A DNA stretch of 64,000 nucleotides from a virus, in IMG/VR virus record IMGVR_UViG_3300012936_000005, positions 1 to 64,000 of that record. The stretch is one strand, 5' to 3'. A program made the position numbers and the translations under genes. A model generated the notes under the pieces. It had not been told where the DNA came from. It saw nothing but the letters and a program-made list of their open reading frames with translations, and did not search any database. Shown in pieces: positions 1 through 64,000 of this stretch. Position 1 is the first letter of the stretch, and each line of letters begins with the position of its first letter.

Positions 1-651
1 GAACTAGAAGCAGACGATCTTATTGCAGGTTGGATACAAGCACACCCTAATGATAATCATGTTATTATTAGTACTGACGGTGACTTTGCACAACTTATTG
101 CACCTAACGTAAAACAATACAATGGTGTTAGCAATACAGTAATTACACACGAAGGTTACTTTGACGATAAGAAGAAGAAACCCGTACTTGACAAAAAGAC
201 AGGAGAACCTAAGCCTGCACCTAATCCACAATTTATGTTGTTTGAGAAGTGTATGCGAGGTGACACAAGTGACAATGTGTTTAGTGCTTATCCTGGTGTA
301 AGAACAAAAGGCACTAAGAACAAAGTCGGACTAATTGAAGCATTTGAAGATAGAGAAACTAAAGGCTTTAATTGGAATAACATGATGCTACAACGTTGGA
401 CAGATCACGATGGTGTAGAGCATCGTGTATTAGATGACTATCAACGTAACGTGGTACTTTGCGACTTGACTGCACAGCCAGGTAATATTAGAAGTATAAT
501 TAACGATGTAGTAGAAGATGCTATGGAACAACCTAAAGCAGTTACACAAGTAGGTATGCGACTAATGAAATTTTGTGCAAAACATGATATGCAACGTATT
601 GCAGATAACATTCAACTTTATGCTGACCCGCTTAATGCGAGGTACACATAA
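1..651 (+). CDS. rnh: RNase H / 5'-3' exonuclease (T4 rnh/FEN-like), 5'-partial
   Basis: Frame 1 is open from base 1: ELEADDLIAGW...IISTDGDFAQL, then in frame RGDTSDNV..AYPGV; acidic motifs of 5' nucleases. Confidence 0.85.
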   Translation, partial: ELEADDLIAGWIQAHPNDNHVIISTDGDFAQLIAPNVKQYNGVSNTVITHEGYFDDKKKKPVLDKKTGEPKPAPNPQFMLFEKCMRGDTSDNVFSAYPGVRTKGTKNKVGLIEAFEDRETKGFNWNNMMLQRWTDHDGVEHRVLDDYQRNVVLCDLTAQPGNIRSIINDVVEDAMEQPKAVTQVGMRLMKFCAKHDMQRIADNIQLYADPLNARYT

Positions 652-662
652 TGGAGGTAAAA

Positions 663-1142
663 ATGACAATAAAGGCAAAACCAATACTAAAAAATAAATT
701 TTGGATTGTTGAGAAAGATGGCGAAAGAATCGGCACACTTTCTAAACAAGAAGACAAAAGGTATATGTATAGTTGTTCTACAGGCACAGACTATTTTACT
801 GATATAAAGGCTTTCAACAATTACATAGGTGGATTAAGTTTTGATAAAGCAACTATTTCAGATGGTAGTAATGCAGTAAAAGAAATACACGGTTTTTCAA
901 CATCTAGTACACCTTATAATGTAATGTACAATGTACAAAAGAAATTACCGCTTTTTACTAAAAGTAAAAAATCTAAGAGCTTGTATGCGGCGGGCTATTA
1001 CATTATTCATTTTGATAAAGGTTGGGTACGAAGTTTCTGTCCTAAGTTAGTAACACTTGAAAAGTATGAATATAAAGGACCTTTCAAAACTGAATTTACT
1101 ATGAGACAGGAATTATCAGATGCAAACAAACGAGCCAATTAA
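663..1142 (+). CDS. hypothetical protein
   Basis: ORF 651..1142; ATG at 663 preceded by GGAGG. Confidence 0.75.
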   Translation: MTIKAKPILKNKFWIVEKDGERIGTLSKQEDKRYMYSCSTGTDYFTDIKAFNNYIGGLSFDKATISDGSNAVKEIHGFSTSSTPYNVMYNVQKKLPLFTKSKKSKSLYAAGYYIIHFDKGWVRSFCPKLVTLEKYEYKGPFKTEFTMRQELSDANKRAN

Positions 1143-1368
1143 CACTATACCAATTCAGCAGTTTATACAAATTGTTAAGACTGCTGAAGCAAGTAATCAA
1201 AAAGAAATTAGGATTCCATTAACACAAGCAAAAGCACTTGCCTATGCTTTAGGAACTGTAATGGCAAACCATCAAGGAAGATTAGAAAAACTTATTATTG
1301 ATAACAAATCTAATGCTGACGAAGAAGTAGTAACTGTAACTATGGACGGTGGGAGTGATTGGAAATGA
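1120..1368 (+). CDS. hypothetical protein
   Basis: 82-aa ORF overlapping both neighbours; AGGA upstream. Confidence 0.7.
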   Translation: MQTNEPINTIPIQQFIQIVKTAEASNQKEIRIPLTQAKALAYALGTVMANHQGRLEKLIIDNKSNADEEVVTVTMDGGSDWK

Positions 1369-1634
1369 AGTGGTTTATTGTAGTTTTATTTCTACTTGAT
1401 CCAAATGCTGATATCACTGCTGATAGAGATATCTACGTATTTACAGAACCAACATTTGAGACTCAAGAACAATGTCAATCAGATGTTGTTGATCCAGCAG
1501 TTTATCCTACTCTAGTACAAAAACTGTTGCTTGAATACAAGTATCCTAGGAAGATACAAAATGTATTTTGTGTAAGCGAAAAAGAACTTAGGCAAATACT
1601 AGGTGCTTTAACGGCAAAACAAGTGAAATACTAG
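1365..1634 (+). CDS. small hypothetical protein with hydrophobic N-terminus (possibly exported)
   Basis: MKWFIVVLFLL, two Cys; ATGA coupling to the upstream stop. Confidence 0.6.
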   Translation: MKWFIVVLFLLDPNADITADRDIYVFTEPTFETQEQCQSDVVDPAVYPTLVQKLLLEYKYPRKIQNVFCVSEKELRQILGALTAKQVKY

Positions 1635-1653
1635 TAGTTTTCTACTAAAAAAA

Positions 1654-1661
1654 GATAAATA
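1654..1661 (+). promoter_or_regulatory. T4-like late promoter motif GATAAATA
   Basis: Intergenic 7/8 match to TATAAATA; motif recurs before several genes. Confidence 0.6.
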
Positions 1662-1693
1662 TATGCGTAGTTAATTAAAAGGATTACGCATAT
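1661..1693 (+). promoter_or_regulatory. hairpin occluding the RBS/start of gene 1692
   Basis: ATATGCGTA (1661-1669) / TACGCATAT (1685-1693) perfect 9-bp inverted repeat enclosing AAGGA and overlapping the ATG. Confidence 0.65.
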
Positions 1694-1982
1694 GAGTAGA
1701 CCAAAACCAACAATTATTTTAGAGAATGTAGACAAAGCATCTTACAAGTGTGAGCAAGTTTTGCAAGCAGAAGCCATATGGGCAGTGTTCTATAAAGGCG
1801 CTCCATTCAATCTAAAAACATCAAACGCAATTACGAATTATCCAGGTCCTAAGTATAAGAAAGTATCTTTCTCCAATCCAGGACATGCACACAATCTAGC
1901 AAAGAAACTAAATGATCTTTTCAAAAGCGAAGACTTCGCTGTATACAAGCTGACATCGGGCGAACTGGTTACAGATGAATGA
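1692..1982 (+). CDS. hypothetical protein
   Basis: 96-aa ORF with AAGGA RBS. Confidence 0.8.
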   Translation: MSRPKPTIILENVDKASYKCEQVLQAEAIWAVFYKGAPFNLKTSNAITNYPGPKYKKVSFSNPGHAHNLAKKLNDLFKSEDFAVYKLTSGELVTDE

Positions 1983-2359
1983 ACTGGAAAGAAACATACA
2001 CTAAGGTATTCTTAAAGCAATCAGACATCGCTATTAGTGACGCTAATATTAAGCAGTATATGGCGGACTGGTGGCAGAACAATAGAGGCAAAACTGAAGG
2101 CGGTTTACGTCTTACAGAAGATGGCTTTGATTTCTTGCATGATACTTTAGAAATACAAATGTATGAAATACCTTTTCCAAAAGATTTCAAATTTACTACC
2201 CAGACATATATCTTTTTAGACCAATTTATTACTTGTCCATACTACCTTACTAATCGTAGTATATGGGTTACAGATGAAAAAAAGAGTATGGAACTGCATC
2301 TTTTCAGCGGAGATCTACGCAAATACGGTCTTACAAAAGCAATGAAAAGACACGAGTAA
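1979..2359 (+). CDS. hypothetical protein
   Basis: 126-aa ORF, ATGA-coupled. Confidence 0.8.
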   Translation: MNWKETYTKVFLKQSDIAISDANIKQYMADWWQNNRGKTEGGLRLTEDGFDFLHDTLEIQMYEIPFPKDFKFTTQTYIFLDQFITCPYYLTNRSIWVTDEKKSMELHLFSGDLRKYGLTKAMKRHE

Positions 2360-2375
2360 TACATACTAACACCCC

Positions 2376-2456
2376 AGAAAAGCGTTAAATGGCATTTAAG
2401 AGCCATTTAGACACCAAAATCGTGCATTTTAGACGCCTAAAATGGTGGTGATTTCT
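2376..2456. other. multi-hairpin intergenic element (candidate structured RNA or terminator region)
   Basis: TAAATGGC/GCCATTTA (2386-2409), CATTTTAG/CTAAAATG (2425-2444), CACCA/TGGTG (2412-2450). Confidence 0.4.
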
Positions 2457-2500
2457 TTTGCTATCTTTTATAATAAACCAAATTATTTGTCCAAAATAGG

Positions 2501-2529
2501 TTGACCTTTGAGTAGAACGAGTGTATTAT
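2501..2529 (+). promoter_or_regulatory. sigma70-type promoter
   Basis: TTGACC-17 bp-TATTAT upstream of the AAA+ gene. Confidence 0.65.
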
Positions 2530-2586
2530 ATATACATACTTAGAAATTAAGTATGGCACTGATAAAAAATGAAAGAGGAATATACA

Positions 2587-3675
2587 ATGGAAACTACCGC
2601 ACTACGTACAGTATCGCCCAATCAAGCTAAAAAAAGCATTATGAGGGCATTCAAGAAAAAACGTCCTATCTTTATGTGGGGACCTCCAGGCATTGGTAAA
2701 TCTGATGTTGTTGGACAGATTACAGAATCGCTTAAGAATTCACATTTGATTGACATTCGTTTGTCACTTTGGGAACCTACAGATATTAAAGGTATTCCAT
2801 ATTATGCGGCCAACGATAATGTAATGGCTTGGGCACCACCGCAAGAACTTCCAACAGAAGAGTTTGCTAAGAAGTTCAAATATGTTGTTTTATTCTTAGA
2901 CGAAATGAATTCTGCGGCACCGGCAGTACAGGCGGCGGCTTACCAACTTATTCTAAACAGACGTATTGGACAATACAAACTGCCCGATAATGTTCTTATT
3001 GTTGCGGCTGGTAATAGAGAAGCTGACAAAGGTGTTACTTATAGAATGCCTGCTCCGTTGGCAAACAGATTTGTTCACTTAGAGCTTGCAGTTGATTTTG
3101 ATGACTGGATGCAGTGGGCAACTGAAAACCATATACATCCTGATGTTGTTGGTTATTTGAATTTTAGCAAGAAAGACTTGTATGACTTTGATCCTAAAAG
3201 TCCAAGCCGTTCATTTGCTACACCTCGTTCTTGGTCATTTGTATCTGAACTTATTGAAGATGATGATGACGAGAATACCACTACTGATTTAGTTAGTGGT
3301 TCTGTCGGCGAAGGACTTGCCGTTAAGTTTATGGCGCATCGTAAGGTTGCTTCGAAACTTCCTGATCCTACTGAAATACTTTTAGGTAAGGTTGAGAAGT
3401 GTGAAACTAAAGAAATCAGTGCCATGTATTCCTTGACTGTTTCACTTTGCTATGAACTTAAAGACGCTTGCGATAAGAACGATAAAAAGTTTGACAATAA
3501 AGTAAACAACTTTTTACGTTTTGCAATGGATAATTTTGATACTGAATTGGTTGTCATGGGTATCAAACTTGCTCTTACACAATACTCTCTTCCAATCGAT
3601 CCAGATGAAGTTGAGTGTTTTGATGAGTTCCATGAGCGTTTTGGTAAGTATATTTCAGCCGCACAAAGCGCCTAA
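2587..3675 (+). CDS. AAA+ ATPase (MoxR-related)
   Basis: Walker A GPPGIGKS, Walker B LFLDEMN, AAGN, arginine finger LANRF; ATG at 2587 follows GAGGA (alternative start 2569). Confidence 0.9.
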   Translation: METTALRTVSPNQAKKSIMRAFKKKRPIFMWGPPGIGKSDVVGQITESLKNSHLIDIRLSLWEPTDIKGIPYYAANDNVMAWAPPQELPTEEFAKKFKYVVLFLDEMNSAAPAVQAAAYQLILNRRIGQYKLPDNVLIVAAGNREADKGVTYRMPAPLANRFVHLELAVDFDDWMQWATENHIHPDVVGYLNFSKKDLYDFDPKSPSRSFATPRSWSFVSELIEDDDDENTTTDLVSGSVGEGLAVKFMAHRKVASKLPDPTEILLGKVEKCETKEISAMYSLTVSLCYELKDACDKNDKKFDNKVNNFLRFAMDNFDTELVVMGIKLALTQYSLPIDPDEVECFDEFHERFGKYISAAQSA

Positions 3676-3680
3676 GGCGT

Positions 3681-3724
3681 GGGGATATTGGACAAGGCAT
3701 ACTAAGACCTTGTCCAGTATTTCT
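3681..3724 (+). terminator. long hairpin (terminator-like or processing/stability element)
   Basis: GGGGATATTGGACAAGG / CCTTGTCCAGTATTTCT, 17-bp stem including G-U pairs, just after the stop; no clean U-tract. Confidence 0.55.
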
Positions 3725-3733
3725 CCAAAACTG

Positions 3734-3762
3734 TTGACATATGATAGTAAATATAGTATACT
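3734..3762 (+). promoter_or_regulatory. sigma70-type promoter
   Basis: TTGACA-17 bp-TATACT. Confidence 0.75.
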
Positions 3763-3796
3763 GTAAGAACAATAAGGCACTGAAGGAGTACAAATT

Positions 3797-5086
3797 ATGG
3801 GCATAGAAACAAAAGGTTTTCAACCAAATCCAGACATTACAAAAGAAGAACTAGAAGCTATGAGAATAGATGTAGCTGATAGAATTATTGTAGCAAGGGT
3901 TGGTTTGCTTCTAAGACATCCATTCTTTGGTAACATGGCTACTAGACTTATTGTTAAACATTGTGATGACTGGTGTCCTACTGCCGCAACAGACGGCAGA
4001 CATTTGTATTACAATACACAATTTTTTAATGCACTTTCTAACAAAGAAATAGAATTTGTAATCGCACACGAAATATTGCATTGTGTCTTTGATCATATCG
4101 TTAGACGAGAAGGTCGTATTCCTATTTTACACAATATCGCGTGTGATTACATCGTAAACAATACACTGGTACGTGATCGTATTGGTGAGATGGTAAAACT
4201 TGTTCAGTGTTATCAAGACTTCAAATATGAAGGTTGGACTAGTGAAGCAGTATATGATGAATTATTTAAGAAAGCAGAAGAGAACGGTCAAGAGTATCTA
4301 AAGCAATTAGGTGATTTACTTGACGAACACGTAGACTGGGAAGAAGCTCCAGAAAGTGATTCTAAAGATTCAAAAGGTAAAAAAGCCGAAAAAGGCGAAG
4401 GTAGACCTACATATACAAAAGATGAACTTAAAAAGATACGTGACGAAATAAAAGAAAACATGATAAGTTCTGCACAGGCGGCAGGTGCTGGTAATACACC
4501 TAAAGAAGTGCAACGTATTATCAAAGAATTAACAGAACCTAAAATGAACTGGCGTGAATTGTTGCGTCAGCAAATTCAATCTACAATTAGAAATGATTAC
4601 ACATTTAGTCGTCCTTCACGTAAAGGTTGGCATACTGGTGCAGTACTTCCTGGTATGAACTTTATGGATACTATTGATGTTGCTATAGGAATTGATATGA
4701 GTGGCTCTATAGGTGATAGTCAAGCAAAAGTATTCCTTAGTGAAGTAAAAGGTATTATGGACGAGTACAAAGATTACAACATCAAGTTATGGTGTTTTGA
4801 TACTGCCGTTTACAACGAAGCAGACTTTAGTGCAGATGGCGGAGAAGACTTAATGGACTATGATGTACAAGGCGGTGGTGGCACTGAGTTTATGTGTAAC
4901 TGGGAGTATATGAAAGAAAACGATATTACGCCTAAGAAGTTTATTATGTTTACAGACGGATATCCATTTGGTAGCTGGGGTGAAGCAGACTACTGTGAAA
5001 CCGTGTTTATTATTCATGGTCATCATGATAAAAATACAAAGGCTCCATTCGGTGTAACTGCCCACTACGAAGAGGAGGCGGCTTGA
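3797..5086 (+). CDS. putative metallopeptidase + VWA-domain protein (DUF2201-like)
   Basis: TAATDG, HEILH (HEXXH), C-terminal MIDAS-like DMSGS, GGGGT, FTDG; AAGGAG RBS; adjacent to AAA+ ATPase. Confidence 0.85.
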   Translation: MGIETKGFQPNPDITKEELEAMRIDVADRIIVARVGLLLRHPFFGNMATRLIVKHCDDWCPTAATDGRHLYYNTQFFNALSNKEIEFVIAHEILHCVFDHIVRREGRIPILHNIACDYIVNNTLVRDRIGEMVKLVQCYQDFKYEGWTSEAVYDELFKKAEENGQEYLKQLGDLLDEHVDWEEAPESDSKDSKGKKAEKGEGRPTYTKDELKKIRDEIKENMISSAQAAGAGNTPKEVQRIIKELTEPKMNWRELLRQQIQSTIRNDYTFSRPSRKGWHTGAVLPGMNFMDTIDVAIGIDMSGSIGDSQAKVFLSEVKGIMDEYKDYNIKLWCFDTAVYNEADFSADGGEDLMDYDVQGGGGTEFMCNWEYMKENDITPKKFIMFTDGYPFGSWGEADYCETVFIIHGHHDKNTKAPFGVTAHYEEEAA

Positions 5087-5361
5087 TCGCAAACAAAATT
5101 ACAGCCCAGGACTTTTTTGAGATAAGGAGGCTTAAATTTCAGCCACCTCATCTTGCTACGATTGATTTACCACACACATATAATATGGAAAGTGCCATAA
5201 GTAAATGGATAGAATCTAACCTAAAAAAGCGATATTTCCTCAAAAAAGCAGTAGGTCTTACCAAGGAAAATAAGATAGATACAGTTCTTAGAGCAGGATT
5301 TGAAGATCCAAAAGAACTATCTTATTTCGTTTTGGCGTGTCCACATTTGAAATACAAGTAA
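5083..5361 (+). CDS. hypothetical protein
   Basis: TTG start overlapping the upstream stop; GAGGAGG upstream. Confidence 0.65.
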   Translation: MIANKITAQDFFEIRRLKFQPPHLATIDLPHTYNMESAISKWIESNLKKRYFLKKAVGLTKENKIDTVLRAGFEDPKELSYFVLACPHLKYK

Positions 5362-5364
5362 ATA
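5358..5364 (+). promoter_or_regulatory. late promoter-like GTAAATA
   Basis: TAAATA core overlapping a stop codon upstream of gene 5400. Confidence 0.4.
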
Positions 5365-5399
5365 TAAAGTACATATATAATACATAAGGAGTGAATAAT

Positions 5400-5705
5400 A
5401 TGTCAGAAGAAACTAAAAAAGCAGAAGCTCAAGCGGCGCCGACAGCGGCACCAGCAGGTGAAGCACCAAACGCAGGTGTATCAACTGCACCCGTTGAACT
5501 TACTGTTCAAGATCTTGGAGTACTAAGATCAATTATTGATGTTGCATCACAAAGAGGTGCATTCAAAGCCAACGAAATGGAAGCAGTTGGTAAAACATTT
5601 AATAAACTTGATGCTTTCCTACAGACAGTTCAAAAAGCTGAAGAAGAAGCTAAAAAGAAAAATGAAGGAACTGCTCCAGCGGAAGCACCTAAAGGAGACA
5701 AGTAA
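5400..5705 (+). CDS. hypothetical protein with Ala/Pro-rich termini
   Basis: TAAGGAG RBS before ATG 5400. Confidence 0.75.
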   Translation: MSEETKKAEAQAAPTAAPAGEAPNAGVSTAPVELTVQDLGVLRSIIDVASQRGAFKANEMEAVGKTFNKLDAFLQTVQKAEEEAKKKNEGTAPAEAPKGDK

Positions 5706-6364
5706 TGGCCGAAATTAAACACGTAGGCAGATTAAAAAGTAACCAACGTAAGGTTGTAGTTGCATATAGAGTTGTTCCAGGTGAGAATCCACCAGAGAAC
5801 GCACTAGTAATTGACACTGCTACTTTAAGTGATGCCGATCATGATACGTTGATTAAAACAGTTGAAAGTAATTCAGCTCAGACAGCATTTGAATTTGCTG
5901 AAGTTATGGCGAGAACACAATTAAGCGATGGTGCTAATATGTTAGCTAGGTTTCACTCAACTGGCAAGCTACAACTAACCAAAATGGCTGATGTTGAAAT
6001 GACACCAAACACTGCAACGCAGATTGGTTTAGATGAACTAAACAAAATTATTGCAGAGCAAAAAGGTGTTACTATTGCAGATTTAGCATTGAAAGATCCT
6101 AACGAACCTGCACCAGGTACAACAATTACTGAAGCTGGTAGTGTTAGCGAAATCCCAAAGACTGCTGATAAAAACGTAGTAGCTGAAGCACAAACCGCTA
6201 ATTTACAAGCACCAAACGACGGTGTATTATCCGATGCTGATTTGGCCGCTAAATATCGTTCAGACGCAGACAGACTTTACAAAGAAGCAAAGGCACTTAG
6301 AGCACAAGCAGAAGAGCTTGTTCCTACTGTAAAGAAGAAGTCAAGTGCCAAAGCAACTGCCTAA
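5705..6364 (+). CDS. hypothetical protein
   Basis: 219-aa ORF, AAGGAG RBS, TAATG coupling. Confidence 0.8.
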   Translation: MAEIKHVGRLKSNQRKVVVAYRVVPGENPPENALVIDTATLSDADHDTLIKTVESNSAQTAFEFAEVMARTQLSDGANMLARFHSTGKLQLTKMADVEMTPNTATQIGLDELNKIIAEQKGVTIADLALKDPNEPAPGTTITEAGSVSEIPKTADKNVVAEAQTANLQAPNDGVLSDADLAAKYRSDADRLYKEAKALRAQAEELVPTVKKKSSAKATA

Positions 6365-6659
6365 TGATGTAATTAGGCACTGGCCTGAGGTTTTTCGTGA
6401 CATAGACATTCAAACTATTCCCATAAACTACCTTCAATCTATTAGAGTTGAATTTAGAGGAGGTAAGATATGGGAAATAGATTGCAATGCTAAACGTAGT
6501 ACTGGCGCTAATTTAGACGATGCAATAGCTGAACTATTCAACGAGTATGGTAAAGATATAAAGCATGTTGATTTTAGGCTTAATACAGCCAAAGTAAAGC
6601 GTGATGTACAGAAAAAAACAAGGGCTTTTTTAAAGAATCCCACAAAAAAGAAAAAGTAA
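6345..6659 (+). CDS. hypothetical protein
   Basis: 104-aa ORF, GTG start, basic C-terminus. Confidence 0.65.
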   Translation: MPKQLPNDVIRHWPEVFRDIDIQTIPINYLQSIRVEFRGGKIWEIDCNAKRSTGANLDDAIAELFNEYGKDIKHVDFRLNTAKVKRDVQKKTRAFLKNPTKKKK

Positions 6660-6671
6660 GTTTATCATTGT

Positions 6672-6693
6672 TTTGATATAAATACATATAACA
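6672..6693 (+). repeat. 22-bp element containing late promoter TATAAATA (copy 1; inverted copy at 39997-40018)
   Basis: TTTGATATAAATACATATAACA; TATAAATA at 6677-6684. Confidence 0.8.
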
Positions 6694-6711
6694 ATGAATT
6701 AGGAGCATTAC

Positions 6712-7746
6712 ATGGGTACTTTACGAATCAAACGAGGCACAAAGACGCAATTACAATCCAACCCAGGATATGTACCTGCAGAAGGTGAACTTGTTTATAC
6801 CACTGACACAAAAGAAGTATTTGTAGGAGACGGGGCTTTAACAGGTGGAACTCCAGTATCTGTATCAACACAGAATTTAGAAGACTTAGGTAACGTGCAG
6901 GCATTGGCCGCACAAAACGATCAAATACTTGTATATAACGGATCACAATGGGCCGCTACAGACAATCCAGCAGTAGACGTAAGAGGTAACATTTATGGTG
7001 ATGATTCAACGCTCCTAGTTGACGCAATCAATGGCAAAATTGTTGCTCCAGTAGAAACTACATCAGTTACAGCAACTAATTTAGTTGGTACTTTGACAGG
7101 TGATGTAACAGGTTCTGTTACAGGTAACGTTGTTGGAAATACAACAGGAACACACTTCGGAAATGTTGTTGGTAACTTAGATGGTGATATAAACGGATCT
7201 ATTTATGGTGACGATTCAACATTGCTAGTTGATGCTGTTAATAGTGTCGTTAGTGCAAGAGTCGATACCAACGAAGGCGTAATTTCAAGAGGTGGAGATC
7301 ATATCAAAACATTTGGTATAGGAGGTATTGATACTTCTCCAAGAGTAGAATTTATTTACAATGAAGCACCTGCAGATGGAACTGTAGTTATAGCTACACA
7401 CAGAGTTTTAGATCGCACACAACAAAAATTTGTTATACAAACACGTACCGGTAACACTTATCTAAGTCATCATGATAATGGTACAAATGGTATTACAATG
7501 TACGATAGCTATACAGTAGCCGGTGGACTAAAATTAAAAATAGAGCCTGCAAACTCAGACTTTACAGCACCAACTGAGGCATTAGAAGTTTTAGGTAATG
7601 CTAAAGCAACTGGCTTTGTACAATTTGGTTCATTAACAACTACACAACGTAATGCACTTACAGCGGCTAACGGAATGGTTATTTACAATACAAGTGATAA
7701 TAAATTCCAAGGCTATGAAAACGGTGCTTGGGTGAACCTAGTTTAA
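6712..7746 (+). CDS. fibre-like virion structural protein
   Basis: N-terminus LRIKRGT..PAEGELVYTTDT..FVGDG typical of phage fibre N-domains; duplicated IYGDDSTLLVDA motif; GxVTG/GNVVG repeats; late promoter upstream. Confidence 0.7.
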   Translation: MGTLRIKRGTKTQLQSNPGYVPAEGELVYTTDTKEVFVGDGALTGGTPVSVSTQNLEDLGNVQALAAQNDQILVYNGSQWAATDNPAVDVRGNIYGDDSTLLVDAINGKIVAPVETTSVTATNLVGTLTGDVTGSVTGNVVGNTTGTHFGNVVGNLDGDINGSIYGDDSTLLVDAVNSVVSARVDTNEGVISRGGDHIKTFGIGGIDTSPRVEFIYNEAPADGTVVIATHRVLDRTQQKFVIQTRTGNTYLSHHDNGTNGITMYDSYTVAGGLKLKIEPANSDFTAPTEALEVLGNAKATGFVQFGSLTTTQRNALTAANGMVIYNTSDNKFQGYENGAWVNLV

Positions 7747-7766
7747 TAACCCCCCATAACAACAGA

Positions 7767-7774
7767 GATAAGTA
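7767..7774 (+). promoter_or_regulatory. late promoter variant GATAAGTA, probably giving a leaderless mRNA
   Basis: 5 nt before ATG 7780; no SD. Confidence 0.55.
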
Positions 7775-7779
7775 ATAGT

Positions 7780-8361
7780 ATGCAAGTACTATATCTTATC
7801 CTCTTCTCTTATCTAGCCTATATGCTTATTGTTACTATTGGTATTACATATGGTTATCATAGATATTTTTCACACAGAGAATTTTCTGCAACACCTTGGC
7901 AAGAAGTTGTCATGCTTTACTGCGGTTTATTATGTGGAAATAGAAGTCCATTAGGATGGGTAGGTGTACACCGTATGCATCATGCATATGCAGATACACC
8001 GAAAGATCCGCATAGTGCAAAATATCAACCTTGGTATTCTATATTGTTTAGTTTATGGAGAGTAGATAGCATTCCGCGTAAATTTTTAAAGGATATGATT
8101 TCAAATCCTAGAGTAGTATTTTTTCACAAACATAGAAACTTAATTTATATTACAAATGCAATATTACTTACTTTAATTTTTGGATACAAGGCAATTATAG
8201 TATTAGCAATAATTTATGCTTTAGCCTACTTTGGCTTTGGCGCATTGAACTTTTGGGGGCATGACAGCAAAGGTCCGATTAATAATATTTGGGTAAATTT
8301 AATCGCACCGTTCGAAGGAAACCATAAAGATCATCATGAAATGGCGTTTAGAAGAGATTGA
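7780..8361 (+). CDS. membrane fatty acid desaturase (delta-9/DesC-like)
   Basis: Three His boxes HRYFSH, HRMHH, HKDHH; DTPKDPHS motif; hydrophobic segments. Confidence 0.88.
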   Translation: MQVLYLILFSYLAYMLIVTIGITYGYHRYFSHREFSATPWQEVVMLYCGLLCGNRSPLGWVGVHRMHHAYADTPKDPHSAKYQPWYSILFSLWRVDSIPRKFLKDMISNPRVVFFHKHRNLIYITNAILLTLIFGYKAIIVLAIIYALAYFGFGALNFWGHDSKGPINNIWVNLIAPFEGNHKDHHEMAFRRD

Positions 8362-8791
8362 ACCTCACATAGAGGATATTAAAGAACTGTTTGAAAAAAC
8401 ACAAGGACACAAACATGCAGATAACTATAGCAAGTGGCCTTTGTTTGAACATACCAAGTTTGCCCGCATGGGTTGGGATCCTCATTTAATTTATTACAGT
8501 GCTGGTATTGCTAGACCAGAATACAACGGCGGCATTAGAATTATGAGCCGTCATACTCGTGATCGAAATTATGATTGGGGTACAATGAAAGATGACTTGC
8601 AAAGAGGAAATGCTACATTAGGTTTTAGTACAAAAATGGCACTTGATATGGGCTATAAAGATATATGGGTAAGTAGAGAAGAAAATCCTAAACTACTAGA
8701 ATGGTTTCAAGAACATAGTTTTTATAATTGGAAAATTACACAAGAAGAAATTCCCTTAGGAGGACTGCAATGGGTCTTACGATTGGCATAA
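8336..8791 (+). CDS. hypothetical protein
   Basis: 151-aa ORF overlapping neighbours; no motif recognised. Confidence 0.7.
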   Translation: MKWRLEEIEPHIEDIKELFEKTQGHKHADNYSKWPLFEHTKFARMGWDPHLIYYSAGIARPEYNGGIRIMSRHTRDRNYDWGTMKDDLQRGNATLGFSTKMALDMGYKDIWVSREENPKLLEWFQEHSFYNWKITQEEIPLGGLQWVLRLA

Positions 8792-9237
8792 CTGGTCATA
8801 CAAGCGGCTTTGGAAAACATATTGCCAAAGAATGCAAAGAACTAGGACACGTTGTTAAAGGTTATAGTAGAGCAACAGGATATGATTTACATTTTGATAT
8901 AGAAAAAGTATTTGAAAATAAGATGGATTGTATGATAAATTGTGCAGATATCGGCAACGCCCAAGTTAATATTAGTATAAGAGCATATCGTAACAAAATT
9001 AAATGTATTAATATTGGCAGTAAAATTACAGAAGCAAAGGTTACAGATCATTGGGATATTATAAAAAAGGACAATAAAATTACACTAGAACATATGAGTA
9101 AAAAATTTAAGCAACCTTATCTCACATGGGGATTTACTAAAGGAAATCCTATATTGGAAAGTAATCCACAACTATTAGAAACAATCACTATTGATGATGC
9201 AGTAAAGGAAGTAATTAATGAGCTGGCACTTACATAA
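8770..9237 (+). CDS. short SDR/Rossmann-fold protein, apparently degenerate
   Basis: ITGHTSGFG, INCA, INIGS; no YxxxK; ATG at 8770 after AGGAGG. Confidence 0.7.
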   Translation: MGLTIGITGHTSGFGKHIAKECKELGHVVKGYSRATGYDLHFDIEKVFENKMDCMINCADIGNAQVNISIRAYRNKIKCINIGSKITEAKVTDHWDIIKKDNKITLEHMSKKFKQPYLTWGFTKGNPILESNPQLLETITIDDAVKEVINELALT

Positions 9238-9841
9238 TATAATTGCTCAATACGGAGATTTCCTACACTTGAAGCAACCAAAAATAAATTGCAGTCAAGT
9301 CCTAGAAGAATTAAAAAACTATGAATGGATAAAATATAATCCTGATAAACCAAATATTCCTAGAGACTGTATCAATGTTACTAGTTTAGATGGCAGTTTA
9401 GAAGGCTTTACAGGCACACTAATGGTACAAGGAGTAAATGCAGATAGCGATTTTAAGACTCCAACTGAAGTATATGAAAGTAGTAAGACCATACAAAAAT
9501 TATTAGAACCTTGGAAACCTTATTTAGGAAGAACACAATTTTTAAGATTGCCGCCAGGAGGATATTTTCCACCTCATCATGATGGTGGTAAAAAAGGTGC
9601 TCCAGATACTTTTAGATTAATTGTACCAATTGAAAATGCAAATCCTCCTGGATTTTGCTGGATGTATGGTGACGAAAATAATTACAAACCATTACAATGG
9701 GAAACAGGTAAATTATACTATCTTAACACAAACAAAAAACATTGGTTGTTTAATGCAAGTGCAAATGATAGTATATGGCTTACCTTGAATATATCAGCAT
9801 GTGACGAAACTGTACATATGATTAGGAGTTTCGTTCAATGA
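9218..9841 (+). CDS. Fe(II)/2OG oxygenase, Asp/Asn beta-hydroxylase-like
   Basis: LRLPPGGYFPPHHD, FRLIVP, LNTNKKHWLFN. Confidence 0.75.
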   Translation: MSWHLHNIIAQYGDFLHLKQPKINCSQVLEELKNYEWIKYNPDKPNIPRDCINVTSLDGSLEGFTGTLMVQGVNADSDFKTPTEVYESSKTIQKLLEPWKPYLGRTQFLRLPPGGYFPPHHDGGKKGAPDTFRLIVPIENANPPGFCWMYGDENNYKPLQWETGKLYYLNTNKKHWLFNASANDSIWLTLNISACDETVHMIRSFVQ

Positions 9842-10299
9842 TACCATATTTTGTTCCTGTAGATTTTATAAGCAAAGAAGATGTAGAGTTTTTAGAAAAC
9901 TTAGTACAATCAGATGAGGCAGATTTTAAAGCATATGATACTGTAAGCGGAAAAAAAGATGGTAATCTATGCTGGGATATAAACTTAGATTATTTTAACA
10001 GATTTAATTTGAACAGCTATACATTCTTTGTTCATCAAGAACCTTTTAGTAAAGTTATTTCTCATATAGATAATCCTAAATGGAAAAGAAATACTGTATT
10101 AATAATTCCACTGCTATGGCATAGAAATTATGCTCCATGCTATTTTGAGGATGGTCCTGTTATAGAATTTAGAACTCCTTATCTTTTTAATACACAATTA
10201 CCACACTATGTAAATAATAACGAATACCCAAGATATAATTTTCAAATATGTTTTGAAGAACCAATAGAGGAAGTTGCAAAATGTTTAATCCCCAAATGA
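9838..10299 (+). CDS. small Fe(II)/2OG oxygenase-like (DSBH) protein
   Basis: HID...FNTQLPHYV...R. Confidence 0.65.
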   Translation: MIPYFVPVDFISKEDVEFLENLVQSDEADFKAYDTVSGKKDGNLCWDINLDYFNRFNLNSYTFFVHQEPFSKVISHIDNPKWKRNTVLIIPLLWHRNYAPCYFEDGPVIEFRTPYLFNTQLPHYVNNNEYPRYNFQICFEEPIEEVAKCLIPK

Positions 10300-11033
10300 C
10301 CGAAGGTTTTGTTCACTGTGATCCTATAAGTGATACAAAAGAACTTACTACTTTATTTTATAACATGACTGAAGAAATTTGGCCTGATCTAAGTTTTGGT
10401 GACCAAACTTATCTAAATGTTTATATGCAACGTCCAAAAGATCTAATGAGTAAGAGAGACATATATAATGGCCTACGTGGGTTTGATATGAAAGAAGAAT
10501 CTAATTGGTTAAATTATGTTACAGAAACACAATATAAAACTGGTGTGCTTTATTATGTAAAACTACGTAAAGAGAATGCAAGAATAGAAGACCATCAATG
10601 GTTGAACATATACTGTTTTGTACACAATGATTTTAGAGAACTAGGAAACAAATATTGGAAAGAACTTGAACAAGCAATACCAGATCTAAGAAGTAATTAT
10701 TGGTTTAGTTATATGGAACATGACTGCGAATTTCAATGGCACACAGATGGTGATACAGGATTTAGATATCATCATGTATTGAATAACGACGGTGAAGGTA
10801 TTACTAGTAGTATTGAAACTAGTGACGGAAGTGTGTTCCGTAAACCGGGTGAAGCATTTATCCTTAACACAGCTAAGCCTCATTGTGTGGTACCAGCTAA
10901 AAGTGTAAGACTTCATGCTGTTGCAAGTGTTAATGGTCCGAAAAGCACAAGAAAAGATCACAACAATCAATGGCTAGAAGATACAAACACAACTTGGAAG
11001 GATTGGGAGCGTGAACACGGTTATAGTACTTGA
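10281..11033 (+). CDS. Fe(II)/2OG oxygenase-like protein
   Basis: WHTD...LNTAKPHCV...RLH. Confidence 0.65.
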   Translation: MFNPQMTEGFVHCDPISDTKELTTLFYNMTEEIWPDLSFGDQTYLNVYMQRPKDLMSKRDIYNGLRGFDMKEESNWLNYVTETQYKTGVLYYVKLRKENARIEDHQWLNIYCFVHNDFRELGNKYWKELEQAIPDLRSNYWFSYMEHDCEFQWHTDGDTGFRYHHVLNNDGEGITSSIETSDGSVFRKPGEAFILNTAKPHCVVPAKSVRLHAVASVNGPKSTRKDHNNQWLEDTNTTWKDWEREHGYST

Positions 11034-11532
11034 TAGCATATTTGACAAAGACTATCTACAACAACTAGACGAACTTTGCAAGGGAGAACTTTTACAATTA
11101 GATAGTGAAACAGGATCACATGTAGGCGAATATACAGACTACGAATGGCAAATGATTAAAAATGATATTAGGACTTCTCCACACAGACTAAAATTATTAA
11201 ACGAAATAGGTGAACATATTGGTAAAAGTTTACCTACAAAAGATTTAGAACCTATGCAACTGTTTGCAAAAAAGTTTACTCCTAGTAGTCGTATAGGCAA
11301 GCACAAAGAAGATCCAGAAGTATATGGCGACTGGGTATGGATGCTTTATCTTACAGACGAAACTGATGGAGAACTATGTACAGAAGATATGCGTATATTG
11401 CCAAAACGCAACAGACTTGTAATAATGCGTACAGGGTTTGACCATTGGGTAGAACCATGTACTGGCGAAAGACTTAATCTTAGTGGTTGGCCATTCATTA
11501 CAAAACAAGTGAGAGAAAGATGGAAAAATTAG
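11011..11532 (+). CDS. Fe(II)/2OG oxygenase (prolyl hydroxylase-like)
   Basis: HKE(D), MLYL, GEL, PKRNRLVI, HWV, RLNLS. Confidence 0.8.
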   Translation: MNTVIVLDSIFDKDYLQQLDELCKGELLQLDSETGSHVGEYTDYEWQMIKNDIRTSPHRLKLLNEIGEHIGKSLPTKDLEPMQLFAKKFTPSSRIGKHKEDPEVYGDWVWMLYLTDETDGELCTEDMRILPKRNRLVIMRTGFDHWVEPCTGERLNLSGWPFITKQVRERWKN

Positions 11533-12140
11533 ATAATTTTTTACAAAATACAAAGAACTTTAATTTTTGCCAACGTAACTGGAACTATGATAAAATTATA
11601 GATAAAGAAACTATTGAAAAACTTTTAGATATTGGACACGCCACTCCAACAAAACAAAGTTTACAAAATTTTACGCTAATAGCAATTACCAATAGGAATA
11701 TAATAAAACATTTAGAAAAAGCTAGTGTAAGTGATGACGATTGGGAAGGAGATCATAAAAAAAGAGTGGAAGCAGGACAAGTTCAAAATCCGCAAGTAAA
11801 TGCAAACGTATTATTTGTTTATATACGTAATGAAAAAATTTCTGAAAATCAAACTACTGTTGGTATTGAAATAGGCATTTCTGCGGGAGCTTTAGGATTA
11901 GCGGCAAATGAAATTGGTCTTAGAACAGGATTATGTAGATGCATAGATAAAGAACTAATTGACCCAAATCTTTTTGCTAGTTATAATTTACATGTAAATA
12001 ATATTGTGTTATTTTTAGGAGTAGGATATCCATTGCATACTAAAGACTTTATAAAGTTACCAAAACATACTGTACACAATAATATAGATTTTTATAATAG
12101 ATCATATCCTAAACAGCCACATACGAGAATAATTATATAA
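11520..12140 (+). CDS. nitroreductase-family flavoprotein
   Basis: QRNW, ATPTKQ, IGISAGALGLAANEIGLRTG, LGVGY; paralogue of 21355. Confidence 0.75.
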   Translation: MEKLDNFLQNTKNFNFCQRNWNYDKIIDKETIEKLLDIGHATPTKQSLQNFTLIAITNRNIIKHLEKASVSDDDWEGDHKKRVEAGQVQNPQVNANVLFVYIRNEKISENQTTVGIEIGISAGALGLAANEIGLRTGLCRCIDKELIDPNLFASYNLHVNNIVLFLGVGYPLHTKDFIKLPKHTVHNNIDFYNRSYPKQPHTRIII

Positions 12141-12616
12141 TGGAAAGAAAAAGATTTTATAACAACAGTCTAACTAGAAAGGGAAATACAGTTATCAAAG
12201 AAAGTCAGTGGCCTGTAGATAAAGAGGCGCTTGATATATTGATAGCAGAAAAACCAAACTTTCTTCCAACAATATTAGAGTATGATAGTAATTCAATTGT
12301 TTATGAATACGTTGAAGGTATATCTGTTGGAAAATATTTAAAAGACATAAAAGCTAATGCACAAGATATGGTTGAAATTTATGTTCAAATAAATGATATT
12401 TGGAAGAACTTTTTAGAACTTTCTAAAAAATATTGTAATGGTAAAATGATTTACCATAATGATCTCCATTTATATAATATGATATATTCACAAGGTAAAG
12501 TTATTTTAACAGATATAGATAGTATAACAATTTCAAACCATGTAAGTTTCCAAACCACACACAGTTATCTATTTCACCAAATGGAAGAAATATTATATGC
12601 TAGAATTCAAAAATAA
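12140..12616 (+). CDS. small protein-kinase-fold phosphotransferase-like protein
   Basis: VIKE, YEYVEG, HNDLHLYNM, LTDID. Confidence 0.65.
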   Translation: MERKRFYNNSLTRKGNTVIKESQWPVDKEALDILIAEKPNFLPTILEYDSNSIVYEYVEGISVGKYLKDIKANAQDMVEIYVQINDIWKNFLELSKKYCNGKMIYHNDLHLYNMIYSQGKVILTDIDSITISNHVSFQTTHSYLFHQMEEILYARIQK

Positions 12617-13142
12617 AATATTATTACACATTCCTAAATGTGCAGGAACAAGTATTCTGACAGCTCTTAAACTTGATGTTTGGAATGGTGACAATCACTA
12701 CAATGAAAATTATGATGTGCGTATTCACTACAATGATACTCAGCAAACACACATACCTGCAAAAGATATTAAAATAGACAAGCCAAAGGTTGCATTTGTA
12801 AGAAACCCTTGGGACAGAACAGTTTCAAGGTATTGGTATTGCAAAAAAAGGTACAAAGTACAAGAAACTTTTGAAGAGTTTGTGCAACAAAAAATAATGA
12901 AAGTAGATTACGACTGGGGTCCTCCTAGCTGGAGGTGTCAAAGTGATTGGTTAGATGAAAATACAGTTTTCTACAAAATAGAAGACGGTATAGAAAAAGT
13001 TTTACATAATGAATTTGGTGTTGACATAAAATTGCCAATAATTAACGGAATGAAAATTAATAATTATAAAATTGAAGATAAAAACACATATAATTTAATT
13101 GCTCAGTATTATGACAAAGATATAAAACTATTTAATTATTAA
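12597..13142 (+). CDS. sulfotransferase-family protein
   Basis: PAPS-binding motifs HIPKCAGTS and FVRNPWDRTVS. Confidence 0.85.
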   Translation: MLEFKNKILLHIPKCAGTSILTALKLDVWNGDNHYNENYDVRIHYNDTQQTHIPAKDIKIDKPKVAFVRNPWDRTVSRYWYCKKRYKVQETFEEFVQQKIMKVDYDWGPPSWRCQSDWLDENTVFYKIEDGIEKVLHNEFGVDIKLPIINGMKINNYKIEDKNTYNLIAQYYDKDIKLFNY

Positions 13143-13713
13143 ATACGTTGTGTAAAGTTTCCCAATTATATTCTGTATTACACACAAAACTTATTAAAGC
13201 TCTTTCTTTTTGTGGTGGCTGAACTTTGTGCCATACCGCAGTATTTAATAATACTGGAAGTTCTTTTACAGTAATCTTATCTAAAAATTTCCATTTTATA
13301 CTTTTTGCTTTTTCTGGATTGGTATAAAAGATTCTTGGATCGTTTATTTCACAATTAGGCTCTTCCCATATAGTATCGCAATCACCTGTTCCGTAAATTG
13401 GAAAATTTAAAACCGCTGTTATTTGTTTTCCTTTTGGTATAAGACTATATTGTCCTTGAACATTTACATCAAGGTGATGATGCACATGTTCTCCTGGTTT
13501 AATAATTAATATTCTAAAATGTCCGCTTAAATATTTTTTGTAATTTTTTAAAGGTTCTAATATTTTTATGTGTTCATCTATTTTTAAAATGGGAACAGGT
13601 TTAGATTCTGTGATTTCGCAATCTTTTTTATAAGTGTCTACAATTTCCTTTGCATAGTCTTGCCAGGCAGATGTAACACCTATATTACATTCTAAAAAAT
13701 ATTCATTAAACAT
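13132..13713 (-). CDS. Fe(II)/2OG oxygenase-like protein
   Basis: KPGEHVHHHLD, LNFPI, LNTAVWHKV, R. Confidence 0.7.
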   Translation of the reverse strand: MFNEYFLECNIGVTSAWQDYAKEIVDTYKKDCEITESKPVPILKIDEHIKILEPLKNYKKYLSGHFRILIIKPGEHVHHHLDVNVQGQYSLIPKGKQITAVLNFPIYGTGDCDTIWEEPNCEINDPRIFYTNPEKAKSIKWKFLDKITVKELPVLLNTAVWHKVQPPQKERALISFVCNTEYNWETLHNVFNN

Positions 13714-14317
13714 TTTCTAAATCATCTGTACCATTAAGACTAAACATAAGAGCAATTCTAGGTTTGCTACTCATGTTTACAACGGCATGTGGATATCCAA
13801 TGTTAAGGAAATAAGCATTTCCGTTATCTAAATTATATGCTTCTAGTTTACCTTCACGTTTAAATAAATTTATTACTTGTTTGTCTCCGTAAATAGGTAC
13901 AATACATCTAACAGCATAACTTACATCATAGTCAACATGGAACGGGATATTTTTTCCTGGAGCAAGTTTCGTAATTCTAATTCTGCTTGCTGGTGCTTTT
14001 AGTTGTGTAATTATTTTTTCAAAATAACTTCCTGTGTAATCTTCTGTAGGCACATTATATAAATGTTCTTCTTTACGTTTTAATCTTTCCTTAATACTTG
14101 CAGTATAGGGTAATATTTCACTAGGTGTAGTCAAATTAATTTGTTCAAAGTTATCATAAACATGAGCAACTAATTCCATATGGTTATCACACAACATTGG
14201 ATTTGCTGTTTTTACATCAACAAATTTTCCTGCAAGTGTGTCACAAGCATCTTGTAATTGTTTTAGGTCAATATCTAAATTGTAATTATGTATACTAGGT
14301 AAGTGTTTCTTATTCAT
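13706..14317 (-). CDS. Fe(II)/2OG oxygenase, Asp/Asn beta-hydroxylase-like
   Basis: RIRITKLAPG..IPFHVD, RCIVP, PHAVVN, R. Confidence 0.8.
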   Translation of the reverse strand: MNKKHLPSIHNYNLDIDLKQLQDACDTLAGKFVDVKTANPMLCDNHMELVAHVYDNFEQINLTTPSEILPYTASIKERLKRKEEHLYNVPTEDYTGSYFEKIITQLKAPASRIRITKLAPGKNIPFHVDYDVSYAVRCIVPIYGDKQVINLFKREGKLEAYNLDNGNAYFLNIGYPHAVVNMSSKPRIALMFSLNGTDDLENV

Positions 14318-14942
14318 TAATTAGTCCTTTCCATTTACAATACCTTACATAATTTTCCCATGTATTGTAAGGCCAAAGCAAAAAACTTGCTATTTTTCTT
14401 GGTTGATTATGGCTTGATTCAATTCTATGCCAGTTGCCAATGTTAAGTAAAACAGCATCTTTTTTTGTTTCAAATTTATCTATAATTTCGAATTCTTCTG
14501 TATCATTGCGTGGCAAATTTCTTTTGTCCCAGCTTTTATACTTATTAAGTTGTTTGTCAAATCCAAAAAATGTTATATCTCCTACAGGTTCACTAAGCAA
14601 AATATTTACAGCCGCCGGACAAGTCATATGTTGGGGAATTTCATTATGGATATTATGTTTATTATTATCAATATGGTATCCATATAATTCTCCAGGCATC
14701 ATCTGCATAATTTTAAAATGATCTAAAAATGCATCTTCAAAAATATTAAACATATTTAAAAGTCCGTCAAGTTTTAAATCTTTGACTACTTTTTTTGAAA
14801 CATAATAAACATTTTCATCAAATACTTTGCAGTCCATTTTGTCTTTGTATTCTTGCGATAAATCATTCCATATGTTATCAATATAATTAAGATCAGTTCT
14901 TAAAGAGTCCGAATCAATATTTAAATTGTATGCACTTCTCAT
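14310..14942 (-). CDS. Fe(II)/2OG oxygenase-like protein
   Basis: MPGELYGYHID, WHRI, R; paralogue of 14939. Confidence 0.7.
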   Translation of the reverse strand: MRSAYNLNIDSDSLRTDLNYIDNIWNDLSQEYKDKMDCKVFDENVYYVSKKVVKDLKLDGLLNMFNIFEDAFLDHFKIMQMMPGELYGYHIDNNKHNIHNEIPQHMTCPAAVNILLSEPVGDITFFGFDKQLNKYKSWDKRNLPRNDTEEFEIIDKFETKKDAVLLNIGNWHRIESSHNQPRKIASFLLWPYNTWENYVRYCKWKGLINE

Positions 14943-15604
14943 CTTGCTAAAATAACTCCTTTTGCCTTAACTGCTTCAACAATTCCTTGCCAACTATTGT
15001 AGGGCCAAAATATAAAACAAGCACTTGATCTTGGTTGTTCTACGTCTTCGCTTATAATTGTGTGATGTGCTGATGTGTTAAACAATGTTGCCTTGTCTGT
15101 TAATCTGAATCTGTCTACTTCTTGTAGTGTAGTCATATCTTGTCCCATTGTATCAGAGGAAATATATTCGTTAACACTATCAGGAAATAAATCTCCGTTA
15201 TTTGAAAATGCCCAAGGCCATAACTTTCTAAGTTCAGGATCAATATACCATACAGTAGTATCTCCTACAGGCTTGCTAAGAAGTATGTTTACATTACCAG
15301 GATGTTGTATATCCATAGGAATATCTTTGTGAAAATTTTGTTCGTTACTATCAACATGTGGCAAATATTTTTGTCCAGGATACATATTTAGAAAACGTAT
15401 GCCATCAACAAAACCGTTGTTAAATATTTCTTTAAAATTTATAATAGCATCACAACCCTGTTGCTCGACTGTTTCATCAGAAACATAAAAGCACATATCG
15501 TCATAACCTGCATATTTGTATTTAGGATTGTTAAGATGCAGTAATTCTTCTCGTACTTGAGAGATATCTATGTTTAACTCATATGCACACGAGAACATAA
15601 TCAT
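14939..15604 (-). CDS. Fe(II)/2OG oxygenase-like protein
   Basis: YPGQKYLPHVD, FNTSAHHTI, R; shares VNILLSxPVGD and WPYNxW with 14310. Confidence 0.7.
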   Translation of the reverse strand: MIMFSCAYELNIDISQVREELLHLNNPKYKYAGYDDMCFYVSDETVEQQGCDAIINFKEIFNNGFVDGIRFLNMYPGQKYLPHVDSNEQNFHKDIPMDIQHPGNVNILLSKPVGDTTVWYIDPELRKLWPWAFSNNGDLFPDSVNEYISSDTMGQDMTTLQEVDRFRLTDKATLFNTSAHHTIISEDVEQPRSSACFIFWPYNSWQGIVEAVKAKGVILAR

Positions 15605-16193
15605 TTCCTATTTTTTCTGCCTTATATCTTTTGTCTACATAATCATAAAATTCCTGTTGATGATTATATGCACCCATTAGTATATTAGCATGATGATTAC
15701 CGTACTTGCACCAATAATTAAATTGTTTAACGTTTTCTTCTAGTAAAGGTGAAACATCAAATATTGCTAAGTCAAAACCAATTTTCCAATCATACTTAAA
15801 AGGACTAGTATCTAAAATGATGCTTACATTGTTGCAATCTTCGAATGTTTTTGCTAGTAGATTAAAATCAAAATAACCGTGATATTCTTCTGGAAAGTGT
15901 CTTTTAACACTACGCTTCCAATCTTGATCTTTTAAATCTTTATCAAGTCCTTTACTTTTATCTTGTTTTGCTTGCCCTATGCTATATTCGCCCCTGTCAG
16001 TATCTGGCATATGATTAAGTTTATGATCGTGATAACTTTGCACAGCAAAGAAATGACTATCAGGTAATAATTTACTTAACTTGTAAGTGATACCTCCGTA
16101 GTATGTTCCTATTTCTACACAGGTTTTAGGTTTTAATTTATTTGCTACCTCTTGGTGTACACTTATATTTGCACCGTCATGCATCGAATACAT
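15579..16193 (-). CDS. class I SAM-dependent methyltransferase-like protein
   Basis: VEIGTYYGG motif I; FDLAIFD. Confidence 0.65.
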   Translation of the reverse strand: MYSMHDGANISVHQEVANKLKPKTCVEIGTYYGGITYKLSKLLPDSHFFAVQSYHDHKLNHMPDTDRGEYSIGQAKQDKSKGLDKDLKDQDWKRSVKRHFPEEYHGYFDFNLLAKTFEDCNNVSIILDTSPFKYDWKIGFDLAIFDVSPLLEENVKQFNYWCKYGNHHANILMGAYNHQQEFYDYVDKRYKAEKIGNDYVLVCI

Positions 16194-16842
16194 CTTGTTT
16201 CCTTATTACTTTATCGCTATACTTACTTACGCTTTTTTCTATTAGGTCCCAGTGCTTCTTGGCATTTACTTTTCCAAGTATAAAACCAATAAGTCTATCC
16301 TCAGTATCTGCTTCAACTCCATGTGCTTGGTCTTGATTGCGTATTAAGAATGCATCTGTTTCGTCAGGCACAATACATCTATGTTTTTCTTGCCAAGTCA
16401 TATCACGTGTGTAATCATGTTCCTTACACATATACATTTTATCTTTACTACCTGCTACAACAAAACGATAACCAATTGGTTCATGAGCCATATTATATTC
16501 TAGTGTTTCAGGCATAATTGCTAGATGGTGTTTATGCGTAGGTTCTACTGCATTGCCATCAATATGCGGTGGTATCTCATGTTTTGCCCTTGCTATACGA
16601 ATATAGTAAAAGTCGTCACAAGGTATATATGTTTCAATCCAATCTATAAGTTCGGAATAATTTTCTTTTGCGTTTTTTGTCCATTCCTGAGGATTGCCTA
16701 AAGGATTGTTGTTTTCTTTTTCTCCTAGCAGTGTTTCTTCGTCCCACCAAATATAAAAATCTGGTGCATTAAATCTATCCAATATTTTTTGTTTATTTGG
16801 AATTGGTGGTATTGCTAAAGGTGTAAAAATTATATCTTTCAT
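16177..16842 (-). CDS. Fe(II)/2OG oxygenase-like protein
   Basis: IPPHID...AHGV...R. Confidence 0.6.
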   Translation of the reverse strand: MKDIIFTPLAIPPIPNKQKILDRFNAPDFYIWWDEETLLGEKENNNPLGNPQEWTKNAKENYSELIDWIETYIPCDDFYYIRIARAKHEIPPHIDGNAVEPTHKHHLAIMPETLEYNMAHEPIGYRFVVAGSKDKMYMCKEHDYTRDMTWQEKHRCIVPDETDAFLIRNQDQAHGVEADTEDRLIGFILGKVNAKKHWDLIEKSVSKYSDKVIRKQDVFDA

Positions 16843-18359
16843 TTTATATACGCAAAGGCGCTCCCTAGTTCTTTATCATCATTGTTTATTTGAAATTTTA
16901 TTCCTAATTCTTCCTGTACAGTTTTACTATGTTTCTTCATGTAAAGCAGTTCTTTTCCTCTGCCTAATTGTTTATGTAAAAAATTATAATCATATCCCTC
17001 TAATAGCATTTCATTTTCTGGCTTGAATATTCTATGTAATATATTTGTTACTTCTTCAACACAACAACTCATAAATGGCATGTCTTTTAAATTTGCAAAA
17101 AAATCCTTCATGTTATCTTTTGTTATAGTTTTGTCTATACCAAAATTATAGAAAGTATTAAAGTACCACCAGTTTAAATATATTTGTGTAATTTCCTCTA
17201 GGTCATAGCTACTACACTCATATATCATTTCGAACGTTTCTTTGTTGGGCAAAGTAATCTTTTTTGTTTTAATTTTATGCTTTGTTCTATAATCTTGTGT
17301 AGCCATAGGCGTATTAGGCAAAACATATAATGGATAAGCTCTAGCAAAATCTATTCCTAATTCTGGATGTTTGAATAAAGTATCAGCCCAACTATCAGCT
17401 GTTTCTCCTGGCAATCCTATTATAAGTTCTGAATTTACTTTTATATCTCTCAATTGATCCATAATTCTAAGAAGTTTATCAGTAGAAATATTTTTTCTTT
17501 GTATAGTATCTAATACATCTGGGGTAAGAGTTTGCAAACTTATCTTTACATTTCTTAATTTGTCGTTAAAATTATCCATTGTTAAATTCATTATGTCAGC
17601 TAGATAAGGCGATCCATTTTTTGCAAATCCCGCAAATGTAAGTAACATGTCATCACGTTTTTTATTATCGACAATATGCTGTACAAAATCTACATCTCTA
17701 GGAAATATACCATAGTTTGCATCAAGTATTTCTAAACGTTTTACCTTATCAAAACTTAAAACGTGTTCTATAGTTTCTTTTACTGCGGCATCTTTTAATT
17801 TAGTAATTTTACTACGACTTACTCCGCCCCAATCACAAAATGCACAATGATAAGGACATCCTCTATTAGTTTCAAATGCAACTGCTATATCATCTTCACG
17901 TTTCAATATGTCATCAAATATTCCATCAGTATATGGTGTAGGTATAGCATATTCACTTTCACTTGTAGGATCTAATAACTTTTCCCATTGTAATTCGCCT
18001 GGACCTGTCATATAATGATCTACATAATCACGTTTGAAATCCTCTAAATTTTCTTCTGGTACATTAGGACCACCATAAACAACAATTCCATTTGGATTGT
18101 ATTTTTTAAATATTTGTGCAATTTCATCATTTGCATTTTGATTCCAAACATAACAAGTAAGCCCAAGTATATCTGCTTGTTTTAATTTTTTGTGTGTGTC
18201 TTCGTTATCCCATTTGTTTTTATACAAAGGTTCTAAGAAATTAGTATCTTTTGCAATGTTAGGATTCTTCATACAATGAGAGATAAGGCACCCTACAGGG
18301 TATGGCACCCAATCGTGATAAACACTTGAGATAGTTCCTAGTAGCACGGTGCGAGGCAT
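16839..18359 (-). CDS. cobalamin-binding radical SAM enzyme
   Basis: N-terminal B12-binding-like domain (LGLTCYVWN, VYGGP, GPGE); ETNRGCPYHCAFC; LIIGLPGET. Confidence 0.88.
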   Translation of the reverse strand: MPRTVLLGTISSVYHDWVPYPVGCLISHCMKNPNIAKDTNFLEPLYKNKWDNEDTHKKLKQADILGLTCYVWNQNANDEIAQIFKKYNPNGIVVYGGPNVPEENLEDFKRDYVDHYMTGPGELQWEKLLDPTSESEYAIPTPYTDGIFDDILKREDDIAVAFETNRGCPYHCAFCDWGGVSRSKITKLKDAAVKETIEHVLSFDKVKRLEILDANYGIFPRDVDFVQHIVDNKKRDDMLLTFAGFAKNGSPYLADIMNLTMDNFNDKLRNVKISLQTLTPDVLDTIQRKNISTDKLLRIMDQLRDIKVNSELIIGLPGETADSWADTLFKHPELGIDFARAYPLYVLPNTPMATQDYRTKHKIKTKKITLPNKETFEMIYECSSYDLEEITQIYLNWWYFNTFYNFGIDKTITKDNMKDFFANLKDMPFMSCCVEEVTNILHRIFKPENEMLLEGYDYNFLHKQLGRGKELLYMKKHSKTVQEELGIKFQINNDDKELGSAFAYIK

Positions 18360-19099
18360 AACCTATTCACATCTCCTCTCTTAAATTTATCGTATGCAGG
18401 ATTGTCTGTGGTAGCAAGCCATACACTGTCGCTTGGTTTGAAGTTATATTCATTACAAACTTCTGTTTGTTTATCTATCAATGTTTTCCAAATATAATCA
18501 ATATCAAATTTGTTAATAATTGTTTCAGCTATACTGTTTGCATAATAATTATAATACTTGGCACTATTAGTTATAGCATCTAAACGCTGGTCTGGTTCTT
18601 TTGTAAAAATCCAACCTGTCCTAATATTACGCACTCCAAACGGTTTGCTTAAACTATAAAAAACATATTCTACATTATTTGGCAGTTCTATCTTTTTAAT
18701 TTGTGTGCTTCCTACATATGCAAGGTCAACTGCTGTTGGAATTTCAGTAGGTATATCTACAAAGTTACCGTCTATAGCACTAGGCACACTTATATAATGT
18801 ATCCTATTAGTGCCTGCTTTTGGATGAATCCATTGGTAGTCTCCACGCTCCATTGTAACTGATCTACGCTCTTTGTCAAACCACCAATCCAATCCTTGTG
18901 TGATTCCATTCATAGGATATACGTGGAAATTGGATAGATCTACAACAGGTTTTAACCACTGTTTGATGCTTGTAGAGTACTTTAAAACACCGTCTAAATC
19001 GCATTTTAAGCCCTCTACAGCGTGGTTAACGTCCGGAAGTACGTTAGTTCGTACCGCTGTACTTAGGGCTAAAATTTCACTGCAAATTTTCATGTCCAC
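18338..19099 (-). CDS. short PLP-dependent aminotransferase/decarboxylase-like protein (fold type I)
   Basis: NGITQG, VDLAY, SLSKPFG..RTGW PLP-lysine motif. Confidence 0.7.
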   Translation of the reverse strand: MDMKICSEILALSTAVRTNVLPDVNHAVEGLKCDLDGVLKYSTSIKQWLKPVVDLSNFHVYPMNGITQGLDWWFDKERRSVTMERGDYQWIHPKAGTNRIHYISVPSAIDGNFVDIPTEIPTAVDLAYVGSTQIKKIELPNNVEYVFYSLSKPFGVRNIRTGWIFTKEPDQRLDAITNSAKYYNYYANSIAETIINKFDIDYIWKTLIDKQTEVCNEYNFKPSDSVWLATTDNPAYDKFKRGDVNRLCLAPCY

Positions 19100-19901
19100 T
19101 TGCTACTCTCCAAAGTATACGTTGACCCATTTGCTCAAAATGCCAACGTTTGTGTATTGTAACAACTTGCTCTGCAATGTTAAGATCGCCATTTTGCCAA
19201 TCATGATGATACATATACTTTTCATTTAAAATATGGTTTTGTAAAAACTCTATTAGTTCCTGACTTTCTTTTTCTGAATATCCTACTACTTCAAATATTT
19301 GATAGAAAGGAAAAAAGATTCCTTTATGTTCGCCAAAGTTTTGTATAAGGCTTACAGGATTATCTCTATCTAGATGATCTTTAAATAATGGCGTGTCGCT
19401 ATAACGGCCAGCTTTGTATCCACAGACAACTTTTAAATCTTCTACTTGTAATTTTACATCGTTAGGCAAATCATCATAAGCCCAACTGTTGTTAAGCCAA
19501 CTTGTTCTACTGCCTACTGTTCCTGTTAGTGCATACAACCAAATAAGTTGTTTTCTATTTGGATTGCTAGGTTGATTAGCATGCCAATCCAAATCATGTT
19601 TGTGACTAAACAAACTAGGCTTGCCTGTAATTGCATCTCCTCCAACTCGAAGTATGCCTTCACCTGCCCACACATCACCGCTACCGCCGTGAGCCCTTTG
19701 GGCGTCTTTAGGATCTTGCTTTTGTACACTTCCTACTACTTCGCTGATACGTAACAATTCCGCTTCATCTAAGTCTTGATTGTGAAAATTTAAAACTAGA
19801 TACTTGTAAATATCCTTAAAAACTTCTTGTAGTTCATCTTTGGGCATGCCTTTTAGTTTTATATCATAATCAGCACACCATCCGTCGCATAATAATTTCA
19901 T
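19077..19901 (-). CDS. TauD/TfdA-family dioxygenase
   Basis: FHNQDL, WHAN, AYDDLP, HDWQNGD, IHKR, RILWR. Confidence 0.85.
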   Translation of the reverse strand: MKLLCDGWCADYDIKLKGMPKDELQEVFKDIYKYLVLNFHNQDLDEAELLRISEVVGSVQKQDPKDAQRAHGGSGDVWAGEGILRVGGDAITGKPSLFSHKHDLDWHANQPSNPNRKQLIWLYALTGTVGSRTSWLNNSWAYDDLPNDVKLQVEDLKVVCGYKAGRYSDTPLFKDHLDRDNPVSLIQNFGEHKGIFFPFYQIFEVVGYSEKESQELIEFLQNHILNEKYMYHHDWQNGDLNIAEQVVTIHKRWHFEQMGQRILWRVASGHENLQ

Positions 19902-20596
19902 GTTTCTCTCGCTGTAAATATACTCATTGCTAATTTCTTTTTTACGCCTAGTGCATTGAAGTCACTGCTACTATGCAATCTAGCACAATCAAAAATAATT
20001 GCACTATTAATTTTCCAAGGAAAATAACTATGTACAGATAATCCTTCTAACCAATCAGGCTTAAGATGTGTGAGATAATTTTCTTTAATGTCGTTTGGTA
20101 TCCCTTTATTGTTAGTATAACTTACATCAGTGTAATCAAATAAAGGTCCGTGGCTATAAAAATTTTTAAAATCTGTGCCGCCGCCCATAAATTTTTTACC
20201 GTCGTGATAATAATATTGATCAAACATCATAAGTTTTATTTTGTCGTCTTTCACATCTCCCCAAAGTTTCAAAGGAATAGTAACTGCTTTATAAGGTGTT
20301 TTGTAATTTTTATCTACATCATTGTGTATAACGTGTGCCCAAGGTGTTTCAAATATTATAGCACTCATAACTTTTGCTTCACCTATTAATACTTTAAGTC
20401 TTGTGAATATATCATCAAACACAGAGTTATCAGTATTAATCTTACAAACTATAGGTCCTGTATTTTTTTCTATTTTTTCTTGGGTATTAAAATATTCTAT
20501 CAAAGAATTATTTTCATCCATAGTTATAAAGTCAATAACTTGTTTAGGATCAGAATTGTTTTTTTCGAGTCGATTTATTTCTTTAATATCTAACAT
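19898..20596 (-). CDS. Fe(II)/2OG oxygenase-like protein
   Basis: IHND, TIPL, IFDCARLHSS; start at 20596 inferred from TAATG coupling and GGAGA. Confidence 0.55.
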   Translation of the reverse strand: MLDIKEINRLEKNNSDPKQVIDFITMDENNSLIEYFNTQEKIEKNTGPIVCKINTDNSVFDDIFTRLKVLIGEAKVMSAIIFETPWAHVIHNDVDKNYKTPYKAVTIPLKLWGDVKDDKIKLMMFDQYYYHDGKKFMGGGTDFKNFYSHGPLFDYTDVSYTNNKGIPNDIKENYLTHLKPDWLEGLSVHSYFPWKINSAIIFDCARLHSSSDFNALGVKKKLAMSIFTARET

Positions 20597-21354
20597 TATG
20601 GATTCTCCAAAATGCTTGTAAGTTTTATAACATTTTCCCAAGTTTTAGGTACATTTAAAATTAGATGGTAACTATTATTCATCCAACTGTGTGTTCTATG
20701 TACTTTTGTTGTATCAACATAATAAGTTGTATTTGGTATAATTGTTCTACGACTATCTCCAAGCCACCATTCGTAACTGTTTGTATCAGAGTTTCCTAAA
20801 AAGCAAATTACTCTAAATGAATCACGTGTCAGTAAAGGACTATCTCTATGCGGTGGAAACCACCCGCCTTTATTTGTTTTGACAATCATAGTGCGTCCTA
20901 ATCCTGACCAATAATCTAAGATTGGACGTAAACTTTCAAAATGACTGTAAGCAGATGTCGGAGTATTAAAGTCAGTTTCCTTTAATACACGGCCTGCTCT
21001 TTTCATTGCTTCGGGCCTACTTAAACTATCTGTAGGCTTATCACCTTCTAATCCTACTAATAATATTCCCTCTCTATCATTACTTACACCTTCTCTACGC
21101 AAGTAAGGAACAAATTCAGCAGTTTTTACTTCATCTTTAAACTTTTTAACATCAGGACGCAAAGATAATGCTTCAAAATCTCCCAATAAATTTAACTGCA
21201 ATTCGCATTTTAAGTCATCTGCTGTTGGCTCATATTGTGTAGGATCGTTTTTATACCACTCATAATAATTACTACCAGTGGCTTTATCATTCCTATCATA
21301 TGCTTTAGTTAAATTTAAAAGATTACCATCTTTATCATATTTTTTTAAGTCCAT
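20596..21354 (-). CDS. Fe(II)/2OG oxygenase, Asp/Asn beta-hydroxylase-like
   Basis: GGWFPPHRD, FRVI, DTTKVH; paralogue of 9218. Confidence 0.7.
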   Translation of the reverse strand: MDLKKYDKDGNLLNLTKAYDRNDKATGSNYYEWYKNDPTQYEPTADDLKCELQLNLLGDFEALSLRPDVKKFKDEVKTAEFVPYLRREGVSNDREGILLVGLEGDKPTDSLSRPEAMKRAGRVLKETDFNTPTSAYSHFESLRPILDYWSGLGRTMIVKTNKGGWFPPHRDSPLLTRDSFRVICFLGNSDTNSYEWWLGDSRRTIIPNTTYYVDTTKVHRTHSWMNNSYHLILNVPKTWENVIKLTSILENP

Positions 21355-21999
21355 TTATTCCTCCTCAACTTTATATACTTCTTCAAAACTAGGTCGATTA
21401 TAAATTTGATCTATGTTTTTTCTATCATAGGGCACACTTTTCATAGCATTAGTTCTAGGATCTAAATATTCTAGTTCGTTACTAGCATATCCTACTCCTA
21501 ATATTAAACGTATAGGATTATCGACTCCGAACAGTTCTGCACATCTTTCAGGATCATGACTGCAATTTTGTGTTATACCTGTGCTAAGTCCTCTATCTTG
21601 TAATGCTAACATTATAAATGCGGCTTGAATACCAAATTCTAAATGGTCATATCTATCAACAGCCGTTGATGTTCTGTTATAAAATTGGTATTGTACTTCT
21701 GCTTTAGTAACATCTCTTTGTGAAAATCCAATTAGATAAGGTGCTAGAACTTGCGGATTACCATAATCAGTTTCGATAGGCATTTCATCATTGCGATGAC
21801 AAATTGTCATTATTTCTTTTCTACGATTAGGCTCATCATTCTTAATACATTTAATAACAAAAGGATATTTTAGATTTTTTGTAGGAGCTTGCATATAAGC
21901 ATCATACATTGCATCTTTTATTAATTGTACATCTACTTCCTTTGTATAATCCCAAGTATAAGTATTAGTCCTTGCTTTTATTACATCGTTAAATTGCAT
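21355..21999 (-). CDS. nitroreductase-family flavoprotein
   Basis: IKARTN, APTK, FGIQAAFIMLALQDRGLSTG, LGVGY; ATG at 21999 after AAGGA. Confidence 0.8.
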   Translation of the reverse strand: MQFNDVIKARTNTYTWDYTKEVDVQLIKDAMYDAYMQAPTKNLKYPFVIKCIKNDEPNRRKEIMTICHRNDEMPIETDYGNPQVLAPYLIGFSQRDVTKAEVQYQFYNRTSTAVDRYDHLEFGIQAAFIMLALQDRGLSTGITQNCSHDPERCAELFGVDNPIRLILGVGYASNELEYLDPRTNAMKSVPYDRKNIDQIYNRPSFEEVYKVEEE

Positions 22000-23104
22000 T
22001 AAGTTTCCTTTTTGGTATTTTTGAATCTGCACTTGAAACACAACTTTCAGTGATACAAGGCATTGCTTTTTCAAACAGTTTAAATCCTGTTTCAATATTT
22101 CCTAAAGGAACATCACCGCAACTGTAACTGCGTTTTATACTACCGTCTGGTTCACGTATAATTATACCTTGATATCCAGCATTACAATTCCAACCTTTAA
22201 ACTTGTTAAAATTGAAAGCATTGAATCTTTCTGCTTGATCCATATAATATTTATTGCCCTTACTATCTTCCATTTCTACTTGAAAGTGAGGAGGTATAGT
22301 TTCTTTTGTATTAAACTCACTCCACTTTTTAAATTTAGCTTTTGGTCGGTCTGCCCATTTACGTTTGTTTTCTGTATATGCACGTTGAGGCATACCATTA
22401 TGTAATTTCGCTAATTGTTCTTCCGTATAACCATCAACAACAAAACTAGCAGTAGGATCACTTTGTGGCTTTAGTGTTACATTAATTCCTTGTTCATGGA
22501 AAAACAGTGCATTATCCCAATCCCTTTCAAACCAAGCAGGAACCATTACCATGTTTATTGTAACCTGTACATCATGCTCTTGGCAAAATATAAGTTTGTC
22601 TGCAAACTCCTGCATTTTTACAGGTGTGTTTACGTGTTCAGTATGTAGACTTGCAGTAATACTAGCTCTATGAAATGCTTTAGCATATTCAACATAAGTT
22701 TCAAACCAATTAATTTTACGTGAACAATTTGATGTCATATGTATACTTGTATAATTTGTATTTTCTACGTCATCGGCGAGATATTTGAGAATGTCCAAGT
22801 ATCCTGGATGAAAGGTAGGCTCACCCCCTGACAAAGAAAAGTGAAATGAATTGAAACCGTTTCCTCTGGCTTGTCGCTTGATTTCGTCAATAGTTCGAAG
22901 ACACAACTCGGTTGGTCTGTGATCTTTTCTGTCACTTCTTGCGTATGGCCAACAGTAGCTACACCTATAATTACAAAAGCGACCAAGCAACCAACTAACC
23001 GTAAATACGTCACGATAGAGCAAAGTGCGTTGGCCCACACTGACAATATCCTCAAGTGGTATTTTTGTAAAGTCATAATTACTCCATTTTAAATCTTGAG
23101 TCAT
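21989..23104 (-). CDS. radical SAM enzyme (subfamily A)
   Basis: CNYRCSYC, SGGEP, TSN; C-terminal Cys residues. Confidence 0.92.
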   Translation of the reverse strand: MTQDLKWSNYDFTKIPLEDIVSVGQRTLLYRDVFTVSWLLGRFCNYRCSYCWPYARSDRKDHRPTELCLRTIDEIKRQARGNGFNSFHFSLSGGEPTFHPGYLDILKYLADDVENTNYTSIHMTSNCSRKINWFETYVEYAKAFHRASITASLHTEHVNTPVKMQEFADKLIFCQEHDVQVTINMVMVPAWFERDWDNALFFHEQGINVTLKPQSDPTASFVVDGYTEEQLAKLHNGMPQRAYTENKRKWADRPKAKFKKWSEFNTKETIPPHFQVEMEDSKGNKYYMDQAERFNAFNFNKFKGWNCNAGYQGIIIREPDGSIKRSYSCGDVPLGNIETGFKLFEKAMPCITESCVSSADSKIPKRKLNAI

Positions 23105-23109
23105 AGTTT

Positions 23110-23138
23110 ATTATAGCACCTTATGTTAATTTTGTCAA
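23110..23138 (-). promoter_or_regulatory. consensus sigma70 promoter with extended -10, probably leaderless
   Basis: Minus strand: TTGACA-17 bp (ending TGC)-TATAAT-AAACT-ATG. Confidence 0.85.
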
Positions 23139-23143
23139 TCATT

Positions 23144-24085
23144 TTATAACTTCTCTTTGATAAATTGATCTCTTTTATTTTCTTTACATACTTGTTCGCA
23201 ACGTGGTATTTTGTTTTCTGCTGTCCAACTATTTTTTATATCAGTCCAAACTTTTCCGTTCATAGCCTCAGCAATACTTACATTAGATAAGTTTATATCT
23301 GTCATATAATCTTGTTGTTCGAGTATATCTTCAAATTTATCATGCTTATGTCCACTGACAGGATACTCTAGCATTTTAGAATTTAAATGACAGCAAGGAA
23401 TTACGTTGCCCATATGATTCACAAAGATACGTTTTTGATTAGCATATTTACAGCTAATACAATTAGATTCTTCTACTTCAGTTTTTTTATGTTTTACGCC
23501 GCCTGTGTCTTTCCTATGACTTATTATAGTTTGAAATTTTACAAACCCTTCCTGCTTGGCTAGTTCTCTTGCTTCTTCTAATTGGTGTTCATTATGTTCG
23601 AAACTAATAAATTGCCAATTTGATTTTCCTCCTGCCGCGATAAATGCCCTATAGTTTTGTTGTACTTTTTTAAAGTTTGATCCTTCTCTATATCTTTCTG
23701 ATAATTCATCACTACCATCTATACCCCAAGTTACTCTGTGCGAAGACGGTAAAATGTTTGCTAATTTTTCCCACCATTTTGTTGTGCGTAAACTACCGTT
23801 AGTAGCAATATTAATATGTGCGTTCCAGTCTGCAAAATGTTCTATAATTTCGTGGAACTGAGGATGACTACAAGGCTCATCTACACTACCACAGAAATTA
23901 ATTATCTTGATATTAGGAAACATTTCTTTTTGAAACTTTTCTTTAATAGTATTAAGATCTAAATACGTCTTGTTTAAGATTTTGTCAGCATGATCAGAAA
24001 TAACACGGAAACAGCCTTTGCAACGAATATTACAAAAACTTGTAAGTTCTATGTCAATCCATTCTAGTGTATCAGTTGTTAACAT
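23144..24085 (-). CDS. radical SAM enzyme with C-terminal twitch/SPASM-like domain (subfamily B)
   Basis: CNIRCKGC, FCGSVDEP, TNG, PCC...CEQVC. Confidence 0.92.
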   Translation of the reverse strand: MLTTDTLEWIDIELTSFCNIRCKGCFRVISDHADKILNKTYLDLNTIKEKFQKEMFPNIKIINFCGSVDEPCSHPQFHEIIEHFADWNAHINIATNGSLRTTKWWEKLANILPSSHRVTWGIDGSDELSERYREGSNFKKVQQNYRAFIAAGGKSNWQFISFEHNEHQLEEARELAKQEGFVKFQTIISHRKDTGGVKHKKTEVEESNCISCKYANQKRIFVNHMGNVIPCCHLNSKMLEYPVSGHKHDKFEDILEQQDYMTDINLSNVSIAEAMNGKVWTDIKNSWTAENKIPRCEQVCKENKRDQFIKEKL

Positions 24086-25152
24086 TATTCAAAGCACCAC
24101 GGTATAGTTTTTTTACTATTTGTTCCTCTTTTTGCATCTAGATCTAATAGATACCTTTGCATAGTTGCATTACCCTCTTTATCAAATTTATAATCTTTAT
24201 AGAATGTTTTAAGCTCTTGTACTTTTGTTAATTGTAATACTTTCTGCACAACATGAGGCTTCAAACAATTTACAGATAGAAAATTAGGACTATAAAGTTT
24301 ATGTATATCATAAGTACCATTCCATTTTCTCCGTATCTTTGTTACTACTTTATCTACGTTTGGCAAATTCATTGCTTGTACAGTAATATTAAAACTAATA
24401 TTCATAGGATTTAGATCTACTAATTGCTGAGTATCTCGACAAAATATATCATGATGTGTAGGAAATCTAATTAATTCGTTAACAGAACCCCAGCCGTCTA
24501 TACTTACTGAAAAAGTAAGTCTTTCAAATTTTTCTAATGTTTTTAAAAAACTATCTGTGTTACTTACACCATTAGTTTGTATTTGAATTTCTGTATGCTT
24601 ACGATTCCATTCATGTTCTGATAATAACTTACAAAATCGTTGAACACCTTTCATATAAAAAGGCTCTCCACCTGCAATATATATTTTTACAGCTTTATCC
24701 TTGCATCTTTCATATACCCAATCCCAATCTAAAGACTCCCTAACCTGTCTAAATTGATCAATATTGCCTGTACGGTATTTAGAATATACATCTAAATCTT
24801 CATACCATTTACTACTATTACCAGGATTACACATGGCACATTTTAAGTTACAAGTGTTTCCAGGACGTAAATCCCAAACAATAATTCCCTTATCACCTCT
24901 AAGTAAACTCTGCTGTCGCTTACTTTCTCTACCCATAGATTCGTTCATTACACAGTCATTACATTCAGGTCTTTTCCAATCTCCTTTAAATCTTTCTCTG
25001 ACTTCATTTATATAATCATTATCTAACAATTCATTTATATCTTTTACAGTATGTTTTCCTTTTTGCTTGAAAAGACAACAAGGCGTAGTAACATAGCCGC
25101 TGTCTTTTTTTTGTATATATAAACTGTTAATTGATTCTAAACAATTATGCAT
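24085..25152 (-). CDS. radical SAM enzyme with N-terminal twitch domain (subfamily C)
   Basis: N-terminal C..PCC..CNDC; CNLKCAMC; AGGEP. Confidence 0.92.
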   Translation of the reverse strand: MHNCLESINSLYIQKKDSGYVTTPCCLFKQKGKHTVKDINELLDNDYINEVRERFKGDWKRPECNDCVMNESMGRESKRQQSLLRGDKGIIVWDLRPGNTCNLKCAMCNPGNSSKWYEDLDVYSKYRTGNIDQFRQVRESLDWDWVYERCKDKAVKIYIAGGEPFYMKGVQRFCKLLSEHEWNRKHTEIQIQTNGVSNTDSFLKTLEKFERLTFSVSIDGWGSVNELIRFPTHHDIFCRDTQQLVDLNPMNISFNITVQAMNLPNVDKVVTKIRRKWNGTYDIHKLYSPNFLSVNCLKPHVVQKVLQLTKVQELKTFYKDYKFDKEGNATMQRYLLDLDAKRGTNSKKTIPWCFE

Positions 25153-26317
25153 TTAACACACCAGTGTCAAAATGTGTTTTGACTGTTTGTAAATATTTTT
25201 CTTTAAATTTGCTTTTAGGAGCACACAACCCACAACCACAAGTATGCTTAGGGCAAATCATTGTTGGCATGGTTTTCGATTCTAATTTATGTTTAAGCTC
25301 TGCAATAATTTTTTGTCCTTCACTAATTTTTCCAATTGGTCCTCTAGTACCGTCAAAACGAGCTTGACAAGTTTGATGATGAAACACTTGATCAGTTTGT
25401 TGTTCAAGATGTAAAAAGAACCAGTTTACACTACAATGCCAACCTTTAAATTCACGCATGTTAACAAAATTACTTTTTTTACTTGTATCTCCAGAACTTA
25501 AACACATTTCTCTTCCGCCGCAACACGGTCTTCCTAGACTCATTCCTAATTTTTTCTTTTCGGTTGTTTTTTCGCCTACTGCACTTAACTTATCGTTGTT
25601 CAATCCTTCTTCTTTGTACTTCCAATAATTTTTAATAAAATCTAGTTGATCGTCAGTGTATTTGTGTGCAAAACTAGGTTTGCTATCAGGCTCTTCACCT
25701 ATTATTCTTGGCACATACCACACACCTAATTGATCTAACCACTTGCATAATTCTTTGCACTCGTCAAAATACTGTGCATGAAACATTACATTTACTTTGA
25801 ATCCAAAATACTTTTTACCGTTAGAATTTTTTGCGGCTTCTGATGCTGTATGGAATTGCATAATTCTATCTTTTATTTGATTTTTAAGTTTTTGATCTGC
25901 TTCAGTATGATAACTTAGTGTAACAAAACTCATCTTGTCTATAATTTGTTGAGCAATTTTAGGACCCATTGCTCCGTTGCTTGTAAGAGAGAATCCAGTG
26001 TGCCATCTATCTCTATATCTTTTGTTATATTCTTCTTTTAAGTATTCAATAAAAGGAATAAAGTTGGGGTTGACTGTAGGCTCTCCTCCTGTAAAACTTA
26101 TACTTGCTTCTTTAAAATCTCTGTACTGCATATACGTGTCCATATATTCAAATAAAAAATCAACACTAGACTTCAATTGATCTAGTGTAGCATGTGGACT
26201 AAAATTATCGTGTCTTGTTACTGGGCAGTACGTACAGTCATAATTACATCTGCGACCAAGATCCCATGAAACTTGGAATAAATTTCCTGTCAATAAATCT
26301 ACAGTATCAAAGCTCAC
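25145..26317 (-). CDS. radical SAM enzyme (subfamily A)
   Basis: VSWDLGRRCNYDCTYC, TGGEP; Cys-rich C-terminus CPKHTCGCGLC. Confidence 0.92.
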   Translation of the reverse strand: MSFDTVDLLTGNLFQVSWDLGRRCNYDCTYCPVTRHDNFSPHATLDQLKSSVDFLFEYMDTYMQYRDFKEASISFTGGEPTVNPNFIPFIEYLKEEYNKRYRDRWHTGFSLTSNGAMGPKIAQQIIDKMSFVTLSYHTEADQKLKNQIKDRIMQFHTASEAAKNSNGKKYFGFKVNVMFHAQYFDECKELCKWLDQLGVWYVPRIIGEEPDSKPSFAHKYTDDQLDFIKNYWKYKEEGLNNDKLSAVGEKTTEKKKLGMSLGRPCCGGREMCLSSGDTSKKSNFVNMREFKGWHCSVNWFFLHLEQQTDQVFHHQTCQARFDGTRGPIGKISEGQKIIAELKHKLESKTMPTMICPKHTCGCGLCAPKSKFKEKYLQTVKTHFDTGVLNA

Positions 26318-27707
26318 TGAAAATATCCTTCATTTCAGGAAAAGTTTCTGCAAAAGTATTCCCGCGTTGAGTGTCGCACCTTTTTAGAAACTCTTGCATT
26401 TCTGGCAGACGTCTACTCCAATCTTCACTTTCCATAAAATTAAGCATACCTTTTAGCCTTTTAATCCCATAGCTTGCTTGCATGAAGTCGTCTTTTTGTA
26501 CTTTACCTTTGTGCCAACTAGGAATTCCTAGTTCCCAATTTTCTTCCCACCAAGGATAAAATTCTTCATATTTCTTACGGCACTCAGCCTTAAACCAATT
26601 AGGCAAAACTTTTACATTTAAGTGCGGTGGATGATATACAAAGTGATAATTCACTCCTCCTGCACCAAATGGCCACATGTTAATTTTTTTAAATCCTTGT
26701 GTCAGTTTCCATTTTATAAAATCGGGTATATAGTAAATGTTGAGTGCTTGTACTGCACAAGCCACAGTAACTTCAGTGTTGTTAGGTGTATCATTATCTA
26801 GTATATGAAAAACTTCTTCCTGTCTTTTCCATTTACTAGGATAACGAATATATTCATTCATTTCTTTTATGCTATCAATGCTGTAATGAAAACGAACTAA
26901 TTTAAAATGTTTCCATAGGTCAAACAAATCTTCGCGCCATTCAACTCCATTACTATTATACCTAAGCTCTAAATTTTTAGCATATCCCATTTTAATAGCA
27001 TGTTCAAGTATTTCATAATGTTCTTCAATAATTAAACTTTCGCCACCAGCAAAATATATCTGTTGCATACTTGGCATCTGCTCGTAAAATTGTTTCCAGA
27101 ATGTAGGATTTTGTTTGTGCCAATTATAACTACTTCCATTTGTACTACCTTTGTCTTGCCACTGCATTGTTTCTTTTAGTGATTCATTTTTTACTGCCGG
27201 AAACATTGCTTTCCAATCTTTAATCCAACCTGAACTATCGTGAGGTGAACACATTACACAAGCAAGTTGACACTTGGTTCCAAATCGTAAATCAATATAT
27301 GCTAACTGAGGAGGTACGCTACCATCTTCTTTTGTGTTCTCTAAAAGATTATCTACATCAACACGCTCACTCCAATATGCTGTTTCCCACATACGTTTAC
27401 TGTTATGACCAGCCGCTTCTTCTTTGAAACATTTTATACAACTAGGTGGTACTTCTCCGTTCAGCATTTGTTTACGTACATTACGCATATATGTACTGTT
27501 CCATGCTGTTTCAAAATCACTTACATTAAGATTATTAGGACGTCCTTCTTCATCTTTAAGAATTCCAACTTGGCCGCCATGCTCTTTGTCATTAGTTGGT
27601 CCTACAGAACTTGCGTTCGCTGTACAACAAACTCTCATACTTCCGTCTGGTCTTGTGCTTAGGTGTACCCACGGTAGGATACAAAATGTATCTGAAACTT
27701 TACTCAT
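26307..27707 (-). CDS. radical SAM enzyme with N-terminal twitch domain (subfamily C)
   Basis: FCILPW..DG..RVCC..CIKC; CQLACVMC; AGGES. Confidence 0.92.
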   Translation of the reverse strand: MSKVSDTFCILPWVHLSTRPDGSMRVCCTANASSVGPTNDKEHGGQVGILKDEEGRPNNLNVSDFETAWNSTYMRNVRKQMLNGEVPPSCIKCFKEEAAGHNSKRMWETAYWSERVDVDNLLENTKEDGSVPPQLAYIDLRFGTKCQLACVMCSPHDSSGWIKDWKAMFPAVKNESLKETMQWQDKGSTNGSSYNWHKQNPTFWKQFYEQMPSMQQIYFAGGESLIIEEHYEILEHAIKMGYAKNLELRYNSNGVEWREDLFDLWKHFKLVRFHYSIDSIKEMNEYIRYPSKWKRQEEVFHILDNDTPNNTEVTVACAVQALNIYYIPDFIKWKLTQGFKKINMWPFGAGGVNYHFVYHPPHLNVKVLPNWFKAECRKKYEEFYPWWEENWELGIPSWHKGKVQKDDFMQASYGIKRLKGMLNFMESEDWSRRLPEMQEFLKRCDTQRGNTFAETFPEMKDIFSEL

Positions 27708-27712
27708 ATATG

Positions 27713-27720
27713 TACTTATC
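27713..27720 (-). promoter_or_regulatory. late promoter variant GATAAGTA, probably leaderless
   Basis: Minus strand GATAAGTA-CATAT-ATG; no SD. Confidence 0.55.
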
Positions 27721-28741
27721 GTGTTATAGTGGTGGTTAATTGATGTACTGGCTCAAATCGTTGTGTAGAAATCTTATTTTCTTTGCAATTTTCTATACAC
27801 TTAGGAAAAATTCCGCTTTTAATATTATAGAATATATTAGTATACCATTCACTATCAAATATATCCTGTATGCTGTTTGAACCGTTTAATCTATGATGTT
27901 CAGAGCCATTTTCTTTGCTGTAAAGATCCCATAAATCTTTGAATCCGCTTTTTGTTCCCCACCAACAACACGGTACAACATATCCTTGATGCGTAATATA
28001 TAAACCTTGATCATCTATTTTACTACTGATGCATTTTGGTAAAACTTTAGGCAACACGTCAAAAGTTTCTCCTTTTGGATCTTTTTTATGTTGACTGTTC
28101 TCTCCAAAGTTTTTACGTGGGCTACCAATAAATTTAACTCTATGAAATCCTTCTTTTTTTGCTATGTCTTCTATTAAGTTAGCTTGGTGTTCATTGTGAG
28201 CAAAGAAAATAAATTGCCATATTGCACAGCCGCCGGCCGCAATATATGATCTAAAATTATTTTGTGTTTTTTTCCAGTCAACATTTACTCTGTAAATATG
28301 GTTAGTATCTTCAAGACCATCTAAACCAAAATTAACATGTAATCGCCAATTATACTTCTTTGAAAGTTGTCCTAATTCTTTCCAGAATTCTGTATTACGT
28401 GTTCCGCCATTAGTAGAAACAGTAATTTTTGGTTTGCTAGGAAATAATTTATCATTTTCGAAAATCCATTTTATAATATCTAATAAGTCTGGATTAGTAG
28501 TAGCTTCGTCATAATTACCACACATATGAATAAGTCTTAGATCAGTCCATACATCTTTGGATACCCAACTTTTAAATTTTTCTAAACTGACGTATGTGTC
28601 ATTTATAGTAATCCTATAGTCCATATCTGCCGACCAGTCACTTACAACTGCTCTTGCACAGGCAGGACATGCGGCATTGCAATAATTTGACATTTCTATT
28701 TGTAATTTTGTTTGATTTTTAACAGGTATTTGCCAACTCAT
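27716..28741 (-). CDS. radical SAM enzyme with C-terminal twitch-like domain (subfamily B)
   Basis: CNAACPAC, MCGNYDE, HNEHQ, PCC...CIENC. Confidence 0.92.
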   Translation of the reverse strand: MSWQIPVKNQTKLQIEMSNYCNAACPACARAVVSDWSADMDYRITINDTYVSLEKFKSWVSKDVWTDLRLIHMCGNYDEATTNPDLLDIIKWIFENDKLFPSKPKITVSTNGGTRNTEFWKELGQLSKKYNWRLHVNFGLDGLEDTNHIYRVNVDWKKTQNNFRSYIAAGGCAIWQFIFFAHNEHQANLIEDIAKKEGFHRVKFIGSPRKNFGENSQHKKDPKGETFDVLPKVLPKCISSKIDDQGLYITHQGYVVPCCWWGTKSGFKDLWDLYSKENGSEHHRLNGSNSIQDIFDSEWYTNIFYNIKSGIFPKCIENCKENKISTQRFEPVHQLTTTITR

Positions 28742-29784
28742 TTTTGTTCTACCTGTACATTCTGATATGCTTTATGTGATGCACACGTTCTAATACATCT
28801 TCTCAAATGTTTATTGTGTGATGGATTCCAGCTTTCTTCTAAAACTTTTTCATAGTAAGGATGTTGCATAATCTGTTCTATACTATTTAATCTAAGACTA
28901 TTCCAGCCTGTTTGAAATTCACTTAGTTTTTCTAGAATATTTTCTTTATTTTTAAATGCACTATCCCACAAAAAACAGCATGGCCACATTTCCTGTTTAG
29001 CACTTATAAATATTTCTCCTTCATGCACATACTTGCAAACTATGGTGTCAATAACTTTTTTATCTATTTGATTGTTTTGCATAAGACTATCTAATTTGTA
29101 AACTTCTTCTCTGCGATCATGTTGTTTATTACCTGTTGTGGTTATTACCTTTTTTTCTTTGTTACTTTTCTTTCCTATTTCTGCCACCCAATTATAGTAA
29201 CTATTACGCATGCCTGTTCTAATAAAAAATTTTAATCCTAATTTTTCTGCGTGTGCTTTTGCCGCTTCTATTTCTTGTTCATTATGATCAAATACAATAA
29301 AAGTCCATTTATTTTTATTAAATTCTCCTTTGTAACTATTTTCTGCATATGCTTCAAGATTTCTTTCAATAACATTAAATTTAGTATTAACTCTGTAAAT
29401 ATGATTTGTTTCTCTGTGTCCATCGATACATGCTTGCAAAATAAAATTCTTGTGATATTTCTTGCTTAGTAATCCTAAATCATACCATATGCTCTTTGTA
29501 CCTACACCAGTATTGGTGCTAATAGTTACTATCGCACCGTTTGATAACAAATATTCAGTGATATCAATGACTTGAGGATGTATCATAGGATCTCCTAATA
29601 CTCCGCAAAGTCTAATATCTTTACCATCAATATGTTTTTTAGTAGGTAATATACGTTTTAGATCATCAAGAGAAAAATCTACCACTTCTAGTATATCTCT
29701 ATTAAGTGTCCTTGCACAACCAGGACAAGCGGCATTACAGTCACTTGTAATTTCTAATTCAATTTTTTTAATTCTGTCTATCAT
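28738..29784 (-). CDS. radical SAM enzyme with C-terminal twitch-like domain (subfamily B)
   Basis: CNAACPGC, LCGVLGDP, PCC...CIRTC. Confidence 0.92.
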   Translation of the reverse strand: MIDRIKKIELEITSDCNAACPGCARTLNRDILEVVDFSLDDLKRILPTKKHIDGKDIRLCGVLGDPMIHPQVIDITEYLLSNGAIVTISTNTGVGTKSIWYDLGLLSKKYHKNFILQACIDGHRETNHIYRVNTKFNVIERNLEAYAENSYKGEFNKNKWTFIVFDHNEQEIEAAKAHAEKLGLKFFIRTGMRNSYYNWVAEIGKKSNKEKKVITTTGNKQHDRREEVYKLDSLMQNNQIDKKVIDTIVCKYVHEGEIFISAKQEMWPCCFLWDSAFKNKENILEKLSEFQTGWNSLRLNSIEQIMQHPYYEKVLEESWNPSHNKHLRRCIRTCASHKAYQNVQVEQK

Positions 29785-30848
29785 TTGAACTGCTCTGCAA
29801 ACGGGTCAAACTCTGCACCACACTTCATAGCACAAACTTTTAATTTTCCTTCTCCGCAAGTTGGCTTCGACCAACTATCTTGTATTGTGTTAAATATACC
29901 TGTCTCAAAAACTTTATCTAATCCAGAACGTGCATCTAATGCATTTTTGTTAGGAATAAAGTCCCATATTTGTTCTACTTTAGGATCTTTATGCCACCAC
30001 TTGTACATGCGTCCTGCTGTCCAACAACAAGGCAAAGCTAAACCTTCTGCTGTTATATATAAACTATTTTCTTTTTTAACTTTACATATAATAGGAGCCG
30101 CATCATAATATGCATCCATACTACCATATTTTTTAATAATAATGTCTTGTTTTTGTAATGCTTTATTTTGATATTTTTTATCAGGTTTTCTTAATTGTGT
30201 TGTTTCTTTACCTTTCTTATCAACTGCTTGATGTGATTCTTTTTTCTTACTATCTTGTGTAATAAAACGTCCTGTCTTTTTTGCAGTAAATTTTTCAAAA
30301 CCTTTTTGCTTACTTAATTTTTCTGCTTCTTCTACTTGATGTTGATTGTGTTCAAAAATTAAAAAGTCCCAACGAGCTCGACCGCCTGCTTCTATAAAAG
30401 CGTCCATACTACGCTCTACATTGTTCCAGTTAACGCCTTGGCGATATAAATGATTAGTATCACGAAGACCATCAACGCTAAAAATAACAGACCCCATCCG
30501 ACCAAAAATTGTTGCCAGGTTGCTCCACCATACTTCATCTCTTGCTCCTGCATTTGTATTCATACTTAGCCACATGTTTTTATTGTGTTCTCTAAAGTAT
30601 GCAAATATTTCTAATGTATCTCGTGCAACAATAGGGTCACCTAGATTGCCACACATATACATAGTGTCAAGTTGCTTGATAAATTTAGGAGAAAATATCT
30701 TCTTACAATCTTCTAATGACAATTCATCTAAATTAATATGTGGATTTACACCTTGACCGTTACAATTTCTATCACACATAGGACAAGCCGCCTGGCAATT
30801 TTGTGTTACCTCTAGATGTATAGTTTTTATGTCTTTGTAAAAATACAC
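29781..30848 (-). CDS. radical SAM enzyme with C-terminal twitch-like domain (subfamily B)
   Basis: CQAACPMC, MCGNLGDP, HNQHQ, PCC...CAMKC. Confidence 0.92.
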   Translation of the reverse strand: MYFYKDIKTIHLEVTQNCQAACPMCDRNCNGQGVNPHINLDELSLEDCKKIFSPKFIKQLDTMYMCGNLGDPIVARDTLEIFAYFREHNKNMWLSMNTNAGARDEVWWSNLATIFGRMGSVIFSVDGLRDTNHLYRQGVNWNNVERSMDAFIEAGGRARWDFLIFEHNQHQVEEAEKLSKQKGFEKFTAKKTGRFITQDSKKKESHQAVDKKGKETTQLRKPDKKYQNKALQKQDIIIKKYGSMDAYYDAAPIICKVKKENSLYITAEGLALPCCWTAGRMYKWWHKDPKVEQIWDFIPNKNALDARSGLDKVFETGIFNTIQDSWSKPTCGEGKLKVCAMKCGAEFDPFAEQFK

Positions 30849-31369
30849 TATGTTAGTACCCTTTGCATTGATAAAACTATTTTTAATTGTGATGTATAAA
30901 ATGCATCTACTCCATGATATCCGTTAGCTATATACCATGCGTCAGCATCTAAATATTTGAAGTGTAATCCGTTTTTGTTTTTAATTACTGCTATATTTTT
31001 TAAATGTGCATCTTGATTAACAAAAAATCTGTTATCGTTCCATTCACTACTTAATCCCATTGATGCTGTCCATGTATGATTAATACATTTGAACAGTCTT
31101 ATATAATCTGCTTTAGTTAAGACTTTACTCTTATGCGGTTCTAATAGTTTGTACAAATCTGTTTCGATGCCCTCTAAATATTCCATTGAGTATGTATGCT
31201 CATCTATTAAATCTATTATCTTTACAATATGAGGAGTTCTATTTTGCAGATTTTTATAACAACGAAACCATTCTTTAGTAAGTGGCTTTCTTTTTAGAGT
31301 CTTAATTAAAATATTATTTTTAGTATCATGTACTATCCTAGATACATCTGTGTTCCATATTTCTTTCAT
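30848..31369 (-). CDS. small protein-kinase-fold phosphotransferase-like protein
   Basis: LIK, HIVKIID, MEYLEG, QDAHLKNI, LDAD. Confidence 0.6.
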   Translation of the reverse strand: MKEIWNTDVSRIVHDTKNNILIKTLKRKPLTKEWFRCYKNLQNRTPHIVKIIDLIDEHTYSMEYLEGIETDLYKLLEPHKSKVLTKADYIRLFKCINHTWTASMGLSSEWNDNRFFVNQDAHLKNIAVIKNKNGLHFKYLDADAWYIANGYHGVDAFYTSQLKIVLSMQRVLT

Positions 31370-32070
31370 TATTTTACGCCAATTCTCATAAATCTATTAT
31401 ACTTTGGCAACTCTAAGGATCCTGAATAAAAGCAGTCCATCATTGGAGATTGTTCTTTAAATTCCAAAGGATTTTTTACACAATTTACGTGATCCTTCAC
31501 ATCGAAAAAATTGTTAGATTGTAAAACAACTAAGGTACCATTTGGTATTTTTTCATACCACTTATTAAATTCTTTGATATGTTCACAACTTGTATTGATC
31601 ACAGTATCAGGACAATCTGTTATATCTCTACTCATTCTGTTATTAGCTTTGCTCCAAGTTTGCCAAGTATGTTTATTATAATCAATATCCATTATATCTT
31701 GCGTTATTGCTTTGAATTGCCAATCTTTTTTTACTTGATTGCGATTTATTGTATCTGCTATTTCTAAACAACTATCGTCTATGTCAAAACTTCTAATTTT
31801 ATCTATTGAGCAACGACTTCTAAACAACATGGCCGCAAGTGTAGCATACCAACCAGCACACAAAAATACAGTTCCTAATGGCACATCAATATCTTCTAAA
31901 GTGTTAACTAACCATCTTTTGCTTTTAAGTTGTCCCCAACTTAAAGCATCTGTCAAATCAGCTTTATGATTATCCACAGCATTACGCAAATTATTGAATA
32001 TAGGATTGTCAGTTAGAACTAACATCCTTCCAAAAATATCGTTATCGTCTTTCCAATTAATGCTCATCAA
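31369..32070 (-). CDS. putative class I methyltransferase-fold protein
   Basis: VFLCAGWYA, SFDID, D..D, VINTSCEH spaced like Rossmann MTase motifs. Confidence 0.5.
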   Translation of the reverse strand: MMSINWKDDNDIFGRMLVLTDNPIFNNLRNAVDNHKADLTDALSWGQLKSKRWLVNTLEDIDVPLGTVFLCAGWYATLAAMLFRSRCSIDKIRSFDIDDSCLEIADTINRNQVKKDWQFKAITQDIMDIDYNKHTWQTWSKANNRMSRDITDCPDTVINTSCEHIKEFNKWYEKIPNGTLVVLQSNNFFDVKDHVNCVKNPLEFKEQSPMMDCFYSGSLELPKYNRFMRIGVK

Positions 32071-32740
32071 ACTTTTTCCTTAGCCATTCAAAATCATTTA
32101 TTAACCCAAGATCAGCCCCGCTAGAAAGGCCAAACTGCATACCATCCCTAGCACCTCTAATCGCAAATTCACCAAACTCTCTATCGTGTCCCACGGTTGT
32201 CCAAGTTTTAAGTCTTCCATTTGTTTCTTGCTCCTTTTGTCTATCTATTGTTTTACTTGATAGTTTAGCACATTCTCTAAAAGCACTTTTCCAAGTATTA
32301 AAAGGATCTGTGTTGAATGCTGTTATATTACTTACTTCGTTCATAACTTTAAATTTATCACTTATGCTTGTAGTCATATCGTTAGTATTTGTATCCATAT
32401 TTTTTGTTAATGTAGTTGGAAATAATTTTACACCTCCATAACCATAAACAAGATCATTAATTGGATTCATACATCTGTATACATGAACTAGATCCTTTTC
32501 TTCTGTAGTGTATCCAAAATTAAATTCATCTACAATTACAGCATCTCCATCAACTACATAAAAGTAACTTGAGTTTGCAAGTTTGGCCGCTTCTACATGT
32601 GCGTTATGAATGCCTTTAACATCTTTTACACGTTTTACTCTATCACCAAATACTCCGACAGTATTGAATCTTGAATAAAGATTGTTATAATTTTCTTCTG
32701 CATTTGGTTCGTGATAGCTTATAAAAATAATATCATACAT
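32057..32740 (-). CDS. GT-A fold glycosyltransferase-like protein
   Basis: FYVVDGD DxD motif after AH..AA; paralogue of 34100. Confidence 0.6.
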   Translation of the reverse strand: MYDIIFISYHEPNAEENYNNLYSRFNTVGVFGDRVKRVKDVKGIHNAHVEAAKLANSSYFYVVDGDAVIVDEFNFGYTTEEKDLVHVYRCMNPINDLVYGYGGVKLFPTTLTKNMDTNTNDMTTSISDKFKVMNEVSNITAFNTDPFNTWKSAFRECAKLSSKTIDRQKEQETNGRLKTWTTVGHDREFGEFAIRGARDGMQFGLSSGADLGLINDFEWLRKKFDEH

Positions 32741-34100
32741 TTTTACAAATCTCCAAAAATTGTTCGTACTCAGGAAAAACCTTTACAAAATTTACATCTC
32801 TTCTTTTGTCATATTGTTTTGTAAACCTAAAAAACATTTTTTGAGCTTCTTGCTGTTCTTTCCAAAAGTCGTCTTTGTTTTTAAGTCTGTGCTCTACATC
32901 TGATACAATGCGTTCTAGCTTTACAGTCTCAATCTGTTTGAAGCCATGATGGTCTGTGTTTTCTTGCATAAATTTTAATGCAGGTTTTAAATAATCATCT
33001 ACCACTTGTTCATTTGCTATTTTAACATCTAAGAATGCAGGATTTCGCACATACGGAATGTCAATTAGTATCCTTTGGTTTCCTGGATGCCTACCCCAAT
33101 ATGTTGACTTTAAATATAGCACCCAGATCAAAAACGACTTGAATGTTGGTAAACTATAAATGTTAAAAGCACTCATGAAACTTATTTTACTTGCAGTATG
33201 TCTTGCAAAGTATTCGATGTTATCAGTAAACAATCGCCAGTCCATACCAAATCTACTATATTCTGCTTGAGTACCTGTACTTTCTGCACTTGTGTATAAA
33301 CAAAATTCTCTAATAGCATTTGAATCTTCTAACTTCTTTATAGACTTTGTAAATCTTTTCCATAAATCTTTAGGTGGGCATCCATTACTGTTAATTGCAA
33401 ATTTTAAATTGGGTTGCGGATGTTCAATTAAGTAATCAATCACTCTTTGAGTATGTTTACTTAACAGAGGTTCTCCTCCTGTAATACGGAAAGTATGCAT
33501 ATGTTTTACTGCTTCTGGAAACCATTTCCAAAATGCTTCAATATATGGATTATCTTCACGCTCAGGTATAGGCGTTTCGTTAGGATCAATCATATTGTAT
33601 GCCCAAGTGTTTAAATCATATGGTCCTTTTTGCTTAACTTCTTCCATCCATTTACTACTAAATGGCGGACCACAATATGCACATTTGAAATTACATACAT
33701 TACTAAAACTAATTTCTACATATCTAGGATAAAAATCTTCGTCTCCTGTAAAGTTGCTAATTGTATCGTAATCGCTCCAACTAAACGCATCAGCACTTTT
33801 GTAAACTCTATCACTAAACTTATCTGTGTTGTCTTCGATACGCCAGCAGTAATCGCACTCGCCTGGGCGTTCATTTTTTAGCATTTGCTTTCTTACATTT
33901 TTTTTGAAGCCTGTATTATGAAGTGCATTAGGATTTTTTGCAAGTTCATCTAAATCAATCCTATGTGCTTTTACATGATGACAACTATGATTTATACCTG
34001 TGCCTAAGTGAATTGTAACTTGTGTCCATTTGGCAAGACAAAATCCGCACCCAACTTTATCTAGTTTTTCTTTAACTTCTATTGGTTCACCTTTAAGCAT
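32733..34100 (-). CDS. radical SAM enzyme with N-terminal twitch domain (subfamily C)
   Basis: FCLAKW..SCHH..CDYC; CNFKCAYC; TGGEPLL. Confidence 0.92.
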   Translation of the reverse strand: MLKGEPIEVKEKLDKVGCGFCLAKWTQVTIHLGTGINHSCHHVKAHRIDLDELAKNPNALHNTGFKKNVRKQMLKNERPGECDYCWRIEDNTDKFSDRVYKSADAFSWSDYDTISNFTGDEDFYPRYVEISFSNVCNFKCAYCGPPFSSKWMEEVKQKGPYDLNTWAYNMIDPNETPIPEREDNPYIEAFWKWFPEAVKHMHTFRITGGEPLLSKHTQRVIDYLIEHPQPNLKFAINSNGCPPKDLWKRFTKSIKKLEDSNAIREFCLYTSAESTGTQAEYSRFGMDWRLFTDNIEYFARHTASKISFMSAFNIYSLPTFKSFLIWVLYLKSTYWGRHPGNQRILIDIPYVRNPAFLDVKIANEQVVDDYLKPALKFMQENTDHHGFKQIETVKLERIVSDVEHRLKNKDDFWKEQQEAQKMFFRFTKQYDKRRDVNFVKVFPEYEQFLEICKNV

Positions 34101-35020
34101 TAATTTTCCTTATCAATGAACTGCTGGTTGCCGCCTCTGCTTGGATTTTGATAAACAGTTTTAAAAAAAGAGCTTTGTTCTTCGTTGAGAGGTTGTATTG
34201 AAATAGGTATTTCTAAATTGTTTACTAAATCACTTCCGTAATTAAAAATTTCTGTATGTAAAACATCTTCGGGCATTTGATCACGTCCTGCCCAGAGATT
34301 GTTAAGATATTCAAAGTCTCGTACATTTACATAATCCCAATCACTTAACATAGTCATACTAAGTCCTTCTCTGGCTCCTAATATGGCCCAGTTTCCGTTT
34401 TGTACATCTGCTCCTACCATTAACCAAATCCATAGTCTATGTAAATTTTTCCAGTGTCCTTTTAAGAACTCTTCTTTGGTCGGCTTGACTCCTCTGTCAA
34501 GTGCCATTTTTACACCTTCACGAAATCCTGCTCGCCAAGCCTGATGTGGAGTTTCGTTATTATGTACATCTGAATAACAACTGTTTTGTTGAATATACTG
34601 TAGGTCCCAACAAAAATCAACCTGTGCAGACTGATTATTAGGATCAGCGTTTTCGTGTGTACGCATATTTAACACAAATTCTTTAGGCCAACATTTTAAT
34701 CCGCCGTTACCATACATCAAACCGTTTATACTATTTTTTCCGCACCAACTAATCACACTGTTGGCTAAGTCTGTATGTTCGTCAAAATCTAAAACTTGGT
34801 TTATAAAATCTTGACGAATTGTGTTATCGCCGTCGACTGTTACAAATCTATCTGTTTCTGATAATTCAGCACAGGCTTTATGTGCCGCATCTGACCCTTC
34901 TACACCGTGTACTCGTTTTGCCCAAGGAACTTTTGTAAGTAGATCAGCATAATTTTTTTCAGCATTTGGTTCGTCATAGCTTAGGTATATTATATCTAAT
35001 TCTGCAATTTTAACTTTCAT
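34100..35020 (-). CDS. GT-A fold glycosyltransferase-like protein
   Basis: SYDEPNAE, AH..CA, FVTVDGD, YGNGG, FREGVK. Confidence 0.6.
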   Translation of the reverse strand: MKVKIAELDIIYLSYDEPNAEKNYADLLTKVPWAKRVHGVEGSDAAHKACAELSETDRFVTVDGDNTIRQDFINQVLDFDEHTDLANSVISWCGKNSINGLMYGNGGLKCWPKEFVLNMRTHENADPNNQSAQVDFCWDLQYIQQNSCYSDVHNNETPHQAWRAGFREGVKMALDRGVKPTKEEFLKGHWKNLHRLWIWLMVGADVQNGNWAILGAREGLSMTMLSDWDYVNVRDFEYLNNLWAGRDQMPEDVLHTEIFNYGSDLVNNLEIPISIQPLNEEQSSFFKTVYQNPSRGGNQQFIDKEN

Positions 35021-35562
35021 TATAACTCCTTATACATACAAGTTGCCATATCGCAATTAGCGTAAACACTGTATGGTCCTTTTATATTTAAAGGTTTAGA
35101 TTCGTTCGATGCAATGTTAAATGTAAGTTGTTCATACAAAATATGGGGGTCACCTTTTTTTGTAAAACTAAAACTTATTTCTTTTTGTAGATCAACATTT
35201 GTAGTTTTCATTGTATCTAATAGTTCAATACCCGTATTAATATAACATCTTTTGGTAACTTTGTCAACAGTCAATAACAGATCGTACATGATTGATTCGT
35301 CAACTGGTTTAATTTCAATGAATTTTGCTTCATGTTGTACATAGATATTTTTCTTAAGTACAAATTTCTTATCACTACGATTATAAGCAACAACATAGTC
35401 TGTCATTTTTTCTTTCAAACTTTTAATAGGTTCTACTTCTTCTTCAGTAACTTTTATGTGTTGGTATCCTTCTTCTATACTAGGACCTATACTAAAAATT
35501 CTTCCAGTCTTTTGATTGAAGCATACATATTGTTGTGTATGTGTGCTAACGTGATGCATCAT
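35020..35562 (-). CDS. hypothetical protein
   Basis: 180-aa ORF, AGGAG RBS, coupled to neighbours. Confidence 0.7.
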   Translation of the reverse strand: MMHHVSTHTQQYVCFNQKTGRIFSIGPSIEEGYQHIKVTEEEVEPIKSLKEKMTDYVVAYNRSDKKFVLKKNIYVQHEAKFIEIKPVDESIMYDLLLTVDKVTKRCYINTGIELLDTMKTTNVDLQKEISFSFTKKGDPHILYEQLTFNIASNESKPLNIKGPYSVYANCDMATCMYKEL

Positions 35563-36355
35563 ACTCTCCTATAATATCTTCAGCAAATTTTTGTTCAGTG
35601 TAATGAACTATACCATGTTGCATAAAATTTCCTATTTTTAAATTAAAGTCTTCATCTAAATAATAAGGTATCCTATCTAACCAGTTTTCTGGAGGGTTTG
35701 ACCATCCTTGTATTTTACTTTTCATATGTACGAAGCTAGGAGACTTTACAGTATAATCTTCTATGTTGTTTTCTAGTATAGCAATAGAATGATTTACATC
35801 CATGCTACTTAATTTAGGTATTTGTTTAGGTGCATAAATTTCATAATATTTTTCGTAATTTTCACATATGCGATTCAAAGTTTTATAATACTCTAATGCT
35901 GTATCATCTTTTTTAAAATAATGAAATGCACAGTAAATGTTTGGCAGACTATTTGCTGTAAAAGCCTTTCGATAATAATCATTATCAATAAGATGATTTC
36001 TGTAATCTCTTACATTAGAAATAAATCCAATACTTTTTTGTGCAAAATATTTCCACCAGTAACTAATGTCAGATAAAAATATCATATCAGTATCTAACAC
36101 AACTGTTTCTTCATACGGAGTTAAATGAAATACTTTCCATCTATGCTCTGTCTTATAGAAACTTTTTGCGTGTTTGTCGTGCCACGGAACTTCTATAATT
36201 TTATCAAATAGTCTTTTGTATCTTCTTGGCACTCTATCACTTGTAACAAGAGAAATGTTTTTTATAGATTGTGTCTTTTTGATGCTCATCGCACATAAAC
36301 ATGCTTGTAGGACATAATTATCGCCCATAGCAACCATAATATATCCTTTATCCAT
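35546..36355 (-). CDS. glycosyltransferase-like protein (GT8-like)
   Basis: A..CAMSIK, FDKII, LTPYEETVVLDTDMIF, VHMK. Confidence 0.7.
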   Translation of the reverse strand: MDKGYIMVAMGDNYVLQACLCAMSIKKTQSIKNISLVTSDRVPRRYKRLFDKIIEVPWHDKHAKSFYKTEHRWKVFHLTPYEETVVLDTDMIFLSDISYWWKYFAQKSIGFISNVRDYRNHLIDNDYYRKAFTANSLPNIYCAFHYFKKDDTALEYYKTLNRICENYEKYYEIYAPKQIPKLSSMDVNHSIAILENNIEDYTVKSPSFVHMKSKIQGWSNPPENWLDRIPYYLDEDFNLKIGNFMQHGIVHYTEQKFAEDIIGEYDASR

Positions 36356-37172
36356 TTATAAGTTCTCCTAGACTAAATTTATTCATTACATGAACATTAC
36401 AGTCTTTTGTAGATGCTAGTATATATTCACCGTTGTATTTTTCTTTTTGCAATAAAAATGTAAGTGAGTTATCTTTAATTGTTTTTATGAAGTCTCTGTC
36501 TAGTGTATAGAACATAGTTCCTGGTAATGTTTTAGCCCAGTCACTATCAGTAAATCCGTTCATCATATGGATAGCAATACTAAAGACATGGTCATTCCTA
36601 AAATTTCTACTTCCTATGTCATAAACTTGTTCATAGTGGTTCCAATTTTTAACCAAGTGTTGCAATAGATCAAAAAATATTTTTGTCTCATTTGTTTTTT
36701 TAAAACAAAAGCAAGTAGCCCAATAAAACGGAATTCCAGTATTGTTTATAAAAGAGAATTCATCATGCTTGCGCCATTCACACAAATCTACTCCGTGCTT
36801 ATAAATTTGAAAATCATTTTTGCTATCAAAGGCATGTTTTAATGAATTATTACAAATTACATAATCTGTATCAAGAACTAATGTGCTTTCGTAAGGCGAA
36901 AGATCATAACTTTTTACTCTATCATTATTTTTAAATTGTAATTGTTGATGATGCAAAGTACCGTTGTAATAACGTTTGTAATTAGAATTATTATCTTCTA
37001 TCTCTATTACTTTGTCAAATAGACCAACATTTTGTAATTCACTTGCTGTTGAAGTGACCAATGTAGTAGGCAAATCCAAATGTTTTTTCACACGTTCTGC
37101 AAGTATTTCTGCTTGCCTTAAATAATCTACTTTTCCGTTATTGTGTGCAAAACATAATACACCATTAGACAT
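36348..37172 (-). CDS. glycosyltransferase-like protein (GT8-like)
   Basis: FDKVI, LSPYESTLVLDTD, RND, HVMNK; paralogue of 35546. Confidence 0.7.
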   Translation of the reverse strand: MSNGVLCFAHNNGKVDYLRQAEILAERVKKHLDLPTTLVTSTASELQNVGLFDKVIEIEDNNSNYKRYYNGTLHHQQLQFKNNDRVKSYDLSPYESTLVLDTDYVICNNSLKHAFDSKNDFQIYKHGVDLCEWRKHDEFSFINNTGIPFYWATCFCFKKTNETKIFFDLLQHLVKNWNHYEQVYDIGSRNFRNDHVFSIAIHMMNGFTDSDWAKTLPGTMFYTLDRDFIKTIKDNSLTFLLQKEKYNGEYILASTKDCNVHVMNKFSLGELING

Positions 37173-37512
37173 CTACTAAACCTTCTACACTACGTTTGGT
37201 GCTGAGAATCTTATATTCTTCTAAGTACTTATTTGTTGCATCTGTATATTGTTGCATTGCTTTTGATACAAAGTCAACAACACTTTCTATTTGTATTGGT
37301 GTATTGTTATCATCAACTATGACTGTTTTCTCAATGCCGCCTTTACTAAGCATAAAAACAAAATTTAGAAGTTCTTTTGTGATTGTAAACTTGCCGTTAT
37401 CGGAGTACATTACAAGTTCGCCTAAGTATTTCTCGTGTAATATACGCTTTTGTGCATTTAGAGTCGCAGTAAAATTTGAAAATTCTAGTGCTTTTTCTAG
37501 TGCTTCGTCCAT
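37165..37512 (-). CDS. hypothetical protein
   Basis: 115-aa ORF with AGGAG RBS. Confidence 0.75.
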   Translation of the reverse strand: MDEALEKALEFSNFTATLNAQKRILHEKYLGELVMYSDNGKFTITKELLNFVFMLSKGGIEKTVIVDDNNTPIQIESVVDFVSKAMQQYTDATNKYLEEYKILSTKRSVEGLVDV

Positions 37513-37546
37513 AGTTATACTCCTAGTTTATAGTATAACTATTTAC
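37511..37546 (-). promoter_or_regulatory. late promoter-like GTAAATA overlapping an RBS/start-occluding hairpin
   Basis: 11-bp perfect inverted repeat ATAGTTATACT/AGTATAACTAT (37511-37521, 37532-37542); GTAAATA at 37540-37546. Confidence 0.7.
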
Positions 37547-37548
37547 TC

Positions 37549-38463
37549 TTATAAACCGTCTGATGTGTTGAAAGTTGGCGCTGATATGTTAACACTACTA
37601 GAGTTGTTAGGTCTATTAAGCTGTGCTGTGCTTGTTGTAGTAGCTGTTACTGCTTCGTCAAAGTTTGGATTGCCTGTTTTATCTTCATTAAATGTAACTC
37701 TGAATGTTAGGACTGCTCCGTTCTTCCTTGCTTCAATAAGATAATCGTTTTGTGAATAAGCTGATGCTGTTTTATTAAAAATTGTTGTAAAGCCAGTAGG
37801 TAAGTTTGAATAACCAAAGTTTGTACCTACAGATCCATTCGATGTAGTACTTCTACCAAATACAACTGTACCTACACTAGTCATTAAGTTACGCCAGTCA
37901 TTGTTAATAGTACTGTTACCTGAACCAATTGTTCCACTTATATTTACACTACCACCTGCATTAAAAAATACACGCATATGATCTGCACCACTTACTGTAG
38001 TTGTTGACCCGTCACCGTTAGTTACACTATATCCGCCAAATGTTACTGTAAATGTATGGTTAATATCAGTTGACCAATCTGCGTTTCTTATACTTTCTGT
38101 GCCATCTTGCAGTCCTAATTGGCTTGCCGCCGCACTTAATCTTGATGCTTGGCAGGTTGTACTTAAACTTTCATATTGTACATAACCTTCTTTACTAGTA
38201 GCGTTTGAATCTTCTATTGTATCGCCTACACTAGGCTGTGCAATTTCACTTGGTACAGTACCAGTTTGGTGTAATCTAATCTTAGTCATATCAGTAAACA
38301 GATTTGTCATATCTTGAGCTGTAACTGTTGCTCCAACCGCAACTGTTTGACTTGCTCTAGCTTGACCGTAACCTTCGTCACCTGAACCTAAACCAATAAC
38401 TGCCGCTACTCTTGCTTGGATAATGTTGTACCGCGCCGCGGTAATTGTGTCGCCTACTGCCAT
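37549..38463 (-). CDS. virion structural / fibre-associated protein
   Basis: G/S/T/N-rich, repeated VGxT(I/V) motif, last gene of the fibre series. Confidence 0.55.
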   Translation of the reverse strand: MAVGDTITAARYNIIQARVAAVIGLGSGDEGYGQARASQTVAVGATVTAQDMTNLFTDMTKIRLHQTGTVPSEIAQPSVGDTIEDSNATSKEGYVQYESLSTTCQASRLSAAASQLGLQDGTESIRNADWSTDINHTFTVTFGGYSVTNGDGSTTTVSGADHMRVFFNAGGSVNISGTIGSGNSTINNDWRNLMTSVGTVVFGRSTTSNGSVGTNFGYSNLPTGFTTIFNKTASAYSQNDYLIEARKNGAVLTFRVTFNEDKTGNPNFDEAVTATTTSTAQLNRPNNSSSVNISAPTFNTSDGL

Positions 38464-38479
38464 ATTACTTCCTTTTTAA

Positions 38480-38487
38480 TACTTATA
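38480..38487 (-). promoter_or_regulatory. late promoter variant TATAAGTA
   Basis: Overlaps the upstream stop, 16 nt before ATG 38463. Confidence 0.5.
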
Positions 38488-39979
38488 CTTTAAGTACACA
38501 CTCGATAAGTTTTTCTGACTCGTCAGTACTTGATTCTAAAGCTATTCCTACTAATGCTGTAGTTTGTACTGTTGAGCATACTCCATCTTCCCAAGCGTAA
38601 ACTGCTTCGCCCTTCTTAACAACGCCTTTGCAACGCACCGGTACACGACCTTTAAGTCCGATTGCTTGTCCTTCTGCTTCACTATTCATTAAGTAAGCAG
38701 GTTCAGCTGAAACAACACCAATTGGCATTGAACTTGATTTTGCACTGATACATTCGTGATCATTTTCGTCACCAAAGTCAACTGCTACTGCTGTACCTAC
38801 TGGATACTCTTCTGCTGTTGTATATTTCTCTGCTAAGTCAGCATATCTTGCACTTGTTGATATACCGTTAAAAACGTTTGCGGCAATATTACCGCTTGAG
38901 TCACGTACTGCAACTGTGTTATTTGTTGCGTTAACGTCACCTGTTCTATAATTACTACCAACTTGAAGTGCAATAGCTTGTGTTGCTAATCCGTTAAATG
39001 AAGTTGCATATATATTTCTCCATTTATAATTTGCATCACCAATATCATACGTTGATGTTGTAGTTGGGATCATTCCTGAAGACTGAATTTGGAATACTTC
39101 AGTTGTTACGCCTCCTGGCGACTTAACTCTAAATCTAATTTTTTGTCCTACAGTGTTTTCTATAATAGCTTCGTTACCTGCACCAGCTGAATCTACAAAT
39201 ATTTTTAAATCATTTGCCGCGCCAACTGTATATCCATCATCTGAAAATCTAACAGTTTCGCCAAATGAACTTTCTTGCCCTGGTGTGTTCTGTACGAAGT
39301 TTGCCGCACTAACACCGCCTAGTGATTCAGCGTTTGTTGCTGTTCCGTGAAATCTATGTGCTGAACTTGTAATACCGTTTGTAGAACTTGTTGTATTTCT
39401 TAGGGTTACACCTTGACGAACTACATCAAAACCAGTAATGGCATTGGCTGGATCTGTTGTATCAATAGTAAATTCTGCGTTGCTTACAATAAACACAACG
39501 CCATCGTCAACTGTACCTTTAATAATTGTTCTATTAACTTGATTGTTGTCACGTACTTGTGCAGTAACCATAGCACTTACAGTTTCGCCTATTGACTGTG
39601 GACCAATTAGGACAAATCCACCGTCAGCGTTTTGTGCATATAGCTGATTGTTGCCGCTATCCCACCAAAAATCACCTGTTGTTAAACCAACTGGTTGTGT
39701 AGTGCCTACTTCTGCACCACCTGTTGTTCTAAATTGTGTGCCATCATAGAACTTTAATTTCTTTAATGAACTATCAAACCAAACCTGTCCTGATAATGGA
39801 CCTGCTGGCGCATTTCCACTAGCAAAACTTTCTAGTAAATGGATAAAGTTTTCGTTCTGTATCTCACCGTAACCAGCATAGTTCTTACCTACTAATTTAA
39901 GCGAAGTACTCTGATCAATGGTGCCGTCCTCAACAGTAACTAACGACCCTCCATTTGTTAAATTTATTACGTATGCCAT
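38483..39979 (-). CDS. tail fibre-like protein with C-terminal chaperone/peptidase G2-like domain
   Basis: Shared N-domain (GKNY.GYGE..NENF..LLE.FA, GQ.W.D); C-terminal YADLAE..GVVS..P..GRVPV. Confidence 0.75.
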   Translation of the reverse strand: MAYVINLTNGGSLVTVEDGTIDQSTSLKLVGKNYAGYGEIQNENFIHLLESFASGNAPAGPLSGQVWFDSSLKKLKFYDGTQFRTTGGAEVGTTQPVGLTTGDFWWDSGNNQLYAQNADGGFVLIGPQSIGETVSAMVTAQVRDNNQVNRTIIKGTVDDGVVFIVSNAEFTIDTTDPANAITGFDVVRQGVTLRNTTSSTNGITSSAHRFHGTATNAESLGGVSAANFVQNTPGQESSFGETVRFSDDGYTVGAANDLKIFVDSAGAGNEAIIENTVGQKIRFRVKSPGGVTTEVFQIQSSGMIPTTTSTYDIGDANYKWRNIYATSFNGLATQAIALQVGSNYRTGDVNATNNTVAVRDSSGNIAANVFNGISTSARYADLAEKYTTAEEYPVGTAVAVDFGDENDHECISAKSSSMPIGVVSAEPAYLMNSEAEGQAIGLKGRVPVRCKGVVKKGEAVYAWEDGVCSTVQTTALVGIALESSTDESEKLIECVLKV

Positions 39980-39996
39980 TTATTAACCCCTAATTG

Positions 39997-40018
39997 TGTT
40001 ATATGTATTTATATCAAA
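39997..40018 (-). repeat. 22-bp element containing late promoter TATAAATA (copy 2)
   Basis: Reverse complement is TTTGATATAAATACATATAACA, identical to 6672-6693. Confidence 0.8.
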
Positions 40019-41850
40019 GTCCCCGGAGTCAAGTCTTGCACATAAGTCCAGGCTCCTGCTGTAACTCTGAATAATTTAAGTGTTCTTGTTACTGTACTTG
40101 TAATATTACCAGTAGCATCGTTAAATGTAGCACTTTGAATAACACTTACAGAGCCATCGTCGTTGCCACTATTGTCTTTTTGCTGTACTAGTACTGTACT
40201 TTCATTAAATGCAGTGTTCAAAGCAGAACCTGTAAGCGTTGCTGTAGCACCTGTAGTAGTTGTACAGTGTATTCTAGCTTCGGTACCGTTCTGTTTTGAG
40301 ATTGCTGGAGAAATATCATTCAAAATTGTAGCTATATTTGTATGTTGTTGTGCAGTTCCTGATCCTCCTAGCCCTGTTACATCTAAAGCAAGTGATAAAA
40401 CTTCTAAATTTATGCTAGAATCCACATATGCTTTTGTTGCTACGTCTTGATCTGCTGTTGGATCACTAACATTTCTAATTTGTCTTGGTGTAACTAAGTT
40501 GATATTACCAGCCGCTGTAATATTCATACCGTTTCCGCTACCATCAACTGTTGTAGTAGATAAGTTATTACCACCTGTAAAACTAAAACTACCAATATTT
40601 GCTGATGTTAATGCACCAATACTTGTAATACCAACACCAGCAGAGCCAGTAATGATATCAACACCGTTAAATTTAAGGGAACTTGCACCTGTTAAGTTAA
40701 TACTAACATTAGACGTCCAAGCGTTTGTAGAATTACGCCATAAAAGTTCTTTATTACCATTAGATGATGCTACTATAATACCTGCTTCGTCAACTCCTGA
40801 ATCATCTAGCAGTGTACTATCGTCACCTTTTGCAAGTTCAATGCTTTTATCTCTTACCAATAATTTTTGTACATCAAGTTCTGTAGTATCTCCGTCCACT
40901 ATTAAGTTTCCTGCAACACGCATGTTACCACCAACATCTAAAGTTTGTGTTGGATTAGTGTTAAAAATACCTATTCTACTATTTCCAGAATCAATAGTCA
41001 TTGCATCTGTTTTACCAGTGCTAGTTGTCATTCTAAATGTATAATTTTGTCCTGAAACTTGGTTCTCGTTTACAACTCCTTCTGCTGTAACTTTTACCAC
41101 ATTGTTATCAGTAAGTCCAATAGTCAGTCCATTGTTATTTCTAACTGTTAATGCTCCTGATGTTGCATCATCAGAGTCACTAGCAAGGAACTGTGCCGCT
41201 GTTCTTGATATATTGTTACTATCAACTAGTGCTGATGTTCTAGTTGCTGTACCTGCAAAAACAAAATCTGAGTCAACAACGTTAAATCCTTTTACAACGT
41301 CTCCTGTATACCCTGGAATAGTATCTACGTTTTGTGGAGTAAATCCAATTTTGCTCCATAGCCCAACAAATGTTCCACCTACCCAATATTTTACAATAGT
41401 TCTACTTGTTCCTGTGTTATCAAGTACTGTTATTACCTCAGGTCCTGACTTACCTTGGAACGCATTATAAATTGGTCCTGCTAATTCTAAATCCGTACCA
41501 TCAAAAAAGTAAAGTTGGTTAGCATCGTTATCAATCCACATGTCACCTGCAACCATTGTTGGCTGTGTAGGTTGTACAATCGGTCCACCGCCGGTAGTCC
41601 AATCTGTACCTGTGTAAACTTTTAATCTACTGTTTGAAGTATCCCACCAAATTTGACCTGCTAAAGGATTGGATGGTGAACCTGTTCCAGCAAAATTTTC
41701 TAGCATCTTAACAAAGTTTTCGTTTATGCTTTCGCCAAACCCTGTATAGTTTTTACCTATTAGTGTGATATCTGTTGATATTGTATCTATTTGCCCGTCT
41801 GCTAGGTTTACAAGTAACGCTCCGCTTGTCTTATTAATTTGATATGCCAT
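40009..41850 (-). CDS. tail fibre-like protein
   Basis: Same N-domain as 38483 and 41852; RIGIFNTNP..LDV.G and DPT..QDVATKAYVD fibre motifs. Confidence 0.8.
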   Translation of the reverse strand: MAYQINKTSGALLVNLADGQIDTISTDITLIGKNYTGFGESINENFVKMLENFAGTGSPSNPLAGQIWWDTSNSRLKVYTGTDWTTGGGPIVQPTQPTMVAGDMWIDNDANQLYFFDGTDLELAGPIYNAFQGKSGPEVITVLDNTGTSRTIVKYWVGGTFVGLWSKIGFTPQNVDTIPGYTGDVVKGFNVVDSDFVFAGTATRTSALVDSNNISRTAAQFLASDSDDATSGALTVRNNNGLTIGLTDNNVVKVTAEGVVNENQVSGQNYTFRMTTSTGKTDAMTIDSGNSRIGIFNTNPTQTLDVGGNMRVAGNLIVDGDTTELDVQKLLVRDKSIELAKGDDSTLLDDSGVDEAGIIVASSNGNKELLWRNSTNAWTSNVSINLTGASSLKFNGVDIITGSAGVGITSIGALTSANIGSFSFTGGNNLSTTTVDGSGNGMNITAAGNINLVTPRQIRNVSDPTADQDVATKAYVDSSINLEVLSLALDVTGLGGSGTAQQHTNIATILNDISPAISKQNGTEARIHCTTTTGATATLTGSALNTAFNESTVLVQQKDNSGNDDGSVSVIQSATFNDATGNITSTVTRTLKLFRVTAGAWTYVQDLTPGTLI

Positions 41851-41851
41851 A

Positions 41852-43933
41852 TTAGCCCCCGACTCCTGTGTAGATAATGTATTTGACTGTTAAGAACGGA
41901 TTCATAACATTATATGGAGTGCCTAGTTCTGTAATATCAAATGTTTCAAATTCTTCTAAACCTGTATTTTGATTGTATTGAATATTTCTTCTGTTTAACA
42001 CACCACCTGATGATGTACGTGCTTGTCCAGCACCAGAACCTGTTGGAGCATCATACGGTATAGTATCAGCATCTTGCTGTGTACCACTATCGTCTAATAT
42101 GACATAGAACTGAGCACCTTTGGGTGATCTTAAATCATGTTCGTGTTCAGGTAAGTTTTTAACATCAATAGATCTGCTTTCAACTCCTGAACCTAGTCCT
42201 ACTGTATCAGCATTAGCATCTGTAACTCTGTTTGCACTCGATCCGCCCATATTATCTGCACCTAAGGCAAATCTACCTCTAAAGTCTGGTAGTCCAAAAA
42301 ATCCTGACTGTACTTGGCTTTGGTCTTTGAATTGATACTGAATACTATTGTACAAACTTAAATAATCTGCGATTCTAACTTCTGTACCATCACATAGTAA
42401 CCATCCTGCTGGAGTATTAACTCCACCAAATGGAACAATAGTACCAATTGGAATTACCGGCACACTACTTACTAGTGCCGCTTGTGATATTTTAAATACA
42501 CCTGTGTCATCACCTGAAATTCTGTTAATAATTATTTCATCATCATTATTAGGTTGTGTTGCAAGAGTTTTGTTTGCAATAAAAGTATTACTAATTGCAG
42601 TATTAAATGTTTTTGTTGTTCCGCCAACCTGTCCATCAAATGTAATTTGGTTTGAACTTACATCTCCAGTAAGTTGAAATGTTGATGCACTTGTTAATTT
42701 ATTTGCGTTTGTTGCACCACCTGTAACTGTACCTGTAATATTACCAATTAAGTTTCCTCTAAACTCAACAGCATGTACAGCTGACCAACGCTTGTCACTT
42801 GTTCCTAAAGAATATGTTTGAGTTGCTATAGGTGTTATTGCTCCAACTGTACTTGATCCTGCAACATTTAAATCTGTGCCTACAAATAGTTTCTTAGCAA
42901 TACCAACACCACCGCTTATTTTTACAGCACCAGTACCAATACTTGCACTATCTGTGGTACCTTGTACAATTAAATTTGCACTTGTTTGTATTGAACCTGC
43001 TACGTCTAATGCTTCTGCAGGTGATAATGTATTGATACCTACTTTTTCTGTAGAGTCAATTCTAATTACATTTGCTTGCACACCTAAGTTATTAACCTTA
43101 AAGTCAATTGGTGCACCTGAAGTTAAGTTAGTTACAACTCCTGATGTACCTTGGACATCAAAAGTAACAATAGCATCTTGTCCTACTTGTATACCAGAGT
43201 TATTACTAATTGTTAATTTTTGTGATGATGTACTTGCTACATCTGATCTTAAAAAATTAGACGAAGCTACACTTGCTCCTGCTACCACTAAATTTTCTGC
43301 TTTTTCACTTGTGCCAAAATATTTTCCAATACCGTCACCACCGATATTTGCATTAGATAAATTTAATCCTGGCTGTATAATTGTAAATCCTGGAATAGTA
43401 CTCTTAGGTTGGAATGTTCTTGTAGAATAAATTGCAATAGGATTACCGCCTACTTCAAGTTGTAAAATAGTATAAAGTACTTCATCTTTACCTGTAACAA
43501 CAACTGGCTTCGCACCTGTTAAAAGTCCATCACTGTACTCAGGTCCGACTAGTGTCCATCCACTACCTGTAAAGATATACAACTGATTGTTGTCAGTATC
43601 AGACCAAAGGTCTCCTTGTAGTGCATTTGCAACGTCTGGCGCATTGTTTCCTTTTTTAAGTCCACTTGCATTTACCCAGCTAGTACCGTCATATAATTTT
43701 AAAGTATCAACTCCTGTTGAACTATCATACCATAACTGTCCTTGTACAGGGTTACGTGGTGCTGATGTATTTGCAAAATTTTCTAGTAGCTTAAGAAAGC
43801 TCTCTGCTATAACTGACCCATAACTAGTTGTGTTACGTCCAGGAATATCTAAACTTGTTTGCTGGTTAATTGTGCTATCTTCAATTGAGATAGTTCCCTT
43901 GTTAGTATCTGAGTAGTTAATTGTATAAGCCAT
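41852..43933 (-). CDS. tail fibre / baseplate fibre with tail collar domain
   Basis: PIGTIVPFGG..PAGWLLCDG..F.LPD.RGRF..G, HEH, N..P....YII collar motifs. Confidence 0.85.
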   Translation of the reverse strand: MAYTINYSDTNKGTISIEDSTINQQTSLDIPGRNTTSYGSVIAESFLKLLENFANTSAPRNPVQGQLWYDSSTGVDTLKLYDGTSWVNASGLKKGNNAPDVANALQGDLWSDTDNNQLYIFTGSGWTLVGPEYSDGLLTGAKPVVVTGKDEVLYTILQLEVGGNPIAIYSTRTFQPKSTIPGFTIIQPGLNLSNANIGGDGIGKYFGTSEKAENLVVAGASVASSNFLRSDVASTSSQKLTISNNSGIQVGQDAIVTFDVQGTSGVVTNLTSGAPIDFKVNNLGVQANVIRIDSTEKVGINTLSPAEALDVAGSIQTSANLIVQGTTDSASIGTGAVKISGGVGIAKKLFVGTDLNVAGSSTVGAITPIATQTYSLGTSDKRWSAVHAVEFRGNLIGNITGTVTGGATNANKLTSASTFQLTGDVSSNQITFDGQVGGTTKTFNTAISNTFIANKTLATQPNNDDEIIINRISGDDTGVFKISQAALVSSVPVIPIGTIVPFGGVNTPAGWLLCDGTEVRIADYLSLYNSIQYQFKDQSQVQSGFFGLPDFRGRFALGADNMGGSSANRVTDANADTVGLGSGVESRSIDVKNLPEHEHDLRSPKGAQFYVILDDSGTQQDADTIPYDAPTGSGAGQARTSSGGVLNRRNIQYNQNTGLEEFETFDITELGTPYNVMNPFLTVKYIIYTGVGG

Positions 43934-44544
43934 TATTCACTAAATCCTGACAAACTTTGTACACGCACAGTATAGTCAATTTGAATTAATCTATTCAAAC
44001 TTTTTTGTACTGGGTGGAAAATTACATGTGTTAACAGTCTGCCTTGTCCTGATGGGCTATAACTTACAAGTCCTAGTTCATCAAATACATACAAACTGTC
44101 AGCGTTCGTTGCGTTATCAACAGCATCTTGTCCTGAAGGTTCACCATAATCAAGTAAACAACTTACAACAATATCTGTATAGTTAGTACCACTTACGTGC
44201 CTTGATTCAATTTTATTTCTTGCAGGATCAGTGTTATTAACACTTCTATCATCAACAACTTTAATAAATGTTTGGTTATAAAGACTAGCGTTAGTGCCTG
44301 TACTGTTAGGTGTAAGGTATGTAATAATTCCAGTAGGGTCAATGCTAGTTCCACCATTACCAAATGCCATTTGATAGATAGTTCCTTGTCCTGCATTTGC
44401 TAAACTTTCTGCGAGCGAAATACTCATATTCTCGTAGTGAATAGCATTACGTTTATCAACAATAACTTCGCCCGTTTTAGCGTCGGTTATCTTAATATGT
44501 CCTTGGAGCATTACTCCGTTTTCTTCTTTAATGTTGTCAATCAT
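43933..44544 (-). CDS. baseplate/tail-associated structural protein
   Basis: Position in tail operon; MAFGNGG, FDELGL. Confidence 0.55.
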   Translation of the reverse strand: MIDNIKEENGVMLQGHIKITDAKTGEVIVDKRNAIHYENMSISLAESLANAGQGTIYQMAFGNGGTSIDPTGIITYLTPNSTGTNASLYNQTFIKVVDDRSVNNTDPARNKIESRHVSGTNYTDIVVSCLLDYGEPSGQDAVDNATNADSLYVFDELGLVSYSPSGQGRLLTHVIFHPVQKSLNRLIQIDYTVRVQSLSGFSE

Positions 44545-44561
44545 ACCTTTGTCCTATACTG

Positions 44562-44568
44562 TATTTAT
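44562..44568 (-). promoter_or_regulatory. late promoter-like ATAAATA
   Basis: Overlaps the stop of the giant gene, upstream of 44544. Confidence 0.5.
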
Positions 44569-47500
44569 TTGGGTAGCTCCACCTTTTCTGCCTTAAAGAA
44601 ACGTGCTACCAAACTTTCCGCATCATTAAGTGAAATTCCTGGGTCTGTCCAGCGTTTTCCTTGTCTTCTTACAATTTTTATCTTTGCATTCACTGCTGGT
44701 GTATTTAACAGAGTAAGTGCTGGCGTTGTGCCGTCTACTGAAAACTCTGCTGGAGCAGTTTCGTCTGCTTCGGGTGAATCTTGATCTAGTGCAGGATTAA
44801 ACATTTGTATAGCGTTTTTACGCAATCTTTTACCTGCTACAAACACTTCAAACTCATTAGTGTTTTTAGGAGTAAATCCTAAAGGAAATACTGTAGTAGA
44901 ACCGTCACCTATTTGCTCGTCTACAATAGTTTGATCTGCATATGGTGCTGTCTGTGTAGATCCTTGATTATATACATCACTTCCTGCTTCGTGAACGCTT
45001 GCTACACCTGTTCCAAGTGTTCCTCTCTGTATTTGACGTAATACATTGCCTTGTTTTATTAAAAATTCAATACGCTCACCGTTTATGAAAATAATACCCG
45101 GGATACTACTATTTTTATCCGGAGTACTAATTGCACTTGCATCATCTAAGAAAATTTCTTTATCAAAAGTTTTTAAATCTTTTGCTAATTTAAGTGGAGC
45201 AACATCTCCAAGTCTTTTGTAAATATTTCTGTTTAGAATATCTTTAAATTGACTGAATCCAAAGTTTGAGCTTATTTCACCTTGGGCACTAAATTGTATA
45301 ACTTCAACTACATCATTATCTGCAAATGAACCTTTGTATTTTACAAAATTCTTATCTTCAGTAAGTTTATAATCGACACTTGGCGTTTGTAATACGCCGT
45401 TGACTGTTAACCAAACATATTGGGCATCAATAGCAGGATATCTTAATTTTACTAATCCTGCTTTTATATGATTAAATTGTATATGATCGTCTGTGCCAAC
45501 AGTAACTGGTGTTCTTGCAATAACATCAAAGTTCTGTCTTTCAAAATCCATACTGTCATGTTTGTTAAATGTGTAAACTGTTAATTTTTGTCCTTCAGCA
45601 GGTGCTGTTTTTAATTGTAAATCTGCACCACTGTCTACCCAAGTTAGATTAGAATTAATAGTTTGTACACTACCAAAGGCATAGTCGCCGTCTGTTCTTA
45701 AATAAACTTCTAAAATATCACCTTCTCGACCTATTCCTGGCTCAAGTATAACACTACTATTTGCAGGACGTAGATTATATTCAACTGCAATAGTAAGTTC
45801 TTTACCATTGAGTAATATTAGTATATCTTTAGCTTGGAAACTTCCAATCGGTGATTGCCACAACTCTAAGAAGTATTCTCTCTGTGCTAATTTACAATTA
45901 AACTGTTGATTGTAACCAGGATTTAATATTTTATTATCTAGTTTAACAATAACATTATGACTGTTTGGTTTTGAACTGTAAGGTGTTTTATCTAATGAAA
46001 ATACTTTTGTGCTTCCGTCTCCAACAAACTCAGTAGTTTCAATTTTACTAAAACTATCAACTGAAGTGTATACAGCATAATTTATAATACTATTATCTGG
46101 TGGAGGACTACCAAAAACTATCATTGCCTTAGGATCTTCGCCTGAACTATCACCTGTAGATGTTAAGACTGATTCTACTAATACACCGTTTACTGTAGCA
46201 TAATAATCTAATTTGCTATCATAATGTATTTTAGTTACATATGCATTAGTACTACCGTCGCCAATAAACTGACTTTGTTCTATAGCGTTTGTACCGTTAC
46301 CACTAATTGAAACAATGTTAACTTCTTGATTTGCATTAGGCACTGTGTCAAATGTAATTGTTTTTAATCTATAATCTACTTTATATAATGTTTGAGCTTG
46401 AATTACATCATCTAGCTTAACTATTAATGCATCTTTGTTTTGAGGTTGTATTCCAAAATTAAATTTATTTGTAACGCCGTCTGTTCTATAAGAATTGCTA
46501 GATAATACACTACCTCCATCTTTTGGACGATGAAATACTCTAATATCCAAAGTATCTAATACTTGTCCTGGAACTTGTTCCTCAGGGCCTTTTGATGTTG
46601 TTGGGCTTACAAAATCATCACCATCTACAATTATCTCTTCAGGGTTAATCCCTTTTGCTGTACTAAATGCAAAGTCGCCACCTCTTAGAATTGTATCATA
46701 TGATCTTGGATCAGGTAAGAAAGAACCATCCGATGTAGTTTTTCTAAACACTATAATATCATTTGGACTTGTGCTTATTAGTTCTTCGTCAAATACTATT
46801 ATATCATTTCCTAGTGTGCCTGCATCATCATATAAAGCAACACCAGTTTGTCCTGCTCCTGTAACACTTTGCATTACTGCTCTAGTATTAGTTACAGGAT
46901 TACTTGTTCCGTAGTTTGGATCATCTAATCTAACTCCGTTTTTATAAACATTATATACTGCACCAGCTTCTAACGGTTTTACAAAATTTAACACTCTTGT
47001 ACTGTCATCACCAATTTGGAATATTTCATCCTCAAAGGTAGTATCAAATGTGTCATATGTTGTAGTAAACCATTCGTCTGCGTCCCAACCTGTACCTGTT
47101 CCAAAGTCAAAACTACTTACTTCTACACCGCCATAATCAATACCATCTAATAACTGAGCTAAATCATTACCATACATTCCTGATGTTGGATTATAATAAA
47201 GATTAATTCTGTCTTGTGCTTGTAATAATTCAGGCGCCTTATTATAGGTAATAACTACTGATTGATTAATAGCAAGTGCATTAGTAAATGTAATCCTACC
47301 ATAACTTCTAGTATATCCTTTTGAAGTGTCGGTAATATTTGTAAATGAATATTCACTGCGTAATGCTTCTAGCCCACCAACTGTAACTTTAATTTGTGTA
47401 GACTTTAACTGCATAGGCCATTTTAAATTAAATATCTGTTGATCTAATGTACTTGTAAATGTTTGTGTTTCTCCTAGTGTCTGGAATAGATACGTACCAG

Positions 47501-50500
47501 TAACTCTATCAAACTTACATCTAATATGAGCTGATTTAGTTTTACCTTCTCCAAGTATTGGACTTAGTCTTGCAACTGATCCACCATCATCTATTGAGCC
47601 GACTATATCAATCTTAGGACTTGTTAAATATCCGCTACCACCGTTTGTAACTCTAACACTTGTTACTCTTCCGTTACCTATAAATGCTTCTGCTGTTGCT
47701 CCTGAACCGCCACCGCCACTAATAACAATTTTAGGTGCAACTTGATATCCGGATCCTGCATCTGCAATACTAAAGGACTTAATTTGGAAACCAACATTGT
47801 CTAACCAATGTTTACTAGGATAATTTTGTAAATCTGATGCACCAGCTAATACTTTGCCGTCAATAATTTGGACACTCTGCGGAACAATTTTTCCTTCATC
47901 TTCATTGTAGTAAGGAGCAAGATCGAAATCAGTTATTACATTACTAGCAGGATCTATTTTTTCATATGAGCTTAAATATTCTCTAATCTTAGTTTTGTAA
48001 GGTTTCATTTCTTCTACATAGTTTTGATAGCTAGGTAGACTATCATTTTGGAATGTAACTTTTTGTTTTAATTCACCAATGTTATGTTTTGCTTTTACAA
48101 AACTAGTCTTAAATAACCAATCAACATTAGGTTGCTCACTTAGTACATATCGCACACTTGCAAAGAATAACTCGTTCCAATGTATTGCTAGATTATCAAT
48201 AAAGATATCTGATTTAAGTATTTCTAATATTTTTCTAAATTCTGTATTTGGTTCTGTATCATAGAATATTTTATCAAAACTTGCACCGTCAAATGCAGTA
48301 TTACTAGCATTGCTATCATATAAACTATTTTTAAACAGTATAGTTCCGTTCTCTCTACCAATAGTTTCGTAACTTAAAGTATAATCTTGTGTATCAAGGT
48401 TAGCTATTTTTCTAAGTAGCAACCAGCCACCTGTACCTACACTGTTAATTTTTACAATATCACCTATCTCATCATCTAATGCATAAATTTCATAGCTTGA
48501 ATCAATAGTATGATTTATAAATGTAAATTGATTGTATCCTGATGCATACCAATCTGTGTATTGCCAGTAAAGATTGATATCATAACTTTGTGTCAGTGTT
48601 CTAAGATATTCTGTGCCATCCCATTGGTATACACTCCACTTGCCATTAATTGTTTCATCACTTTTGACTAGAACAGCAAAACTTCTTACGCTTATAGATA
48701 AGTTTGTGGTATAATCTCTTCCACCATTTATAATATTAACATTTGATATTGAGCCGTTAGCATCTAACACAAATTCTAATTCTGCTCCTGAACCTTCTAT
48801 ATCACTAATTGTATATGTTGGCACATTAATATAACCTTGTCCTGCATCATTTATTAGCACGTTAATAATAACACCATTCTCAACTTCTAGTTGTAGACTA
48901 GCAGGTTTTACTCTAGCTATACTAACAAAACCTATTTCAGCAAAACTATCAGCAGTTGTGTCAAATATTCCTGTAGCAACTGTAGGCTGTGGATCAAAAC
49001 CTGTAAGTTTTGTAAGATCAAAATCATCTACTATTAAATTTTTACCTAATGTGTTGTTTACTCTTTCTACAAACTGTTTCCGTGCTTCAGTTCTGTTTAC
49101 AAACCAACTCTGTCTTGGATCATTTAATGCACCATAACGTAATTTTACAGGTAAATTAATATCAGGCACTGGCCTGTCGTTAGTATCAAATCCAACTAAA
49201 CTATCGAACCATTTTTGTTCTATATCTCTGTTAGGTACGCTTGTTTCTAATCCATCACTTATTAATTGGTATTGAATGTGTGTTGGCTGTTCTTGATTTT
49301 CAATGGTCCACCAATTAAAGCTAATTGCAGTTTCTTTGTCTTGTATAAAAGAGTCGCAGTTATATAAACTAAATCTATTTGATCCAAGCATTGCTACAAA
49401 TCTATAACCTGTAATTTCTGGATTTGTAATATATCTTATGACGTCACTACAAGTTGTTACTCTACCATCTACAGGCGGTAGTGTTGCTTTTCCTAACACC
49501 CAGTAATAATAATAATTTGTAAATGTTTCAGAACCTTGATCATATTTTCTTCTTACTGTGTAGGCATTATCGCCGTATTTTGTTGTTCCACTTATACCAC
49601 TTGTAAGTCCAGCATCTGTTCCAGACTGTTCGTCCCATTCGCTTGGTAGTAACTCTGACTCAACCCATTCATAAACTTCTACAGTTGATCCAGGAAATAG
49701 CTTGTTAAAGTTAGAAGTTGCTTCAGTTATGTCACCTTGATGATGATTAATAAATTTAGCACTGTCAATATCCCACCATAGTTTGCCTACCCATTCATCA
49801 CTCGTATAATCTAAAGGATGTGCAACAACATTTGAAGTAGCTGATGTAAATGAATATCTTGCAGGGTCATAACTTGTTTTAAATGATATTTCTTGTTCTG
49901 CTGGTCCTGCAATTTTTCCTTGAATTGGATCAATATAATCAAGATATGTAAGCAAGCCATTTGTTTTCTTATCGTACAAATATACACCTTTGAACTTAGA
50001 CGTATCTGCTGGTAGGACAGGCTGTCTAGTTATTGACCATGATGTTGTGCCTGCTGGTTTACGATACTCTGCAACTAATCCTTTATCAAGCACACTACTG
50101 TTAGGAACTTGTTGTTTTGGTAAACCAATGTAAACATGGTTTTTACTTACAAGCATTCTATTACCAAAATCTTGTGTGTCTAAATCATATGTAAAGTTTT
50201 GACTGTATAATAATGAATCATTAACAGTTTCATATAAACTAACAACTCCACTACCTTGATCTATTGTTTGGAATTTTGTAGAATTGTTATCAAAAGAAGT
50301 TGCAATAGGATTAACACCAGACTTTGGATCTAATACATATTGTTCATTTTCTTTAAGATTTCTAAACGTATCAAATGATGTTACGCTAGTCATACTGCCG
50401 CCTCTTGATGCTACAGCTAGGGTGTTTCCATCAAAGTCAATCTTTGTACCAAATTGTATGTTTACTGATTTATCAATAGGTCTAAGTGTCTGTGAGTATA

Positions 50501-53500
50501 CAAATGTATTATCTTTTTGTATATAAAGATATACTGCTCCAGCATTATCAGCTACATCACTATTGAAAGGTGCTCCCACAGCAATTTTTTTGCCGTCTTC
50601 TGATACTGCTATAGTTGCTCCAAAATCTTCTGTTTGGTTAAATGGTTCTAATATTTGTGAATATTCGTAACTGGAATCATTTAGTCTGTATACAACAACT
50701 TTTCTATTTGCTATACTACTATCTAAACCTAATGATACTCCTCCTGACTCTATTTCATATACACTTGTGTATACAGAGTTTGCAATTAATACTTCGCCCT
50801 TTGAACTTACATCAAAGTCAGAACCAAATGCTTCTAAATTATTTTGTTCAAGTACACTCTCTACTAAAGAAAAATTAGTATCATTAGGCACATATCCTAA
50901 TAAGTCTAATCCGCTTGTTTGAGCAGTCCATTGATTTACATTAAAAGGTCCCGGAATGGAATTTGTATTTGCTTTGTAAATAGTTTCGCCGAATCTAACA
51001 AATTCACCTTCGAAATAAGTTGCAGATAATCTAAAATCTCCTCTATAATTTTTCTGTACAGATAGTGCCCAGTCATCGGTGCTATTTTTGTTTACAAAAT
51101 ATATACGTCCTTGGTTTGCTTCACTGCCGTCACCTTGAGCATGAATATAAAGTTTATAACTATTAGCGTCTGGTTGTACGAATCTTAACTTAGTTCCTAA
51201 TTGTCTATTGTTGGCACTGTTAGGAACTGTGTAATAACTAATTAATTGATATGTTACACCTTTCATTTCATAAATTGCAAAAGTACCTTGCTCACTAAGC
51301 CCCGTACCATATCCTTCTGCAATTACAGGAATGTTATATACTCTAGTCCAATCTAAATTAATACTTGATGGAGGATTAGCTGAATCTGTAATTCCTTCTA
51401 TTACAGTAGATGAATAAATCCAGTATTCTAAATCACGCAGATAATTTGTTCCGCTTGCAACTACCGGAATATTTGTGCCACTGTCAATAATTATTAATGG
51501 ACCCGAAATACTATTTTCCATATGAGCTGAATTAATTGGTCCTATTGTTCTAACAGTAGAATCATTTTCAATGTATGTGGCATTTGAATTTACACCAAAA
51601 TCAGATCCTAATGCCCATGTACCATTTCTATTCTTTAAATAAATTTTTGCTGTAGAAAAAGCACGTTCAATAAATGCAATTTCACCTGTAGATCCTGTAT
51701 TTGTACAAGTAAGTATATCTCCTATATTAGGAATAAAAGGATCACCATTCAAATCAAAATTTGTAAGTCTAACTTCAACATAACCATTCCATACATCTGC
51801 TACTGTATGTTCTGTGCTGTTAATATAACTTGAAGTTAGTCCTATCGCATTAGGATCTTGTACTAAACCGTTAACACGGATAGTATTGACCCAAAATCTT
51901 GTTTTATCTCCTGGAGTAATGCTGTTTCCGTGAGCTAATGGAGTACGCACCCACCATTTGCTATCTAAAACTTGTATATTACTCTGTCCTTGTGTATGAG
52001 ATAATATTCCAAACTCTGATGCTTTAGTAGGATGAGCAGTAGACGATAGCACTTTCGTATCTAAAATATTACTGAAAAACGGATTGTTTACTATTTCAGT
52101 TTCTAATGTAATATCTTGGATTACAAGATTAGCTTTTGTTTCAACAAGATTAGTTGATGTAAAAGTGCTTCCTACAGATACATACCACCAACCTGTATGA
52201 TAGTTGTCTGTAATAGTTAATTCTTCTACGTAATCACCAACCAAGATTCCGTTAGCGTAGATTTTGCCTGATCCTTGGAATGAACCGTTAACATCCTTGA
52301 TGTACATAGTCATTTCATTTTCATTGTTTGTTCTACGGTACATTATAGTTGCTCTACATGTATCTGTAGTAATTTCTGTACCAGCATCTGGCACACTTAA
52401 CGCACTTTGAATATGAATGATATGTTGTACCTTATCTACAATAGTATGATTACCGTTGATTAAAGATTCTGTAAGCGTTGTATCTCCGTTAAATGGTTCT
52501 GTACCAGCTTGTGCTGTTGTTGTATACTTGTTCCATTTTAGAGTTAATATATCTCCAGGCTTTGTTCCTTCAAATTGTTCTTTCTCTGCTCTAATTAAAA
52601 TATGATCAGTATCTGAGTTAGCACCTAGCGTATAATCTCCGCGGACTATATATTCAATAGTTGGATATTCTTGGGTATCTGTGTTGTAATCGTCTTCTTT
52701 TGCTTGTGCATTTGACGAATGATTACTAAAACTTTGTAATGCATCTGCATCAATATTTCTATCTGCTTTCCATAATTGATCAGAAAATAAAACAATATCA
52801 CCTTGAACGTATGCAACCTTATTGTTATAATCACCTCTCAGTTTGCTTTTTACATTTGATGCATGTGGCGATCCTACTGCTAAATATTTTCCATCTGGAC
52901 TGACTGCTACACTTTGGCCAAATCCTCCATTTGAATCAAACAAGAATGCTTGTTCGTCTATTTGTTGTAAAAATCCAAATTCATTATTGTCACTAGGTCT
53001 TTGGAAAATATATACGCTTCCGTTAAGATCTTTAGGAGCAGTAATTGCTATGCGATTATTATTGCTTGTGACACTAAATGCTGTACCAAAATCTTTTTCT
53101 GTTGAATCTAATATTCCTGCAGAAGTGTTTATAATGTTTGGTTTTAATTCAAATACTTCTCTGTTACTTAAAGTTAACCATTGCCCTGTGTCATCATCGT
53201 CTACCCATAAAGTATTGTTAAGGTTACTAACACCTAGACTATCATTAGCATCTTTCAAATTAGGTAATCTTGCAGTTTCAAATTTTGTTACATAGCCATT
53301 TATTTCAACGCCATCTTCCGGATCTTCAATATCTTCATCTTCTACAGATTCTAACACGATAGAATTTAGAGAAGTGCTATCTACTTTATAGTACCCATCA
53401 GTCGCATCATCAATATCATTTAAACCTATTATATCACCTTTAGCAAAATCTGCTACTTTGTCACAAGTTACTGTAAACAAGCCAGCATTAGTTGCAGTAT

Positions 53501-56500
53501 AGTTTGTAATTCTTAAATCAGTAGCAACAAGTTTATAAACTCCCCAAGTTTGTGTACTTTTATCTGTTGCTGTCCAAATATAACTATTTGTTGCAAGATT
53601 AGTCTGAGTAAGCAAATCATTGTAACTTAGAAGTGATAATGCTACATCGGAAGGATTTACATACCCTGCTGTTTTTGTAAAACTGTTATCATCATTGAAA
53701 TATTTTGTCGGGAACGGTTTGTGATCATAATTTTTTGATTTAACATAGATGCCGTTCCTATCTAATTTATAAATTAAACTTGTGTCCTTGGGATTAATTA
53801 CATCAACTAATTGTACTTGCTGTGGTTCTTGTCTATACTTTTGTTCATCAAATACAATATCGAACTGATCGTCACCTTCTGTTGATCCGTAACGTCCTAC
53901 TCTTACTGCCCACTCTTCAAAAAATTCTAAACTATCTTTTGTTGCACTTCCTAATTTATCAAATAATTTTGTTAAGACATTTTTAGTACCTTTGTCTTGT
54001 ATAGCACCTTGATAAAACTTATACTGTGAAACATCGTCATTGATAATATTTTCAAGATATTTACGCTTTTGATATCCTGTCAAATGTTGTGCAAGTTTCT
54101 GTTGCTCTATATCAAAATTATCAGAATCTAAATCGTAATAATCTGCAAACTGTTTTGCTTTGTAATCTAAATTTGGAAGAAGCTGTTGTACTGGCTTATC
54201 ATTTAATCTTACAAATGCTCTATCGTTAAATGTTTCAGTGCCTACTACTTTAGTTTGTGCTACATAAAAATATTGTTTATATTTTACTAATGCACCTATA
54301 GGATAATCTTGCCAACTTACCCATTCTGTTGCTACTGCATCATCGAAAATAAAACCAGGTATGTTATATGATCCATTCCATTCATCTGATCTATATCCTT
54401 TTACTTTTATTCTTTCTTGCCTGTAACCTTGGGCTCTGTTATAAATTACATCTCCAAAAACTGTTTTATTATCTATTAGCAGAACATGTTCATGCTGTAT
54501 AACCGGAATCTTAAGATGGAAGATTCCGTCTTCAGTATTTTTTACATATATTCCAAATTCATTTGTGTTGTCTCTTTGTGTTGTTGCAAAATCAGCAAGT
54601 AGTCGTTTACCATCTGCTTTAAGCAAACTGTAGTCATAAAAATTATCGTAAATATCATCAACAACAACATTTTGCCTATAAAATTCTATTTGTCTAGCAC
54701 TAGGGCTTACTGTAAGAATAGTTCCTGATTCCCAATTCTGTGTTGTCCAAAATAGGAATTCTTTGGCACTTAATCTCCAGTTTTCAATTTCTTCTATGTC
54801 TTGATTAAAATTATCAAATTTAAAACCAACTTTTTGTAAGTATTCTTGATAACCCATCATTAGATCTACTACATCTTGCTTGTCCCTTAATAGCGTCCCG
54901 TAAGGCATTTCATTTAGAGTTTTATCAAAGTTTGTAGAAATTTGTGCTGTTGCTCCGCCTTCTTGTGGTAGTTCAGCTAACTTCTGAAAATTATCCTGGT
55001 TAAAGCCTTCTCCTGAAGTGTGACTTATTTTTACTCTATAATAAGAGTCTGATAATTCAACTATTTGTCCAGCTTCGTATGTTTTACCTGAAGTCCATGT
55101 TAGGAAGTTTTCGCTTATGCCTCCAACGTTTATAACTTGATCACTGTTTTTACGTCTTACAGGATAATACTTAAACACAGGATTATCTTTATCATAACCT
55201 TTTACTACATAACCAGAAGGCGTAATTTCAATAATTATTCCGCTATATGCAAAAACATCTACAGGAATACTTTTAGTTAAATGTATAGAATAGTTTTCGT
55301 CTGGTACAAAAACATTACCTTCATTTGTAGGTGTCCTTGAATCTAATATTAATCTAAACTTTTCTTTCTGTGTAAATCCTGCTAGTTTACAACCTAATTT
55401 GTTTTGTACGGCTACAATATTATTTTTAAAGTCTCTAAAACGTAAAGTATCATTACCTGCAAGGTATCCTTGAATATAATTGACTATTCCTGCTGTATAA
55501 ACTCTTTGTGAATCTGTTGCACTATTAGGAAATATAAGTTGATTTAATTCAATTCTTTTGCTAGTATCTTTGTATACTAATTGACCAGCTGTATTACGGA
55601 CTATTCTACTTCTATCAAATGCTAAACCAAAAAACTGTGCAGGTTGGTTTAGTGCCCAAGATATCATTAAACTGAATGGGAAGTGTGAGCTTCTTCTCCA
55701 AGCAGTTTCTACAGGTCCTTCGTCTCCAAAAGCAAAGTCGTTAGTATATGTCGTAGGAATATTACCTCTAGTATATCCTGTTTCATTTGGTGGTAACAAG
55801 TTACCATTTTCGTCTACAGGAATATATTTTAAAATATCTTCATTTTTAAATTTATTTCTATACGTTACTTTAGAGCCTTCATCTCCTCTAACAATACCTT
55901 TACTCAAATCTTCCCAAAGTAACAAGTTATTACTTGTATATGGAGCAGGTCCATATTCAGTGTCAAACCATGTAGGCTTTTCTTTGAACCCTAGTATTTC
56001 CCAAGGATGACTATGAGGTCTATCTGTGTTATAAAAATCTTTATAAATTGATCTCCAAAAACCTGTCAAAGGTTGATTATATGGATCACTTGCTGATCCA
56101 TAGTTATATGTAAATCCGTCTCCGGGTCTATAATAATTATTTGCTACATAATCAGGAACACCTACAGTTTCTAACCAGCTGTTAAATTCTGCGATCATTG
56201 TTTTAGAAATTTGTCTTCTTGTAAAACTAGTATTCCTACTTTTACTGTTGACGTAATCTGCAATGTCTAAAACGTTTTCGTCATATTGTAATTTAATATT
56301 ATTGTAAATTCTTTTTTCAATATCTAATAATAAATTATCTCTAAAATCTCCAAAACATCTCCATAAACTTCCGTCGTGACCTTGTAACATCGGTCTTGAG
56401 TTTGGATATTCTTCTATTAGCTGTGTATCATTTGTAGCATGATTCATTCCACCACTGCCGCTAGGCATATAAAACTTTTCATTAGAGCCTGCAAAAACAT

Positions 56501-59500
56501 GGGTGTGTGCAGTTCCGTTCCCGCCGCTTCTTAAATCTTCTTGTTGTGCAGAAACTTCATCTGTGAACAACGGATAAAACCAACCTAGTTTCCCTTTGTA
56601 ACTTTTATTAGTTGTAACATCTCTACCGTAAATTTTCCAAGGGCCAGTTGTATCTGTTGGAGTGTCTAAATATGTGTCGTCTAAAAATATCTCTGGAGTG
56701 AACTTTGGATATAAACCAAGTTTAGTTGGTGTAGGAGGTATCCAACAACCATCTGTAGTTATGTATTCGTAAACATCTAAAATATCACCTGCTGTTGGTG
56801 GATTTAACAAAGTTAAAAATCCGTCTGTGCTTACAGTATAATCTTTATCTAAAATTAATTGTTTTTCATTTAAGTATACTAAAACAGCTTTATCTGATAA
56901 CGCTGTAAAATCAATTCCTCTAATAAGACTAAAAATTGTCTGTGATGAATCTTCAATATTATGTGTAACTTTAGTATCTCCACCATGTGGTAACATATCA
57001 CTAAAGTAAAACGGATCAGTATTATTTTTATTTTTGTTTAATTCAAATAAAACTTTATCAACATGTATTTTATCAACGCCTTCGAATCCTAGTTCATTTG
57101 CTAATCTTAGAAACTCTTTTTTAAATTTAATATATTCAAAACCGGAATATTTTAAAGCCTCAATAGCGTCATAATCTTTATCTGTCAAATTAAACAATGC
57201 AAGATTGATAGGTCCACTGTGTTGTACAAATTTTAAACCATACTGTGATGCATTTCCGATGTCTCTTAGATTACTTACACCTGGGAATGTTCCTACAAAT
57301 CCGTTTACATTATCAACTATACTATCAACATGATCCAAAACTTCACCTAATGTAAATGTTGTTACATTTTCATTTTGTGGATTTTTTTCAAAATTTATTG
57401 GAAATTCATAAAATCCTATGCCGTTCCTTTTAGGAGCACTTGACGTTGTTTTTAAAACTAATTTATCATCTGCATTTAATTCAGTGTCAAATGTTACATA
57501 AGCATAACCGTTTACTCTATTAATTGTATAGTCAACGCCGTCACGCTTACGATTACTGTTTACATAAACTTTAACAACTAAGTCATTTAAATCTCCGCTG
57601 TTTGTATATACATCAACAATAAAATTGTTTGTTCTTTGACCAACAGTAATTTGTTTAACTACAGGTTGTATAGATTTATTTGGTGCTTTCGTCCAGCCCG
57701 AAACATTTGTAAAGTTTGTTCTGTCAGTATATTTTCTTAATAATGCTGTATCTGTACTAACATTTAATACATCAGTAAGTTCATCGTACTGGTATGTATC
57801 TAACAACAAGTTAAAATCAAATACAATGTCACCACTATTTTCAATAGTTCTGTAACTTAAAGGAAAGCCTAATTCTGTGTCGTTATTTCCTGTACCAACT
57901 TTATAACTAAAAATTTTATTTCCTGCAAAAGTGCTTGATTCTAATGTAGATAATTGTGCACCTGAATCATTATACAAATCAAATAATGGTTGTTGATTTA
58001 CTTTGGTTTTATCCTGTGTTTGTCTCCAAGTAGTACCATTATAATAGAAAAGTTTACCTTTGAACTTTGTACCTGATTTAATTAAAACTGTTTCATCTGT
58101 TTGTGGTACAGAATCAGTAGTTTCTTTTAGGGCTAATTGTTGACTTCCGTTTTGACTTATAAAGTTTACTTCATAAATTTTTCCTGCTACAAAACTATCT
58201 GGATCTGCTGTGAATAAAACACGCATACCAGACACTAACTCTACTCCGTCTACAAAGTAACCAACTTGTCCTTCTATATCAGAAAATACATCTTTGGTTA
58301 CAGTATCAACTAGGTCAACTGCTGTTTTTGATTGTGTTCCAAAATTGTAAAGTTTTAAACCAGCATCAAATTCTATAATAGGTCTAGTAGCTCTATAGTT
58401 TTGATCTAAAACAACCGGAACATTATTAATCTTTGCAATATTTTCTATAACACTTTTATGTGTCCATTTATTATAACGTGACCATTGGTTACCGTCTTTG
58501 GATGCTCTGTTAATAACAATATAGTCTTTTAAAATTGCATAAGAAGTTGCATCGTCAAAAGGTAATGAACTAAATCCTTGTCCGTCAAACTCTGTAGAAA
58601 CATCTGTCAAATAATCAGCAGTAATAACAAGATCAGATTCTGATATTAATTTTATTGATTCTCCAACCCCTTCTACATACCAATTGCCTTCGCCATATTT
58701 TTCTGGTGTAATTTTTCCGTAAAATTTTACTTTCATACCGTTAGTTAATTCATAACCATTTTGCATAGTATATGTTTTTTTACCAACAATATCAGTTCCT
58801 ACATTGAGCTCTGAAGCATCTCTAATATCTTTTATAATAATAAGTCCGCTTGCTTCTAGGTCATTACCGTTTGTGTAATATAAAATATCAGGAGATTCTA
58901 AATCTATTTGCCAAGTAATTGTGCCTTGTTCTACTTTTTGTTGACTAACTCCTGTATTGTATAAGTTTGCATCAGAGTCAATATCAGTGCTTGTTCTAAT
59001 ACTGAAAGGCATATCTACTGCATCAATATCAAAGTTGTATGTTTGTCCTCTGTATAAAGTTAAGGTAGGATTGCTTACTTTGTTTTCTTCACTAAAAATA
59101 TAACTGTTATTATCAACATTATCTTGACGCTTGACTGCAAAAGTACTAACGATGTTTGTAGCTGTTCCGTAGACTGGTATTTCATTAGGACCAGAAGGTA
59201 ACCAATAGTATTCTCTAAAATTTACAAACTTATCCCAATTAATATGTGGATCCCATGCATAATATTCTTGTGAACTATATTTGCTATGGTCTATGTTATC
59301 TGCATTTCTTATTTTAGATGCATTTATATAATCTCTATAATCTCTGTAGAAAGTTACATTACCTAAGTTATTTGTTATAGTTGCAACAGGTTCTAATTGA
59401 TAATTTTCTCTATCAGGTGAAACATCTGCGATATAATTATCTGATGCTTTGAATGCTTTTGCATCTCTACGCCCTATAAATCCATCTACTTTTTCAATGA

Positions 59501-59639
59501 CGCCTGGTTGCATCAATTGATCAAGAGTACTTGTTAGAAACTTTTTGTTGGCTGTAGTTCTAAAGTACCTGGGTAATAAATCAGCTGATTTTCTTTTTTC
59601 GTTTCCGCCTACTGGAATTGGACTTTCATCTTGTGCCAT
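44565..59639 (-). CDS. giant 5024-aa virion structural protein (at the gp7 baseplate wedge position)
   Basis: Follows the gp6-like gene with TAATG coupling; FG-GAP-like repeats, CBM5/12-like repeats, G.GY..P repeats, GDGST repeats. Confidence 0.75.
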   Translation of the reverse strand: MAQDESPIPVGGNEKRKSADLLPRYFRTTANKKFLTSTLDQLMQPGVIEKVDGFIGRRDAKAFKASDNYIADVSPDRENYQLEPVATITNNLGNVTFYRDYRDYINASKIRNADNIDHSKYSSQEYYAWDPHINWDKFVNFREYYWLPSGPNEIPVYGTATNIVSTFAVKRQDNVDNNSYIFSEENKVSNPTLTLYRGQTYNFDIDAVDMPFSIRTSTDIDSDANLYNTGVSQQKVEQGTITWQIDLESPDILYYTNGNDLEASGLIIIKDIRDASELNVGTDIVGKKTYTMQNGYELTNGMKVKFYGKITPEKYGEGNWYVEGVGESIKLISESDLVITADYLTDVSTEFDGQGFSSLPFDDATSYAILKDYIVINRASKDGNQWSRYNKWTHKSVIENIAKINNVPVVLDQNYRATRPIIEFDAGLKLYNFGTQSKTAVDLVDTVTKDVFSDIEGQVGYFVDGVELVSGMRVLFTADPDSFVAGKIYEVNFISQNGSQQLALKETTDSVPQTDETVLIKSGTKFKGKLFYYNGTTWRQTQDKTKVNQQPLFDLYNDSGAQLSTLESSTFAGNKIFSYKVGTGNNDTELGFPLSYRTIENSGDIVFDFNLLLDTYQYDELTDVLNVSTDTALLRKYTDRTNFTNVSGWTKAPNKSIQPVVKQITVGQRTNNFIVDVYTNSGDLNDLVVKVYVNSNRKRDGVDYTINRVNGYAYVTFDTELNADDKLVLKTTSSAPKRNGIGFYEFPINFEKNPQNENVTTFTLGEVLDHVDSIVDNVNGFVGTFPGVSNLRDIGNASQYGLKFVQHSGPINLALFNLTDKDYDAIEALKYSGFEYIKFKKEFLRLANELGFEGVDKIHVDKVLFELNKNKNNTDPFYFSDMLPHGGDTKVTHNIEDSSQTIFSLIRGIDFTALSDKAVLVYLNEKQLILDKDYTVSTDGFLTLLNPPTAGDILDVYEYITTDGCWIPPTPTKLGLYPKFTPEIFLDDTYLDTPTDTTGPWKIYGRDVTTNKSYKGKLGWFYPLFTDEVSAQQEDLRSGGNGTAHTHVFAGSNEKFYMPSGSGGMNHATNDTQLIEEYPNSRPMLQGHDGSLWRCFGDFRDNLLLDIEKRIYNNIKLQYDENVLDIADYVNSKSRNTSFTRRQISKTMIAEFNSWLETVGVPDYVANNYYRPGDGFTYNYGSASDPYNQPLTGFWRSIYKDFYNTDRPHSHPWEILGFKEKPTWFDTEYGPAPYTSNNLLLWEDLSKGIVRGDEGSKVTYRNKFKNEDILKYIPVDENGNLLPPNETGYTRGNIPTTYTNDFAFGDEGPVETAWRRSSHFPFSLMISWALNQPAQFFGLAFDRSRIVRNTAGQLVYKDTSKRIELNQLIFPNSATDSQRVYTAGIVNYIQGYLAGNDTLRFRDFKNNIVAVQNKLGCKLAGFTQKEKFRLILDSRTPTNEGNVFVPDENYSIHLTKSIPVDVFAYSGIIIEITPSGYVVKGYDKDNPVFKYYPVRRKNSDQVINVGGISENFLTWTSGKTYEAGQIVELSDSYYRVKISHTSGEGFNQDNFQKLAELPQEGGATAQISTNFDKTLNEMPYGTLLRDKQDVVDLMMGYQEYLQKVGFKFDNFNQDIEEIENWRLSAKEFLFWTTQNWESGTILTVSPSARQIEFYRQNVVVDDIYDNFYDYSLLKADGKRLLADFATTQRDNTNEFGIYVKNTEDGIFHLKIPVIQHEHVLLIDNKTVFGDVIYNRAQGYRQERIKVKGYRSDEWNGSYNIPGFIFDDAVATEWVSWQDYPIGALVKYKQYFYVAQTKVVGTETFNDRAFVRLNDKPVQQLLPNLDYKAKQFADYYDLDSDNFDIEQQKLAQHLTGYQKRKYLENIINDDVSQYKFYQGAIQDKGTKNVLTKLFDKLGSATKDSLEFFEEWAVRVGRYGSTEGDDQFDIVFDEQKYRQEPQQVQLVDVINPKDTSLIYKLDRNGIYVKSKNYDHKPFPTKYFNDDNSFTKTAGYVNPSDVALSLLSYNDLLTQTNLATNSYIWTATDKSTQTWGVYKLVATDLRITNYTATNAGLFTVTCDKVADFAKGDIIGLNDIDDATDGYYKVDSTSLNSIVLESVEDEDIEDPEDGVEINGYVTKFETARLPNLKDANDSLGVSNLNNTLWVDDDDTGQWLTLSNREVFELKPNIINTSAGILDSTEKDFGTAFSVTSNNNRIAITAPKDLNGSVYIFQRPSDNNEFGFLQQIDEQAFLFDSNGGFGQSVAVSPDGKYLAVGSPHASNVKSKLRGDYNNKVAYVQGDIVLFSDQLWKADRNIDADALQSFSNHSSNAQAKEDDYNTDTQEYPTIEYIVRGDYTLGANSDTDHILIRAEKEQFEGTKPGDILTLKWNKYTTTAQAGTEPFNGDTTLTESLINGNHTIVDKVQHIIHIQSALSVPDAGTEITTDTCRATIMYRRTNNENEMTMYIKDVNGSFQGSGKIYANGILVGDYVEELTITDNYHTGWWYVSVGSTFTSTNLVETKANLVIQDITLETEIVNNPFFSNILDTKVLSSTAHPTKASEFGILSHTQGQSNIQVLDSKWWVRTPLAHGNSITPGDKTRFWVNTIRVNGLVQDPNAIGLTSSYINSTEHTVADVWNGYVEVRLTNFDLNGDPFIPNIGDILTCTNTGSTGEIAFIERAFSTAKIYLKNRNGTWALGSDFGVNSNATYIENDSTVRTIGPINSAHMENSISGPLIIIDSGTNIPVVASGTNYLRDLEYWIYSSTVIEGITDSANPPSSINLDWTRVYNIPVIAEGYGTGLSEQGTFAIYEMKGVTYQLISYYTVPNSANNRQLGTKLRFVQPDANSYKLYIHAQGDGSEANQGRIYFVNKNSTDDWALSVQKNYRGDFRLSATYFEGEFVRFGETIYKANTNSIPGPFNVNQWTAQTSGLDLLGYVPNDTNFSLVESVLEQNNLEAFGSDFDVSSKGEVLIANSVYTSVYEIESGGVSLGLDSSIANRKVVVYRLNDSSYEYSQILEPFNQTEDFGATIAVSEDGKKIAVGAPFNSDVADNAGAVYLYIQKDNTFVYSQTLRPIDKSVNIQFGTKIDFDGNTLAVASRGGSMTSVTSFDTFRNLKENEQYVLDPKSGVNPIATSFDNNSTKFQTIDQGSGVVSLYETVNDSLLYSQNFTYDLDTQDFGNRMLVSKNHVYIGLPKQQVPNSSVLDKGLVAEYRKPAGTTSWSITRQPVLPADTSKFKGVYLYDKKTNGLLTYLDYIDPIQGKIAGPAEQEISFKTSYDPARYSFTSATSNVVAHPLDYTSDEWVGKLWWDIDSAKFINHHQGDITEATSNFNKLFPGSTVEVYEWVESELLPSEWDEQSGTDAGLTSGISGTTKYGDNAYTVRRKYDQGSETFTNYYYYWVLGKATLPPVDGRVTTCSDVIRYITNPEITGYRFVAMLGSNRFSLYNCDSFIQDKETAISFNWWTIENQEQPTHIQYQLISDGLETSVPNRDIEQKWFDSLVGFDTNDRPVPDINLPVKLRYGALNDPRQSWFVNRTEARKQFVERVNNTLGKNLIVDDFDLTKLTGFDPQPTVATGIFDTTADSFAEIGFVSIARVKPASLQLEVENGVIINVLINDAGQGYINVPTYTISDIEGSGAELEFVLDANGSISNVNIINGGRDYTTNLSISVRSFAVLVKSDETINGKWSVYQWDGTEYLRTLTQSYDINLYWQYTDWYASGYNQFTFINHTIDSSYEIYALDDEIGDIVKINSVGTGGWLLLRKIANLDTQDYTLSYETIGRENGTILFKNSLYDSNASNTAFDGASFDKIFYDTEPNTEFRKILEILKSDIFIDNLAIHWNELFFASVRYVLSEQPNVDWLFKTSFVKAKHNIGELKQKVTFQNDSLPSYQNYVEEMKPYKTKIREYLSSYEKIDPASNVITDFDLAPYYNEDEGKIVPQSVQIIDGKVLAGASDLQNYPSKHWLDNVGFQIKSFSIADAGSGYQVAPKIVISGGGGSGATAEAFIGNGRVTSVRVTNGGSGYLTSPKIDIVGSIDDGGSVARLSPILGEGKTKSAHIRCKFDRVTGTYLFQTLGETQTFTSTLDQQIFNLKWPMQLKSTQIKVTVGGLEALRSEYSFTNITDTSKGYTRSYGRITFTNALAINQSVVITYNKAPELLQAQDRINLYYNPTSGMYGNDLAQLLDGIDYGGVEVSSFDFGTGTGWDADEWFTTTYDTFDTTFEDEIFQIGDDSTRVLNFVKPLEAGAVYNVYKNGVRLDDPNYGTSNPVTNTRAVMQSVTGAGQTGVALYDDAGTLGNDIIVFDEELISTSPNDIIVFRKTTSDGSFLPDPRSYDTILRGGDFAFSTAKGINPEEIIVDGDDFVSPTTSKGPEEQVPGQVLDTLDIRVFHRPKDGGSVLSSNSYRTDGVTNKFNFGIQPQNKDALIVKLDDVIQAQTLYKVDYRLKTITFDTVPNANQEVNIVSISGNGTNAIEQSQFIGDGSTNAYVTKIHYDSKLDYYATVNGVLVESVLTSTGDSSGEDPKAMIVFGSPPPDNSIINYAVYTSVDSFSKIETTEFVGDGSTKVFSLDKTPYSSKPNSHNVIVKLDNKILNPGYNQQFNCKLAQREYFLELWQSPIGSFQAKDILILLNGKELTIAVEYNLRPANSSVILEPGIGREGDILEVYLRTDGDYAFGSVQTINSNLTWVDSGADLQLKTAPAEGQKLTVYTFNKHDSMDFERQNFDVIARTPVTVGTDDHIQFNHIKAGLVKLRYPAIDAQYVWLTVNGVLQTPSVDYKLTEDKNFVKYKGSFADNDVVEVIQFSAQGEISSNFGFSQFKDILNRNIYKRLGDVAPLKLAKDLKTFDKEIFLDDASAISTPDKNSSIPGIIFINGERIEFLIKQGNVLRQIQRGTLGTGVASVHEAGSDVYNQGSTQTAPYADQTIVDEQIGDGSTTVFPLGFTPKNTNEFEVFVAGKRLRKNAIQMFNPALDQDSPEADETAPAEFSVDGTTPALTLLNTPAVNAKIKIVRRQGKRWTDPGISLNDAESLVARFFKAEKVELPK

Positions 59640-62600
59640 TAGTATCCATAGCCTCCGCCGCCGCCGGAACTACCTCCTCCACCGCTAGATCCTCCTCCAC
59701 CGGAAGACCCACCGCCACCGCTTGACGATCCACCGCCACCGCTTGACGATCCACCGCCACCTGAATATTGGCCGCCTCCTGAGCTACTGCCTGAACTGCT
59801 TGTAGTTGTTGCAGTAGTAGTGGTAGTTGTTGTGGTTCCTGTGCTTGTTGTAGTAGTTGTGCCTGCTGTGCTTAAGGCTTGACTCTTAATACCTGTATTT
59901 GTTGTACCAGTTGCTGTTACAACCTTGCCCGAAGCTTGTATTCTTGAAGCTGTAACACTATCAATAATTTCCACATCATCAACTGTTGCGTCATTAATGA
60001 AGATTTCGTTGTTTTCTGATTTTACTTCGTACAAACTACCAAAGCCTTGAGTGGCTTGTTTAGGTACTAGTAAGATATTAACAACATCTGGTGCTACTTC
60101 GTTCATTACATAAGTTGCTAGTTCTGTAAAATGAAATGTTTCGCCAAAGTCCCAGTTTTGTAATGAAAAGAATCTATTTACAGCATTAATAACATTTGTT
60201 TTAAGTTCGTTATTATTAACTACTTCTCCGCCATTTTTAACAATTTTAATAGTTGCTTGTAAATTATCTTGTGCATGTATTCCAAACAAAGGTTTATATA
60301 AAACAGGATGATATATAACTTCATCACTTATTGATTTATATAAAGCAATCTTTGTTCCATAATTTTGAAATAATTCATCAGTGCTTGGTGGTAATGGCAT
60401 AGTGTTAGTTTCGCCTCTAATGTATTTTCTAAAATTTGTATCATAAGACTTTGTAAGAAGATAGATATCTATTATGTTACTTGCACTAGGATCTATTCTG
60501 TTACCTTCGTCTGCACTGTGTACATACTGAAATTTAAGATCTGATCTACCAACATATGCTTTATAATCAGCAGTAACACTTAGCACACTATTGTTTAAAA
60601 TTTTGAAGTTATCATTATCGATGATATAAAAAACTTTACCGTCAGTGTATTGGCTGTAAGCACCAATTTCTGTTTCCGTAGAAACAATTTTTATTGTGCT
60701 ACCCTGGCTATAATAATTAAATTTACTAAATCCTTGATCTGAAGATTCTTTCTTTAAAAATATATATTTTGCTGTACTATTTGTTAATGGATCAACAACA
60801 TTATCAAAAATATCTGGATCATCAACGCTTCCGTCTTCGTTATTATCAAAGAAACTTACTTCAACTTTTTTACTGTTTACATATCCATCTGCATTTCTAA
60901 ATTCTTTTACAATTTCCCAATTTACATCATTATTAAATGCTTCTAACGAATCTGGTTTGGTGTTAAAATTCATTATTGCAACTTTGTCTTTTACAAGTTG
61001 CCCAGTCTGTGAATCATAAATTTTATTTTGTCCATCAAAATAAAAACTTAATTCTTTATCGCTTTCAAAGATATAACGAAGTCCTCTATTTGTTACTGTA
61101 TATTTTTCTCCATTTGTTTGGAATAAAATAAGCCAACTAGAGTCTAACTGGTTGTTAGTAACATCACCAGTTTTACCATTACTAAACACATCAACAGTAT
61201 TAAGGTTCTCGTTTATAATTACTCTCCAAGCTCTTGTTACTTGATCATATCTTAAAGCAAATGTTTTATATGCAAAAACTTGATCAATAATTTGTGATCT
61301 TACATCTGCAGAAATATCTTTTACAATTTTAGGTTTCACTTCTTCTAGAACACTATTTGAAGGAAGTATTTCGTTAAACACAATAGGACCTTGTCCAGTT
61401 ACACTGTCTACACTTGTTCCTGCACCGTCTACACTAATTACTTTTACCCATTTATAATCACTTGCACCTTTAGCTTTGCTGTCACTAGTCAGTTCGCCTT
61501 CACCTATAAAGTAAAATCCTGCTGGAGATTTAAATTTAAGCAATGCACCTGCTTCTAAATATTTTAATGAACCGCCTGTAAATGTACCTACTTGATAAGG
61601 GATGTCACTTATATTGTTCAACAGTCCCGAAGAGCTATTTGTAGTTTTGCTAGATTGTTTCCATCTAGCATTAAGATCACTTACAATAATTTTAGCATAA
61701 TTACCAAAGTAAAAATTACTTATTGCTCTACTTTGTATTATTGGTAATACTGTATTTTCTATTGCACCTTCAATATCAGTTTGAGTTGAAAAACTAAATG
61801 ATGTTTTGCTTTCATAAGGTTCTCTGTATAACACACCGTCTGAACCATATAAATTTGTGCTTGAATATTTTCCAGTAGCATCTTTCAAATCAAAATATCT
61901 ACTAATACCACTTGTTGTTCTATTTGTTGATTTTACTTTTATAATTTCTTGGTTACTAGTCAACGGAACAATATTATAATCCTCACCAGTAATCATTCTG
62001 TTTTGTGTGTAATATGTTTGAGGAGCGTTTGTTCTTATATTAGCTGTTGACTCACTTGTAGTTGCATTTGTAACAGGAGTCTTTAATTCAACACCTATGG
62101 TCAAAGTTTCTGTCGTGCCTGCTTTACTTGTATATGGTAATGTAAATGTTATGCCAGTAAGTTCATTTGGATTTATTGACATAATTCTGTTAGCACTTGT
62201 TCTGTAATAAACTCTAAATGTTCCTGCTGGTAGATTACCAAAAGTTCCGTCTGCAAATACTAAACTTATTTCGTCGTTTGCTCTTGTTTGTACAACGTAA
62301 AAATCTCTTATTCTTTTGTTAAGGCTGTTATAAATTGCATTGTTGCCTTCTAATGAACTTACTTTGGTCCAAATTCTATCTGCAACCCCATTCTGGTCTA
62401 AAGAATATAACCATACGTCTGAATCGTTTATGTTTTGTGCTTCTACAGCAATTTTTTGATTTGAGCTAGGACTGTTTACGTTGAATACATTAGATTTTAA
62501 TTGACCTTGTCTAAAATGTAAAAAGTATCCTGTGTTAGAACTTCCTGAACCTCTACCATCTTCTCTATATAAAAATGCTAAACTTGTTCCTGGTACTGGA

Positions 62601-63289
62601 TTTTCTTCTTGTATAACATTAAACTCTTCATCAATTCCTGTAGATACCATTTCAAATTGTGTAGGTAATCCGTTCACTGACTTTGTAAAGCCAAAGACAG
62701 GAACATCTGTACCACCACTGTTAAATCTATACTGCTGTGTAAGTACACCGTTTATAATTTTTGATTTAGCAGGTTTGCCTACAGTTCCGTTTTGAGGTAA
62801 TGATGCATTAAGCACACGTCTAAATTGTTCTGCCCAATTAGCATTACTAGGATCGTTCCAAATAATAGTTTGTCCTGTAAGGTTGTTTCCATTACTGTCT
62901 ACTATAGACTCAGTAGTGCTTACACTTTCAAATTTAATAAGTCCGTTTGCCGCTTGGTTACGTCTAGGATTATATGATAGCATACGTGCTAGACGTAGCA
63001 CTGACTCTCTTCGTTCAGCTAGTTCTAAGAAATTTTCTCTTGCATTTAGGTCAACTCTGTAACTGATATTTTGCCCTAAAAAGGCAATCATATCAATTAG
63101 TGCAAGATATTCTGATGTATCAACATAATCATTGAAGTCTTCTGGGTAGTTGTTTCTTAGATAGGTAATCATAGCCCGTCTAAGTGTGTCAAAGTCATAA
63201 CTACGGAACTCAGCGTTACGATAACTTTGGTATACTTTTTGCCAATCTTCTGCTAAAAGCAGTCTATTTTGTCTGTCTGTTGATGACAT
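59639..63289 (-). CDS. gp6: baseplate wedge subunit, T4 gp6-like, extended
   Basis: DFDTLR..FNDY..SE..LID..A, RESV..LARMLSYNPR, F.DG.FG..P, APQ.Y.TQNR..T.EDY; downstream of gp25. Confidence 0.85.
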   Translation of the reverse strand: MSSTDRQNRLLLAEDWQKVYQSYRNAEFRSYDFDTLRRAMITYLRNNYPEDFNDYVDTSEYLALIDMIAFLGQNISYRVDLNARENFLELAERRESVLRLARMLSYNPRRNQAANGLIKFESVSTTESIVDSNGNNLTGQTIIWNDPSNANWAEQFRRVLNASLPQNGTVGKPAKSKIINGVLTQQYRFNSGGTDVPVFGFTKSVNGLPTQFEMVSTGIDEEFNVIQEENPVPGTSLAFLYREDGRGSGSSNTGYFLHFRQGQLKSNVFNVNSPSSNQKIAVEAQNINDSDVWLYSLDQNGVADRIWTKVSSLEGNNAIYNSLNKRIRDFYVVQTRANDEISLVFADGTFGNLPAGTFRVYYRTSANRIMSINPNELTGITFTLPYTSKAGTTETLTIGVELKTPVTNATTSESTANIRTNAPQTYYTQNRMITGEDYNIVPLTSNQEIIKVKSTNRTTSGISRYFDLKDATGKYSSTNLYGSDGVLYREPYESKTSFSFSTQTDIEGAIENTVLPIIQSRAISNFYFGNYAKIIVSDLNARWKQSSKTTNSSSGLLNNISDIPYQVGTFTGGSLKYLEAGALLKFKSPAGFYFIGEGELTSDSKAKGASDYKWVKVISVDGAGTSVDSVTGQGPIVFNEILPSNSVLEEVKPKIVKDISADVRSQIIDQVFAYKTFALRYDQVTRAWRVIINENLNTVDVFSNGKTGDVTNNQLDSSWLILFQTNGEKYTVTNRGLRYIFESDKELSFYFDGQNKIYDSQTGQLVKDKVAIMNFNTKPDSLEAFNNDVNWEIVKEFRNADGYVNSKKVEVSFFDNNEDGSVDDPDIFDNVVDPLTNSTAKYIFLKKESSDQGFSKFNYYSQGSTIKIVSTETEIGAYSQYTDGKVFYIIDNDNFKILNNSVLSVTADYKAYVGRSDLKFQYVHSADEGNRIDPSASNIIDIYLLTKSYDTNFRKYIRGETNTMPLPPSTDELFQNYGTKIALYKSISDEVIYHPVLYKPLFGIHAQDNLQATIKIVKNGGEVVNNNELKTNVINAVNRFFSLQNWDFGETFHFTELATYVMNEVAPDVVNILLVPKQATQGFGSLYEVKSENNEIFINDATVDDVEIIDSVTASRIQASGKVVTATGTTNTGIKSQALSTAGTTTTTSTGTTTTTTTTATTTSSSGSSSGGGQYSGGGGSSSGGGGSSSGGGGSSGGGGSSGGGGSSGGGGGYGY
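59709..59761. repeat. 21-bp tandem repeat (2.5 copies) encoding GGGGSSS
   Basis: CCACCGCCACCGCTTGACGAT twice plus a partial third copy. Confidence 0.9.
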
Positions 63290-63315
63290 CGATTATCCTT
63301 CTTTAAATGCTACAG

Positions 63316-63322
63316 TATTTAT
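63316..63322 (-). promoter_or_regulatory. late promoter-like ATAAATA
   Basis: Intergenic, upstream of AAGGA RBS of the gp6-like gene. Confidence 0.55.
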
Positions 63323-63352
63323 TACAAATGATAATACTAGTAGTTAATTCTA

Positions 63353-63784
63353 TCACGACAACCCAATGTTTTTATCAAACTGCATTTTCAAATTTTCGCT
63401 TATATTATAGTCCAAATAAGTAAGTGTACATTCAATCTGTAATCCGCTTTCATATTCAGAAACTTGAACGCTAGATGCACGAGTTCTAGGATCAAAATTT
63501 ACAATATTAGTAACATTAGTTGTAATAGCTTCTTTGAGTCTTGTTGTAAGTGGTTCGTATAAGGCATCCCAAATTATACAACCAAATGTAGGGTCAGATA
63601 ACTTTTCTCCCTGACGTATATTAAGATGATTTAATAAATTTTGCTTAATCAAAGCAATATCAAACTGTTGAAAAGAATTGTTTTCAGGATTTACTGTGCT
63701 GAATCCCCTATATGCTTTTTGCTTGATAGGAGGCTTTTTCTCTTTTCTAGGAGTTACTTTAATTGTTTTGTATAAGTCTGCCAT
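63353..63784 (-). CDS. gp25: baseplate wedge protein gp25-like
   Basis: IKQNLLNHL..RQGEK..DPTFGC..LYEP..DPR. Confidence 0.9.
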   Translation of the reverse strand: MADLYKTIKVTPRKEKKPPIKQKAYRGFSTVNPENNSFQQFDIALIKQNLLNHLNIRQGEKLSDPTFGCIIWDALYEPLTTRLKEAITTNVTNIVNFDPRTRASSVQVSEYESGLQIECTLTYLDYNISENLKMQFDKNIGLS

Positions 63785-63789
63785 ATTAA

Positions 63790-63796
63790 TATTTAC
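63790..63796 (-). promoter_or_regulatory. late promoter-like GTAAATA, 5 nt before the ATG
   Basis: Minus strand GTAAATA-TTAAT-ATG. Confidence 0.5.
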
Positions 63797-63802
63797 CTTT
63801 CA

Positions 63803-64000
63803 TTAAGGACCGGCGAAAACTGTTTCGCTTCCTGTTGAAACGCTTGTACAATCTGTAATAGCATCTCCGACACGGCCGCAACCCTTACCATTTATAAAAA
63901 CTTCTGTACTTCCTGTTGTAATAGGCTGTGCATGTGTACCACACGGTGCTGGTGGAACATCGTGAGTCGTGTTTTTATCGTCTTGTCGAGATACTCCTGT
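63803..64000 (-). CDS. PAAR-repeat spike tip protein (T4 gp5.4-like), 5'-partial
   Basis: Manual translation: TGVSRQDD..H..C..H..ITTGSTEVFINGKGCGRVGD..C..TGSETVFAGP*; not in the ORF track. Confidence 0.88.
   Translation of the reverse strand, partial: TGVSRQDDKNTTHDVPPAPCGTHAQPITTGSTEVFINGKGCGRVGDAITDCTSVSTGSETVFAGP

Follow-up and report, generated by a model that had tools for sequence, protein, structure and literature searches.

A fibre-flanked island of radical SAM enzymes, Fe/2OG oxygenases and glycosyltransferases in a marine jumbo myovirus

What would a phage do with ~30 kb of enzyme genes set between its fibre genes? The question is raised by a window of 64,000 nucleotides, the whole stretch of DNA analysed here, whose source contig represents ~23% of a marine jumbo myovirus genome of roughly 370 kb. 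The enzyme block (7780-37512) consists of 39 ORFs, named below by their first positions (Table 1), in two tightly packed convergent arms: ten ORFs on the plus strand (7780-13142) and 29 on the minus strand (13132-37512). Each arm begins directly behind fibre genes. Our answer, put forward tentatively as possible rather than probable, is that a conserved island, expressed late, makes and tailors a glycoconjugate whose most plausible carrier is the adsorption apparatus.

The ORFs had been described as overlapping or coupled, and this is confirmed: 34 of 37 junctions overlap, two abut and one has a 39 bp gap. Near-identical sequence is found in 14 metagenome runs, and contigs from four runs, each of a different study, span the left boundary and the convergent junction, which rules out a chimeric assembly of the block.

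A collinear relative, G004, keeps ~33 of the 39 island genes in the same order, with flanking genes 53-89% identical. Its replacements cluster at the convergent junction, and the end of the plus arm (11487-13142) is swapped; 15579 and 16177 are 79-92% identical. Two further loci (L033, L039) retain the run from fibre genes through GT8 and GT-A to radical SAM genes. The synteny in these three relatives argues for an island that is probably a single selected unit and not a loose collection.

Both arms open with a late-promoter motif, as a preliminary description had claimed; the elements at 6672-6693 and 39997-40018 form a perfect 22-nt inverted repeat. The T4-type late motif TATAAATA is depleted in the window (three copies against 12.9 expected), and two of these three lie 34-35 nt ahead of the fibre genes that head the arms. 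Over the contig, three of four copies lie 29-35 nt ahead of a start codon. In this region T4-type late promoters occur only ahead of the arm-heading fibre genes. This placement, together with a 17-nt core of the 39997-40018 element kept in G004 ahead of the orthologous fibre gene, a gp55-like late sigma factor encoded on the contig (E 3e-79) and the lack of an intergenic terminator between fibre genes and island, points to late co-expression with the fibres. We infer that the island is transcribed from the same late promoters as the tail-fibre genes.

The fibre genes said to lie on both sides are firm on the right, where 38483 and 41852 match tail-fibre PHROGs (E 1e-16 to 1e-17) and 40009 is called a tail fibre through the N-terminal region of ~300 aa that it has in common with them (blastp 1e-32 to 1e-39 among the three). 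The left flank is weak: 6712 matches a tail-fibre PHROG at E 7e-5, over 40 residues at the C-terminus. Its homologues border the island in L006, L014/L015, L071, L076 and G004. Fibre-adjacent regions are known hot spots of accessory genes (PMC7029224), so the position beside fibres is weak evidence on its own.

Table 1. Features of the enzyme island and its flanks, by position in the window.
Positions	Strand	Feature	Evidence or remark
6672-6693	+	late-promoter element TTTGATATAAATACATATAACA	35 nt upstream of 6712 start; one arm of inverted repeat
6712-7746	+	fibre-like protein, 344 aa, heads plus arm	weak tail-fibre PHROG match
7780-8361	+	membrane desaturase/hydroxylase-like protein	Pfam FA_desaturase E 1.2e-9, over cut-off
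8336-9237	+	small ORF 8336-8791; Rossmann/SDR-like 8728-9237 (lead)	
9218-11532	+	four oxygenase-like ORFs 9218, 9838, 10281, 11011	profiles, hhalign, motif
11487-13142	+	nitroreductase 11487, RIO-like kinase 12140, sulfotransferase 12597	Pfam E 5.8e-7, 1.7e-5, 2e-7; all over cut-off
13132-15604	-	four Fe/2OG-type ORFs 13132, 13706, 14310, 14939	Pfam, blastp, hhalign
15579-16842	-	methyltransferase-like 15579 (lead); HxD...H protein 16177	
16839-18359	-	cobalamin-type (class B) radical SAM methyltransferase	Pfam Radical_SAM E 3e-11; weak B12-binding match
18338-19099	-	PLP fold-type-I-like enzyme (lead)	conserved DGAW and SLSK motifs in family alignment A6
19077-21354	-	TauD/TfdA-type 19077; HxD...H protein 19898; Asp/Arg-hydroxylase-like 20596	Pfam, PDB, motif, blastp
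21355-22095	-	second nitroreductase-like ORF (lead)	Pfam E 0.0014, under cut-off; blastp 2e-5 to 11487
21989-23104	-	radical SAM enzyme	Pfam E 1e-13
23110-23138	-	putative sigma-70-type consensus promoter, TTGACA-17-TATAAT with TG extension	12/12 matches; within the sole 39-bp gap
23144-24085	-	radical SAM/SPASM enzyme, founder of four-member A1 paralogue family	Pfam Radical_SAM 1e-9, SPASM 9e-6
24085-25152	-	radical SAM enzyme, N-terminal twitch domain	NCBIfam NF033640 E 3e-57, 194 bits vs cut-off 170
25145-26317	-	radical SAM enzyme, 21989/25145 type	Pfam E 2e-11
26307-27707	-	radical SAM enzyme, N-terminal twitch domain	NF033640 E 5e-126
27716-30848	-	three A1-type radical SAM paralogues 27716, 28738, 29781	blastp 1e-23 to 1e-44 mutually and vs 23144
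30848-32070	-	kinase-like 30848 (lead); methyltransferase-like 31369 (lead)	
32057-32740	-	GT-A-fold glycosyltransferase-like protein, paralogue of 34100	blastp 2e-30
32733-34100	-	radical SAM enzyme, N-terminal twitch domain, between both GT-A genes	NF033640 E 5e-90
34100-35020	-	GT-A-fold glycosyltransferase-like protein	AlphaFold2 pLDDT 84.9 and Foldseek
35020-35562	-	180-aa protein without family match	conserved beside GT8 pair
35546-37172	-	GT8-like glycosyltransferase pair 35546, 36348	family profile vs PDB
37165-37512	-	115-aa protein without family match	in 13 viral loci
37549-38463	-	Ser/Thr/Gly/Asn-rich protein, 304 aa	between last fibre gene and island
38483-43933	-	three tail-fibre paralogues 38483, 40009, 41852	PHROGs and shared N-terminal region
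39997-40018	-	late-promoter element, inverted copy of 6672-6693	34 nt upstream of fibre gene 38483-39979

Ten radical SAM enzymes had been counted, and Pfam PF04055 finds all ten. Seven score over the curated cut-off of 29.5 bits (16839, 21989, 23144, 24085, 25145, 26307 and 32733); the other three (27716, 28738, 29781) score 23-27 bits, under it, and are clear paralogues of 23144 that retain the CxxxCxxC motif and have conserved C-terminal Cys motifs. Within the island 26307 is the most conserved, with more than 2,300 homologues and more than 120 clusters at 80-97% identity. Homologues of 21989 occur in 57 of 80 viral loci, in many at 80-84% identity.

For 16839 the match to the NCBIfam KedN5 family (E 3e-45) is under the family cut-off, and the nearest solved relatives are TokK (E 2e-47) and CysS (E 1e-30). 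For 19077 (TauD E 7e-27) the nearest PDB relative is TfdA (E 3e-9), and the folds closest to the AlphaFold2 model of 26307 (pLDDT 84.6) are SkfB, CteB, anSME and BlsE, the last a nucleoside-sugar decarboxylase. TokK/CysS and TfdA as nearest relatives, with BlsE among the best N-twitch folds, suggest small-substrate chemistry. Twitch/SPASM radical SAM enzymes such as BtrN, NeoN, AprD4 and AviX12 tailor carbohydrates, and orthosomycin pathways bring together several glycosyltransferases, methyltransferases, a radical SAM epimerase and Fe/2OG oxygenases. Against sugar tailoring stands the fact that several island radical SAM enzymes have peptide or protein maturases as nearest folds or NCBIfam models; for 25145 these models are peptide maturases, all far under their cut-offs.

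Twelve Fe/2OG oxygenases had been claimed. Nine have profile support (13706, 19077, 9218, 11011, 20596, 13132, 14310, 14939 and 10281), while 9838, 16177 and 19898 carry the HxD...H pattern alone, with no profile ties to known oxygenases; in 19898 H106, D108 and H223 are invariant across 17 homologues. The Pfam cut-off is exceeded by 13706 (Asp_Arg_Hydrox, E 1e-5) and 19077, and slightly missed by 9218 (Asp_Arg_Hydrox, E 6.5e-4) and 11011 (2OG-FeII_Oxy_3, E 1.2e-5). By blastp 20596 is a paralogue of 9218 (1e-13; hhalign 100%), and 13132, 14310 and 14939 form a single family. These three and 10281 align with the Asp/Arg-hydroxylase family at hhalign probabilities of 90-91% (10281 to the 13706 family at 90.7%).

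Among the accessory enzymes first listed, the desaturase, one nitroreductase, one kinase and the sulfotransferase are over Pfam cut-offs, and the rest are leads: 21355, 18338, 8728, 15579, 31369 and 30848. Matches of 8728 are to Epimerase (E 0.014) and a FabG-like PHROG (E 0.0019); 15579 carries an EIGxxxGG motif and matches CmcI (E 0.069); 30848 is called by motif alone (HipA_C E 0.12); and 31369 has a neighbouring Atlas cluster (score 0.95) with Methyltransf_31 in 21% of members. In the PDB 18338 weakly matches ACC synthase and aminotransferases (E 0.007-0.1), and its family is present in ten Bdellovibrionota loci. The small ORF 8336 has no Pfam or PHROG match.

All four glycosyltransferase-like proteins are upheld, two as GT8 and two with a GT-A fold. 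The profile of the GT8 pair, which are paralogues (blastp 8e-9), matches glycogenin-1/2 in the PDB at E 3e-7 across the DxD-containing half. Beside them, 35020 has homologues in five viral loci by blastp and a family of 11-14 sequences by iterated search. Foldseek aligns 34100 with RmlT, WrtF, SunS/ThuS, TarS and the PBCV-1 capsid glycosyltransferase A64R at probabilities of 0.96-0.99, and its Atlas clusters are auto-named GT2-like. In L043, L053 and L090 the counterparts of 32057 and 34100 form a single fusion protein, which in L043 also takes in a methyltransferase-like gene of the 31369 type. Two results count against a glycoconjugate: the GT-A fold matches have low TM-scores (~0.3), and nucleotide-sugar biosynthesis enzymes gave no firm match.

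Multi-radical-SAM arrays related to this one are carried by hundreds of viral contigs (with up to 23 matches on a single contig), by Campylobacter phage CP220 and by Bdellovibrionota chromosomes. GT-A-fold glycosyltransferases adjoin them in all three. In CP220 five radical SAM genes stand beside two nucleotide-diphospho-sugar transferases, just after gp5-like and PAAR baseplate genes; 23144 shares 26% identity with three CP220 radical SAM genes. A GT2 family is the third commonest array neighbour (32 members, 16 loci), and L096 groups two GT-A genes with a gene each for an N-twitch radical SAM, a PLP and a methyltransferase-like enzyme. The GT8 and GT-A pairs, the GT-A fusions, L096, CP220 and the Bdellovibrionales operon described below link the arrays to sugar chemistry. 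The earlier interpretation is partly supported: its anatomy and fibre-linked late transcription stand, and its "glycan or other adduct" gains independent backing, since these radical SAM families neighbour GT-A-fold glycosyltransferases separately in this phage lineage, in CP220 and in the Bdellovibrionales operon. Its acceptor, virion fibres or baseplate, stays a proposal.

In Bdellovibrionales a conserved operon of the form GT2-GT2-rSAM-rSAM(-rSAM)-MFS closes with the gene of an MFS transporter, and tail genes are absent from the bacterial arrays. Such an arrangement suits an exported or membrane product at least as well. Within 7780-37512, as had been claimed, there is no exporter or scaffold synthase by profile searches of the ORFs and no precursor peptide, the gaps between ORFs being too small to hold a small precursor gene; all predicted products look soluble except that of 7780, which alone has transmembrane-like segments. 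Homologues unlinked to tail genes, which the preliminary description had named as adverse, are found in part: besides the bacterial arrays, lone A1-type radical SAM genes lie between or after SbcD/SbcC homologues, away from fibres, in L059, L029 and L079, so such enzymes can act outside the island. These lone genes, and a 360-kb relative (G002) with four scattered radical SAM genes only, argue against a fibre-linked island. In membership tests the island did not qualify as a RiPP, DNA-modification or Gtr-type system.

The system had been put forward as undescribed, which does not wholly hold: modules with several radical SAM genes were reported for CP220/CPt10 in 2010, and in 2020 radical SAM cassettes were noted among the host-recognition clusters of pelagimyophages, in neither case with an explanation.

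If a glycoconjugate is made for the adsorption apparatus, late transcription would continue past the fibre genes into the island, and the GT8 and GT-A pairs would place a short glycan on a cytoplasmic acceptor, using host nucleotide sugars. Twitch/SPASM-type radical SAM enzymes could then oxidise, epimerise, dehydrate or decarboxylate sugar carbons, the cobalamin-type enzyme (16839) add C-methyl groups and Fe/2OG enzymes hydroxylate, with PLP, methyl, phospho and sulfo enzymes completing the decoration. Cassette swaps, chiefly at the distal ends of both arms, may alter the product between strains. Virion glycosylation by virus-encoded enzymes is established for the chlorovirus capsid, mimivirus fibrils and mycobacteriophage capsid and tail.

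The acceptor would most plausibly be an adsorption-apparatus protein made concurrently, such as the Ser/Thr-rich 37549, the fibres or a giant protein of 5,024 aa. The first of these, without a Pfam or PHROG match, is a candidate structural protein or acceptor. Duplicated copies occur in its family, whose L052 member carries a Gly-rich extension at the N-terminus, and homologues of 37165 always accompany the GT8 pair and gene 37549.

The island (window 7780-37512) holds 39 ORFs, ten on the + strand and 29 on the - strand, in two arms that converge at 13132-13142. The ORFs overlap at 34 of the 37 junctions and abut at two, and the sole gap is 39 bp long, in agreement with the preliminary description of 39 overlapping or coupled ORFs in two arms. 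Only ORF 7780 has a membrane-bound look; the other 38 look soluble. The G+C of the island (~0.29-0.35) is slightly below that of the flanking structural genes (0.35-0.40).

The T4 late-promoter consensus TATAAATA occurs three times in the window, where 12.9 copies are expected, and three of the four copies in the contig are located 29-35 nt upstream of a start codon. Two copies are contained in a perfect 22-nt inverted repeat, and these two precede the fibre-like gene 6712 and the tail fibre gene 38483-39979, so the earlier claim that late-promoter motifs open both arms holds. The 17-nt core of the element is kept upstream of the orthologous fibre gene in G004, a collinear phage relative. No intergenic terminator-like site was found between the fibre genes and the island, and transcription may read through from the fibre promoters into the island. 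A further promoter, of sigma-70 type, could let the host polymerase also express the - arm's distal half, 23104 to 13132, at an earlier stage.

Radical SAM genes, promoters and neighbouring genes (window coordinates unless stated otherwise; ORFs are named by their lower coordinate)
Feature	Position	Strand	Basis or remark
N-twitch radical SAM (NF033640-type)	24085, 26307, 32733	-	above NF033640 cut-off
SPASM-like paralogues, family A1 (founded by 23144)	23144, 27716, 28738, 29781	-	paralogy
Two related radical SAM enzymes	21989, 25145	-	
Putative cobalamin-type methyltransferase	16839	-	closest to TokK and CysS
Late-promoter copy 1	before fibre-like gene 6712, which heads the + arm		TATAAATA within inverted repeat
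Late-promoter copy 2	before fibre gene 38483-39979, after which come 37549 (Ser/Thr-rich protein), 37165 and the - arm		TATAAATA within inverted repeat
Sigma-70-type promoter	23105-23143	-	12/12 consensus, extended -10 TG; fills the island's only gap (39 bp)
Three consecutive fibre genes	38483-43933	-	
Single ORF of 5,024 aa	44565-59639	-	between baseplate wedge gene and fibre genes
gp55-like late sigma factor	contig 71434-72270 (L159:7434-8270)	+	phrog_12791, E 3e-79

All ten ORFs described as radical SAM enzymes match PF04055 and carry CxxxCxxC, so this count stands. Seven are above the Pfam cut-off of 29.5 bits; the other three, at 23-27 bits, are clear paralogues of the A1 type in which CxxxCxxC is invariant. 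The motif starts within ~20-45 residues of the N-terminus in the A1, 21989 and 25145 types, and is near the N-terminus in seven of the ten enzymes. Three enzymes match NF033640 over its full length above the cut-off of 170 bits (26307 at 421, 32733 at 302 and 24085 at 194 bits), but NF033640 is a sequence class without a known substrate; the other seven fall below the cut-off. The N-terminal cysteines are invariant in the N-twitch alignment (A8), and no NF033640 member above the cut-off was found among 14 model genomes. The putative class B enzyme 16839 matches TokK in the PDB at E 2e-47, and NF033712 at E 3e-45 with 154 bits against a cut-off of 700; its B12-binding Pfam score is 19.7 bits against 32.1.

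For the Fe/2OG oxygenases, twelve had been proposed. Nine are supported by Pfam, paralogy or profile-profile comparison (13706 and 19077 above the Pfam cut-off, seven others probable from near-cut-off Pfam matches, paralogy or hhalign at 90-100%), and the remaining three have the HxD...H pattern only. The types present are Asp/Arg-hydroxylase and TauD. The closest solved relatives are TokK and CysS for 16839 and TfdA for the TauD-type enzyme.

The four glycosyltransferase-like ORFs are confirmed, two as GT8 by family profile and two as GT-A by predicted fold. As single sequences 35546 and 36348 do not reach Pfam significance, while a profile of 13 homologues matches glycogenin-1/2 at E 3e-7 to 5e-5, with D88 and D90 invariant. 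For the GT-A pair, 34100 and 32057, the model of 34100 has a pLDDT of 84.9 and gives Foldseek probabilities of 0.96-0.99 to GT2 enzymes at TM-scores of only ~0.3; the matches include RmlT, SunS/ThuS, TarS and the PBCV-1 capsid glycosyltransferase A64R. D63 and D65 (DGD) are invariant in this family, for which a profile search gave no sequence-level PDB match.

As to the other enzymes, Pfam cut-offs are exceeded by the desaturase, the RIO-like kinase, the sulfotransferase and one of the two nitroreductases; for the other nitroreductase, the second kinase and the PLP, SDR and methyltransferase assignments there are only leads. Twenty unannotated ORFs have almost no matches in PHROGs, and Pfam at E up to 10 gave weak leads only. 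Profile searches of the PDB with the 19898 and 31369 families gave no matches. Neither a scaffold-forming enzyme nor a resistance gene or exporter was found in the island, and the Pfam and PHROG scans, with a largest gap of 39 bp, agree with the earlier statement that a scaffold synthase, precursor peptide and exporter are missing.

The source contig is 85,042 bp long with ~33% G+C, and its first 64 kb form the window. It encodes a portal protein, a gp5-like hub with lysozyme, baseplate hub and wedge proteins, SbcCD-like nucleases and a gp55-like late sigma factor. The sigma factor, of 278 aa, is longer than the phrog_234 profile (181 positions), which aligns to its C-terminal 120 residues only. 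The baseplate wedge and an AAA-ATPase share 32-48% identity with their counterparts in cultured jumbo phages (e.g. Phosso, SCTP-2, Atu_ph07, PA5oct, Rak2-like). From the CheckV completeness of the contig (23%) and of collinear relatives of 99-180 kb (26-50%), we estimate a genome of ~370 kb. Megablast of 22 kb of the island against phage records gave no nucleotide-level match to a cultured phage, and tblastn of the fibre-like gene 6712 gave no match in phage records.

Fourteen marine metagenome runs, dated between 2014 and 2025, contain near-identical sequence that covers at least half of the sampled words, and all 20 rows with any part of the stretch come from eight studies. A chimeric assembly had been named as a possible refutation, and none was detected: contigs of four runs, each from a different study, span the left boundary (7746/7780) as well as the convergent junction, with an identity of ~99%. 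The right boundary is seen again in G004 and in two other related loci (L033, L039). Further, G004 is collinear with the whole contig and keeps ~33 of the 39 island genes in the same order beside the fibres at 38-92% amino acid identity, with flanking genes at 53-89%. Its replacements are concentrated at the distal ends of both arms, ~11487-14942, plus a few internal swaps. Since gene order is conserved in G004 and the boundaries are reproduced, the island is inherited and maintained, with cassette turnover at defined places.

Contigs of several runs match the window up to 7733 or 22216-22460 and then continue into unrelated sequence. The first of these places is right behind the fibre-like gene and the second close to the start of 21989, and the divergence points to variants that co-occur and differ in their cassettes. 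Other apparent joints in metagenome contigs, e.g. 10590 to 11827 in four runs, have just 21 nt on the shorter side, too few for an interpretation.

In IMG/VR the A1 family has more than 550 relatives; 80 loci were retained, in which a stretch of <=21 kb has up to 13 radical SAM ORFs, with a median of 6. For 26307 more than 2,300 homologues were found, in more than 120 clusters at 80-97% identity and on contigs of up to 353 kb. Radical SAM matches per related contig range from 4 to 23. One contig of 179 kb has 23 PF04055 matches, 22 of them within ~3.9-39.4 kb, in an array that has homologues of the window's left flank at one of its borders. In relatives the GT-A pair is also found fused, both to each other and to a methyltransferase-like gene; in a 1,222-aa fusion (L043:3555-7223), two GT-A domains are joined to a methyltransferase-like domain through ~14 tandem helical repeats, each of 22 aa and with a consensus like NVHSLFRLLGEEHEDLRKAVVE. 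A radical SAM domain between the GT-A and methyltransferase-like parts was considered and rejected, as this segment consists of the repeats and has no CxxxCxxC.

Three loci filed under bacteria, L081 (Rickettsiales MED657), L090 (Neisseriaceae MAG) and L103 (Crocinitomicaceae MAG), carry the phage-type island at 58-83% identity; in L081, 14 radical SAM genes are packed into 17 kb. All three are probably phage contigs that were assigned to MAGs, and the assignment to Rickettsiales could be a faint clue to the host. In related phage contigs single A1-type genes are located between SbcD and SbcC homologues or right after SbcC (L059:8988-12646, L029:7930-10929, L079:349-2393), where by their placement they look like mobile cassettes.

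Among cultured phages A1-type genes were found in Campylobacter group II phages only. After the gp5-like and PAAR baseplate genes, CP220 has five radical SAM genes, a pentein-type amidinotransferase and two nucleotide-diphospho-sugar transferases. The radical SAM cluster is the largest difference between CP220 and CPt10, which otherwise resemble each other, and was called an interchangeable module without known function and judged non-essential (Timms et al. 2010, PMC2853527). Like the island, this module places its radical SAM genes in the tail/baseplate region of a large myovirus; three of the five belong to the A1 family (26% identity) and one is of the 21989/25145 type. The two sugar transferases adjoin the radical SAM genes, as the glycosyltransferases do in the island, but have no detectable sequence similarity to those of the window. 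The module also differs in its size (10-12 genes), its pentein/amidinotransferase, the lack of an Fe/2OG battery or a detected N-twitch enzyme, and the microaerophile host.

The second described counterpart is the host recognition cluster of pelagimyophages and cyanomyophages, a variable region with fibres, GT8 genes and radical SAM cassettes for which modification of the host O-chain was proposed (Zaragoza-Solas et al. 2020, PMC7029224). Its radical SAM/oxygenase content is not described there. As in our island, the cluster is large and variable, is part of the structural module and has different cassettes in close relatives; the habitat is also the same. However, those phages are T4-like with genomes of ~150-190 kb, compared with the ~370-kb jumbo phage here. 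The island may be a cluster of this sort, as its content and its place among fibre and baseplate genes fit, but the landmarks that border the cluster, VrlC and gp14, were not identified and the phage is no T4-like pelagimyophage.

Cellular relatives were searched with the N-twitch alignment in one genome per species (185,579 species), seeded by two short patterns. The 140 relatives found are nearly all from Bdellovibrionota, complete chromosomes included; because of the seeding, this skew may be partly a sampling effect. In 76 of 78 cellular loci there are 253 N-twitch or A1 genes. Genes of the 21989/25145 type occur in the loci too, as do members of the 18338 PLP family and the 9218 oxygenase family. 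Outside these families, the neighbour seen most often belongs to a GT2 family (32 members, 16 loci). Eight Bdellovibrionales loci share a core-genome operon of an uncharacterised protein, two GT2 genes, two (sometimes three) radical SAM genes of N-twitch type and an MFS transporter. This operon (L116:3780-14689; also L108, L112, L115) is located between the housekeeping genes gcvP/class II tRNA synthetase and rlmN/pfkB/gdh. Its first protein is soluble and 510-830 aa long; it has no PDB profile match, and the homologue search gave only unnamed relatives. In Bdellovibrionota chromosomes (L098 and L083/L121) about ten N-twitch paralogues are found in 20 kb together with Fe/2OG and PLP-family genes, with several arrays per genome.

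N-twitch or A1 radical SAM enzymes are thus paired with GT-A-fold glycosyltransferases in three independent settings, the phage lineage, CP220 and Bdellovibrionales, and this pairing is the strongest recurring signal. Carbohydrates are tailored in aminoglycoside and orthosomycin pathways by twitch/SPASM radical SAM enzymes (BtrN, NeoN, AprD4, AviX12), the class B enzyme GenK and the Fe/2OG enzymes AviO/EvdO. We favour a sugar-tailoring island because of the GT-A pairing, the fusions of GT-A to methyltransferase-like domains, the small-molecule relatives TokK, CysS and TfdA, the BlsE fold and these known carbohydrate-tailoring enzymes. Sugar chemistry in general is a nearly evenly balanced proposition. 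More specifically, the island enzymes would build and tailor a glycan in the cytoplasm on a protein of the adsorption apparatus. Such a protein is the most plausible acceptor since all but one of the enzymes look cytoplasmic, an export function is lacking, and the genes are probably read with the fibres and are kept beside them in the close lineage. Taken as a whole, this statement is tentative, possible rather than probable. It coincides with the first suggestion of a decorated adduct on virion fibres or baseplate, in which the acceptor is the part that we infer.

Viruses are known to glycosylate their own virions. PBCV-1 (capsid), mimivirus (fibrils) and mycobacteriophages (capsid and tail) use their own glycosyltransferases and sugar-tailoring enzymes in the cytoplasm, independently of host secretion. 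The favoured glycan reading resembles these systems in that cytoplasmic viral enzymes decorate the virion and the clusters are clade-specific, and A64R of PBCV-1 is among the fold matches of 34100. However, the chlorovirus, mimivirus and mycobacteriophage systems use the classical enzymes of nucleotide-sugar metabolism (dehydratases, aminotransferases and acetyltransferases) and are not known to have radical SAM and Fe/2OG batteries, and in the window a decorated protein is a prediction. Aminoglycoside and orthosomycin clusters combine twitch or SPASM radical SAM enzymes, class B methyltransferase, Fe/2OG, PLP enzymes, kinases, methyltransferases and several glycosyltransferases on one oligosaccharide scaffold. 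Unlike them, the island has no scaffold synthase, resistance gene or exporter and is part of a late operon of a lytic phage, and none of its enzymes reaches any cut-off of the aminoglycoside or orthosomycin families.

Remodelling of the host envelope is an unlikely alternative. Here LPS, capsule, lipid A or membrane lipids would be altered, for instance against superinfection or against progeny adsorbing to debris. GT8 is mainly an LPS-core family in bacteria, the Asp/Arg-hydroxylase type includes the lipid A hydroxylase LpxO, and the island's own genes include a sulfotransferase and a membrane desaturase-like ORF. Among the relatives, the Bdellovibrionales operon ends with its MFS transporter, one array adjoins a large multi-transmembrane protein and a PAP2 membrane phosphatase is found near the CP220 cluster; for the glycosyltransferases of pelagimyophages an envelope role was proposed (PMC7029224). 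However, 38 of 39 island ORFs look soluble, no flippase, bactoprenol transferase, polymerase, ligase or exporter is found among them, and expression from late promoters comes late for superinfection exclusion. The GtrA flippase, GtrB bactoprenol glucosyltransferase and polytopic serotype-specific transferase of a Gtr-type cassette are not seen either: 7780 is the only transmembrane-like ORF and matches a desaturase.

The enzyme palette just compared with aminoglycoside and orthosomycin tailoring could also mean that a host metabolite (nucleotide sugar, cyclitol or nucleoside) is converted into an aminoglycoside-, nucleoside- or oligosaccharide-like compound, active in the infected cell or after lysis. 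TokK, CysS, TfdA and BlsE all act on small molecules, the bacterial operon has an MFS transporter, and single radical SAM genes are found elsewhere in genomes. The lack of a scaffold-forming enzyme, resistance gene or exporter makes a small-molecule pathway distinctly unlikely, and it leaves the linkage to, and co-transcription with, the fibre genes without explanation.

Co-expression with structural genes would instead suit direct modification of proteins, in which side chains of the fibres, the 5,024-aa protein or other virion proteins are hydroxylated, cross-linked, epimerised or C-methylated, glycosylation being one step. The N-twitch enzyme has its best fold matches in SkfB, CteB, anSME and SuiB, with BlsE also among the best, and 34100 has fold matches to the peptide glycosyltransferases SunS/ThuS, among others. 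In eukaryotes, Asp/Arg beta-hydroxylases hydroxylate proteins. The closest NCBIfam models of 21989, 24085 and 25145 are peptide maturases; however, all these matches are far below the cut-offs and cover mainly the common radical SAM core, and the class B and TauD-type enzymes resemble small-molecule enzymes. Since the radical SAM motif starts so near the N-terminus, the A1, 21989 and 25145 types have no space for a leader-recognition domain. There is also no precursor peptide gene, nor space for one, and no protease or exporter. As for a RiPP cluster, the largest gap in the island is 39 bp and neither a protease nor a transporter family is present, a result that covers the island, while a precursor could lie elsewhere. 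We regard protein modification as improbable.

It is just as doubtful that the island serves no single pathway and is an insertion-tolerant spot where independent accessory genes gather (metabolic helpers, salvage/detoxification, counter-defence), each with its own substrate. The variation in radical SAM copy number among related contigs fits such a collection, as do the single cassettes between SbcD and SbcC, which resemble mobile inserts, and the divergence of variants at 7733, right after the fibre-like gene. The CP220 module was judged non-essential and interchangeable (Timms et al., PMC2853527), and the same families are expanded in predatory bacteria, which digest foreign cell contents too. 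However, ~33 of 39 genes keep their order between relatives whose core genes are only 53-89% identical, and the overlapping, translationally coupled ORFs speak for a unit, as do the fusions that join glycosyltransferases with a methyltransferase-like gene and the glycosyltransferase pairing in three lineages.

Hypermodification of phage DNA, with bases glycosylated or tailored against restriction, is the least likely alternative and highly improbable: clusters of this kind do combine kinases, glycosyltransferases, PLP, radical SAM and Fe/2OG (TET/JBP) enzymes, and a QueD-like gene is located a few kb from the CP220 cluster, but no island ORF matches TET/JBP, AlkB, hydroxymethylase, DpdA or T4-type alpha-/beta-glucosyltransferase in Pfam and PHROG, the oxygenases belong with Asp/Arg hydroxylases and TauD, the island is in the late structural region apart from replication genes, and the CP220 modification (100% 7-amido-7-deazaguanine) is attributed to separate 7-deazaguanine genes. 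The starter enzyme and DNA glycosyltransferase of such a cluster are missing among the 39 ORFs, on a contig that is 23% of the genome.

The claim that the system is undescribed holds only in part, as such modules are already in the literature for CP220/CPt10 (PMC2853527) and pelagimyophages (PMC7029224). The island is an extreme, well-conserved example of something that has appeared twice in the literature and was never explained. We place it among phage host-recognition or virion-decoration islands, with an open chance of new chemistry. New here are its scale, the late-promoter wiring, the definitions of the enzyme families, the fused glycosyltransferase/methyltransferase-like forms and the link to Bdellovibrionota arrays. 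Literature searches gave nothing on arrays of N-twitch radical SAM genes, be it in phages or in Bdellovibrio, and the main marine jumbo phage survey does not mention these arrays.

Phages with many radical SAM genes have been puzzling since CP220 was sequenced in 2010, and the puzzle reaches far beyond a single group of phages. Arrays of these enzyme families, with up to 23 matches, are present both in marine jumbo phages that are abundant and cosmopolitan and in predatory bacteria, and are repeatedly paired with glycosyltransferases. A broader proposal is that N-twitch/SPASM-like radical SAM arrays and GT-A glycosyltransferases form an unrecognised, widespread system in marine jumbo phages, Campylobacter phages and predatory Bdellovibrionota, making hypervariable radical-tailored glycans on prey-recognition or attack structures with chemistry new to glycoconjugates; this is speculative and unlikely. 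Should the product indeed sit on the adsorption apparatus, host recognition would gain a chemical layer that is invisible to sequence-based host-range prediction, and the arrays would offer a wealth of new radical and oxidative chemistry on carbohydrates. Since CP220, which has a small version of the system, is in culture, the question is testable now.

Two features of the structural genes beside the island should also be mentioned. The 5,024-aa protein is rich in Thr, Asp, Ser and Asn, and its G004 homologue is 63% identical over the 2,983-aa piece examined. The three consecutive fibre genes share a common N-terminal region of ~300 aa (33-37% identity) and have unrelated C-termini; from this arrangement they look like a set of alternative receptor-binding fibres.
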